Below, in pieces: positions 1-34,393 of a DNA stretch of 34,393 bases. The notes below the pieces were generated by a model. The model had not been told where the DNA came from. It saw only the letters and a list, made by a program, of their open reading frames with translations, and did no database searches. This DNA is from Vicinamibacterales bacterium. Lineage in GTDB: Bacteria; Acidobacteriota; Vicinamibacteria; Vicinamibacterales; UBA2999. Within the stretch, counting starts at the first letter, position 1, and each line of letters begins with the position of its first letter. The stretch is from positions 1-34,393 of the forward strand of contig DATDHP010000086.1 in assembly GCA_036521515.1 (NCBI GenBank), read 5' to 3'. The position numbers and the translations under genes are program-made.

Positions 1-312
1 CCCGGGTACATCCTGTATTTCAACGGCGAGTGGAACCAGGTCGATCTTGCGGAAGGACGCTTCGCGACGCGGCTCTACAGGGTGATCGGGGAGACGCAGT
101 TCAGCCCGTTCATCGCCTGGGTGAACAACTTCCAGTTCGACACGCAGAGCTCAGTACTCGGATGGCAGTCGCGGTTCCGATGGATCATGAAACCGGGCAA
201 CGACCTCTATGTGGTCTACACGCACAACTGGCTGGACGATCCGCTGCTCAGCCGTTTCGCCACGCTCGATAAGCGTCTCGCCTCTAAAGTTTTGTATACA
301 CACAGGTTCTAG
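1..312 (+). CDS. C-terminal fragment of an outer-membrane beta-barrel-type protein (DUF5916-like tail); 5' end lies outside the window
   Basis: Frame 1 is open from base 1 to TAG 310-312. Alternating aromatic/polar beta-strand pattern (FQFDTQSSVLGWQSRFRWIMKPGNDLYVVYTHNW). Terminal residues YTHRF end in Phe, as in OM barrels. Confidence 0.6.
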   Translation, partial: PGYILYFNGEWNQVDLAEGRFATRLYRVIGETQFSPFIAWVNNFQFDTQSSVLGWQSRFRWIMKPGNDLYVVYTHNWLDDPLLSRFATLDKRLASKVLYTHRF

Positions 313-447
313 GTTTTCTGGCTTTCGCCAAAATGTGAGCGGCCTCCACTGAGATAATTCCTTCCCCACACAGGGTCCGGGATTGAATATGCTGATGGGG
401 AAGGGCCGACACCCTCATACCAGACTGTCAGCCTTCTCGCCTGGCCC

Positions 448-478
448 CAGCCGGCGGCGTTGCCCACGCCGCCGGCTG
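448..478. terminator. GC-rich hairpin between convergent gene ends
   Basis: CAGCCGGCGGCG (448-459) pairs perfectly with CGCCGCCGGCTG (467-478), giving a 12-bp stem and 7-nt loop. No obvious U-tract. Confidence 0.45.
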
Positions 479-498
479 TCGGCCAAACGCTCCACCGC

Positions 499-858
499 TC
501 AATGAATCGTGTCGCTGGACGCGCGGTGCGCGTCGATGACCCGCTGAATCATTGCGTTCAACTCGCGTTCGGGGATATCGAATGGCCCGGCGACGGCGGC
601 GCCTAGTGCGAGTTCGAGCGCAATCACGACGCCTCCGTCCTCGAACGGGTTCACGATCCAGCTGAAGCCGCGAAGCGCCACCGGCCGCTCCGGCGCCGCA
701 TCAGGGTGCCTGGCGCGATCGAGCGTCCGCAGCATACCGACGAGCACCGCAGCCACGTCGCTGTCCGTCCAGGAACCCGGCTCGCGCGGGACGGGGGCAA
801 TCACGTGCGTCGTCGCGTGATTGTCGCCCCGCAGCCAGACGTCTACAGAGAACTCCAT
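499..858 (-). CDS. hypothetical protein (119 aa)
   Basis: ATG at 858 ([11 protein letters not shown]...) overlaps the TAG stop of the upstream gene (843-845) by 16 nt, suggesting translational coupling. High GC3. No recognisable motif. Confidence 0.5.
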
Positions 859-2954
859 AGGGTCCGCAGCGCATCGGGCGAGGTCACCGGGGCTTCGCAG
901 GCAAAGTCCCGGCACAGGTATGCGGCCGCTCGCCCCTCGCGCATTGTCATGGCGGCCGTCCAGGGCAGCAGCCGCGCCAGCGCGTCCGCGTGGACAGGGT
1001 CCGCGCGGATCACCACCGCGTCGGGGCGATAGCGCTCGCGTGCGACGGCCACCAGCGCGAGCGCGTCCGGTTCGCCGCCCGCGATCACGAGTTGCGGCAT
1101 GCCGGAATGATAGGTCGACAGCGCCGCGAGCATCATCGGCACGGCGCGGCCCATTTGTGCGGCGCGGCCGGCGAACGCGGCGAAGGTCCTCTCGATCTTT
1201 TGCGACATCGCCGGGTCGGCGGTGAGATGCGACAGCGTCAGCAGGTTGAGGACCGAGATCGAGCTCGCCGCGGGCTCCGCGCCGTCGTAGTCCTCTTTGA
1301 GACGAAGCAGCACGGAGGCGTCACGTCCGGTCGTGCTGAACCAGCCGCCGTCAACGGCGTCCCAGAACAGCTCGTCCTGCCGCCGCTGGAGGGTCAGCGC
1401 CCACTCGAGCCAGCGCGGGTCTCCATCGGCCTGGAACAGCTCGAGCAGCCCGCAGGTCAGATACGCGTAGTCTTCGGCGTAGCCCTCGACGCCCGCATCG
1501 CCCCGCCGATAGCGGCGGAAAAGCGTGCCCGAGGCGCCGTGCCAGAGGCGCGCGTGGATGAACGTGGCGGCGCGCCGGGCTGCGGCGAGGTACTGCCCGC
1601 TGTCATCGAGCACGCGCGATGCGCGAGCGAGGGCCGCAATCAGGAGGCCGTTCCACGCTGTCAGGACCTTGTCGTCGAGATGCGGGCGCGGGCGCCGGTC
1701 GCGGACCGCAAGCAGCTTCCAGCGCGCGCGCTTCAGGGCCGCCTCCACCTCCTCGCGTGACCGCCCGGTGCGCGACGCGACCTCTTCGATGGGCCGTGCG
1801 GTGTAAAGCAGGTTCTTGTGCGTGAACTCCTGCTGGGGATCGAACGGGGCGTTGCCATCCGGCAACACGCCGTAACGCAGGCGGAAGACGTCGGCATCCT
1901 CCGCGAGCGCCTGCTCGATCTCCTCGTCGCGCCAGATGTAGAACGCGCCCTCGCTCTTGTGCGGCTGGGTAGCCTGCGCCTGCTCAGGTGGGACGCTGTC
2001 CGCATCCTCGGCCGAGAAGAAGCCGCCATCCGCGTCGGCCAGGTCGCGCAGCGCGTAGTCGAGCGTGTCGGCGCCGACGTCGGCGTAGAACGCATCGCCC
2101 GTGAGCTGCGCGGCTTCGAGATAGGCCAGGACGAGCTGCGCCTGGTCGTAGAGCATCTTCTCGAAATGCGGCACACGCCAGTCGCCGTCCACTGAGTACC
2201 GATGGAACCCGCCGCCGATATGGTCGCGCATGCCGCCAATGGCCATGGCGCGAAGGGTCGTGAGCACCATATCGCGGGGCTCCCCTTCGGCCGTGCGCGC
2301 ATGCTCGCGCAGCAGGAACAGCAGTTCGCTCGGTCGGGGAAACTTCGGAGCGTCACCGAAACCGCCGCGCCGCGCGTCGAAGGCTGCCCCGAACTGGCGG
2401 CTTGCGGCCACGAGCACGTCAGGCCCCGGTACCGCCCCGCCGCCCGTCTGGGCACCGAAGCTCTGCAGCCGTTCCACGATCGACGAGGCGGAGCGCTCGA
2501 CGTTCTCGCGTTCCTCGCGCCAGACGCGCGCGATTTCCTGGAGGATCTCGACGAAACCGGGCCGTCCCCACCGTGACGTCGGTGGAAAGTAGGTCCCCCC
2601 GTAGAAGGGTTTCAGCGACGGCGTGAGCCACACGCTCATCGGCCATCCGCCGGAGCCGGTCGTCGCCTGCACGTACGTCATGTAGACCCGATCGACATCC
2701 GGCCGCTCTTCACGATCGACCTTGATGGAGACGAAGTGGCGATTGAGGACCTCGGCCACCTCCGCGTTCTCGAAGCTCTCGTGCTCCATCACGTGGCACC
2801 AGTGACAGGTCGAATAGCCGACCGACAGGAAGATCGGCTTGTCCTCGTGGTGTGCCCTCTCAAATGCGGCGTCGCCCCAGGGAAACCAGTCGACCGGATT
2901 CTCCTTGTGCTGAAGGAGGTAAGGGCTGTGCTCGGTGGCGAGACGATTGGGCAT
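843..2954 (-). CDS. thioredoxin-domain protein, YyaL / DUF255 family (N-terminal thioredoxin-like fold plus alpha/alpha-toroid, COG1331-type)
   Basis: N-terminus [25 protein letters not shown]...[25 protein letters not shown] is the family signature. 703 aa is a typical length. Confidence 0.85.
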
Positions 2955-2968
2955 GGTCGCTGTGAAGA

Positions 2969-3871
2969 CTACACCCGGGGCGTTGGCGCCGCCGGCATTT
3001 CATCCGGACGCCGTCGTCGCAATCGCGCGTAGGCCGCGGTGAACTCAACGCCGTACATGAGGATCACCGAAGAGATGTAGATCCACAACAGGAACACCAC
3101 GACCGCGGCAATCGACCCGTGGATCAGCGTGAGCTGGCTGTTCCTCCCGATGTACCAGGAGAAGCCACGGAAAGCGAGCGTCCACAGCACGCCCGTCAGC
3201 ACGGCGCCGACCCACACGTCGCGGAAGCGCGTCTTCGCGTTCGGAATGAAATAGTAGACGAGCCCTACCGCGACGATGAGCAGGATGGTCGCCGCATACC
3301 GGAAGACCCACGACTGGAACGCCGAGAGCCACGCGAACCGCGACAGCATCACGCCGAACCACGATGCCTCGGCAACCTGCACGGCGCTGACGGCGACGAG
3401 CGCGAGCATCGTGACGCTCCCCGCCGCAACCAGCATCAGGAACGACACCATCCGGTGTTTCCAGAAGCTGCGCTGCTTTTCGACGCCCCACGCCTCGTTC
3501 ACGGCGCTGGTGATCGCGCCGAACACGCCGAGCGACGCCCAGATCAAGGCAAGGCCGCCGGCCACGCCGACCGGCAGGCGGGTCTGCCGGAACGCGTCGA
3601 GCTGCGTCCGGACGAAATCGAGCTGCGTCGGAAAGTAGCGGAAGACGAACGTGAGCACCGCCGTGCGGTCCTGCTCGTCGGCCGCAATGGATCCGAGCAA
3701 CGAGATGACGAGGAGCAGAAAGGGGAACAGGGAGAGCAGGGCGTAGTACGCGATGGCCGCTGCGTGCGTGAGGTCCTGGCTGTTGACCAGCCCGACGAGG
3801 GCTCGCCAGGCGGCGAGGCCCGAGAACCGGAGCTCCGCGCGCAGGCTGCGGAGGATGCGGACCGGCGACAC
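2969..3871 (-). CDS. YihY / BrkB family inner-membrane protein
   Basis: [24 protein letters not shown] signature and about 6 hydrophobic segments. GTG start at 3871. Stop lies 14 nt before the next gene. Confidence 0.8.
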
Positions 3872-3986
3872 TGTCCGATTATGGCAGGCTCCGGGCTTCG
3901 GGCCTCAAGGCTCCGGAGCAGCAGGCTACAGGCCGGGCAGAAGCCCGCGTCCCGTAGCCCGTCGCCTGGAGCCCGTTGCCCGGGAA

Positions 3987-4409
3987 TTACGACCGATTGA
4001 AGTCGCTTCCCGTTGGACTGCCGTACCCGCCGGTCGACCCGGTGCTACCCGTGGTGCCGCTGTTGCCGCCGTACGAGCTGCCGGTGCTGCCATAGCTGCT
4101 GCCGGTGGCTCCGCCGGCGTAGCCGCGTGCCTGCTCGGCAGCATTCGTCGCGGCCTCGCGCGCCTGGTTCACCATGTCGCGGCCCTTCTCCGCCCAGGTG
4201 CCCGCCGTTTCGCGCGCGTGCCGATACTGTTCAGACGCGGTGTTGCCCCAGTTGCGCGCCTGTTCGCCGATCGCGCCGCGCAGCTCGGCACCGGCCTTCG
4301 GCGCCAGCAGTATTCCGAGGCCCGCTCCGAGCACGGTCCCCGTCAGCAGGCCCATCATGAACCCGCCGCCGCTGCTTTCATTCTCGTAACGATCGTAGCT
4401 GTCCGCCAT
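3987..4409 (-). CDS. YtxH-domain protein with Gly/Ser/Thr-rich tail
   Basis: GGFMMGLLTGTVLGAGLGILLAPKAGAELR motif. GGGAGGA Shine-Dalgarno 7 nt upstream of the ATG. Low-complexity GSTGSSYGG tail. Confidence 0.75.
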   Translation of the reverse strand: MADSYDRYENESSGGGFMMGLLTGTVLGAGLGILLAPKAGAELRGAIGEQARNWGNTASEQYRHARETAGTWAEKGRDMVNQAREAATNAAEQARGYAGGATGSSYGSTGSSYGGNSGTTGSTGSTGGYGSPTGSDFNRS

Positions 4410-4538
4410 TGTGCTGATCCTCCCTCACGATTCCCATCCGTCGGACACGCAAGTCCGGCCTGCTTGTATCCCGGCGCCTCATCCGAGGCGCGCCACCATT
4501 GAACCGACCCTGTCCGGATTCCCTTCAAACCATGTTGA

Positions 4539-4817
4539 TCAGTGCGACGTGCGGTCCTGAAAATGCGACGGCCCGCGAGCGGCATTGAACTCGTTGACCA
4601 CGCGAATTCCCTCGTTGGCCATCACGCCCAGCTTTTCGACGGTTTTCTGGAACCGTCCGAATTCACGCCGCAGGTCATCAACCGCCGGTTCGATGCGTGC
4701 GCGCCACGTGCGCCCTCTGTCCGTAAAGAAGAGGTAGGTGGCGGCGCAGCCCGCCATCGCGCCGATCACGGCGCCTGTTAGCAATCGAGACTGTTCGCTC
4801 ACACGTCCTCCGTTCAT
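4539..4817 (-). CDS. small membrane-anchored protein, YtxH-like
   Basis: One N-terminal hydrophobic helix (LLTGAVIGAMAGCAATYLFF) followed by an amphipathic helical region. Co-directional, 39 nt downstream of mlaD. Confidence 0.55.
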   Translation of the reverse strand: MNGGRVSEQSRLLTGAVIGAMAGCAATYLFFTDRGRTWRARIEPAVDDLRREFGRFQKTVEKLGVMANEGIRVVNEFNAARGPSHFQDRTSH

Positions 4818-4856
4818 GGCCCAGCGATGAGCAATCCAAAACGGGTGCCACGATCG

Positions 4857-6296
4857 TCACCTGGTCGCCGGCCTCTCGGCCGGGGTAGCCGCTTTGGTGC
4901 CCGGCGTCCTCGCCGCACCCTGGCTTGCCAGCTGCAGTTCCGTGCGATCGAGGAAAAGTGTCAGTGCCACGCCATTCCACGTATCTCCGTCCGGACTGCC
5001 TGGCGCGTCGCCGCCGAGCGCGATGTAGCCCACGGTCTGCGGTGGCAGCTCGTACCGACCGAGCACGTGTTCGCGGACGATTCCAGCCCTTTGCCTCGAG
5101 CTGCGGAAGCGTTCCGGAACGGTGCCGCCTGTCGCGTAGCCCTCGATGACGATCGGGTTGCTCGGCAGATACTCGAGGTAGGTCGCCATGGCCGAGTCGA
5201 TGCGGGCGCGGCCGTCTTCCGTCAGGACGTGGGTGCCCTCGAGCCCCGGCTGAAACAGCACGGCGTCGGCGAGCCAGATGCGCATGGCCTTCCGTTTACC
5301 GTTTTCCAGCACGCCCTTGCGGTATTCAGCCGGGGAGATGGCGTCGAGATCGTAATATCCGCGCCGGTTGAAGAAGCCGCGAAGCAGGAAGTTGTGCTTC
5401 ATCGCTTCCATGTTGTCGGCCAGATCCGCGGTGGCTTCCCGCGCCTGCGACAACGTGATGCGCATGTCCGCCATCAGCCCTTGTGCGGGACCGTCCTTCG
5501 ACCGGAAATCGGCGATGGCGCCCTGTGCCTCGTTCGACATGCCCTTCACGTTTTCGACGACGGACTTCACATCCTCCATGACCGATTTCGCTTCGGTGGC
5601 GATCTCCGTAGCGCGGCGGTACAGCTCGTCGTCGTTGATCAGCTTGCCGATGGTGCCCTCGCCCGCGCGAAGACTCTCGATGATCCGCTGCGTGTCGGCG
5701 CTGATTCGACTGCCGTTCCGGGCGATGTTGGTGATGTCCGGCCGGACGTCCTCGAGCAGGGCATGCGCGTCTTCCGCGGTCAGCGCGACCTGCTCCACCG
5801 CCTTCGTGATGTCGCCACGCAGCGATTCGACCGTGTCGTTGACCAGGGTGATCGTGTCGCTCGCCTGCTGCAACAGATCGGCGAACTCAAATGGATCGCG
5901 GCCCGGAATCGTCCCGTCCTCGGGCACGACCGGCGCCTGATCCGAGCCGGGAATGATGTTGACGAACACGGCGCCGACCAGTCCCTCGGTCTGCGTGGTC
6001 GCCACCGAGTCGGTGCGCATCAACTGATGCAGGTCCTCCCGGACTTCCATCCGCACCCGGAACTTGCCCGAGGGGCTGGCGGGGATGTGAATGTCGGTGA
6101 CCTCTCCCGCATCCAGCCCCGCGACGCGCACCACGGCGCCGACCTCCAGCTGTCCCAGGCGGCCGAACTCCGTGTAAACCGGGAACCGGTCCTCGAACAG
6201 CATGCGCCGCGAGCCGATCATGAACAGCGCAGCGGTGAACAGGACGACACCCAGCACGACGAATGCGCCGGCACCGACCGCACGTGAAGAAATCAT
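4857..6296 (-). CDS. mlaD: MlaD / MCE-domain protein with long helical region and OmpA-like C-terminal extension
   Basis: N-terminal TM helix plus MCE core (VYTEFGRLGQLEVGAVVRVAGLDAGEVTDIHI). Sits downstream of mlaE and mlaF. C-terminal roughly 115 aa resembles an OmpA_C/MotB-type fold (PIVIEGYA...SRQRAGIVREHVL). Confidence 0.85.
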   Translation of the reverse strand: MISSRAVGAGAFVVLGVVLFTAALFMIGSRRMLFEDRFPVYTEFGRLGQLEVGAVVRVAGLDAGEVTDIHIPASPSGKFRVRMEVREDLHQLMRTDSVATTQTEGLVGAVFVNIIPGSDQAPVVPEDGTIPGRDPFEFADLLQQASDTITLVNDTVESLRGDITKAVEQVALTAEDAHALLEDVRPDITNIARNGSRISADTQRIIESLRAGEGTIGKLINDDELYRRATEIATEAKSVMEDVKSVVENVKGMSNEAQGAIADFRSKDGPAQGLMADMRITLSQAREATADLADNMEAMKHNFLLRGFFNRRGYYDLDAISPAEYRKGVLENGKRKAMRIWLADAVLFQPGLEGTHVLTEDGRARIDSAMATYLEYLPSNPIVIEGYATGGTVPERFRSSRQRAGIVREHVLGRYELPPQTVGYIALGGDAPGSPDGDTWNGVALTLFLDRTELQLASQGAARTPGTKAATPAERPATR

Positions 6297-6342
6297 TCCG
6301 CTCTGCCTTCCGGTGTTGCGCTCTTCGCTCTCACGCGGCCGT

Positions 6343-6413
6343 GGAGACGCGGCGACGCGGAGAAAGCCCGCCCGGATTGCCTCCGCGTCTCCGCGCCTCC
6401 GCGGCTCGTGGCT
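6343..6413. repeat. Imperfect hairpin, GACGCGG-word family (family 2), between mlaF and mlaD
   Basis: CGCGGCCGTGGAGACGCGGCGACGCGGAG faces CCTCCGCGTCTCCGCGCCTCCGCGG. The 20-mer GGAGACGCGGCGACGCGGAG (6352-6371) recurs identically at 12564-12583. Confidence 0.75.
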
Positions 6414-6422
6414 CTCATCTTT

Positions 6423-7163
6423 CTACCCCGCGTTCTCCGACCGCATGAACGCGCGCACCACGTCGTTGTCGCTGCCATCCAGCTCCTCCGCGGTGCCGCG
6501 CGCAATCAGGCGTCCCTCGTGCAGCATGGCCAACTCGTCGCCGACGTGGCGCGCGCTTGGAATGTTGTGGGTCACCACGACGAGCGTCGTCCCCTTCTTC
6601 TTGAGATTGAGGAGCAGCTCGTCGATCTCGTCGGAGGTGATCGGATCGAGTCCCGCCGTGGGCTCGTCCACCAGCAGGATGTCCGGATCGAGCGCCATGG
6701 CGCGCGCGAGTCCCGCCCGCTTGCGCATGCCGCCCGAGAGGTCGGCCGGCATCTTGTCGTAGTCCTTCTCGAGCCCCACGTCGGCCAGTTTCGCCTTCGC
6801 CACCGAACGAATCTTCTCGTCCGTCCAGTCGGTGTGCCGGCGAAGCGGGAATGCCACGTTCTCGCCGACGGTGATCGAGTCGAAGAGCGCCGAGCTCTGG
6901 AACAGGAAGCCCATGCTCTTGCGCACCTCCGCGAGCTCGCGCGCGGGAAGGGACGGCACGTCCTTGCCGCGCACGTAGACGTGGCCGCTGTCCGGCTTCA
7001 ACAGCCCGACAATATGCTTGAGCGTGACGCTCTTGCCTGTGCCGCTGCGGCCGAGCAAACAGAAGCCGGCTCCAGGCTTGATGTCCAGCGTGACGTCGTC
7101 CAGCACTTTGCGGCCGTCGAACGCCTTGGACACGCCGTCGAGCCGGATCGCGAAGTCGTCCAT
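6423..7163 (-). CDS. mlaF: ABC transporter ATP-binding protein MlaF
   Basis: Walker A GRSGTGKS, signature LSGGMRKRAGLARA, Walker B ILLVDEPTAGLD, H-loop VVTHN. Its ATG shares one base with the mlaE TGA (TGATG). Confidence 0.9.
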   Translation of the reverse strand: MDDFAIRLDGVSKAFDGRKVLDDVTLDIKPGAGFCLLGRSGTGKSVTLKHIVGLLKPDSGHVYVRGKDVPSLPARELAEVRKSMGFLFQSSALFDSITVGENVAFPLRRHTDWTDEKIRSVAKAKLADVGLEKDYDKMPADLSGGMRKRAGLARAMALDPDILLVDEPTAGLDPITSDEIDELLLNLKKKGTTLVVVTHNIPSARHVGDELAMLHEGRLIARGTAEELDGSDNDVVRAFMRSENAG

Positions 7164-7945
7164 CACGCGTTCGCCGGGAAGAGAAAGAAGATCAACCGCA
7201 CCAGCACCACGTTGGTCACGATGATCAGAATTGACGAGAGGACGACGCTTTGCGTTGCGGTGCGGCCGACGCCTTCGGTACCCTGCGTCGTCGTGAATCC
7301 GAGATAGCAGCCGATGGTCCCGATGATCAGTCCGAAGACGGCCGTCTTGATCGTGGCCGGGATGAAGTCGGTGAACTGGATCAGGGAGAAGGCGCGATTG
7401 AAATAGAGGTCCCACGACATGCCGCTGACGGTGAACTCGGCGAGGAAGCCGCCGACGATGCCGCAGAAGTCGGTGATCGTGGTGAGCAGCGGCATCGCGA
7501 GGATGCAGGCCAGGATGCGGGTCACCGCCAGGAACTTGAAGGAGTCGACCGCCGCGGCCTCGAGCGCATCGATTTGTTCCGTGACCTTCATCGCGCCCAG
7601 CTCGGCGCCGATGCCGGCCCCGACGCGGCCGGCCACGAGGAGCGCCGTCACCAGCGGACCCGTCTCGCGTATCAGCGCGATGGCGAGACCGGAGGGAATC
7701 ATCGCTTCGGCGCCGAAGCGCTCGAGCGACGCGCGTGTATGCATCGACAACACGATGCCGATGGCGAGGCCGGACGTGGCGACGAGCGGCGTGGACCGCC
7801 AGCCGATCTCGAAGACATGACGCGAGATCTCGCGAAGCTCGTAGGGAGGCAGGAACGCCTCGCGCAATGCCCGGAAGGCGAAGAGGGCCACCTCGCCTAT
7901 CCAGGCCAGCGCGGCGAGGATGGCGCCACCCACCCGCTCCAACAT
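7163..7945 (-). CDS. mlaE: ABC transporter permease MlaE
   Basis: Conserved LIRETGPLVTALLVAGRVGAGIGAELGAMKVTEQIDALE block. ATG at 7945 (MLERVGG...) is preferred over the track's TTG at 7963. Confidence 0.9.
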   Translation of the reverse strand: MLERVGGAILAALAWIGEVALFAFRALREAFLPPYELREISRHVFEIGWRSTPLVATSGLAIGIVLSMHTRASLERFGAEAMIPSGLAIALIRETGPLVTALLVAGRVGAGIGAELGAMKVTEQIDALEAAAVDSFKFLAVTRILACILAMPLLTTITDFCGIVGGFLAEFTVSGMSWDLYFNRAFSLIQFTDFIPATIKTAVFGLIIGTIGCYLGFTTTQGTEGVGRTATQSVVLSSILIIVTNVVLVRLIFFLFPANA

Positions 7946-7958
7946 GGCCCATCTGTTT

Positions 7959-7974
7959 TGCAACGGCCGGGCCA
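7959..7974 (-). promoter_or_regulatory. candidate sigma-54 -24/-12 promoter for mlaEFD
   Basis: Minus strand reads TGGCCC-GGCCG-TTGCA, versus consensus TGGCAC-N5-TTGC(A/T): one mismatch and correct spacing. It lies 14 nt before the mlaE ATG. A sigma-54 activator gene is the next gene upstream. Confidence 0.3.
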
Positions 7975-8025
7975 GGAACCCCGGGCGCCGAACCGGACGA
8001 GCTGGGTCGGCGCCCTCGTCGTTTC

Positions 8026-8208
8026 CCGCTTCTCGGTTCTCCCTTCTCTGGTTCGTGTTCAGGTTCGGTGTTCGGTTCGACGTTCGCGCGTCGCGCCTTG
8101 CGGCGCTCGGGCCGGATGTTCGGGCGCCGAGCGCCGCGAACCTGAACCACGAACCGAACCCTGAACGTGAACACGAACCGAGAAGCGAGAAGGCAGAAGG
8201 GAGAACGG
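8026..8208. repeat. About 180-nt compound inverted repeat built from GGTTC/GAACC and TTCTC/GAGAA 6-7-nt words
   Basis: Perfect sub-pairings: 8028-8037 with 8178-8187; 8038-8048 with 8196-8206; 8051-8061 with 8167-8177; inner stem 8101-8110 with 8127-8136. Word order is partly permuted between the arms. Confidence 0.8.
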
Positions 8209-8222
8209 CAGGGCGGGGAGGT

Positions 8223-9647
<1,425 letters not shown>

Positions 9648-9725
9648 TGATCACCTGGTGGGCGGCCGGTAATTTATCACACTGCGTTGGCAAACAATAC
9701 ATGCCTGCCTCAATTGGTGAGGAAG

Positions 9726-9740
9726 GTTACAGGGTGTAAC
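9726..9740. promoter_or_regulatory. palindrome GTTACA-GGG-TGTAAC in the divergent regulator/mccB intergenic region (possible operator)
   Basis: 6+6 perfect inverted repeat inside a locally AT-rich stretch (9660-9760). No binding protein can be assigned from sequence. Confidence 0.2.
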
Positions 9741-9921
9741 TTTTCCACTCAGTTTAGCGTTGACCGCTCTACGACTCCAAGCGATTGGCACCCAGTTGCG
9801 AGCTCTACCGCGGATCAGCGCAGCCCGTGACCTGGCTCCCGAACCGTTGGTCCTATACTCCGAACCGGAGGATCCAAGCCCGGGACGGTCCGGGGACAGC
9901 ATCCTCCCCACATTGCGTCGA

Positions 9922-11529
9922 ATGGACGTTCTCGATTCCCACATTCGAGTCGACAGCCCGGAGTTCGCCGATAACCACGCGCGGATGACCCGCCTCGTCG
10001 AGGAGCTGAAGGAGCGGCTCAGTGCCGCGCGGCAGGGCGGCGGTCCGCGCGCGCTCCAGCGCCATCGCGATCAGGGGAAGCTGCCGGCACGGGACCGGAT
10101 CGAGCGGCTCCTCGATCAGGGCTCGCCTTTTCTGGAGCTTTCGCCGCTTGCCGCCTGGGAGATGTACGACAACGACGCCCCGGGCGCGGGGCTCGTGACC
10201 GGGCTCGGACGTGTGGCCGGCCGCGAGGTTCTGATCGTCGCCAACGACGCGACCGTCAAGGGAGGGACCTACTACCCGATGACGGTCAAGAAGCACCTGC
10301 GAGCACAGGAGGTGGCGCTCCAGAACCGTCTGCCCTGCGTGTATCTGGTGGACTCCGGCGGCGCCTTCCTGCCTCTGCAGGCCGACGTGTTTCCTGACGG
10401 CCAGCACTTCGGACGTATCTTCTTCAACCAGGCGCGCATGTCAGCCGAGGGGATCGCACAGGTGGCGGTCGTCATGGGCTCCTGCACAGCCGGTGGGGCA
10501 TACGTCCCGGCGATGTCCGACGAAACGATCATCGTCAAGGGGACCGGCACGATTTTCCTGGGCGGGCCGCCGCTCGTGAAGGCCGCGACCGGCGAAGAGG
10601 TCACCGCCGAAGAGTTGGGCGGCGCCGACGTCCATACCCGCATCTCAGGCGTCGCCGACTACATGGCGGAAGACGATGATCACGCGCTTCACCAGGCGCG
10701 GACGGTGATCTCAACCCTCAACAGAGTGAAGACGCTGCCCGGCGACCTCGTCTCGTCCGAAGAGCCGGCGTACGATCCGGCGGAAATTTACGGAATTGTA
10801 AACGCCGATGTCCGCAAGTCGTACGATGTCCGCGAGGTCCTCGCGAGGATCGTCGACGGATCGCGCTTCGACGAGTTCAAGGAGCGGTACGCGCCAACGA
10901 TCGTGACCGGCTTCGCGCGCCTCCACGGTTTTCTCGTCGGCATCGTCGCCAACAACGGGGTGCTGTTCTCTGAGTCGGCGCTCAAAGCGACGCATTTCAT
11001 CGAGCTCTGCAATGTGCGAGGGGTCCCGCTCGTGTTCCTGCAGAACATCACCGGCTTCATGGTCGGGCGTCAGTACGAGCGCGGCGGCATCGCGAAAGAC
11101 GGCGCCAAGATGGTGCACGCGGTGGCCAATTCCGTGGTCCCCAAGTTCACCGTCATCATCGGAGGCTCGTTCGGCGCCGGGAACTACGGCATGTGCGGGC
11201 GCGCGTACGAGCCACGCTTCCTCTGGATGTGGCCCAATGCACGGATCTCGGTCATGGGCGGCGAGCAGGCAGCGGGCGTACTGACCACGGTCAAGCGCGA
11301 TCAGCTGGCGCGCGAGGGCCAACCGCTCAGCGAGGAAGACGAAGAGGCCATTCGCCAGCCGATCCTCGAGAAGTACGAGCGCGAGGGGTCTCCCTACTAT
11401 TCCACTGCCCGCCTGTGGGACGACGGCATTCTCGACCCGGCGCAGACGCGGCACGCCCTGGCCCTCGGCTTGTCGGCCGCCTTCAACGCGCCGATCCTGC
11501 CGCCGAAGTTCGGGGTGTTCAGGATGTAG
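9922..11529 (+). CDS. mccB: methylcrotonyl-CoA carboxylase, carboxyltransferase (beta) subunit
   Basis: 535 aa from the ATG at 9922 ([15 protein letters not shown]...). Typical acyl-CoA carboxyltransferase blocks ([46 protein letters not shown]). Operon context with hydratase, biotin carboxylase and HMG-CoA lyase. Confidence 0.88.
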
Positions 11530-11563
11530 CCACGGAGCGCACCGGGACGACATATGCCACGGA

Positions 11564-11619
11564 GAACACAGCGCGGCCGGAGGCCGCAACCAAAGATGAC
11601 TGTTCGCCGCGCTGTGTTC
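11564..11619. repeat. perfect 14-bp stem hairpin inside the liu operon spacer
   Basis: GAACACAGCGCGGC (11564-11577) pairs with GCCGCGCTGTGTTC (11606-11619), 28-nt loop. Preceded by the direct repeat GCCACGGAG x2. Confidence 0.7.
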
Positions 11620-11637
11620 GAGAACCTGTGCTGGCTA

Positions 11638-11692
11638 GTGACACTAACGCGCTTCTTTGCTGGAAAAACAAACTTCAGCGCGTTAGTGTCAC
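11638..11692. repeat. perfect 15-bp stem hairpin with AT-rich loop inside the liu operon spacer
   Basis: GTGACACTAACGCGC (11638-11652) pairs with GCGCGTTAGTGTCAC (11678-11692). The 25-nt loop is TTCTTTGCTGGAAAAACAAACTTCA. Confidence 0.7.
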
Positions 11693-11746
11693 AAAGACGT
11701 CATGACCACAAGGGCCGCGTCGTGTGTCATGAGTGGCGAGCGTGAC

Positions 11747-12535
11747 ATGGCTTACGATTTCATCCAGGTACGCCGCGAGGGTCCTGTCGAGTACGTCACT
11801 CTCAACCGCCCTGACGTCCGCAATGCTTTCAACGAGCAGGTCATCGACGAGATCACGCGGTGGGCGGCCGCCGTGGCTGCCGATGACCAGGTCCGCGTCG
11901 CCGTGCTGGCCGGCGCGGGCAAGGCGTTCTGCGCGGGCGCCGACCTGACGTGGATGTCGCGCATGGTGTCGTACACCCATGACGAAAACGTGCAGGACGC
12001 CTCGGCGATGGCCAAGATGTATGCGAGCCTCGATCATCTGCCGATCGCGCTCGTGGGCCGTGTCCACGGCGCCGCGCTCGGTGGCGGCGCCGGCCTCGTC
12101 GCCGTCTGCGATATCGTCGTCGCCGGGGAGCAGGCGACGTTCGGGTTCACCGAGGTGAAGGTCGGGATCGTGCCCGCCGTCATCTCGCCGTACGTGCTGA
12201 CGAAGGTGGGCATGTCCGCGACGCGCGAGCTGTTCCTCACCGGAATGCGCTTCGATGCGGCGCGGGCAAAAGAGATTGGATTGGTGCATGCGGTCGCGCA
12301 GGAGGCGCAGCTCGACGCCTGTATTGGCAGGTACGTCTCGGAGCTCCTCACGGCCGCCCCGGGCGCGATTTCCACGGTGAAAGAGCTGCTGCGGAAAGTG
12401 TGGGGCCGGCCAGTGCAGGACACGATGGGGATCACCACCGACACGATCGCCGCCCGGCGCGTGTCGGAGGAAGGCCAGGAGGGCATGAAAGCGTTCCTGG
12501 AGAAGCGGAAACCGAATTGGACGGTCACCCGATGA
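11747..12535 (+). CDS. liuC: enoyl-CoA hydratase family; methylglutaconyl-CoA hydratase by context
   Basis: Crotonase signature (LNRPDVRNAF, AGAGKAFCAGADL, GAALGGGAGL). Located between mccB and mccA. Confidence 0.8.
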   Translation: MAYDFIQVRREGPVEYVTLNRPDVRNAFNEQVIDEITRWAAAVAADDQVRVAVLAGAGKAFCAGADLTWMSRMVSYTHDENVQDASAMAKMYASLDHLPIALVGRVHGAALGGGAGLVAVCDIVVAGEQATFGFTEVKVGIVPAVISPYVLTKVGMSATRELFLTGMRFDAARAKEIGLVHAVAQEAQLDACIGRYVSELLTAAPGAISTVKELLRKVWGRPVQDTMGITTDTIAARRVSEEGQEGMKAFLEKRKPNWTVTR

Positions 12536-12556
12536 TTGACCGTCGGCCACTGAGAC

Positions 12557-12709
12557 GGCCCGCGGAGACGCGGCGACGCGGAGCGAGACTGGTTGTCGGG
12601 TGCCGCTCGCGCGCGCCCGGGATTCAATGGCTGCTGTTTCTCGGTCCGGCTGCAATCGGCCCCCACCACAGAACCACAAAACCTCCGCGTTTCCGCGTCT
12701 CCGCGGCCC
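12557..12709. repeat. Family-2 inverted repeat (27-nt arms, about 100-nt spacer) between liuC and mccA
   Basis: GGCCCGCGGAGACGCGGCGACGCGGAG (12557-12583) faces CTCCGCGTTTCCGCGTCTCCGCGGCCC (12683-12709), about 24/27 complementary. Shares a 20-mer with 6352-6371. Confidence 0.75.
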
Positions 12710-12719
12710 GTGACGGCAG

Positions 12720-14219
12720 ATGTTGCGTCGCATCCTGATCGCCAATCGTGGCGAGATTGCGGTGCGCGTCATTCGTGCGTGCCGGGAGCTCGGAATCGAG
12801 TCCGTGGCCGTCTACTCCGACGCGGATGCGCAGGCGCTGCACGCATCGCTTGCCGACCACGCCGTGCGGATCGGACCCGCGGCGCCGTCGGAAAGCTACC
12901 TGCTCGTCGAAGCGATCCTGGCCGCCGCCCGCGCGACGAAGGCGGACGCCATTCATCCCGGCTACGGTTTCCTGTCGGAGAACGCCGCGTTCGCGCATGC
13001 GTGCGAGCAGGCGGGGATCGTCTTTGTCGGTCCGCCGGGAGACGCCATCGAGCGGATGGGCTCGAAGATTGCGGCGCGCGAGATCGCGCACCGCGCCGGG
13101 GTGCCGGTAGTGCCGGGCTCCATCCCCGCGGATCAGTCCGACGGAGCCATTGCGGGTGCGGCACACGTCCTCGGCTTCCCCGTCCTGCTGAAACCATCGG
13201 CCGGCGGCGGCGGGATCGGGATGAAAGCGGTCCGGGAGGAGGCGGCCTTGCTGCCGTCGATTGCGCAGGCTCGCCGGGAGGCGTCAGCCGCGTTTGGCAA
13301 TGACACGCTCTACGTCGAGCGGCTGGTCGAGCAGCCGCGGCACGTCGAGATTCAGGTGATCGCCGACGCCCACGGACAGGTGCTCCACCTCTTCGAGCGC
13401 GAATGCTCCATCCAGCGGCGCCACCAGAAGATCGTCGAGGAGTCGCCGTCGGTCGCGTTGACGCCGGCACTGCGCGCGCGAATGGGAGAGGCGGCGGTCC
13501 GCGTGGCGCGCGCGGCGGGGTACCGCAATGCGGGGACGATCGAGTTCCTGCTCGATGGCGCCGGTGACGCCGCGAGGTTCTATTTCCTCGAGATGAACAC
13601 GCGCCTGCAGGTCGAGCACCCGGTCACCGAGCAGGTGACCGGCGTCGACCTCGTGCGCGCACAGATAGCCGTGGCGTCCGGCGAGAGGCTGCCGTGGTCA
13701 CAGGCGGAGATCGCGCAGCGCGGCCACGCGATCGAGGTGCGGGTCTACGCGGAGGATCCGTCGCGGAACGACCTGCCGCAGGCCGGCCCCCTGCTCCTCT
13801 ATCGAGAGCCGGTCATGCCGGGCATCCGGGTGGATGCCGGCGTCGTCGAGGGCGGTCAGATCAGCGTTCACTACGACCCGATGATCGCCAAGCTCATCGC
13901 GTCGGGAGACACGCGGGACGCCGCGCGCAGGCGCGCGCTTGCCGCGCTGCGCAGCTATCCCATCCTGGGGATCCGGACGAACGTGCCGTTCCTCATCGCC
14001 CTGCTCGAGCATCCGCGCTTCGTCAGCGGCGAGCTCGACACGCACTTCCTCGACCGCGAAGGGGCGGCGCTTCGGTCTGCGCTCGCGACGGAACCTCCAG
14101 CAGAAGTGCTGGCCATCGCCGATGCCCTTCTGCCGGGCGTAGAGGCCGACCTTCGGGTCGGCCAGGATGCTGGACGTGATGCCGATCCCTGGAGCGCGTT
14201 GCAGAATGTCCGCGTCTAA
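12720..14219 (+). CDS. mccA: methylcrotonyl-CoA carboxylase alpha subunit, biotin-carboxylase part only (499 aa)
   Basis: MLRRILIANRGEIAVRVIRACRELGI start, ATP-grasp blocks (GFPVLLKPSAGGGGIGMK, EMNTRLQVEHPVTE). Ends ...DPWSALQNVRV-TAA, without a biotinyl domain. Confidence 0.9.
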   Translation: MLRRILIANRGEIAVRVIRACRELGIESVAVYSDADAQALHASLADHAVRIGPAAPSESYLLVEAILAAARATKADAIHPGYGFLSENAAFAHACEQAGIVFVGPPGDAIERMGSKIAAREIAHRAGVPVVPGSIPADQSDGAIAGAAHVLGFPVLLKPSAGGGGIGMKAVREEAALLPSIAQARREASAAFGNDTLYVERLVEQPRHVEIQVIADAHGQVLHLFERECSIQRRHQKIVEESPSVALTPALRARMGEAAVRVARAAGYRNAGTIEFLLDGAGDAARFYFLEMNTRLQVEHPVTEQVTGVDLVRAQIAVASGERLPWSQAEIAQRGHAIEVRVYAEDPSRNDLPQAGPLLLYREPVMPGIRVDAGVVEGGQISVHYDPMIAKLIASGDTRDAARRRALAALRSYPILGIRTNVPFLIALLEHPRFVSGELDTHFLDREGAALRSALATEPPAEVLAIADALLPGVEADLRVGQDAGRDADPWSALQNVRV

Positions 14220-14604
14220 CGTCCGGGTCACATCGCTTGGCGGGGGCCGGTACCGCGTGAACGACGGTACGCGGCAATGGCTGGCCCATGGCGTCGCCGC
14301 GGGAGACGCCCGTTGGGTTTTTTTCGATGGGGGCGTGTACCTGATCGACGCGGCGCCTCCTGCGCGTCGGAAGGCGCGTCACAGCCACGATGAGACCGCG
14401 CTCGCCTCGCCCATGCCGGCGACCGTCGTGATGATTAACGTGCAGCCCGGCCAGCGGGTCGCGCAGGGAGATCTGTTGATCATGCTCGAGGCCATGAAGA
14501 TGGAGTTGCCGATCAAGGCGCCCCGGGATGGACGCGTCAACGCGGTCACCTGCCGCCGGGGCGAGCTCGTGCAGCCGGGTGTTCCGCTCCTGGACTTCGA
14601 GTGA
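14206..14604 (+). CDS. biotin carboxyl carrier (BT-linker + biotinyl domain) ORF in the +1 frame; the detached C-terminal part of mccA
   Basis: Biotinylation motif EAMKME in ...GDLLIMLEAMKMELPIKAPRDG.... The ATG at 14206 overlaps the end of the biotin-carboxylase ORF by 14 nt. The start is uncertain (14167 and 14179 are also possible), and the split itself may be a frameshift. Confidence 0.7.
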   Translation: MSASNVRVTSLGGGRYRVNDGTRQWLAHGVAAGDARWVFFDGGVYLIDAAPPARRKARHSHDETALASPMPATVVMINVQPGQRVAQGDLLIMLEAMKMELPIKAPRDGRVNAVTCRRGELVQPGVPLLDFE

Positions 14605-15515
14605 TCGGGCTCCCTGCGCGCGTCCAGATCGTCGAGGTTGGCCCGAGAGACGGGCTTCAGAACGAACCGGCGACGATCCCGGTCGCCGAGAAGATCGCCT
14701 TCGTGAACCGCCTCGCCGAGGCAGGTCACTCCGTGATCGAGGTCGGCGCGTTCGTCAGCCCGAAGTGGGTGCCGCAGATGGCCGGCACGGCGGATGTGTT
14801 TGCAGGCATTGCACGACGGCCCGGCGTGCGCTACACCGCGCTCGTGCCGAACCTCGCCGGACTCGAGCGCGCACAGGCGGCGAACGTCGAGGAGGTGGCC
14901 ATCTTTCCGGCGGCATCCGAAACGTTCAGCCGGCGCAACCTGAACCAGAGCATCGAGGAGGTGCTGGCGGCGGCTCGCACCGTCTGCGATGCGGCGCGTT
15001 CGGCGGGCCAGCGAGTGCGCGGCTACCTGTCCACCTGCTTCGGATGTCCGTTCGAGGGCACGGTGTCGGCCGAAACCGTGTCGGAATTGACCTCACGCCT
15101 CCTCGACATGGGCGCCTACGAGGTCGCGCTGAGCGACACGATCGGCGTGGCCCATCCCGCCCAGGTGCACCAGGTCATCGCAACGGTCACGAGGCGCGCG
15201 CCAATCGACGTGCTGGCGCTTCACCTGCACGATACGCGCGGAACGGCGCTCGTCAACGTTTATGCCGGGCTGGAAGCGGGCGTCACCACCTTCGACACGG
15301 CCGCCGGCGGGCTTGGCGGCTGCCCCTACGCGCCGGGGGCGACTGGAAATCTGGCAACCGAGGACCTCGTCTACATGCTGGACGGGCTCGCCATCGTGAC
15401 AGGCGTGCGCCTCGGTGGCATCATCGAGGCATCACGGAAGATCGAGCCGCACGTCGGCCATCCGCTGCCCTCGCGCTTGTTCCGCGCCGCGCAGGCGGGC
15501 ACGGCGGCTCGTTGA
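14601..15515 (+). CDS. liuE: hydroxymethylglutaryl-CoA lyase
   Basis: VEVGPRDGLQNE signature, FVSPKWVPQMA, and later DTIGVAHP and GLGGCPYAPGATGN blocks. The GTG start overlaps the previous TGA (GTGA). Confidence 0.9.
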   Translation: MIGLPARVQIVEVGPRDGLQNEPATIPVAEKIAFVNRLAEAGHSVIEVGAFVSPKWVPQMAGTADVFAGIARRPGVRYTALVPNLAGLERAQAANVEEVAIFPAASETFSRRNLNQSIEEVLAAARTVCDAARSAGQRVRGYLSTCFGCPFEGTVSAETVSELTSRLLDMGAYEVALSDTIGVAHPAQVHQVIATVTRRAPIDVLALHLHDTRGTALVNVYAGLEAGVTTFDTAAGGLGGCPYAPGATGNLATEDLVYMLDGLAIVTGVRLGGIIEASRKIEPHVGHPLPSRLFRAAQAGTAAR

Positions 15516-15518
15516 CCA

Positions 15519-15911
15519 ATGTCTGTTACTACCTCGACTACGACCGCGGAGCCGACGGCCCAGGACATCGACAAGGTCGTCAACGAGCTGGAGAAATCCT
15601 GGCCTGCCACGATCACGGTGAGGCGCAAGTCCAGGGAGGACGTCGGCTATCGTGATATCTACGTTGCGCTCGATGGCAAACAGATTGCCATCCTGCACGC
15701 CGGCGACGAAGTCAGCCGGGATGTCAAGCCCGGGCCCCATCGCCTGAAGGCGCACAATACGCTCTTCAGGAAAACGGCCGACGTGACGCTCGGTCCCGGC
15801 GAGCGCGCGACATTCAACGTGGTCAACAAGGCGGGCTTCGGCACTTACTCGGTCCTCGCGTTCTTCCTCGGCGGCGGGCCGTTGTATCTGACGCTGGAGC
15901 GCGAGTCCTAG
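15519..15911 (+). CDS. hypothetical protein (130 aa), beta-rich with C-terminal hydrophobic segment
   Basis: ATG lies 4 nt after the liuE stop. Strong GC3 bias. No recognised motif. Confidence 0.6.
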   Translation: MSVTTSTTTAEPTAQDIDKVVNELEKSWPATITVRRKSREDVGYRDIYVALDGKQIAILHAGDEVSRDVKPGPHRLKAHNTLFRKTADVTLGPGERATFNVVNKAGFGTYSVLAFFLGGGPLYLTLERES

Positions 15912-15912
15912 G

Positions 15913-16188
15913 ATGCCTGAAGCGCTGGATCCCGAGCTGGCCGTGCTCTTGACGGACCTCGTCGAGAAGATCGGCCTCCTTCGCCGCGACTTGCAGCAGA
16001 GGGGTGACCTGGAGAGGTACGAAGCACGGGTGGCGCGAATCGAACAGAAGTTTTCGGCGCTGGCCGAGCGGATTTCGCGTTCCGATCCCGACCTCGCCAA
16101 GCGGCTGCGGACGGCGTGGCAACTCCCGGCGCGCAGCCTCGCCTTCCGCAACGCCGCGCATCAGAAGGAGCTGAAAGACCAGTCATGA
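15913..16188 (+). CDS. hypothetical coiled-coil protein (91 aa)
   Basis: ATG lies 2 nt after the previous stop. Heptad-like charged sequence. GC3 bias. Confidence 0.5.
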   Translation: MPEALDPELAVLLTDLVEKIGLLRRDLQQRGDLERYEARVARIEQKFSALAERISRSDPDLAKRLRTAWQLPARSLAFRNAAHQKELKDQS

Positions 16189-16220
16189 CGCGCAGTTCGG
16201 TGGTCCAGCAGATTCTGCAA

Positions 16221-16262
16221 TCCGGTTCCCGGATCCCGGTTTCCCCGATCCCGGCTTCCCGT
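16221..16262. repeat. tandem degenerate heptamers (CCGGNTC) with no complementary arm
   Basis: CCGGTTC CCGGATC CCGGTTTC CCCGATC CCGGCTTC CCG, lying between convergent gene ends. Confidence 0.6.
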
Positions 16263-17348
16263 CTACCGCTCCCAGCTACCTCGCGCCCATTTCAGGAACT
16301 TCTCTTCGCTCCAGTAGTTCACGATGCGGTCTTCCGGGATCCCGGCGAGTCTGGCGTGCGCGATGGCGATCTCGGCGAACTCGAGCTCCGGGTTGGAGTG
16401 GGCGTCGCTGTCGAGCGCGAAGATGCAGCCCAGTGGCAGCGCCCGTGCCGCGAGGACGTAGTGCACGTCCTGCCGGTCCCATGACCCGTCAATCTCGATC
16501 GCGACCTGGCGCCGCGCGGCCAGCGCGAACACCCGGTCCCAGTCGGCGCTCACCCCGGGCCTGACGTTGTAACGTCGTCCCATGGGATGACCGAGAATGC
16601 AGACGCCCGGCTGTGACACCGCTCCCACCATGCGGTCGGTCTGGTCGATCGACTTTCGCAGCAGCGAATGGGGCGACGCCACGACGAATTCGAACCGCCG
16701 CAGCTCTTCGGGCTCCATGTCCACGGTTCCGTCACCGCGGATATTCGCCTCGATCCCCTTGAAGATGCGGAACCGTCCCCGGTACTTCTCGTTCAACCCG
16801 TCGATCGCCGAATGCTGCTGCACCGCCCGCTCCATCGTCATGCCACCGGCGATCGGGAGGCCGTACGAGTGGTCGGTGATCCCGGCGCAGCGCTCGCCCC
16901 GCTCGAGGCAGGCCTCGACGATGGAGTCGAGCGCTTCGGAGCCGTCGCTCCACACGGAGTGCATCTGGAAGTCGCCGCGATACTTCGTGCGCGAGGGTAC
17001 GCCGCGGCGCGACATGATCTCGCGGACCGCCGCGCGACTGAGAAAGTGCTGGCGGAGACCCCGCAGCTTTGCGACCTCCTCCTCCTTGCCCGCCTCTCGC
17101 ACGGCGCGCTCGACAAACGACGACTTTCCTTCGTGAATCAACTCGCGCGCGAGCCGATCGGTGGTCGGACCGATGCCGGGCACCGCCTTGAAAGTGTTCG
17201 CGTGCACGAGCGGCGTGATGTGCCTGTCGAGACGGAGGACCGCCTTGGCGGCGCGCTTGTAGCCCCATCCGCGCTGGCTGTCGCCCGCGACGGCCGCCAT
17301 GTCGAAGAGCAATCCCGCCAGGTCGAGGTTGACGTCGGACATGCTCAT
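16263..17348 (-). CDS. PHP-domain phosphoesterase with PolX-like helix-hairpin-helix N-terminal region, lacking a polymerase core
   Basis: PHP metal motifs (GDFQMHSVWSDG, GITDHS, GIEANI, ASPHS, GHP, DSDAHS). N-terminal FKAVPGIGPTTDRLAREL HhH-like segment. Start uncertain (ATG at 17348 or 17342; the longest ORF reaches 17405). Confidence 0.7.
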   Translation of the reverse strand: MSMSDVNLDLAGLLFDMAAVAGDSQRGWGYKRAAKAVLRLDRHITPLVHANTFKAVPGIGPTTDRLARELIHEGKSSFVERAVREAGKEEEVAKLRGLRQHFLSRAAVREIMSRRGVPSRTKYRGDFQMHSVWSDGSEALDSIVEACLERGERCAGITDHSYGLPIAGGMTMERAVQQHSAIDGLNEKYRGRFRIFKGIEANIRGDGTVDMEPEELRRFEFVVASPHSLLRKSIDQTDRMVGAVSQPGVCILGHPMGRRYNVRPGVSADWDRVFALAARRQVAIEIDGSWDRQDVHYVLAARALPLGCIFALDSDAHSNPELEFAEIAIAHARLAGIPEDRIVNYWSEEKFLKWARGSWER

Positions 17349-17394
17349 CGCTGCAATCGATGCTCCTTCCCGCATTATCATCAGCCCTTCACGT

Positions 17395-17464
17395 CCACGA
17401 ACCACAGAGACACAGAGTCACCGAGAAAATCAACCTCTGAGTCTCGTGCCTCTGTGGTTCGTGG
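17395..17464. repeat. imperfect hairpin (CACAGAG-type 7-8-nt words) in a divergent promoter region
   Basis: CCACGAACCACAGAGACACAGAGTCACCGAG (17395-17425) faces CCTCTGAGTCTCGTGCCTCTGTGGTTCGTGG (17434-17464). The outer 15 bp pair perfectly and the next 4 have one mismatch. Confidence 0.7.
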
Positions 17465-17489
17465 TTCAACTACGACCGGAGGAGTTCGA

Positions 17490-17933
17490 ATGGCTACGTT
17501 CGCGCGGAATGTTGATGTGGAGTGGACCGGAGGGTTGATGGACGGCAACGGGGTCGCGAAGGCCGGCACCGGGGCGTTCTCGCTGCCCGTGACCTTCCCC
17601 AGCCGGATTGGCGAGAAGGGCGACGGCAAGACGACGCCAGAGGAGCTGCTCGCCGGCTCACATGGAGTGTGTTATGCGATGGTCCTGACCAACACCATCG
17701 GGAAACAGGGCGGCAAGGTGAAGAGGCTCCGTGTTACCTGCACCGTCACCGCCGACAAGAGCGACGCGGGCATCAAGGTCGTCTCGTCGCAGCTCGAGGC
17801 GGTCGTCGAAGGCCTCGAAGGTATCGACAAGTCCAGGATCCAAGAGCTGGCCACCGGCGCCGAAAAGGGCTGTCCCATCTCGAACGCGATTCGTGGATCG
17901 GTGAATATCACGGTGGAAGCGCAAGCTCTGTAG
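17490..17933 (+). CDS. osmC: OsmC family peroxiredoxin
   Basis: 147 aa. The two conserved Cys contexts are present (GSHGVCYAM and AEKGCPISNA). GGAGG sits 8 nt upstream of the ATG. Confidence 0.88.
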   Translation: MATFARNVDVEWTGGLMDGNGVAKAGTGAFSLPVTFPSRIGEKGDGKTTPEELLAGSHGVCYAMVLTNTIGKQGGKVKRLRVTCTVTADKSDAGIKVVSSQLEAVVEGLEGIDKSRIQELATGAEKGCPISNAIRGSVNITVEAQAL

Positions 17934-17946
17934 TTGAAATCACGTG

Positions 17947-17992
17947 GCGCGGACCTTTACGGTCCGCGCTGGCGAGCCGTAAAAGGCTCGCC
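17947..17992. terminator. two tandem hairpins between convergent osmC and the esterase gene
   Basis: GCGCGGACC-TTTAC-GGTCCGCGC (17947-17969) and GGCGAGCC-GTAAAA-GGCTCGCC (17971-17992). The first resembles the family-1 core GGCGGACC-TTCA-GGTCCGCC. Confidence 0.6.
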
Positions 17993-18007
17993 CCACATCG
18001 TGGACAT

Positions 18008-18670
18008 TCAGCGAGTCGCTGCGCCCGGGGTGACGAGCGGACGAACGTACGTCAGGACAGTCGACGCCATCACCCGGGCGCCGGCGGCGTTGGGGTGCAG
18101 GCCGTCCGATGACATCAGGTCAGGGTTCCCCAGCACGCCCATCAGGATGAATGGCACCAGCGATACGTTGTGCTTGGCCGCGAGCGCCGTGTACATGTTG
18201 TGGAAGTCCACTGTGTACTGCCATCCGTGCAGCGGCAGCGCTTCCATGGCGCAGAGCAGCACGGTGACACCGCGCGCCCGTGCCGTTTCGATGATCGTCT
18301 CGAGGTTCTTATGCACCTGCGCGACGGACACGCCGCGCAACCCGTCGTTCACGCCCAGCGCGACGATGAGGACGTCGGGACGATCCGCCAGTGCGGTCGT
18401 CAGGCGCCGGACGCCCCCCGCTGTGGTGTCGCCGGAGACGCCGTGATTCACCACGACTGCGGGCACCCCTTCATCCTTGAGTGCGGCCTCGAGCACGGCC
18501 GGGTACGCCTGCGCACGCGGCAGCCGGTGCCCCGAGGTCAGGCTGTCGCCGAGCGCGACAATCCGGATCGAGGCGGCCGGCTGCACGGCAGCCTGGTCGG
18601 CATCAACAGTCCGGATGCCGGCCGTCACCGCCAGCACGGCGGCGACAGGAACTATCTGAAATGTGCGCAT
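18008..18670 (-). CDS. SGNH/GDSL hydrolase (TesA-like arylesterase), secreted
   Basis: Block I VALGDSLTSG, block III GVNDGLRG, block V DGLHPNAAG. Signal peptide follows the ATG at 18670. Confidence 0.85.
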   Translation of the reverse strand: MRTFQIVPVAAVLAVTAGIRTVDADQAAVQPAASIRIVALGDSLTSGHRLPRAQAYPAVLEAALKDEGVPAVVVNHGVSGDTTAGGVRRLTTALADRPDVLIVALGVNDGLRGVSVAQVHKNLETIIETARARGVTVLLCAMEALPLHGWQYTVDFHNMYTALAAKHNVSLVPFILMGVLGNPDLMSSDGLHPNAAGARVMASTVLTYVRPLVTPGAATR

Positions 18671-18732
18671 GGTCGGCTGGCCGCCCGGGAAACACGACTG
18701 CGACATTCAGTGTAGCAGGCGCACCATCGATG

Positions 18733-18814
18733 CATCTTCAATCTGCAATCTTCAATCTGCACGACCAATGATCAAATTGAGATGTCAAGATTGCAAATTG
18801 AAGATTCGAAGATG
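18733..18814. repeat. AT-rich heptamer hairpin (ATCTTCA/ATCTGCA) abutting the bfr stop codon
   Basis: Left arm (ATCTTCA ATCTGCA)x2 at 18734-18761. Right arm TCAAGAT TGCAAAT TGAAGAT TCGAAGATG at 18785-18814. Confidence 0.75.
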
Positions 18815-19291
18815 TCAGTCCTTGGGGCCGTCCACCTGCAGGGAGAGGTATCGCTCGTACCCCATCTCCTTGATCTGGTGGAGCTGGGCTTCGAGCCAGT
18901 CGACGTGATCTTCCTCGTCTTTCAGCAGTATCGAGAACAGCTCCCGCGAGGCGTCGTCGCCCACGTCGCGTGAGACCTTGATCGCGTTGTTGTACATCGC
19001 GACCGCACTCTCCTCGAGCTTGAGGTCCGACTCGAGCTGGGCGCGGATGTTCTGTCCGACGGTCAGGTCCATGTGTTCCATCTTGGGTGTCGCATCCAGG
19101 AACAACAGGCGCTCAATGATCTTCTCGGCGTGCTTCATCTCGTCGATGGACTGTTTCCTGATGTAGTCGCCGAGGCGGTGATAGCCCCAGTTGTGAGCCA
19201 TTTCCGCGTGCAGGAAGTACTGGTTGATCGCCGTGAGCTCTTCTTGGAGCGCCAAATTCAGTTGAGCTATTACCTGGTCGTTGCCACGCAT
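18815..19291 (-). CDS. bfr: bacterioferritin
   Basis: 158 aa from MRGNDQVIAQLNLALQEELTAINQYFLHAEM... The heme-ligand Met context (IDEMKHAEK) and ferroxidase Glu/His residues are present. GGAGG Shine-Dalgarno. Confidence 0.9.
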   Translation of the reverse strand: MRGNDQVIAQLNLALQEELTAINQYFLHAEMAHNWGYHRLGDYIRKQSIDEMKHAEKIIERLLFLDATPKMEHMDLTVGQNIRAQLESDLKLEESAVAMYNNAIKVSRDVGDDASRELFSILLKDEEDHVDWLEAQLHQIKEMGYERYLSLQVDGPKD

Positions 19292-19597
19292 CCGGCCGCC
19301 TCCTTCGCCGCGCGCTCGCAGGCCCGCATGGGGGTCTGCCTTTCGAAGCACGCGTCCCGCCATCGTACGTCCATCGCCGCGTCCTGCTCAATGGTTCCTC
19401 ATGACGAAAGTATGCGCGGACGGGCGCGGCCGGCATGAGGCGATGAGGCAGGTCGAACAGTCGCCGCGCCGACTCGAGACCGACGCTCTCGATCACAATC
19501 GGACGCCAGCAACACTCGTAGCCGAGCGACGAGGAGTTGACCGCGTGACGGGAATCGGGGCGAGGGGGCTTCAGGAGTCCCCGCGGCGGGCCGTGGC

Positions 19598-19631
19598 CAC
19601 ATTTGAAAGAAGTGGACACATGTGAAAGAAG
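19598..19631. promoter_or_regulatory. two direct repeats CACAT(T/G)TGAAAGAAG spaced 19 bp apart (possible operator or promoter element)
   Basis: 19598-19612 and 19617-19631 match 14/15. They form an AT-rich patch in the 470-bp divergent bfr/TPR intergenic region. Confidence 0.25.
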
Positions 19632-19764
19632 CGATGCCCTCTGCGCAGGTCGGGCACCTCGAAATGCGTGTGTTTCCGGCGTTCCTCGAATGGGCCTGAA
19701 ATTTGCCCAGTAGAGTCACGTATGGGCTGGCCCCAGCCGGCCCGCTCCAAGTCAATGCCGTACA

Positions 19765-20376
19765 ATGCCTGGTAAGTCTATGAAGAGAATGCTGCTTACG
19801 GTTGTGCTCGTGCTGGTCCCCATGGCCGCGCTCGCCCAGGACGCCGGTCAGTTCCAGCGAATGTTCGAAGCTGGAAAGTATCAGCAGGTTGTCGAGAGCG
19901 CCTCGTCTGATGCTCCGCCGCCTGTGCTTTACACGGCTGCGCAAAGCCACCAGAAGCTTGGCGCCACCGACCAGGCGCTCGAGACGTACCGGCGGCTGGC
20001 CAATCTGCCCGAGAGCGATCCGTGGCACTTCGTCGGCCTCGCAGCTCAACAATTGCTCGAAGGCCAGACCGACGCGGCGCTCAATTCAGCGCGGCGCGCT
20101 GTCGAGATGGACGGGAACCTGGCGGCAGCCCATTACCAGCTCGGACTGGTCCTCGCGCGTCGACAGGACTGGCGCGATGGCGCCGAAGCCTTCGACCGCG
20201 CGGCGGAGCTCGATCCCGCCAACGCCTACGCGCACTACTACGGCGGCCTCATGCACTACCGTGCGAACCGCCCGGACCGGATGGCCATCCACTTCGAGCA
20301 GTTCCTCAAACTCGCGCCCGAGTCTCCCGAGCGGCCCGAAGTGATGTCGATCATGAAGACCATTCGGGGACGGTAA
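19765..20376 (+). CDS. secreted tetratricopeptide-repeat protein
   Basis: Signal peptide (MKRMLLTVVLVLVPMAALAQD) and 3-4 TPR-like units (AAHYQLGLVLARRQDWRDGAEAFDRAAELDPANAYAHYYGGL). Confidence 0.8.
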   Translation: MPGKSMKRMLLTVVLVLVPMAALAQDAGQFQRMFEAGKYQQVVESASSDAPPPVLYTAAQSHQKLGATDQALETYRRLANLPESDPWHFVGLAAQQLLEGQTDAALNSARRAVEMDGNLAAAHYQLGLVLARRQDWRDGAEAFDRAAELDPANAYAHYYGGLMHYRANRPDRMAIHFEQFLKLAPESPERPEVMSIMKTIRGR

Positions 20377-20380
20377 GCAG

Positions 20381-20578
20381 CAAGGCACAGGGGCTCAAGG
20401 CAAGGCTCAGGGCACAAGGCACAAGGCACAAGGCTCAAAGGCACGAAGGCGGACCTGAAGGGCCGCCTCTACGACCACTAAAGCCGGCCTCCCCGAGCAC
20501 AGTGTGTTCGTACAGGCGGACCTTCAGGTCCGCCTTTGGGCTTTGAGCCTTGTGCCTTGGGCCTTGGGCCTTGAGCCC
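20381..20578. repeat. compound element: outer heptamer arms (GGCACAA/GGCTCAA against CCTTGTG/CCTTGAG) enclosing two inverted copies of the family-1 26-mer
   Basis: Family-1 copies lie at 20447-20472 (reverse orientation) and 20510-20535 (forward). The outer arms 20391-20444 and 20536-20578 share GGGCTCAAGG and AAGGCACAAGGCTCAAAG. The element fills the whole spacer between convergent stops. Confidence 0.85.
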
Positions 20579-23500
20579 TTAGAACGCCTGCCCAATCCCG
20601 AACGTCCACAGTCCGGAGCTTGGGAACTCGAATCCGGACGAGATCACCCGGCCGTAGTCCAGCCGGAGCACGCCGAAGGGCGTCGTCAGGCGCACCCCGA
20701 ATCCCGCCGACATCGACATGTCGCGGAATGAGACCTTTGGCTCAGGCGACATGCTCCCGAAATCGACAAAGCCCACTCCTCTCACCCAGCGATACACCGG
20801 GAACCGCACTTCCTGATTCAACACCAGCAGCCCCTGGCCGCCAACCGGATCACCGAAGAAGTTCCGTTCGCTGAGGCCGTCCTCCTCGAAGCCGCGGACG
20901 GTGCGCGCGCCGCCGGCAAAGAAGTGGAAGGACGACAGCAGCTCCTGCCCGGCGAGCGGCTTCACGACACCCACCCGGGCCGCCGAGGCGAAGACGATCC
21001 GGCGCCACGGCCGGAAGTAATACCCCTGCGTCAGCGAGCGCACGTACGAAATGTCGGACCCGAGGCCGTCCGCCGCGAGCTCGAGGCTCGTGGACAGCAG
21101 CGAGCCGCGCACGGTGTCGGCGGGATCATCGCGCGTGTCCCATGCGCCACTGCCGGTGAGCCGCGCCGCGGTGATGAGGACGTCGAAGGGGATGTCGGTG
21201 ATGTCAGTCGGCGGCTCCGTATCGAACGTGTGGTTCTGCTCGATCCGGTACGCATACGACACGTTGATGCGCGGCGTCACGCGCCAGCGCTGCTCCCACG
21301 CGGCGCTGCTCGTGTCGGTCTCGAGCGAGTCTGATGCGAAGCTGCGCCGGGCACGCTCGACGACGAACGACGACCCCACGCGCAGTCCGAACATCGTCGG
21401 CGCACTGACGAACACGCGGCCAAGGCGCTCACGCTGCTGGAATCCAGCGGCGCCGCCAAGGGTCATAGCACGGCCGAACAGCGTGCGCCGGGTGACGTCG
21501 GCGGAGAGCCCGGGCACGAGGTCGCGGCCGTTCACGTTGTCCTCCGGCCGTTCCTCCGCCAGCAACAGGCCGTAGCGGGCACGTAGCGCCGGCCACTCCT
21601 CGACCGTCACGCGCATCCGCATCGGGAGCATCCCTTCGGCGGCCGCCGCGTCGGCGAGCGGCTCCGACGATACATCCACGCGGCGGAAGAGCCCGGTGTC
21701 GAATACGCGCGTGCGCGCCTGCAGCCACTCCTCGGGCCGGAGCGGCTGCTTCAGCGTCAGGTCGAGCGCACGTTCGATCACGTCGGTGTCGATGGACTGG
21801 TTTCCGCCGACCGCGATTTCCGCCAATACCTGGCGCGGGCCCTCTGCGACCACGAATGTCACGTCGAGCCGCGGTTCGCCACTCCGGAGCGCCTGGCGTG
21901 CCGTCACGGTCACCGAGGCAAAGCCTTCGCGGCGATACAACCCGACGATGCGCTCGCGCGCGAGCTCGATTGCCGCCGGATCGGCCGCGACACCTTCGGC
22001 GAGCGCCGCCGCCTCGCGCAGCTGATCGATTGTCAGCCGCATGACCCCTTCGAGACCAACTGTACCGATCACGACCGGCTCACCGGGCGTCACCGTGATT
22101 GGGACGACCGCGGCATCCCCGTCGAAGCGTGGCGCGCCAACGGTCACTCGGGCCCCCAGGTACCCTTGCGTCCGTAAGTACTCGGTCAGCTCACGCCCCA
22201 CTCCGCCGGGGTCGGTCGCGGCTCTGTCCGCGAGGCGCCGCAGCGCGACCTCGGCGGAGACCTGCTCACGCAGCGGACCCTCAACCTCCTGGATCTCCAC
22301 CGTGACCGTGGCTGTCCGTGGCCCGGGCACCGCGTCAATCGTGAGCGTCTGCGTCTCCACGGCTTCCATCATGCGGGCGCTCACCTTCGCCTGAAGATAG
22401 CCCTGTTGCGCAAGCGCTCTGCTGACGATCTCCGTCGCTTCCTCGATCAGAAAACTCTCGAACACCGACTCGGCCCATGCCTGGCGCAGCTCCGCCATCA
22501 CCGCGGCCGGAACATCCATGCCCTCGACGACAATCTCGGTCCGCGGCCCTGGTGTCACCGTGTAGGTGAGCGTCACGCCCGCGTCGGCTTCCATGCGGGT
22601 CGCCGTGATACGCGCGGTGAGATATCCCTGCGCCTGGTAAAACTGTTCCACACGATCGCGGTCGCGTTGCCATTCGCCGAAGTCGAAACGATCGCCTTCC
22701 GCGAGAGACAGCAGGTCGCGCACGCGAGCCTCGGGCGCGACGAGAGCTCCCTGGATTGCGACCGTTGTGACGCGCAGGTCCGCGCGCCGTCGTACGGCAG
22801 GCGCCGCTGCCGTGCGTCGGGCGCCGCCGAAGCTCATGTCGTGGCGAAGGCCGAACGAAAACAGGTCGTCGTCATCGGAGACGAGGCGCAACTCGATCTG
22901 GCGGGACGGCAGGTACTCGACGATCCACGTCTGCGCGTCGCCGTCGCGCAGGCTCTGCGAGAGGGTGACGTCCAGGTTGCTCCCGAAGCCTTTCCCGAAC
23001 GTCAATCGGGACGTGGGGTCGAGATCCGCAGTCAGCACAGTGGAGTCGCTCAGGATGCCCGACGTCTGAACACCCCCGATACGAAGCGTGTCGAGGCCGA
23101 TGGCCCGGCCGGCGAAGCCGAGCACGTCGGCGGACAAATTCCCCAGCACCTGCTCACCGATGAACGCCGCGTCGGCCGTGTTCAGGTTCGCGAGACGACG
23201 GCCGGTCATGAGCAGCGCCGTGAGCTCGACCTGACTGAGAACTTCCTCCGACGACGGTGCCTCGAGCGAGACGCTCGGACTCGCCGGAGTTCCGGCAATC
23301 GTGACTTCGATGTCCACTCCGCCGGCACGTGTCGTCAAAGCCAGGTTGAGGTTCGGCTCGATGACGGCCGGGTTCGCAAAGTCAATCGTGCCGGAGGTCA
23401 CGGTGTAGATGTTCCGGCCCACGAACAGTTGCCCGCCTTCCCGCAGGTCGGCGCGACCGGAGAGCGCTGGCGCCGCCGCCGTCCCGATCAACCGAAGGTC

Positions 23501-26500
23501 GGCCCCGAGCTGGAACTGGCCGTAGTTGTTGTCGACGATGATGTCTTCGTCGGTGACGAGACGGACGTCGAGCGCCAGGCGCTCGAGGGCGTCGCCGCTT
23601 TCCACCGCGGTGGCGACCTGCGCCGCGCGAAGGTTGGCGAGCAGACCGGTCACCACGGCGAGCGGCTCTCGATACGCGCCGCGCAGCACGGTGACCGTGC
23701 CCTCGAGGCGGGTATCCGGTAGATCCTGCCCGGGAACGGTCGCCGCCACCACGCGGAGGTCGGCGTCCAGCTCGCTGCGAAGGCCGGCTGGAAACTCGAG
23801 CGCCATCGAACGGATGCCCGTGGCGATCCGCGCACTCACCTGCCCGGCTGACCCGAGCTCTGCGCTTCCCTCTGCGGTGAGGCTGCCGCCATTGATCGAC
23901 CCGGTCATCGACGTCAGGTTGACGGTCGAGCGCGTGAGCACGGCCCGGCCGTTCAGGTCGGACACGATGACGCGCGGAGCGACCAGCCGCATCTCGCCGC
24001 CGGTCACCAGGAGATCGCCATCGACGCGCGGATCGCCGAGCGCGCCGGTAATCGACAGGCGCGGCTGAAGGGACCCGGCCGTGGTAAGGCCTGCGGCCCG
24101 GACGAATGGCGTAGCCATGCGCAAGTCGAGTTCCCCGTTCGCGAGGATCGCGGCCTGAAGATCCTCGAGGCGCACCTGTCCCTGCACGCTCACCCTGGCG
24201 CCCTGGCCGGTCCAGTCCCAGGCCTCGACGCGGGCCAGGCCGTCGCGCGCGACGATGCGCGTGGGCACACGCTGGGTGACTGGAAGGTCCGCGATCCGCA
24301 GGTCGAGCCGATCGAGCTGGAGTTCCCCGCGAACGGCGGTCAGGTCGAGCGACGGCGAACTGGCGGACAACGTGGCATCGACCGACCCGGAGATCTCCTG
24401 GGCCGCGCTGGTGTCCAGGAAGGGTTCGAGCACCATCGCGGTGATGCCCGTGACGCTGGCCTGCAGCGATGCCTCGCCCGGCCCGGCGCCAGGAACCGGA
24501 ATGCCAGCGAGTGACAGCGGCGCTCGCCCCATTCCACTGACCGTGGCCCCCTGGTACACACCGCGGGCCTCGCGCAGGTCGATCCAACCGTCTTCCACGT
24601 GCGTCCGCATGCGCAGATCGGAAATCGTCGGAAGGTCGGTCAGCGTGATCTCGCCTGGACCGACCTCGAGATCGGCCGAGACGAGCGGCGCCTCGAGCGA
24701 ACCCGCCACGCGCGCGAGCAGCGCGACCGGGCCGCTGCCCCCGGCCACCGGCACCGAGGTGATGCCGGTCGCCGCCACGGTCCTCGCGACCTCTCCGATG
24801 TTTCCGCTCATCGTGGCAATGATGCCCGCCGGGAGACTTCCAGCCCCTTGTTCCTGGCTCCGGGTGGCGAACGCGTACATCTCGCCCGAGGCTGAGATAT
24901 GCGTCTCGCCAGCCGCCGCTTCGAGGCGATCGATCGCGAGGCGTTCGCTCCGGTATCTCAGCAGCGCCGGCTCGAGAAGCCGTACCGGCAAGTCGCCGGC
25001 CTTCCCCTCGAATGCGGTGACCTCGAGGTCGGCAGAGCCGGCCCTCCACGTTTCGAGTGGCCCGTCCGCCCGGAGGGCCAGCGTCGTCGTGCCTCCGATT
25101 GCGATGGGAGTCTCGACCATCCCGAGGATCCGCACCAGGTCGATCCGATCGACATGCGCGGTCATCGATGTCATGTAGGGTTTCGAGATGGCGATCCGCG
25201 CGTCCGCCGTGGCGTTGAACTGCGGCACCGTCGCCGCGATATGAGCCAGTTGCGGATCGACCTCCACGGTCGCCATGATGTCGCCGATCGTCACGTTTTC
25301 CCACGCGACCTCACGCGCGGTGACAGCGCCCTCCGCCATCACCTCCGCGGCCCGCCCCGATCCGCGCACCATCGCATCGACGCGTCCGCGCAGCGGCATG
25401 TCGACGGTCGGTGCCAGGGCCCAGTCGGTGAGCGTGGAGTCGAAGGTGTAGCGCTCCGTGCCCGTGTCGAACGTCCCCGAGATCGACACCGGACCGCTGG
25501 CAGGCGGATCCGCCACGCGCACATTGTCGCTGACCGCGCTGAAGGTGACGTGCGTGCCCGAGGACGTGCCCGTGTCGAGCGCACCCGAGATCGAGACGGG
25601 ACCGCTGGCGGGCGGGTTTGCCACCGTCAAATTGTCGCTGGCGGCGGTGAACGTCACGTGCGCGCGCGAGAACGTGCCTTCGATACGCGCCTCCGCACGC
25701 GCGCGGCCGGCCGGAACCGCATCAGCGGGAACGTCCGCGAGTCGAGCGCGGCGCAGCGCATCCGCCACGGCCTGCACATCCGCATCGGGAATCCGCACGT
25801 CGCCGGCAACCGTTGATTGGGGGATCTCGCTGGCAAGCCGACCGGAAAGCGAAAACGCCGTCCTCGCCACGTTACCGGCGCGGTGCTCTCCCTCGAGGCG
25901 CCACTGGCCGCTCGAGAGAGTCAGCCGCGACTCGCCGGGCATCGCAAGGGGAATGAACGGCGTCGGACGATTGCCGAGCTGGATGCGGGCAGCGACGGTG
26001 GCGCGTGCCGTGAGAGGATCGTCGCCCGCCAACGGAACCATTGCCGAGCCGCTGATGCGCCCGCCCTCGATGTCGAACGCCGCCCGCGCGATCGTCAACA
26101 GGTCCGGCGTGACGTTCGCGCTCGCCGCAACATTGACGAGCGCGATCTGCGGCGTGGCAATTCGGGGCGCGTTGATCTCGAGCTCGGCTGTCGGTCCGGC
26201 GAGCGGCCCGGCGACGCGACCGGCGAACGTGAGCGTGCCGCGAGGCGCCTCCGCCTCCGCCATGCCCCACCGCGCAAGACGCGCAACCTCCGCCGCGCCG
26301 TCCACGCGCAGGTCGAGCGCCGGGGCGGCCGCGATGACGGTGAGTGCCCCGTCCACACGGACGCGGCCTTCCTCAGCCTGCACCTCCATGCCCGCGAGGT
26401 GAAGCGTGCGGCCATCGAACCTCGCGCGCCCCGCGAGCGAGGTGACGTGGGTGCCCTGGTCTCCGACGCTCAGAGTCGCCGGTCCCGTCACCGCGATGCG

Positions 26501-27016
26501 GCCATCATCCGCCGCGAGCTCCACCACGGCGCCCGGAATCGTCAACGCGAACCTGGCGACCTCATCCCGCACGTCCACCCTGAGCGGCGACAGCAGAAGA
26601 TGGCCGAATCGAAGCGGCGCGGGCTCGCCTTCGCCAGCGGCGGTCGAGTCAGGCAGGTTGGTCTCCGCTGCCGCGGAGCGGACGATGCGCACGACGCCAT
26701 TGGTGACGGCGACGTCGTCGAGCGCGACGTCACCGAAAAGCGTGCGCCGCGGCACGGTCACCGCGACGTAATCGGCTTCGAAGAGGGGTGGCTGCTTTCC
26801 CTGCGCGGAGATGCGCACGTCCGCGAGACCGATGCGCAGGCCGGCCAGGTTGTAGTCGAGCCGCGATGCATCCACGCGGATCCCGTATTGAGCCTGGACT
26901 GTGGCCACCGCATACCTGAGGACGCGGGCGCGGACGAACGGGGCATGCACGAGGAGGGTGGCCGCTGCGACCAGCAGCACTGCAGCCACGAGGAACAACG
27001 CGAGCCGGCGCCTCAT
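20579..27016 (-). CDS. 2145-aa fusion: TamB-like (signal-anchor + beta-rich repeat region + DUF490-like end) joined to POTRA repeats and an Omp85/TamA-BamA-type barrel
   Basis: One uninterrupted frame. aa 1-1397 (nt 22826-27016) are TamB-like and end WIVEYLPSRQIELRLVSDDDDLFSFGLRHDMSFGG. aa about 1412-1808 (21593-22783) are POTRA-like modules. aa about 1809-2145 (20582-21592) are a barrel ending GLWTFGIGQAF. Confidence 0.85.
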   Translation of the reverse strand: MRRRLALFLVAAVLLVAAATLLVHAPFVRARVLRYAVATVQAQYGIRVDASRLDYNLAGLRIGLADVRISAQGKQPPLFEADYVAVTVPRRTLFGDVALDDVAVTNGVVRIVRSAAAETNLPDSTAAGEGEPAPLRFGHLLLSPLRVDVRDEVARFALTIPGAVVELAADDGRIAVTGPATLSVGDQGTHVTSLAGRARFDGRTLHLAGMEVQAEEGRVRVDGALTVIAAAPALDLRVDGAAEVARLARWGMAEAEAPRGTLTFAGRVAGPLAGPTAELEINAPRIATPQIALVNVAASANVTPDLLTIARAAFDIEGGRISGSAMVPLAGDDPLTARATVAARIQLGNRPTPFIPLAMPGESRLTLSSGQWRLEGEHRAGNVARTAFSLSGRLASEIPQSTVAGDVRIPDADVQAVADALRRARLADVPADAVPAGRARAEARIEGTFSRAHVTFTAASDNLTVANPPASGPVSISGALDTGTSSGTHVTFSAVSDNVRVADPPASGPVSISGTFDTGTERYTFDSTLTDWALAPTVDMPLRGRVDAMVRGSGRAAEVMAEGAVTAREVAWENVTIGDIMATVEVDPQLAHIAATVPQFNATADARIAISKPYMTSMTAHVDRIDLVRILGMVETPIAIGGTTTLALRADGPLETWRAGSADLEVTAFEGKAGDLPVRLLEPALLRYRSERLAIDRLEAAAGETHISASGEMYAFATRSQEQGAGSLPAGIIATMSGNIGEVARTVAATGITSVPVAGGSGPVALLARVAGSLEAPLVSADLEVGPGEITLTDLPTISDLRMRTHVEDGWIDLREARGVYQGATVSGMGRAPLSLAGIPVPGAGPGEASLQASVTGITAMVLEPFLDTSAAQEISGSVDATLSASSPSLDLTAVRGELQLDRLDLRIADLPVTQRVPTRIVARDGLARVEAWDWTGQGARVSVQGQVRLEDLQAAILANGELDLRMATPFVRAAGLTTAGSLQPRLSITGALGDPRVDGDLLVTGGEMRLVAPRVIVSDLNGRAVLTRSTVNLTSMTGSINGGSLTAEGSAELGSAGQVSARIATGIRSMALEFPAGLRSELDADLRVVAATVPGQDLPDTRLEGTVTVLRGAYREPLAVVTGLLANLRAAQVATAVESGDALERLALDVRLVTDEDIIVDNNYGQFQLGADLRLIGTAAAPALSGRADLREGGQLFVGRNIYTVTSGTIDFANPAVIEPNLNLALTTRAGGVDIEVTIAGTPASPSVSLEAPSSEEVLSQVELTALLMTGRRLANLNTADAAFIGEQVLGNLSADVLGFAGRAIGLDTLRIGGVQTSGILSDSTVLTADLDPTSRLTFGKGFGSNLDVTLSQSLRDGDAQTWIVEYLPSRQIELRLVSDDDDLFSFGLRHDMSFGGARRTAAAPAVRRRADLRVTTVAIQGALVAPEARVRDLLSLAEGDRFDFGEWQRDRDRVEQFYQAQGYLTARITATRMEADAGVTLTYTVTPGPRTEIVVEGMDVPAAVMAELRQAWAESVFESFLIEEATEIVSRALAQQGYLQAKVSARMMEAVETQTLTIDAVPGPRTATVTVEIQEVEGPLREQVSAEVALRRLADRAATDPGGVGRELTEYLRTQGYLGARVTVGAPRFDGDAAVVPITVTPGEPVVIGTVGLEGVMRLTIDQLREAAALAEGVAADPAAIELARERIVGLYRREGFASVTVTARQALRSGEPRLDVTFVVAEGPRQVLAEIAVGGNQSIDTDVIERALDLTLKQPLRPEEWLQARTRVFDTGLFRRVDVSSEPLADAAAAEGMLPMRMRVTVEEWPALRARYGLLLAEERPEDNVNGRDLVPGLSADVTRRTLFGRAMTLGGAAGFQQRERLGRVFVSAPTMFGLRVGSSFVVERARRSFASDSLETDTSSAAWEQRWRVTPRINVSYAYRIEQNHTFDTEPPTDITDIPFDVLITAARLTGSGAWDTRDDPADTVRGSLLSTSLELAADGLGSDISYVRSLTQGYYFRPWRRIVFASAARVGVVKPLAGQELLSSFHFFAGGARTVRGFEEDGLSERNFFGDPVGGQGLLVLNQEVRFPVYRWVRGVGFVDFGSMSPEPKVSFRDMSMSAGFGVRLTTPFGVLRLDYGRVISSGFEFPSSGLWTFGIGQAF

Positions 27017-27141
27017 CCGGCCTTTATCGTACGCCCGGTCTCTCCTCCCGGCTAAGTCAGACCCGGGTCAGGCGGCTGCAGGTGCAAATAACCGCACCGA
27101 CGTGCTACTTTAATGTCGTCGTCGCCGGCTTGCACACGCTA

Positions 27142-28200
27142 ATGCCCGTACAACCGCTCGACTTGACGCTCGAGCTTGCACCCAAGGCGCGGTTCGACGT
27201 TGTCGAGCTTCGCTCGCATTTCGCGGCCGAACACGAGGCCCTCGCCGCGTTTCCTCACTGTCTTTACTGGTCGTCGCACACCACGGCAGGCTTTCTCGAC
27301 CGCAGCCTCTCCGCGCGATTGAGCGCCGCGCGCGTTCCGACGTACGTCGAGGCGTTCAGAGCACTGTTTCCCGAGGGCGCCGGATACGAGCACGACCGTC
27401 TCGAGCGCCGGGAGGATCTCGATCCCACACAGCGCGCGGTCGAGCCGAGGAACGCGGATTCACACCTGGCGTTCATTGCCAGCGGGTTGCGGCCGTGCGT
27501 GACGCACCCGAATCGGCCGGGTGAAACGGTCTGCTTCGTGGACCTCGACGGGATAGTGGCCGGTCGCCCGCGGCGCCGGCGCACCCGGCTGATTGGCTTT
27601 CATCAGGAGCAGGTCGTCCGCAAGACGCGCATCCAAGTGCCGGTCTCCGCGCACCCGATTGACTCGATCAACCTGAAGGACCCGCGGCTCGGCATTTGCG
27701 ACCAGCTCGTTGAATTCGTTGTGCGCGCGGGTGTCGCCAAGGGCCGCCTGCGCATCGTTCTCGACCCGTCCGAGCGTCATTCCGCGCTGACCGTCAACGA
27801 GTACGAAACGCTGCTGATGAATCACGACCTCGCCGAAGTGCTCCGCAATCCGCTGCGCTTCGTGGCTGAGAAGGGCCTGCACGCACTGGCCAACCCGCGT
27901 GCCGTCCCGGCCAAGACGCTGGGCTACGCGAAGTACGACTTCGTGCGAATCCTGAACCAGAGCCTCGACATGTTCGGCCTTCGCGGATCGCTCGTCGAGA
28001 AGCTGCTGGCGCGGACGCTCGCCGTGCCGGCCGCGCGCTTCTTCCGCATGCGCCGTTCGGTGAGCCTGCTCGTCGCGGACCGCGAGGACGGGACGTACGG
28101 GATCATCGAGGGAACCTACCAAAGTCCCATCCTGGTCCAGTGGCAGCGCGCGCCGCGCCAGACGCGCGTCCTGGATGTGACCCTGACAGAGTTGCAGTAG
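27142..28200 (+). CDS. tandem YjbQ/UPF0047-like protein
   Basis: First half: SSHTTAGFLD, LFPEGAGYEHD, NADSHLAFIASGL. Second half: RHSALTVNEYE, GTYQSPILVQW. These mirror the HTSASL...NE / YEHD / SHIKSSLLG / GTWQ motifs of YjbQ. ATG at 27142 is preferred. Confidence 0.55.
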   Translation: MPVQPLDLTLELAPKARFDVVELRSHFAAEHEALAAFPHCLYWSSHTTAGFLDRSLSARLSAARVPTYVEAFRALFPEGAGYEHDRLERREDLDPTQRAVEPRNADSHLAFIASGLRPCVTHPNRPGETVCFVDLDGIVAGRPRRRRTRLIGFHQEQVVRKTRIQVPVSAHPIDSINLKDPRLGICDQLVEFVVRAGVAKGRLRIVLDPSERHSALTVNEYETLLMNHDLAEVLRNPLRFVAEKGLHALANPRAVPAKTLGYAKYDFVRILNQSLDMFGLRGSLVEKLLARTLAVPAARFFRMRRSVSLLVADREDGTYGIIEGTYQSPILVQWQRAPRQTRVLDVTLTELQ

Positions 28201-28209
28201 TTACAAACT

Positions 28210-28345
28210 CATTGTTGAGTCGTGATGGTTGATTGTTGAGTGGTTGTTGAATGGCGATTGCCGATTGTTGATTCATTCAGGGAATCAACAATCAACATTC
28301 AACATTCAACAACGATTCAACAATCAGCAATCACCAATCAAGAAT
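28210..28345. repeat. about 136-nt AT-rich hairpin with roughly 64-nt arms made of AATCAAC/ATTCAAC heptamers
   Basis: Central perfect stem GATTGTTGATTC (28263-28274) with GAATCAACAATC (28282-28293). The arms extend imperfectly to 28210 and 28345. GC is far below the window average. Confidence 0.85.
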
Positions 28346-28350
28346 GAAGC

Positions 28351-29745
28351 TTACCGCGGCAATCTCTCCGGCATGTCGGCGATGACATAAATCATGACCG
28401 CGATCGCGGCGGCGGCCTTCGACACCTCGTCGGCCGTGATCCGCTCCACCGTGTCGGCGGGCGTGTGGTGGATCTGGAAGTATTTCTGCGGCTCCCCGAG
28501 GTACGCCATGGTCGGCGCGTTGGCGGCCTGCGCGATTGGCCCGACGTCGGCGCCGCCGCCGCCCACGCCGATCTCCGACAGGCCGATTGGCGTCAGCAGG
28601 GTGCCGATGTCCCGCACCAGCGCGCGCGCCGCGGGACTGCCGCTGAATCCGAGGCTCGCCGGAGCAAAGACGCCAGAATCGGACTCGAGCGCGAATACGT
28701 GGTTGTGCGCCTGGTCGCCGTAGCGGTCCGCGTAAGCCGCCGCGCCGCGGAGGCCGTTCTCCTCGTTCGTGAACAACACCAGGCGCACCGTGCGGCGGGG
28801 TTGAATCCCCAGCCTCTTCAGCAGCCGCACCGCCTCCCATGTGATGATGCACCCCACGCCATCGTCGGAGGCGCCGGTGCCGACGTCCCAGGAATCGAGG
28901 TGGCCGCCCAGCAGCACGATTTCATCCGGCCTCTCACGTCCCCGCACTTCGCCCACGACGTTCGCCGATTCGGCGTCCGGCTCGAACCGTCCGCTCAGCC
29001 TCAACCGAATCCGGACGCGCTGACCTCGCCCGACCAGACGCACGACGCGGTTCGCGTCTTCCGCGGCAATCGCCGCGGCGGGAATCGGCGGCATGCCCTG
29101 CCCGTATTGCACCGCGCCGGTATGCGGCGTCCTGAGGCCGATCGGCCCGACGGCCCGCACGAGGACGGCGACTGCGCCCTGCAGCGCGGCCGCCCGCGCG
29201 CCGCCCGTGCGGTATGCAACCGTATCCCCATAGGACGTGAACGGCGCATTGAAGAGCACGACACGTCCGCGCGCATCCCCGCCGCGGCTTCGCAGCTCGT
29301 CGAAGCTCGTGACCACCAGCACGTCGCCTTCAACCCCTCCGGGCGGCGTCGCGACGGTGCCGCCGAGGCCAAGGATTTCGAGCGGGTCGGACGGGGAATG
29401 CACAATCTCGGCGCTCTCGTGCCCGCGCACCCAGTTGGGCACCATGACCCGCTCCGTCCGTACGTTGTCGAGGCCGTCCTGCTTCATGACCTCGGCGGCC
29501 CAGCGGATCGCCCGGGCGAGGTTTTCCGATCCGCTGAGGCGCGGTCCAAACGTGTCGGTCAGTTCGGCGAGGCGCTGCCAGGCGAAGTCGTCGGCCGTGG
29601 CCGCCTTGATTAAGCGCGCGGCATTTTCCCGGTAGGGCGCCAGCCACGCGGACGAGGACGATGATGACGATTGGGCAGTGGCGCCACTGGTGAAGATCAG
29701 CAGCAGGCCCACTGCAATCAATACACGGATCGAAAGCACGCGCAT
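28351..29745 (-). CDS. M28 family metallopeptidase (carboxypeptidase Q-like), secreted
   Basis: Signal peptide. RLSGSENLARAIRWA N-terminal block. Metal-ligand contexts GGHLDSWDVGTGASDDGVG, TNEENGLRG and HHTPADT. Confidence 0.85.
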   Translation of the reverse strand: MRVLSIRVLIAVGLLLIFTSGATAQSSSSSSSAWLAPYRENAARLIKAATADDFAWQRLAELTDTFGPRLSGSENLARAIRWAAEVMKQDGLDNVRTERVMVPNWVRGHESAEIVHSPSDPLEILGLGGTVATPPGGVEGDVLVVTSFDELRSRGGDARGRVVLFNAPFTSYGDTVAYRTGGARAAALQGAVAVLVRAVGPIGLRTPHTGAVQYGQGMPPIPAAAIAAEDANRVVRLVGRGQRVRIRLRLSGRFEPDAESANVVGEVRGRERPDEIVLLGGHLDSWDVGTGASDDGVGCIITWEAVRLLKRLGIQPRRTVRLVLFTNEENGLRGAAAYADRYGDQAHNHVFALESDSGVFAPASLGFSGSPAARALVRDIGTLLTPIGLSEIGVGGGGADVGPIAQAANAPTMAYLGEPQKYFQIHHTPADTVERITADEVSKAAAAIAVMIYVIADMPERLPR

Positions 29746-29754
29746 AAGAATTTA

Positions 29755-31386
29755 TCAGGGCCGTGGCCGCGTTTGCAGCGGCTGGCCGGGCAGGGTCTTG
29801 AGCACGGGATGGGCGCCGCCCGGCGTGAGTGCCGCATCCACCACGTTCCACGTGGTCAGGCCATCGTCGCTTTCCGGCTCGAGCAGGTAAAACACCAGCG
29901 AACCGAGCGGCTGGTTCGTGCGCACGACCAGGGTGCCGCCCGGGGCGGGGACGGTCGCTTTCTCGTAACGCCCGGCAATCGTCGTCTCTCTGTGACCCTG
30001 GAACGACTGCGCCGCGTGGCGGACCTGGCCGATCACGAACCGCTCCACCGTGACCGGCATCGCCGCCGGCAGCTCGTCGACCCGCACGCCATGCTGCTTC
30101 AACCGCGCCGCGATGGCCTGGTGCACACCGCCAGCTGCCGTTGGCAGCACGAGGTACTCCCTCGGCACGCGCCGCGACCGGGTGGCAGCAAAAACCCCGT
30201 AGTCCATCATCCGTGCAGGCGTCGCCGCGCTCTCGATCATCGCGATCATCGTCTTGCCCGACCGGGGGTTCGCTTTCTTTTGCACGGCCCCGACGAGGAT
30301 GTCGACCGGCTCCGGCAGCGGCCGAATCTCGAACGCGACACCTGCCTGGCCAGGCGAGGCGCCGCTGGTCCACTCGTCGTCGAGACGTGAGACCAGCGCG
30401 CGGATCTCGGAGGCGTTGGCGACCACGTATCGCATCACTTCCTCGACGAACGCTTCTGTCACTCTCACGCGACCGGCGAAGTCGAGATAGCTGTACGCCT
30501 CCGACAGAATCGCAATGCGATTCCGCAGTCCCACGTAGTTGTTGCCGAAGCGCGGGCGGTGATCGAAGGTGCGCCATGCGCGCGTTCCGTCCTCGTCGAA
30601 GTTGCCGTAATAGTACGTGCGGAATGCGTGCCGGGTGGAGACGGCATCCCGCACCGCCGGCAGCAGGCGTTCGCGGGCGTACGCAATCAGGCGCGCATCG
30701 GCGTTCGGGTTGAGCGTCGGGGAATACGTCAGGTGGTAGCCGTGGTGCGACCCGTTGGTCGTGTGGAGATCCACGACGACGTCCGGGTCCCACCGCGTCA
30801 GCAGGCCGACGAGGGCGCGTGCCTCCGCGGACTCGAGCTTCATGAAGTCGCGATTGAGATCGAGCCCGCTCGCGTTCTCGCGGGTACCGACGCCGGCAAT
30901 CGGGCCGTGCTGCTCGGGGCGGTTCTCCACGCTGACCTTCTCGTTGCCGTCCGCGTTGTAGATCGGCGCGAAGAGCCAGATCGCCCCATTCAGCAGCGGC
31001 TGCAGGTCGCCGGTCGTGAGGTCCCGCGCCAGGTGCAGCAGCGCCTCCTTGCCCTCGACCTCGCCGGCGTGGATGTTCCCCATCACCAACACGACGGGGC
31101 GGCGCGACGCGCGGGCCTCCGCAGGGCCGGGCGCTGGCGGATCGCCAACGACCAGCAGCGGCAGATCGCGGCCCTCCTCGGAACGGCCGAACGATTCGAC
31201 GCGCGCGCGCCCGGTCCGCGCGGCGAGCGCGTCCATGAAGGCGCGAACCTCGTTGTACGGAGTGGTCTCTTCGAAGCGCGTGCGCTCGGCGCGTGTCTGA
31301 AGCGGCGAAACGGCCTGCGCCGACGCGGGCATCGCGCAGGCGGAAAGCCCAAGGCAGGCCAGGGCGGCCTGCCTCGTGATCGACAT
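29755..31386 (-). CDS. M14 family zinc carboxypeptidase, secreted
   Basis: Signal peptide after the ATG at 31386. HxxE zinc motif in GNIHAGEVEGKEA. NADGNE block. Stop lies 9 nt before the M28 gene. Confidence 0.85.
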   Translation of the reverse strand: MSITRQAALACLGLSACAMPASAQAVSPLQTRAERTRFEETTPYNEVRAFMDALAARTGRARVESFGRSEEGRDLPLLVVGDPPAPGPAEARASRRPVVLVMGNIHAGEVEGKEALLHLARDLTTGDLQPLLNGAIWLFAPIYNADGNEKVSVENRPEQHGPIAGVGTRENASGLDLNRDFMKLESAEARALVGLLTRWDPDVVVDLHTTNGSHHGYHLTYSPTLNPNADARLIAYARERLLPAVRDAVSTRHAFRTYYYGNFDEDGTRAWRTFDHRPRFGNNYVGLRNRIAILSEAYSYLDFAGRVRVTEAFVEEVMRYVVANASEIRALVSRLDDEWTSGASPGQAGVAFEIRPLPEPVDILVGAVQKKANPRSGKTMIAMIESAATPARMMDYGVFAATRSRRVPREYLVLPTAAGGVHQAIAARLKQHGVRVDELPAAMPVTVERFVIGQVRHAAQSFQGHRETTIAGRYEKATVPAPGGTLVVRTNQPLGSLVFYLLEPESDDGLTTWNVVDAALTPGGAHPVLKTLPGQPLQTRPRP

Positions 31387-31432
31387 GCCCGCTACTCTAC
31401 CCTGAATAGCCGAGCAAGCCGTTGCCAAAGGA

Positions 31433-31551
31433 GCCGGCAGCAGGCAGCCGGCAGCAGGCAGTTCGTAGAGGCGGATCTTCAGGTCCGCCTGGCAGCGGTG
31501 AAAGGCGGACCTGAAGGTCCGCCTCTACGTTAGCGGCTGCCTGCTGCCGGC
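31433..31551. repeat. compound element: GCAGCAG/GCAGCCG heptamer arms enclosing two inverted family-1 26-mers
   Basis: Family-1 copies lie at 31465-31490 (forward) and 31503-31528 (reverse). The outer arm GCCGGCAGCAGGCAGCCGGCAGCAGGCAG (31433-31461) faces GCTGCCTGCTGCCGGC (31536-31551). Confidence 0.85.
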
Positions 31552-31556
31552 GATCG

Positions 31557-31994
31557 TCAGCGGACGACGAGCTTGTCGACGACCGAGGTCACACCCTCGG
31601 TTTCGCGAGCGAGCTGCACAGCGCGCTGGTGCTCGGCCGCGCTGACGACGCGCCCGCTCAAGGTCACCACGGTGCCGTCGGTATCGACGTCGATGGCAAC
31701 GGCCTTGACGGTGTCGTCGAGTGCCATCTTCGACTTGATCTTCGCCGTGACCGCTGCATTGACGGCGGCGCGCTCCGCCGCGTTGACGCCGACCGCGACC
31801 TTCTCCCCGATCTCCGCACCCGTCTCCCGTGCACGCGACGTGTCGACCGACGTGTCCCGCGCCCCGGTCGTCCCGATCGGACGGTCGACAACAGGATCGA
31901 CGTCATCGTCAGCCCAACGGTACCCCATGAAAAACGCCGCCGCGCCAACGACGATGAGCACGATCAGGATCGTGCGCAGCAGTGTTCCAATCAT
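31557..31994 (-). CDS. BON-domain protein with N-terminal membrane anchor
   Basis: N-terminal TM helix. C-terminal BON motif (AVTAKIKSKMALDD...DVDTDGTVVTLSGRVVSAAEHQRAVQLARETEGVTSVVDKL). GGGAGGG Shine-Dalgarno. Confidence 0.85.
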   Translation of the reverse strand: MIGTLLRTILIVLIVVGAAAFFMGYRWADDDVDPVVDRPIGTTGARDTSVDTSRARETGAEIGEKVAVGVNAAERAAVNAAVTAKIKSKMALDDTVKAVAIDVDTDGTVVTLSGRVVSAAEHQRAVQLARETEGVTSVVDKLVVR

Positions 31995-32056
31995 GCTTCC
32001 CTCCCATTTGCCGGCAATTGCAAGTGCGTGCGCGCTCGCTCCCGCGTTCCGACCGG

Positions 32057-32281
32057 TCAGACCCGCCGGCGAGCAGGCGCCACGAGCAGTGCAATGCCGC
32101 CAATGACCGCAATAATCCCCACTGCGGGCGGCACTCGGAATCCTTCGCGCTCCTCGGATGTAATCTCGATGGGCCCTGCGTCTACCAGGGTGTCCCTATC
32201 GGTCCAGAACACGCCACCCCATGCCAGCGCGACGATGCCAAGCGCGACCAGTACCAGCCCGACTATGCGTCTTCCGCTCAT
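32057..32281 (-). CDS. small two-TM membrane protein (74 aa)
   Basis: ATG at 32281 is preceded by AGGAGG. Two hydrophobic helices. The longer 244-aa track ORF is an upstream read-through. Confidence 0.6.
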   Translation of the reverse strand: MSGRRIVGLVLVALGIVALAWGGVFWTDRDTLVDAGPIEITSEEREGFRVPPAVGIIAVIGGIALLVAPARRRV

Positions 32282-32328
32282 CCGTAACCTCCTGTTTGGA
32301 TGAGTGCAAGTCGAGGACCGTTCCTGTC

Positions 32329-32979
32329 TCAACGCGAGGTGTCGCTCGTCAATAGCGCGCTGACGGCAGCGAGTTCGTCGGCGCTGATGCTGTGGCCCAT
32401 GCCTGGATAGATGCGCTCGTCCACCACAGCGCCCATTCGACGCAGCACCTCCGCGGACTCCTGGACGCGTTCGAGCGGGATGTGGGCGTCGATGTCGCTG
32501 CACCCGAGGAAGACCGGCGTGCCGTCGAGCGATCCGTGACAAGCGCGCGGCGTGCCGGGCGGACCAATCAGCCCGCCGCTCAACCCCACGACGCCGGCGT
32601 ATTTGCGCGCATGGCGCGCGACGTACTCCAGCGAGAGGCACGCCCCCTGCGAAAAACCGATGAACATGACCCGTTCGGGTCTGACGCCCTCCTCGCCAAG
32701 GGAGTCCACCAGCCGATTCATGACGCGCAGCGCGGAGCTGAGATACGGCTGGTTCTGTACGGTCGGGGCCAGAAAGGAGTAGGGGTACCACGTCCGCCCA
32801 GCCGCCTCCGGTGCGAGGTACGCGACATCCCGCACGTCGAGCGCTTCCGCCAGGCCGAGGATGCCCTCGGCGGAATCGCCGCGGCCGTGAACCAGGATCG
32901 CGGTGAGTCGGGCTTCACGCGGAAGCGGCCCGTACCGAAGCACGGGCTGCCCCGCATGTGGATCCAGATGCGGCGCCAT
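32329..32979 (-). CDS. alpha/beta hydrolase, phospholipase/carboxylesterase family
   Basis: Nucleophile elbow GFSQG. Downstream catalytic Asp and His contexts (GCSDIDAHIP, GMGHS). Confidence 0.85.
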   Translation of the reverse strand: MAPHLDPHAGQPVLRYGPLPREARLTAILVHGRGDSAEGILGLAEALDVRDVAYLAPEAAGRTWYPYSFLAPTVQNQPYLSSALRVMNRLVDSLGEEGVRPERVMFIGFSQGACLSLEYVARHARKYAGVVGLSGGLIGPPGTPRACHGSLDGTPVFLGCSDIDAHIPLERVQESAEVLRRMGAVVDERIYPGMGHSISADELAAVSALLTSDTSR

Positions 32980-33022
32980 TCGGACCGCTAGGCGGCTCTC
33001 GACGAGCGTCGCCGGCAGTCGA

Positions 33023-33034
33023 CGTCACGTGACG
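33023..33034. promoter_or_regulatory. perfect 12-bp palindrome CGTCACGTGACG in a divergent intergenic region
   Basis: Self-complementary 12-mer, 44 bp upstream of the hydrolase start on the opposite strand. No cognate regulator is identifiable. Confidence 0.2.
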
Positions 33035-33216
33035 AACACGCTTCAATGGTGTGGACGGAACGCATCGCCAGATCATAGGCGAACGCGACTTTGGTCCTCC
33101 GGCAGGGTCAGCCAAGGCGAAAATCGGCGTGTTACGCCTTACCAGGCGAAACAGTTGAGTTGGTACCCGCATTGCTACAGACCGAGGTGTCGGCAGCAAC
33201 GAGGGGAGACGAACCG

Positions 33217-33468
33217 ATGGTGCAAACGTTCTGCTCGAGCGGCCAGCGGGAAGGAATCAAAGGGGCGGTCCACGGGATGGCCTGTGCTATTGCCGCGACG
33301 ATGGCGGCGTACAACATCGCTGCCTGGCATTATCGACGCGAGCGTCACCTGGGCACCAACGCCGTCGTGTACACGCTTGCGGTTGCGTGGGAAGCAAAGC
33401 AGACACTGCGTCACCTTCGCCGATGCGAACGGGCCGCGGTGACGGATAAGACGGATCGGGCTGCCTGA
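33217..33468 (+). CDS. hypothetical small membrane protein (83 aa)
   Basis: ATG is preceded by GAGGGGAG. Two hydrophobic segments. Moderate GC3 bias. Weak call. Confidence 0.4.
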   Translation: MVQTFCSSGQREGIKGAVHGMACAIAATMAAYNIAAWHYRRERHLGTNAVVYTLAVAWEAKQTLRHLRRCERAAVTDKTDRAA

Positions 33469-33502
33469 AACCCGTCCGACCGACGTATCGATGGGGAGAA
33501 CG

Positions 33503-33622
33503 TCAACTCCCAATCCTCTGACCATGACCAACTCCCAACCCAAGACCTTGGGAGTTGGCACACGACAGCCGCTCGCACCCCCACGCGCAGGCGCGTCGGG
33601 ACCCCGCCGTTGGGAGTTGGGA
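33503..33622. repeat. nested inverted repeats of the word CAACTCCCAA / TTGGGAGTTG
   Basis: Forward copies at 33504-33513 and 33529-33538; reverse copies at 33548-33557 and 33610-33619. The inner perfect 11-bp stem is 33528-33538 with 33548-33558. Confidence 0.7.
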
Positions 33623-33685
33623 ATCGAGTTAGACCTGACTCACGCCGAACGACGGTCGGCGTGAAAGGAGCAGGAGCCGAGGAGC

Positions 33686-34108
33686 CTACTCGTCTCTCCC
33701 GGGCGCCTTGCCCCGCAGTTCCTTGACGGCCCCCCTGAGTTTCTTCGAGGCGAGCCGTTGTTCCCGGGCGCCGGCGCGCGGCCTCGTGGGCCGGCGCTTC
33801 TTCGGCGCCTTCGTGGCTCGCCGCAGCAAGCCGACCAACCGGGCACGCGCCTCAGCGCGGTTCTGCGCTTGCGTTCGATGTTCCCGGCTGTCGATGAGCA
33901 GGACGCCCTCGCTGGTCAGCCGGCCCCCGGCGAGCATCAAGAGCCGCTCCTTGACAGCGTCGGGCAGCGACGACCCACGCACGTCGAAGCGCAGCTCGAC
34001 CGCCGTCGCCACTTTGTTCACATTCTGGCCGCCCGGGCCGGACGCTCGAACGAAACGCTCCTCGATCTCGCGTTCCTCGATCACGATCGTGTCGCTGACT
34101 CGTATCAT
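33686..34108 (-). CDS. arfB: alternative ribosome-rescue factor ArfB (peptidyl-tRNA hydrolase, GGQ domain + basic tail)
   Basis: SGPGGQNVNKV motif, 140 aa, Lys/Arg-rich C-terminal tail. Confidence 0.9.
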   Translation of the reverse strand: MIRVSDTIVIEEREIEERFVRASGPGGQNVNKVATAVELRFDVRGSSLPDAVKERLLMLAGGRLTSEGVLLIDSREHRTQAQNRAEARARLVGLLRRATKAPKKRRPTRPRAGAREQRLASKKLRGAVKELRGKAPGRDE

Positions 34109-34183
34109 CGGCGAGACCGTTTATCGACGCTTGTCGCGCCGGCCGGAGCCGGCCCCTTTGCCTGTCGGCTGCAGGTTCTTCCA

Positions 34184-34393
34184 TCAGTGTTCCCGGCCGA
34201 GGATCGCCTCCAGTCCACGCTCGCCTTCGGCGCAGGCGCTTTCCAGGAGCTCGTAACCGTCTCCGGGCGTGTGCTCACGCTTCAACGTCCAGCGCATCGT
34301 GAAGGGTTTCGTCAACGCCTTCGGGTCGGTCGCCTTTACTTCGTACTGGATCGTGTTCGGATCGACGAGAGTGTAACGCTCGTCGAGTGTCAG
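34184..34393 (-). CDS. C-terminal fragment of a hypothetical protein; 5' end lies outside the window
   Basis: My own translation of the minus strand is open from 34393 to TGA (34184-34186): LTLDERYTLVDPNTIQYEVKATDPKALTKPFTMRWTLKREHTPGDGYELLESACAEGERGLEAILGREH. It is absent from the ORF track because it has no start codon in the window. Confidence 0.5.
   Translation of the reverse strand: MTLDERYTLVDPNTIQYEVKATDPKALTKPFTMRWTLKREHTPGDGYELLESACAEGERGLEAILGREH

Follow-up and report, generated by a model that had tools for sequence, protein, structure and literature searches.

The window, the whole 34,393-nt stretch of soil acidobacterial DNA (order Vicinamibacterales) analyzed here, harbors a hypervariable class of intergenic palindromes. 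In each, two SSR-type arrays in inverted orientation flank either a loop or a core hairpin, which in some cases is a REP doublet. Such palindromes are enriched in some of the Vicinamibacterales, and at least one of their repeat words also occurs in cyanobacteria. The elements are a many-word version of the paired repeats known from Xanthomonas and cyanobacteria. They are probably built by slippage and inverted copying, for the most part directly downstream of stop codons, with a generic terminator or 3'-protector role at best.

Tandem-arm hairpins in the window

Tandem Repeats Finder (TRF) detects 15 separate arrays of period 7 or 8 across the whole window, 14 of which fall in 4,859 nt of spacer and one in 29,534 nt of coding DNA. 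In the spacers alone, TRF detects 13 arrays, whereas 200 dinucleotide-preserving shuffles yield 0.36 on average (sd 0.59, maximum 3). The majority of the arrays are inverted pairs (6338-6405, 8025-8217 (nested), 12555-12711, 17395-17464, 18725-18814, 20401-20577, 28209-28347, and 31433-31551) and fold much better than shuffles, with z -3.5 to -12.5. These results bear out the proposal of an earlier note on this DNA that intergenic hairpins with tandem 7-8-nt arms are a real class; in the window, period 7/8 is enriched over shuffles and coding DNA. Read directly, each of the ten loci that it listed exists and contains the word given for it; an eleventh, 3887-3982, was overlooked. The elements follow, none with an assigned strand; z compares folding with shuffles, and REP-type units consist of GTAG and a GC-rich hairpin with a TTCA loop.

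3887-3982: tandem-arm hairpin from the YtxH stop to the BrkB start; GGCTCCG/GGCTTCG left, CCCGTAG/CCCGTCG right; TRF period 7 at 3887-3916 and 3951-3982; spacer z -2.7
6338-6405: hairpin of the GGAGACGC octamer family, MlaF stop to MlaD start; arms 6338-6362 and 6381-6405; z -4.8 (6330-6415)
8025-8217: three-layer nested palindrome, sigma-54 regulator stop to MlaE start; outer layer 8025-8047/8195-8217 (GAGAAGN), inner layer 8050-8085/8144-8179 (GGTTCNN), core a GC-rich hairpin at 8086-8143; the words noted earlier are present in irregular units of 5-7 nt; spacer z -8.1 (7964-8222)
12555-12711: hairpin of the GGAGACGC family, enoyl-CoA hydratase stop to biotin carboxylase start; outer arms 12555-12583/12683-12711, weaker inner arms 12584-12602/12664-12682 (ACCACAAA); spacer z -5.1 (12536-12719)
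16222-16261: array of CCGGNTC, period 7 or 15, abutting the stop of a PHP-domain gene; as first described, it lacks a partner arm, and it forms no hairpin (z -1.6)
17395-17464: divergent PHP|OsmC region; hairpin built of CACAGAGA/GAGACAC units, with 17395-17413 and 17446-17464 as its arms; z -6.9 (17390-17470)
18725-18814: AT-rich hairpin of ATCTTCA/ATCTGCA, Dps/ferritin stop to GDSL lipase start; z -4.0 (18725-18814); spacer (18707-18814) 42% GC
20381-20577: composite palindrome occupying the whole TPR|TamB-Omp85 spacer, which is convergent; left array 20381-20450 (GGCACAA/GGCTCAA), right array 20536-20577, REP-type units at 20448-20472 (-) and 20510-20534 (+); six pairing registers; spacer z -10.9 (20377-20578)
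28209-28347: AT-rich hairpin filling a convergent spacer (28201-28350, 38% GC); 66-nt arms of ATTGTTG/AATCAAC match ungapped at 82%, with irregular units at mirrored places; best register scores 34.8, the next 18.4; z -9.7 (28201-28350)
31432-31551: composite palindrome, BON-domain gene stop to M14 peptidase start; arms 31433-31450/31534-31551 (GCAGCAG/GCAGCCG) complementary at 18/18 positions; REP doublet 31465-31489 (+) and 31504-31528 (-); z -12.5 (31429-31556)
33504-33626: weakly tandem element of CAACTCCCAA/TTGGGAGTTG; the word is present, but in only about 1.5-2 copies per arm and with no TRF call; inner hairpin 33527-33557, outer pair 33504-33513/33609-33620; z -3.6 (33495-33630)

Other properties described in the earlier note hold, including the AT-richness of some elements (18725-18814 and 28209-28347) and the capacity to pair in several registers. 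An alternative register offset by a multiple of the unit exists in 17 of 19 strict tandem hairpins (median score ratio 0.88). The claim that nearly every spacer over 60 bp is occupied is overstated. Elements are carried by 11 of the 20 spacers of at least 60 nt; two spacers (11530-11701 and 17934-18007) contain plain hairpins without tandem arms, and an element is absent from seven (313-842, 4410-4856, 9648-9759, 19364-19764, 27017-27081, 31995-32328, and 34109-34393). Several independent projects have produced MAG and metagenome assemblies with elements of this kind, which excludes the assembly artefact that had been a concern. Gene labels pointed to a proteobacterium, but the window does not come from one: its closest relatives are Vicinamibacterales (Acidobacteriota), most of which carry such elements.

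Shared words and turnover of arms

The repeat unit is mainly 7 nt long, less often 8-9 nt, and at least 10 different words occur within 34 kb. Each locus was thought to have a word of its own, yet the same 20-mer, GGAGACGCGGCGACGCGGAG, is found at loci 6343 (in the left arm of 6338-6405) and 12557 (at 12563-12582), where the loops are unrelated, and locus 17395 (CACAGAGA) matches their RGAGRCRC pattern by eye. Words recur across genomes as well. CAAGGCA/CAAGTCA, TTGGGAG, and GGTTCNN with GAGAAC are repeated at non-orthologous sites in other Vicinamibacterales. The word pair of 8025-8217 flanks a REP doublet in one relative (L001, 12684-12935), and that of 33504-33626 is arranged as hairpins in L017, L020, and L147 and as an array without a partner in L021. 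The array (GGAGACGC)n occurs on more than 120 metagenome contigs of 41-75% GC, one of which belongs to a Symploca-like cyanobacterium. Two window loci carry one and the same arm, down to the order of its variant units, and words recur at non-orthologous sites and in another phylum; this argues against a purely local origin, so copying between sites or a constraint on word choice must also act.

One explanation for such sharing, within and between genomes, is that these are non-autonomous mobile elements (MITE/REPIN-like), with arms recognized by a transposase encoded elsewhere (RAYT-type Y1 or other) and each word family representing a copy lineage. The identical 20-mer arms at two unlinked loci would fit this explanation, as would the presence or absence of whole elements relative to L017 and other relatives and the physical association with true REP-type GTAG palindromes. 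In the (ACGCGGAG)n family, found on more than 120 contigs, array boundaries are fairly constant (tTc...aaa) and arm order is fixed. However, conservation stops at the array, no target-site duplication is apparent in the examples read, loops are unrelated, and unit number ranges from 2 to 17. Lone single arms exist and vary independently, many words occur per genome, each at few sites in the short stretches sampled, and a Pfam scan of the 27 window ORFs reveals no transposase. We consider mobility an unlikely origin.

Units and whole arms are gained and lost between close relatives and strains. Among three strains that are 99.7% identical, all indels longer than 2 nt (9 nt, or one unit; 14 nt; and 30 nt) fall in tandem arrays, and two genomes that are 93% identical (L003 and L004) differ by indels of 7 nt (one unit) and 26 nt (3.7 units), each confined to one arm; differences in unit number between short-read assemblies might partly be assembly error. 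At the same site, L003 has both arms and L004 has the right arm only. The three L003 units are all CTCCGTG, with a complementary left arm of CACGGAG, and the L004 units are CTCCGCG, the third being CTTCGCG. A tandem hairpin of L003 also sits where L004 has a REP. Of the 25 related loci, 12 contain paired arrays and most of the rest unpaired ones of period 7/8; the most distant loci have few arrays or none.

Orthologous spacers show turnover at fixed sites. In the TamB|TPR spacer, the window and six of eight relatives have a hairpin (the other two have none); in five of these six relatives the arms are tandem, at least four different words being used, and the sixth has a REP-type hairpin. A hairpin likewise occupies the YtxH|BrkB spacer in 7/7 genomes, window included, with differing words or REP units instead. 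The elements at 6343 and 8026 are both missing from the orthologous spacers of the closest relative, L017. In six relatives, the sigma-54 regulator|MlaE spacer is only 29-58 nt long and weakly structured (z -3.9 to +1.2), indicating that the 8025-8217 element is all-or-none. L017 keeps the arms of 12555-12711 around an unalignable loop; at 17395, its left arm has one unit more than that of the window and its right arm has diverged.

These comparisons suggest how the palindromes might be built. Whole units are gained and lost by replication slippage, as is shown by the unit indels in strains and close species. The second arm may arise, and stay similar to the first, through inverted copying by template switching from one hairpin arm to the other. 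Mirrored irregular units, concerted complementary arm changes, and whole arms present or absent between close relatives all point to this step. New layers might form around an existing hairpin to yield nested 'onion' palindromes, of which 8025-8217, L001 12684-12935, and an element in L029 are layered examples.

Position, polarity, and possible roles

Most elements lie 0-20 nt downstream of a stop codon and occupy the whole spacer. Of the window hairpins, the eight next to a mapped stop start 0-19 nt from it, and 33504-33626 lies 63 nt from one. The contexts are mixed, as first reported, and include convergent ends, junctions of co-directional genes, and one divergent region. The earlier judgment that these are not canonical terminators also stands, since hairpins followed by a U-tract show no excess over shuffles in the window and none is found at the element loci.

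The 5' arm is usually rich in purines or A, and the 3' arm in T/pyrimidines. In the GGAGACGC family, a complementary array lies downstream in 71/116 cases and upstream in 5/129, and strict hairpins have the purine-rich arm 5' in 24/24. With mixed words, the 5' arm has A>T in 15/19, plus two of three new cases, a modest statistic (p about 0.02).

The RNA would form long hairpins with several pairing registers, and a T/pyrimidine-rich 3' arm would yield a weak RNA-DNA hybrid. Together with the near-stop, spacer-filling position and the lack of excess U-tract terminators, these features suggest that the elements may at best be generic U-tract-independent terminators or 3'-end protectors, similar to REP/BIME. 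At any single locus they appear dispensable. Arguing against function are presence or absence between close relatives (6343, 8026, and the six genomes with a 29-58-nt spacer), the location of some elements in apparent operons or in 5' or divergent regions (17395 and several metagenome cases), and stem mismatches with no G.U preference on the transcribed strand (20 consistent versus 23 inconsistent).

Another proposal holds that the elements are selected RNA structures, either multi-register, U-tract-free terminators or RNase III/3'-exonuclease barrier hairpins, with tandem arms as the adaptation. Because the unit approximates the length of the RNA-DNA hybrid, each would offer a fresh termination window, and the stem would outlast slippage. 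Elements adjoin stop codons and completely fill convergent spacers, a given junction keeps a hairpin from genome to genome even though the sequence of that hairpin is replaced, canonical terminators are lacking, the 3' arm is usually T/pyrimidine-rich, and alternative registers score nearly as well as the best. Selection on RNA is nonetheless decidedly unlikely, given that the transcribed strand shows no G.U-over-A.C asymmetry, orthologous spacers of close relatives lack elements, partnerless arrays exist, and elements also occur between seemingly co-transcribed co-directional genes and in 5' regions.

Strand-symmetric mismatches are expected if no single transcript is selected, and polarity is identical on either strand; both observations would suit a role at the DNA level, as a cruciform, G-quadruplex, or protein-binding array (nucleoid protein, replication, or restriction-related) in which the word is the recognized unit. 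Words common to different phyla, and the resemblance of GGGAG/GGGAA units to G4-forming GGGANTN repeats of Xanthomonas (PMC4692102), point the same way. Such a role is highly improbable, however: the unrelated words in one genome are too numerous for a single binding protein, most words are unable to form a G-quadruplex, the architecture is the same for AT-rich and GC-rich words, and within the window there is no link to a DNA-binding or restriction system.

Relation to known repeat systems

GGGAATC heptamer arrays form 70-75 convergent inverted pairs in each Xanthomonas genome, at about 65% GC (Rehm et al., 2015; PMC4692102), so that palindromic heptamer hairpins had in fact been described in a high-GC genome. 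The earlier reading stands for the hairpin class, its registers, and its contexts, and falls for word uniqueness and novelty; it had also overlooked the REP doublets at 20381 and 31433. As in the window, the arrays of the high-GC X. campestris and X. axonopodis are intergenic tandem heptamers of 2 to 26 units with degenerate copies, about three quarters of which lie in close inverted pairs capable of forming stem-loops (PMC4692102). Their pairs are always 'convergent', with the purine-rich arm 5' on each strand, the commonest polarity here. They occur in every arrangement of neighboring genes, divergent being rarest, and related species do not share conserved arrays of comparable length (PMC4692102). 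Xanthomonas differs in having one genome-wide consensus, GGGANTN, studied as a G-quadruplex former, whereas the window has at least 10 words in 34 kb, mostly not G4-capable, as well as 8-nt units. The Xanthomonas paper reports no nested layers or REP cores, both of which are present here, and shows neither an origin mechanism nor an RNA role for the pairs (PMC4692102). What sets the elements here apart from those pairs is the many words per genome.

Cyanobacterial STRR (short tandemly repeated repetitive) heptamers and long SSRs in general (a 2007 SSR survey cited in PMC4692102; also PMC4679880) are likewise intergenic tandem 7-nt units with several words per genome, variable copy number, and an equally unassigned function. 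The window family (GGAGACGC)n is literally present in the Symploca-like cyanobacterial contig. STRR are described as direct arrays, with few inverted pairs in Nostoc (PMC4692102), while the window belongs to a 66% GC acidobacterium and most of its arrays are hairpin arms. The TAACTGA repeats of Beggiatoaceae are also abundant intergenic heptamers; they too occur in distant phyla, and no mechanism for their transfer is known (MacGregor, 2015; PMC4679880). Unlike the window elements, they involve a single word, are nearly all direct (169 direct sets, 1 indirect), and lie mostly just upstream of start codons, where translation regulation is proposed (PMC4679880).

REP/REPIN/BIME elements and their RAYT partners share the placement after stops, between convergent genes, and at intra-operon junctions, and they form hairpins as inverted doublets that are present or absent between relatives (Bertels & Rainey, 2011; PMC3116915). 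The tandem arms of the window differ in having no GTAG, no fixed sequence or length, and whole-unit changes. Published REPINs comprise one or few families with hundreds of copies (PMC3116915), in contrast to the many words here, and no RAYT gene is found in the window. True REP-type units nevertheless occur beside tandem-arm hairpins, inside them, or in their place at orthologous sites, and a REP doublet forms the hairpin core in three cases (20381, 31433, and L001 12684-12935). One further unit lies within a gene:

14139-14163, + strand: GTAGAGGCCGACCTTCGGGTCGGCC, a diverged unit of REP type contained in the 3' end of the biotin carboxylase ORF, one base off the REP unit of L004 and L014

Intergenic hairpins and the words of their arms

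The tandem-arm hairpins, intergenic palindromes whose arms are runs of 7-8-nt units, are a real and clearly non-random feature of the window (34,393 nt, 66% GC). When each locus is read, the repeating words named in the earlier note at ten loci are all present, and an eleventh locus, overlooked there, lies at 3887-3982. TRF reports 15 separate period-7/8 arrays in the window: the spacers (4,859 nt) contain 14 and the coding sequence (29,534 nt) a single one; the bias is reversed for arrays of period 6, 9 or 12 (11 of 13 coding). The suspected period-7 excess is borne out in the window spacers, where TRF finds 13 arrays against a mean of 0.36 (sd 0.59, max 3) in 200 dinucleotide-preserving shuffles of the same spacers. 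Arm pairing is recovered by both an inverted-repeat finder and an ungapped palindrome scan, and nine loci have a complementary partner array nearby, forming inverted pairs. The array at 16222-16261 indeed lacks a partner arm and is unfolded (z -1.6), and at 33503-33622 each arm holds fewer than two copies of the word.

Fold z-scores of window loci (whole spacers or segments folded and compared with shuffles)
31429-31556: -12.5
20377-20578: -10.9
28201-28350: -9.7
7964-8222: -8.1
17390-17470: -6.9
12536-12719: -5.1
6330-6415: -4.8
18725-18814: -4.0
33495-33630: -3.6

The elements do not fill nearly every spacer longer than 60 bp, as had been claimed: only 11 of 20 spacers of at least 60 nt hold one. 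Two others carry ordinary hairpins (11530-11701 and 17934-18007), and seven contain no such element (313-842, 4410-4856, 9648-9759, 19364-19764, 27017-27081, 31995-32328 and 34109-34393). Stems had been expected to pair in several registers, and 17 of 19 strict tandem hairpins can indeed pair in an alternative one, offset by a whole number of units, with a median score of 0.88 relative to the best. Because independent MAG and metagenome assemblies, from projects of several kinds and sources, contain the class as well, an assembly artefact is rejected. CRISPR is rejected on anatomy, the units being contiguous 7-8-mers without spacers.

A different word at each locus had also been proposed. The window holds at least ten different words in 34 kb, yet the loci 6343 and 12557 (named by their start coordinates) share one 20-mer exactly, GGAGACGCGGCGACGCGGAG. 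The right arms of the two are almost the same, and the loops, 18 nt and 99 nt long, are unrelated. The exact 20-mer arm has no match in 25 related loci; in L017, the closest relative, the orthologue of 12557 differs from both window copies at two bases, and the window copies are therefore closer to each other than to it. The elements do not have the form of a MITE: only the arrays are common to copies, the loops of 6338-6405 and 12555-12711 being unrelated. Among the matches listed, the 132 arrays of the GGAGACGC family show no conserved flank or target-site duplication, and a scan of 27 window ORFs against Pfam finds no Y1 (RAYT-type) transposase.

Words are likewise shared between genomes. 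The CAAGGCA/CAAGTCA family occurs in the window and in five related loci (L005, L007 at three sites, L008, L009 and L013 at two sites), TTGGGAG in the window, L017, L020, L021 and L147, and the GGTTCNN and GAGAAC pair of window 8025-8217 at a different junction in L001. GGAGAYGCGGNGACGCGGAG is found in at least 120 metagenome contigs of 41-75% GC; among the matches listed, the array is a whole number of ACGCGGAG units, from 2 to 17, with no conservation beyond the array. One contig, of 44% GC, comes from a Symploca-like cyanobacterium, its neighbouring Uma2 endonuclease being 89% identical to a Symploca protein. In this contig, L097, (GGAGACGC)n arrays with the word of window 6343 and 12557 lie at 2995-3014 and 7483-7502, unpaired, 4.5 kb apart and inside long ORFs of 1,508 aa and 446 aa. 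At least one word is therefore common across phyla, and this ties the class to the STRR of cyanobacteria, which had been cited as an analogy only. Contigs from the same sample as L097 carry the classic STRR-like heptamers CAATTCC and AATTCTC.

Paired arrays are present in 12 of the 25 related loci, and TRF finds unpaired period-7/8 arrays in most others.

Paired words in four related loci
L007: CAAGTCA/TTGTGCC, AATGCAA/TTTGCAT, GGGCTTT/GCCCAAA
L010: ATCCGCT/GCGGATC
L016: TCAGTCG/GACTGGC
L002: AATCGTG/GATTCAC

By strict criteria, tandem arms are found in 20 of 92 strong hairpins; the period is 7 in 16 of the 20, and 19 lie outside ORFs. Arrays are few or absent in the most distant loci (L018, the Gemmatimonadota MAG L019, and L022-L025), and four further relatives (L160-L163) have no strict tandem hairpins, so array density depends on lineage. 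Literature searches on acidobacterial, STRR and inverted tandem repeats return no description of the class in Acidobacteria, and a search on the repeat strings themselves finds no paper.

Layering, site replacement and turnover

Several elements are built in layers. At 20381-20577 and 31432-31551 the centre is an inverted doublet of GTAGAGGCGGACCTTCAGGTCCGCC, a REP-type unit in which GTAG precedes a GC-rich hairpin with a TTCA loop.

REP units in the window (20-40 nt, 5' GTAG and an imperfect palindrome)
20448-20472: core unit
20510-20534: core unit
31465-31489: core unit
31504-31528: core unit
14139-14163: fifth, diverged copy, in the last 80 nt of the biotin carboxylase ORF, encoding VEADLRVGQ

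Only these units have REP/REPIN form, and the tandem arms lack it; the doublets 20448-20534 and 31465-31528 have the REPIN arrangement of two inverted units forming a hairpin. The exact REP core GGCGGACCTKMAGGKCCGCC is not found in the 25 related loci, and a looser structural search detects related GTAG units in six of them (L004, L014, L008, L013, L015 and L020). In L001, the element at 12684-12935 likewise has tandem arms on either side of a REP doublet, the third of this build. The element at 8025-8217 has three layers (outer word, inner word and core hairpin), and a metagenome contig, L029, is layered in the same way.

At two junctions, orthologous spacers keep a hairpin while its make-up changes. 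Between the TamB and TPR genes, a hairpin is present in the window and in six of eight relatives, five with tandem arms (four or more words) and one of REP type; the spacers of the two relatives without a hairpin are 20 and 33 nt. Between YtxH and BrkB, all seven genomes, including the window, have a hairpin, made of tandem words in some and REP units in others. In all seven, a conserved ATAATC box (e.g., GCCATAATCGG, GTGATAATCACC) stands between the hairpin after YtxH and the start of BrkB (window 3860-3886, read on the - strand; orthologous spacers of L003, L007, L008, L013, L020 and L021); it is a possible -10 promoter element or some other signal. At the PHP/BCCP spacer, L004 has a REP unit, GTAGAGGCCGACCTTCAGGTCGGCC, at 11395-11420 and L003, 93% identical to it, a tandem-arm hairpin at 11434-11515 (CACGGAGG... 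/ CCTCCGTG...). Tandem and REP hairpins thus occupy one niche and can replace each other.

Elements also come and go. In L017, 6343 and 8026 are absent, 12557 keeps its arms around a loop that no longer aligns, and 17395 has a left arm longer by one unit. In six genomes, 29-58 nt of sequence with little structure (z -3.9 to +1.2) separate the sigma-54 regulator and MlaE genes; in the window and L025 this spacer measures 259-290 nt and is strongly structured. A whole 37-nt left arm is found in L003 only, leaving the L004 arm unpaired. Three units read CTCCGTG throughout in L003 and CTCCGCG in L004 (CTTCGCG in the third L004 unit), and the L003 left arm reads CACGGAG, the complement of its CTCCGTG units; the unit differences are a concerted, compensated change. 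The two also differ within single arms, by 7 nt (one unit) and by 26 nt (3.7 units).

Among three strains that are 99.7% identical and come from different samples (L146, L147 and L148), all indels longer than 2 nt lie in tandem arrays, at ~1489 and ~17758-17790 (GCGAACCNN, 9 nt, one unit; CAACTCCCAAGGCGT, 14 and 30 nt), part of which could be short-read assembly error. The arrays of these strains behave as VNTR-like strain markers. The indel data show slippage by whole units, and the arm differences point to some process by which an arm is copied or corrected from its partner. Irregular units stand at mirrored positions in the two 66-nt arms of 28209-28347, as expected from inverted duplication. 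The nature of the elements and their mode of change are well supported.

Arm order, function and known systems

The two arms are not interchangeable. In the GGAGACGC family, among the matches listed, the purine-rich array has a complementary partner on its downstream side in 71 of 116 testable cases and on its upstream side in 5 of 129, and the purine-rich arm is 5' in all 24 strict hairpins listed. In mixed-word Vicinamibacterales hairpins, A exceeds T in the 5' arm in 15 of 19 (binomial p = 0.02); extra loci add only three strict hairpins, two of them with an A>T 5' arm. Hairpins inside ORFs have no arm-order bias (11 vs 11). Exceptions to the purine- or A-rich 5' arm in the window are 8025, 18725 and 28209. 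Since a palindrome reads alike on both strands, the rule is strand-independent, and it is not explained by stem stability alone. Xanthomonas pairs are likewise all "convergent" (PMC4692102).

Position relates the elements to gene ends. Across the eleven window loci, eight hairpins start 0-19 nt from a flanking stop codon, and the unpaired array directly adjoins a stop. For 33504-33626 the nearest stop is 63 nt away, and 17395-17464 is found between divergent genes. Three elements span convergent spacers from stop to stop. The hairpins at the window loci, read directly, are followed by no T-run. U-tract terminator-like sites occur no more often than in shuffled sequence (11 for an expected 9.8, and 7 for an expected 8.7), with none at these loci. 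The elements do not fit the intrinsic (Rho-independent) type of terminator, a short GC-rich stem-loop with a U-tract directly after it. Canonical promoter and terminator scans of the window find nothing above chance, and Rfam 15 gives no match at gathering score anywhere in it.

The 3' arm is usually T- or pyrimidine-rich, and such an arm would form a weak RNA-DNA hybrid. By analogy with REP/BIME, we infer that the elements could act as generic U-tract-independent terminators or 3'-end protectors, a role that would fit their position at stop codons, the persistence of hairpins at TamB/TPR and YtxH/BrkB, the T-rich 3' arm and the lack of a U-tract. Any strong function is disfavoured by presence and absence between close relatives and by elements inside apparent operons and in 5' regions; nor do G.U mismatches outnumber A.C ones on the transcribed strand (20 vs 23, small numbers). 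Mimicry of SD/anti-SD sequences (GGAG/CUCC) is rejected, such motifs occurring in only about half of the words. Decoy restriction sites (e.g., CGTCTC and CAGCAG) would be a speculative reading and are not favoured. Intrastrand-triplex motifs, as far as the available text of PMC4666352 describes them, were considered and set aside.

The earlier note knew of no palindromic heptamer hairpins in a high-GC genome. Such pairs are published: in the ~65% GC genome of Xanthomonas, about three quarters of GGGAATC heptamer arrays lie in close convergent inverted pairs (PMC4692102), and these arrays are the closest published case. As in Xanthomonas, the window has tandem runs of at least two heptamers that are mostly intergenic (14 of 15) and complementary arrays in convergent orientation (nine paired loci). 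Xanthomonas has a single consensus word, GGGANTN, with G-quadruplex potential, whereas the window has many words, most of which cannot form G-quadruplexes; G4-like GGGAG/GGGAA units occur at 33504-33626 only. Also particular to the Vicinamibacterales case are the phylum, many words per genome, 8-nt units, nested layers, REP cores, same-site replacement by REPs, documented whole-unit change between strains and an octamer word shared across phyla. Cyanobacterial STRR are direct tandem heptamers, whereas here the host is Vicinamibacterales and most arrays are inverted pairs; the GGAGACGC word in the Symploca-like contig is an overlap of vocabulary with STRR rather than membership. The class is best filed as a multi-word form of inverted SSR- or STRR-type arrays, which are known but unexplained.

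To our knowledge, nobody has explained the origin and role of bacterial heptamer repeats. According to a survey cited in PMC4692102, their over-representation in many bacterial genomes has been known since 2007. This lineage is unusually rich in them: each genome uses many words, the arrays form inverted pairs, nested layers surround REP cores, and whole units change between strains. The arm-order rule is common to this lineage, the Xanthomonas pairs and the cosmopolitan octamer family; together with the apparent layered growth around REP cores and the lack of canonical terminators, it makes the lineage a good system for questions of repeat origin and transcript ends. An ambitious and rather improbable reading would treat inverted 7-8-nt arrays as one kind of element across phyla (Acidobacteriota, Xanthomonas, cyanobacteria and others), directionally built: a hairpin core, such as a REP doublet, would grow outward unit by unit, always with the purine- or A-rich array 5' and its copy 3', and would act as a multi-register terminator without a U-tract, the units approximating the length of an RNA-DNA hybrid. 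If true, it would give an origin and a role to the excess heptamer repeats of bacterial genomes.

Little is known of transcription signals in Acidobacteriota. If cultured Vicinamibacter carry the elements, the replacement of canonical terminators by hairpins, the growth of palindromes and the relation of REPs to simple repeats would become testable. The arrays are VNTR-like markers for strain typing and likely trouble spots in the assembly and annotation of soil MAGs.

Genes of the window and other repeats

A map of about 25 genes combines Pfam scans (27 candidate ORFs, hits for 21), ORF lists and third-position GC. It comprises DUF255, BrkB and YtxH; MlaD, MlaF and MlaE; a sigma-54 response regulator; a carboxyltransferase, an enoyl-CoA hydratase, a biotin carboxylase and a biotinyl-domain protein; a PHP-domain protein, OsmC, a GDSL lipase, Dps/ferritin and a TPR protein; a 2,145-aa TamB-POTRA-Omp85 fusion; and M28 and M14 peptidases, a BON-domain protein, an esterase and an RF-1-domain protein. 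A proteobacterial host of Burkholderia type, to which GC content and the mla and liu genes might point, is rejected: the closest relatives of the PHP-domain protein (74-86% identity) are in Vicinamibacterales (Acidobacteriota) MAGs, where gene order is largely kept. The exact sequence of the window Dps protein is not on record, and the sigma-54 regulator has no match above 95% identity in the protein collection.

The fusion is a single ORF (20579-27016, - strand) with DUF748/AsmA/TamB domains at the N-terminus and POTRA and Omp85 at the C-terminus, a single protein that combines TamB with a TamA-like barrel. Called genes of relatives have the same domains in 2,198-2,241 aa, and the fusion is therefore native to the clade. 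Within the ORF, a 108-nt tandem repeat at 25457-25678 (2.1 copies, 82% matches) therefore encodes a 36-aa internal protein repeat. Two overlapping + strand ORFs encode the methylcrotonyl-CoA carboxylase alpha subunit in split form, one for the biotin carboxylase (12720-14219) and one for the biotinyl domain (14167-14604), the ATG of the latter at 14205 overlapping the former, whose TAA is at 14217-14219. The split recurs in L146-L148, and L161 has a fused 583-aa gene.

Other repeats lie in the spacers. Just upstream of the enoyl-CoA hydratase gene, 11638-11692 is a perfect 16-nt inverted repeat (GTGACACTAACGCGCT / AGCGCGTTAGTGTCAC, 23-nt loop) that could be an operator or another inserted palindrome; a second plain hairpin occupies 11564-11619 in the same 172-nt spacer, which is absent in L017, the two genes being directly adjacent there. 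The divergent Dps/ferritin and TPR genes are separated by 401 nt, within which a 19-nt direct repeat at 19593-19631 (GTGGACACATGTGAAAGAA, 2.1 copies) includes the palindrome CACATGTG; a regulator may bind at this repeat. A degenerate tandem array of period ~15 (ATGCCAGCGCGACG, 3.3 copies), without an inverted partner, occupies 32221-32268 in the 334-nt spacer that separates the BON-domain and esterase genes.

Follow-up and report, generated by a model that had tools for sequence, protein, structure and literature searches.

The analysed window, a stretch of 34,393 nucleotides from a Vicinamibacterales bacterium, contains on its minus strand a single open reading frame, starting with ATG, whose 2145-residue product comprises a membrane anchor followed by a TamB-type beta-sheet, a linker, five predicted POTRA domains and an Omp85 barrel (Table 1). 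The third-position GC content of the gene (GC3 = 0.83) is similar to that of the adjoining genes. A preliminary description had reported the uninterrupted 6.4-kb frame, leaving its strand unstated, and had read the product as a complete TamB-like protein joined end-to-end with a POTRA and Omp85 module, TamB first. The frame is as described, and the domain reading is confirmed by Pfam and AlphaFold2: the three Pfam models named for checking (PF04357, PF07244 and PF01103) were all detected, and every motif quoted was found in the translation. The fused gene lies tail-to-tail with a gene for a secreted TPR protein, which is convergent with it in 63 of 82 related loci, at −3 to 600 bp from its stop codon. 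This neighbour yielded generic TPR matches only (18 bits with the BamD model) and is a possible candidate partner of the fused protein.

Table 1. Coordinates of the fused gene, its product's domains and the neighbouring gene in the window.
Feature	Residues	Position (nt)	Strand	Basis or remark
Fused TamB-Omp85 gene		20579..27016	-	2145 codons + stop; ORF list and translation
Signal-anchor TM helix	2-23	26948..27013	-	Lone hydrophobic segment; AlphaFold2 helix
TamB-like 'beta-taco' region	24-1396	22829..26947	-	AlphaFold2, Foldseek, Pfam, family profile
DUF490/TamB domain (PF04357)	1037-1383	22868..23908	-	Pfam
Last TamB strand, internal beta-signal-like	1386-1396	22829..22861	-	Family conservation, couplings
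Linker GGARRTAAAPAVRRRAD	1397-1413	22778..22828	-	17 aa, predicted disordered
Five POTRA domains	1414-1807	21596..22777	-	AlphaFold2 secondary structure, Pfam, TIGR03303
Omp85 16-strand barrel	1808-2145	20582..21595	-	PF01103, AlphaFold2, Foldseek
Barrel beta1	1811-1822	21551..21586	-	Within Omp85 barrel
Loop-6 RTVRGF motif	2038-2043	20888..20905	-	Within Omp85 barrel
Secreted TPR protein, ~200 aa		19765..20376	+	Tail-to-tail with fused gene; TPR matches

Domain composition of the fused protein

A hydrophobicity scan of the entire chain identified one TM-like segment (residues 4–24), coinciding with the helix modelled by AlphaFold2 and directly followed, in the family consensus, by a conserved H.P.VR..VL motif, as expected from the inner-membrane-type signal-anchor that had been proposed for the N-terminus and is predicted to remain uncleaved. 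The same scan found no hydrophobic segment near the junction or ahead of POTRA1, indicating that the Omp85 part does not carry a separate export signal. The AlphaFold2 model of residues 1–1050 (mean pLDDT 86) shows the TM helix and then ~65 beta strands, and Foldseek matched the N-terminal part with ApoB100 and the bridge-like lipid transfer protein LPD-3, both long lipid-binding beta-sheet proteins, consistent with a long, nearly all-beta periplasmic groove. Pfam gave weak matches to DUF748, AsmA and YhdP within the N-terminal 1060 residues, whereas PF04357 scored 95.5 bits (cut-off 22.4), with profile positions 3–368 of 381 covered; the 13 unmatched positions correspond to the last TamB strand (1384–1396). 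The family profile aligned with residues 730–1195 of Escherichia coli TamB (9xdc_B, 78.5 bits) and also matched TamA of the same entry; the NCBIfam TamB equivalog NF047952, with its cut-off at 825 bits, reached 29.7. The TamB/AsmA-like part, previously put at about 1400 residues with a DUF490-like close, measures ~1370 residues and does end in this domain.

In the AlphaFold2 model of residues 1000–2145 (mean pLDDT 79; the pTM of the models was only 0.51–0.54), five beta-alpha-alpha-beta-beta POTRA modules, at about 1415–1488, 1492–1563, 1570–1643, 1649–1724 and 1728–1807, precede a 16-strand barrel spanning 1811–2145. PF07244 matched in four stretches (103 bits, above its cut-off) and the BamA model TIGR03303 gave 88 bits on the POTRA region; the preliminary description had correctly recognised POTRA-like modules, counting at least four where the model has five. 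PF01103 matched residues 1846–2145 (130 bits; cut-off 24), and the barrel ends, as had been noted, in the beta-signal ...GIGQAF, the terminal F being 96% conserved in the family. POTRA domains, 16 strands, a loop-6 (V)RG(F/Y) motif and a C-terminal aromatic beta-signal are the hallmarks of the Omp85 superfamily, and all are present.

The affinity of the Omp85 part within this superfamily is mixed. Foldseek matched the C-terminal part with BamA and TamA at E values of 1e-30 to 1e-37, the best matches being full-length BamA (~820 aligned columns with E. coli BamA). TIGR03303 was the best NCBIfam match for the protein, with 188 bits, well below the 297-bit cut-off, and the TamA model NF047950 scored 90 bits against 625. 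The predicted five POTRAs are as in BamA, unlike the three of TamA, but the cleavable N-terminal signal peptide of BamA is absent. When the barrel alone was compared pairwise with the PDB, it matched TamA barrels only, with no BamA at E ≤ 1e-3. Taken together, the barrel is TamA-like and the modelled POTRA number BamA-like.

The junction and the coupling of the last TamB strand

The end of the TamB part coincides exactly with a terminal strand of TamB type (...FRHDMSF-GG), with the family consensus R-S-Y-E-F-R-H-D-V-S-F followed by GG and conservation of 90% for R, 89% for H, 76% for F and 94% for G. The aromatic beta-signal strand that ends an ordinary TamB chain is therefore present, with its F, but lies internally, followed by GG, the linker and 750 further residues. 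The linker GGARRTAAAPAVRRRAD is rich in Arg, Ala and Pro, has pLDDT < 50, and agrees with the Arg/Ala-rich stretch of about 15 residues and the junction at nt 22780–22830 that had been described. Among 80 homologues, it varies in sequence and in length (about 12–35 aa) and contains no conserved motif, including a cleavage motif, whereas the terminal strand is conserved across the family.

Mean-field DCA of 302 sequences (Neff 209, a modest depth) placed the top two TamB-to-barrel couplings, F1388-E1821 and M1394-A1813, at ranks 11–12 of 102,831 pairs, exceeding the inter-domain block by more than 7 SD. The observed values of 1.47 and 1.42 compare with inter-domain maxima of 0.89–1.22 in four permutations, a lenient null, because permutation strips phylogenetic signal. 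The register of the two pairs is antiparallel and places the last TamB strand against barrel beta1; DCA gave no clear cluster linking the POTRAs with the TamB sheet. Coevolution, in the form of these two strong pairs, points to contact of the strand with beta1, as in the E. coli TamAB hybrid barrel, where the solved structure shows the C-terminal TamB strand paired with TamA beta1 (PMC13119328), and as modelled for the equivalent strand of Borrelia BamA-TamB (PMC13382580). The E. coli structure supersedes the background given in the preliminary description, in which the POTRAs of TamA are the docking site of TamB.

Proposed single-chain arrangement, alternatives and known systems

We consider it probable that the fused protein is a covalent single-chain TAM, a lipid or OMP bridge anchored in the outer membrane by its own Omp85. 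The N-terminal helix would escape cleavage and remain as a signal-anchor in the inner membrane while Sec exports the other ~2100 residues, and the beta-sheet groove would cross the periplasm. The barrel would be recognised via its own ...GIGQAF beta-signal and inserted into the outer membrane, presumably by a BAM insertase. The last TamB strand would act as an internal beta-signal (Y-x-F-R-H-D-V-S-F), aligned antiparallel to Omp85 beta1 as in E. coli TamA-TamB, a pairing by which the groove would be held at its end in the outer membrane. The linker of 12–35 residues would leave this strand at its periplasmic end and lead to POTRA1, so that the five POTRAs would form a closed loop beneath the barrel. 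That one chain reaches both membranes, as had been suggested, is a reasonable reading. Insertion of a barrel while the N-terminus stays in the inner membrane had been regarded as puzzling but presents no paradox: ordinary TamB, seated in the inner membrane with its C-terminal strands embedded in the outer membrane, already spans both.

Alternatively, the product could be a polyprotein, exported whole and cut in the linker to give an ordinary two-subunit complex of TamB and Omp85, in which case the fusion would serve co-export and 1:1 stoichiometry only, substituting for the Omp85 signal peptide. The linker, being disordered and Arg/Ala/Pro-rich, would be accessible to proteases, and because the Omp85 part lacks its own signal peptide, export as a fusion would be needed whatever follows. 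Such processing is nonetheless unlikely, considering the free drift of linker length and sequence among the 80 homologues, with no conserved site for cleavage, and the neighbourhood, where no dedicated protease conserved with the gene was found (synteny of an M28 peptidase extends to only 20 of the 82 loci). Pairing in trans, with the TamB strand docking on beta1 of another copy, as a domain-swapped dimer or chain, or on a separate BamA, is likewise improbable. DCA does not separate intramolecular from intermolecular contacts, and cis pairing may be strained by having only a short linker to reach POTRA1, which of the five lies most distant from the barrel. The coupled positions, however, belong to the same gene family, a signal that would not arise if the strand docked on some other BamA outside the fusion; cis pairing would be the simplest reading and is favoured by the covalent 1:1 stoichiometry.

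The single-chain TAM reading can be set against the known systems. With the proteobacterial TAM, exemplified by E. coli, the protein shares a TamB-type signal-anchor, beta-sheet groove and DUF490 domain, an Omp85 partner with POTRAs and a 16-strand barrel, a barrel closest to those of TamA by pairwise search, and a terminal TamB beta-signal strand on barrel beta1, solved in E. coli (PMC13119328) and indicated here by coevolution. In the TAM, however, two polypeptides are encoded in a tamA-tamB operon, whereas here one open reading frame encodes TamB and then Omp85; TamA has three POTRAs rather than five; the beta-signal is internal here, followed by GG and the linker, with no signal peptide on the Omp85 part; and the protein scores far below the NCBIfam equivalog cut-offs for both TamA and TamB. 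Closer in order is the tamB-bamA pair BB0794/BB0795 of Borrelia burgdorferi, representing TamA-less phyla, in which TamB is likewise followed by a five-POTRA BamA-type Omp85. There, BamA is a binding partner of the TamB DUF490 domain, with completion of the barrel predicted by AlphaFold3 modelling (PMC5582053, PMC11361582, PMC13382580), but the proteins are separate, and BamA brings its own signal peptide and acts as the sole and general insertase, whereas here the two are covalently joined.

By analogy with Borrelia, the fused Omp85 could be the general, possibly the only, BamA of the cell, a covalent form of a BAM-TAM hybrid, and every OMP would then be inserted at a BamA that TamB keeps permanently attached to the inner membrane. 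This agrees with the five POTRAs, the best structural matches to full-length BamA, the leading TIGR03303 match (188 bits), the pairing of TamB with the only BamA in many phyla (PMC4494059), and the finding of no second Omp85 gene within ±10 kb of the fused gene at any of the 82 loci. Against it stand the TIGR03303 score, far under its cut-off, the match of the barrel alone to TamA and not BamA barrels, and the report that Acidobacteria have, besides a canonical BamA, another copy that is TamA-like and linked to TamB (PMC4494059); moreover, a beta1 occupied by the TamB strand would be hard to square with general substrate turnover. We regard this possibility as quite unlikely. The extra BamA-like Omp85 of Acidobacteria, which is reserved for TamB and from which TamA has been proposed to derive (Heinz et al. 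2015, PMC4494059), comes from the same phylum as the fused protein, which combines a TamA-like barrel with a BamA-like POTRA number, but it differs in being encoded by two genes in the order BamA-TamB, some with seven POTRAs, an order reversed and fused here.

Single polypeptides proposed to bridge the inner and outer membranes for lipid traffic have also been mentioned in the form of the transenvelope MlaD of diderm Firmicutes and the Thermotoga LptF/G-LptA-LptD-like fusion (PMC13018214, PMC10160955); these have unrelated folds and families (MCE/MlaD and Lpt), and neither has an Omp85 barrel. PlpD-type fusions (patatin-POTRA-barrel) resemble the fused protein in carrying a large functional domain N-terminal to the POTRA of an Omp85, but their passenger, a lipase, is secreted rather than forming an inner-membrane-anchored bridge, and they have one POTRA and a cleavable signal peptide (PMC11116518).

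Distribution, origin and function of the fusion

Full-length homologues of 2050–2400 aa share 30–68% identity with the protein, and at least 100 clusters in this size range, down to ~30% identity, have the same architecture. Among the best 150 representatives of 50%-identity clusters, 85 are full-length fusions (≥1900 aa); the shorter ones, lacking any signal peptide, are fragments. In the GTDB set, composed of one genome per species, 467 pattern-matched stretches encode relatives, and the best 80 of these loci are all fused. The junction is in frame, within one HSP, in 81 of 82 independent related loci, which come from many studies and sequencing platforms, and seemingly unfused matches are open reading frames split at arbitrary positions. 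Although the window by itself is a single observation and a few related MAGs carry frameshifts, a lost stop codon or frameshift joining two genes through a sequencing or assembly error is virtually impossible, given that the fusion recurs in the clusters, the GTDB loci and the in-frame HSPs, that the Omp85 part lacks a signal peptide, and that only one locus (L041) is broken at the junction itself, the position that had been proposed for re-sequencing. The fusion is real and under selection.

The genomes with the fusion are labelled Acidobacteriota or Vicinamibacterales, and the fused form is standard across a class of Acidobacteria, a large soil group; Vicinamibacteria were reportedly not included in the 2015 survey of Heinz and colleagues. 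Full-text literature searches found no paper describing a TamB-Omp85 fusion, which appears undescribed in the literature searched, in line with the earlier statement that no characterised example was known. The preliminary description had added that a common and annotated architecture would remove the novelty, and this applies in part: the fused protein is common and has been annotated automatically by the NCBI and JGI (IMG) pipelines, but the literature searched holds no description. It had also argued that loss of a stop codon cannot explain the fusion, which is valid for a tamA-then-tamB order but not for tamB followed by bamA, an operon order documented in spirochaetes among others (Heinz et al. 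2015, PMC4494059), from which stop loss together with signal-peptide loss would give exactly such a product.

By homology with the E. coli TAM, the function of the fused protein would be that of the TAM, namely inner-to-outer-membrane phospholipid flow along the groove, and it may possibly help in assembling some outer-membrane proteins. The fusion unites in one gene two usually separate halves of a machine that links the inner and outer membranes.

Architecture and spread of the fused gene

The TamB-like and Omp85 parts are encoded by a single open reading frame, as the preliminary description had proposed, and both domains were detected by their Pfam models (see the table). The GC3 of the gene (0.83) equals that of the neighbouring genes. 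The top NCBIfam models for the fused protein were those of BamA (188 bits, cut-off 297), TamA (90 bits, cut-off 625) and TamB (30 bits, cut-off 825), all scoring below their cut-offs, indicating that the protein is homologous to all three and an 'equivalog' of none. The only transmembrane-like hydrophobic segment spans residues 4-24, and hydrophobicity along the chain revealed no signal-peptide-like segment ahead of the POTRA region.

A word-indexed protein search yielded 196 relatives; among the matches listed, almost all were 2050-2400 aa long, with the same Pfam architecture and 30-68% identity. NCBI names the relatives 'translocation/assembly module TamB domain-containing protein' in Acidobacteria or Vicinamibacterales MAGs (e.g. 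MBI2186501.1, MEQ1760228.1, MEZ5291758.1), and IMG names them 'BamA / TamB'. When the Omp85 half was searched against a set of 1.84 billion 50%-identity representatives, 1014 matches fell below 1e-30, and 85 of the best 150 are at least 1900 aa long with the Omp85 match at the C-terminal end. Short matches among these 150 begin mid-domain, without a signal peptide or hydrophobic N-terminus, and were thus rejected as stand-alone relatives and attributed to contig truncation. In GTDB genomes scanned at one per species, 467 pattern-matched stretches were found to encode relatives, corresponding to roughly 230-467 genes, since two search patterns fall in one gene; the best 80 all derive from Acidobacteriota or Vicinamibacterales MAGs, a few evidently mislabelled, and several represent complete chromosomes of 4-6 Mb. 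Finally, a single in-frame tblastn segment spans the junction in 81 of the 82 related loci, the exception being L041, a long-read MAG in which the frame changes. The agreement of database homologues, exhaustive search, genome scan and in-frame junction refutes an artefactual joining of two genes during sequencing or assembly. The fusion is real, and the covalent TAM is the standard form across the recovered genomes, labelled Acidobacteriota, Vicinamibacterales or Vicinamibacteria. The initial interpretation was largely right but overstated the uniqueness of an architecture that NCBI and IMG had already named by machine, as well as a supposed paradox of barrel insertion.

Three protein-database entries that looked unfused, apparently lacking the Omp85 part (P0076, P0077 and P0082), were rejected as frameshift-split ORFs with arbitrary break points and the continuation directly after. 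Frame changes at arbitrary positions break the fused gene in L041, L083, L084 and the P0077 contig, the broken copies coming from several MAGs, with record names suggesting long-read assemblies, and from two JGI contigs. As a result, gene callers list the two parts, 'TamB' and 'Omp85', as if they were distinct proteins, a potential source of error in surveys of architecture. Six loci (L008, L029, L042, L050, L059 and L069) carry a gene of this Acidobacteria type at 37-56% identity in MAGs assigned to Acidimicrobiia, Bifidobacteriaceae, Dehalococcoidia or Solibacteraceae; the bins are probably contaminated or wrongly labelled.

Features of the fused gene and its surroundings (residues refer to the fused protein)
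Feature	Window position	Strand	Residues	Description
Fused gene	20579-27016	-		Single ORF, ATG start, 2145 codons
Weak DUF748, AsmA and YhdP matches			N-terminal of DUF490 domain	Pfam
Tandem duplication	25457-25678	-	453-524	108 bp, 2.1 copies, 82% identical
TamB/DUF490 domain			1037-1383	Pfam, 95.5 bits
POTRA, four stretches			First at 1416	Pfam
Omp85 barrel			1846-2145	Pfam, 130 bits
Secreted TPR protein	19765-20376	+		~200 aa; signal peptide ending AALA-QD; tail-to-tail with fused gene
Mla/MCE-type lipid ABC transporter cluster	4857-7963	-		MlaE permease, ABC ATPase, MlaD-like protein
MlaE permease	7163-7963	-		
ABC ATPase of Mla cluster	Inside ORF 6423-8174	-		
MlaD-like protein	4857-6296	-		479 aa, unusually long
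372-aa protein	27082-28200	+		Divergently transcribed
Leucine/isovalerate-type catabolic cluster	9760-15515	+		Carboxyltransferase, enoyl-CoA hydratase, biotin carboxylase, HMG-CoA-lyase-like

The TPR gene is convergent with the fused gene, with -3 to 600 bp between them, in 63 of the 82 loci, other neighbours being much less conserved, and its product may be a partner of the fusion. The protein has only generic TPR matches; its identification as BamD is unsupported, given a BamD model score of 18 bits and the absence of a lipobox. Long MlaD proteins have been proposed to form trans-envelope bridges in other diderms (mentioned in PMC13018214). Neither Pfam nor NCBIfam gives a match for the 372-aa protein. 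Synteny of its gene with the fused one holds in 25 of the 82 loci, and in L001, L083 and L084 its place is taken by a gene of comparable size that has no annotation. Parts of the leucine/isovalerate cluster also occur in the vicinity of the fusion in L001 and L084, which looks like ordinary synteny.

Predicted fold and junction

AlphaFold2 was run on family alignments, one of them with 35 rows, in two predictions, covering residues 1-1050 and 1000-2145. The N-terminal model (mean pLDDT 86) comprises a helix (residues 2-23), a second helix and then ~65 beta strands, and its only significant Foldseek matches in the PDB were ApoB100 and the bridge-like lipid transfer protein LPD-3, both long lipid-binding beta-sheet proteins. 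The tandem duplication of a 36-aa segment, HVTF(T/S)A.SDN...PPASGPVSISG, falls in the sole long low-confidence insert of this model (residues 467-505) and looks like a recent, lineage-specific loop expansion in the TamB sheet. In the second model (mean pLDDT 79, pTM 0.51), further beta-sheet and a few helices are followed by the last short TamB strands, which stop at F1396, disorder at 1400-1413, five POTRA units of canonical beta-alpha-alpha-beta-beta arrangement and a 16-strand barrel with RTVRGF on the long loop 6. The top Foldseek match was full-length E. coli BamA (~820 aligned columns, E ~1e-37), with TamA aligned over ~595 columns, and a pairwise search of the PDB with the barrel alone retrieved only TamA barrels; the Omp85 half thus combines a BamA-like number of POTRAs with a TamA-like barrel. 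The family profile matched BamA, TamA and E. coli TamB (9xdc_B) in the PDB, whereas a pairwise phmmer search with the C-terminal 412 aa of the TamB part found no match there.

The Pfam TamB model stops at residue 1383, 13 positions short of its end, so that TamB homology reaches essentially F1396. The fusion is end to end: a complete TamB is followed by GG and ~15 variable residues and then by a mature Omp85 starting from POTRA1. Across 80 homologues, the linker is 12-35 residues long, rich in Arg, Ala, Pro, Ser and Thr, and not conserved in sequence. The last TamB strand has the consensus R-S-Y-E-F-R-H-D-V-S-F-G-G (R 90%, H 89%, F 76%, G 94% in the same homologues), with alternating hydrophobic and polar positions and an aromatic residue at its close, and looks like the beta-signal of outer-membrane proteins, but in an internal position. 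A beta-signal belonging to the barrel itself lies at the C-terminus, where the terminal F is conserved at 96%.

Probable contact between the TamB strand and the barrel

Mean-field direct-coupling analysis was applied to 302 family sequences (Neff 209), using columns from the final 100 TamB residues, the end of POTRA5 and the barrel. The top pairs are mostly intra-barrel, and those checked fall on strands adjacent in the model, providing a positive control. The strongest TamB-barrel couplings, F1388-E1821 and M1394-A1813, rank 11-12 of 102,831 pairs, exceed the inter-domain block of 36,057 pairs by more than 7 SD and connect the final TamB strand with β1 of the barrel. For these two pairs i+j is nearly constant, indicative of antiparallel pairing, and the best 9-residue antiparallel diagonal in the block falls in the same place (z = 5.4). 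When the TamB and barrel halves were re-paired between sequences in four permutations, thereby removing phylogeny, the inter-domain maximum was 0.89-1.22, compared with the observed 1.47 and 1.42, and both pairs dropped below zero. Other inter-domain pairs (e.g. 312-320 with 938-958) were within the permutation maxima and were set aside, and pairs linking the TamB sheet with POTRA positions were scattered in the noise range, with no interpretable interface. The two pairs, at modest alignment depth, support contact of the last TamB strand with β1, in cis or in trans alike. The same contact is found in E. coli, where cryo-EM revealed the C-terminal beta-signal strand of TamB bound to TamA β1 and six TamB strands in the membrane, forming a 'hybrid barrel' (PMC13119328), and strand-to-β1 contact has been predicted for Borrelia BamA-TamB (PMC13382580); the E. 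coli contact is a solved structure, whereas that of the fusion is read from coevolution.

We propose that this chain, with its single anchor and no second export signal, would keep its N-terminus in the inner membrane while Sec exports the remainder, and that the terminal beta-signal would direct the barrel into the outer membrane. The TamB terminal strand, carrying the conserved internal beta-signal, would then occupy β1, most simply of its own barrel. The linker would depart from the periplasmic end of this strand, beside the POTRA5-β1 junction, and reach POTRA1, in which case the five POTRAs must bend round beneath the barrel to form a closed loop. Phospholipid would travel along the groove to the outer membrane, in line with proposals for TAM, and the fusion may also have a role in the assembly of some outer-membrane proteins. 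Ordinary TamB has an inner-membrane anchor and, at the other end, C-terminal strands that lie within the outer membrane. Since it already bridges both membranes, the earlier concern about how a barrel is inserted with the N-terminus retained at the inner membrane falls away.

Docking of the TamB strand on another copy, equally compatible with the couplings, appears unlikely, and so does cleavage of the linker after export to give an ordinary two-subunit complex, against which argues the absence of a conserved site in the 80 homologues. Slightly less probable is that the fused Omp85 serves as the general or only BamA: the five POTRAs and BamA-like structural matches would fit such a role, but the sub-threshold BamA score and TamA-like barrel argue against it, as do Acidobacteria reported to have a canonical BamA besides the TamB-linked second copy (PMC4494059). 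An HMM built from the barrel region of the family found no second Omp85 gene within the ±10 kb flanks of the 82 loci. It is similarly doubtful that Vicinamibacteria rely on the TamB-fused Omp85 as their main or sole BamA, with a single covalent trans-envelope machine, its POTRA arm ring-closed by its own TamB strand, both inserting proteins and delivering lipids to the outer membrane; if true, outer-membrane biogenesis would be organised unlike that of any studied bacterium. The sole-BamA case would be of high interest, the finding otherwise being of moderate to high interest to specialists in outer-membrane biogenesis.

Comparison with known systems and implications

The closest known systems, namely the TamA-TamB module of Proteobacteria, the BamA-TamB pairs of phyla without TamA and the second BamA adjoining TamB in other Acidobacteria, all consist of separate polypeptides, whereas the Vicinamibacterales fusion is one chain. 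The gene order is BamA-TamB in Acidobacteria and TamB-BamA in spirochaetes (Heinz et al. 2015, PMC4494059); the previous argument that loss of a stop codon cannot explain the fusion is thus valid for the former order but fails for the latter. Single-chain trans-envelope lipid systems have been proposed for transenvelope MlaD of diderm Firmicutes (mentioned in PMC13018214) and for an Lpt fusion in Thermotoga (PMC10160955), both from families other than TamB-Omp85, and PlpD is an Omp85 barrel with a large N-terminal fusion (PMC11116518). A full-text literature search found no paper on a TamB-Omp85, TamB-BamA or TamB-TamA fusion and none on TamB in Acidobacteriota; as far as seen, the architecture is known to databases and not to the literature. 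KO and HMM pipelines call the protein 'BamA/TamB' or just 'TamB domain-containing', so that inventories of the outer-membrane machinery of abundant soil Acidobacteria may be miscounted.

How phospholipids get to the outer membrane of bacteria is a current question, in which TamB-family bridges and their Omp85 anchors are central. The fusion, which is natural, ancient and class-wide, provides independent 'Rosetta-stone' evidence that TamB and Omp85 associate 1:1 and need not dissociate to work, and represents a ready-made single-chain TAM for structural and biochemical studies. The family is deep enough for inter-subunit contacts to be read from coevolution, which supports the hybrid barrel, and offers a clue to TamA-type partners arising from BamA in or near Acidobacteria.
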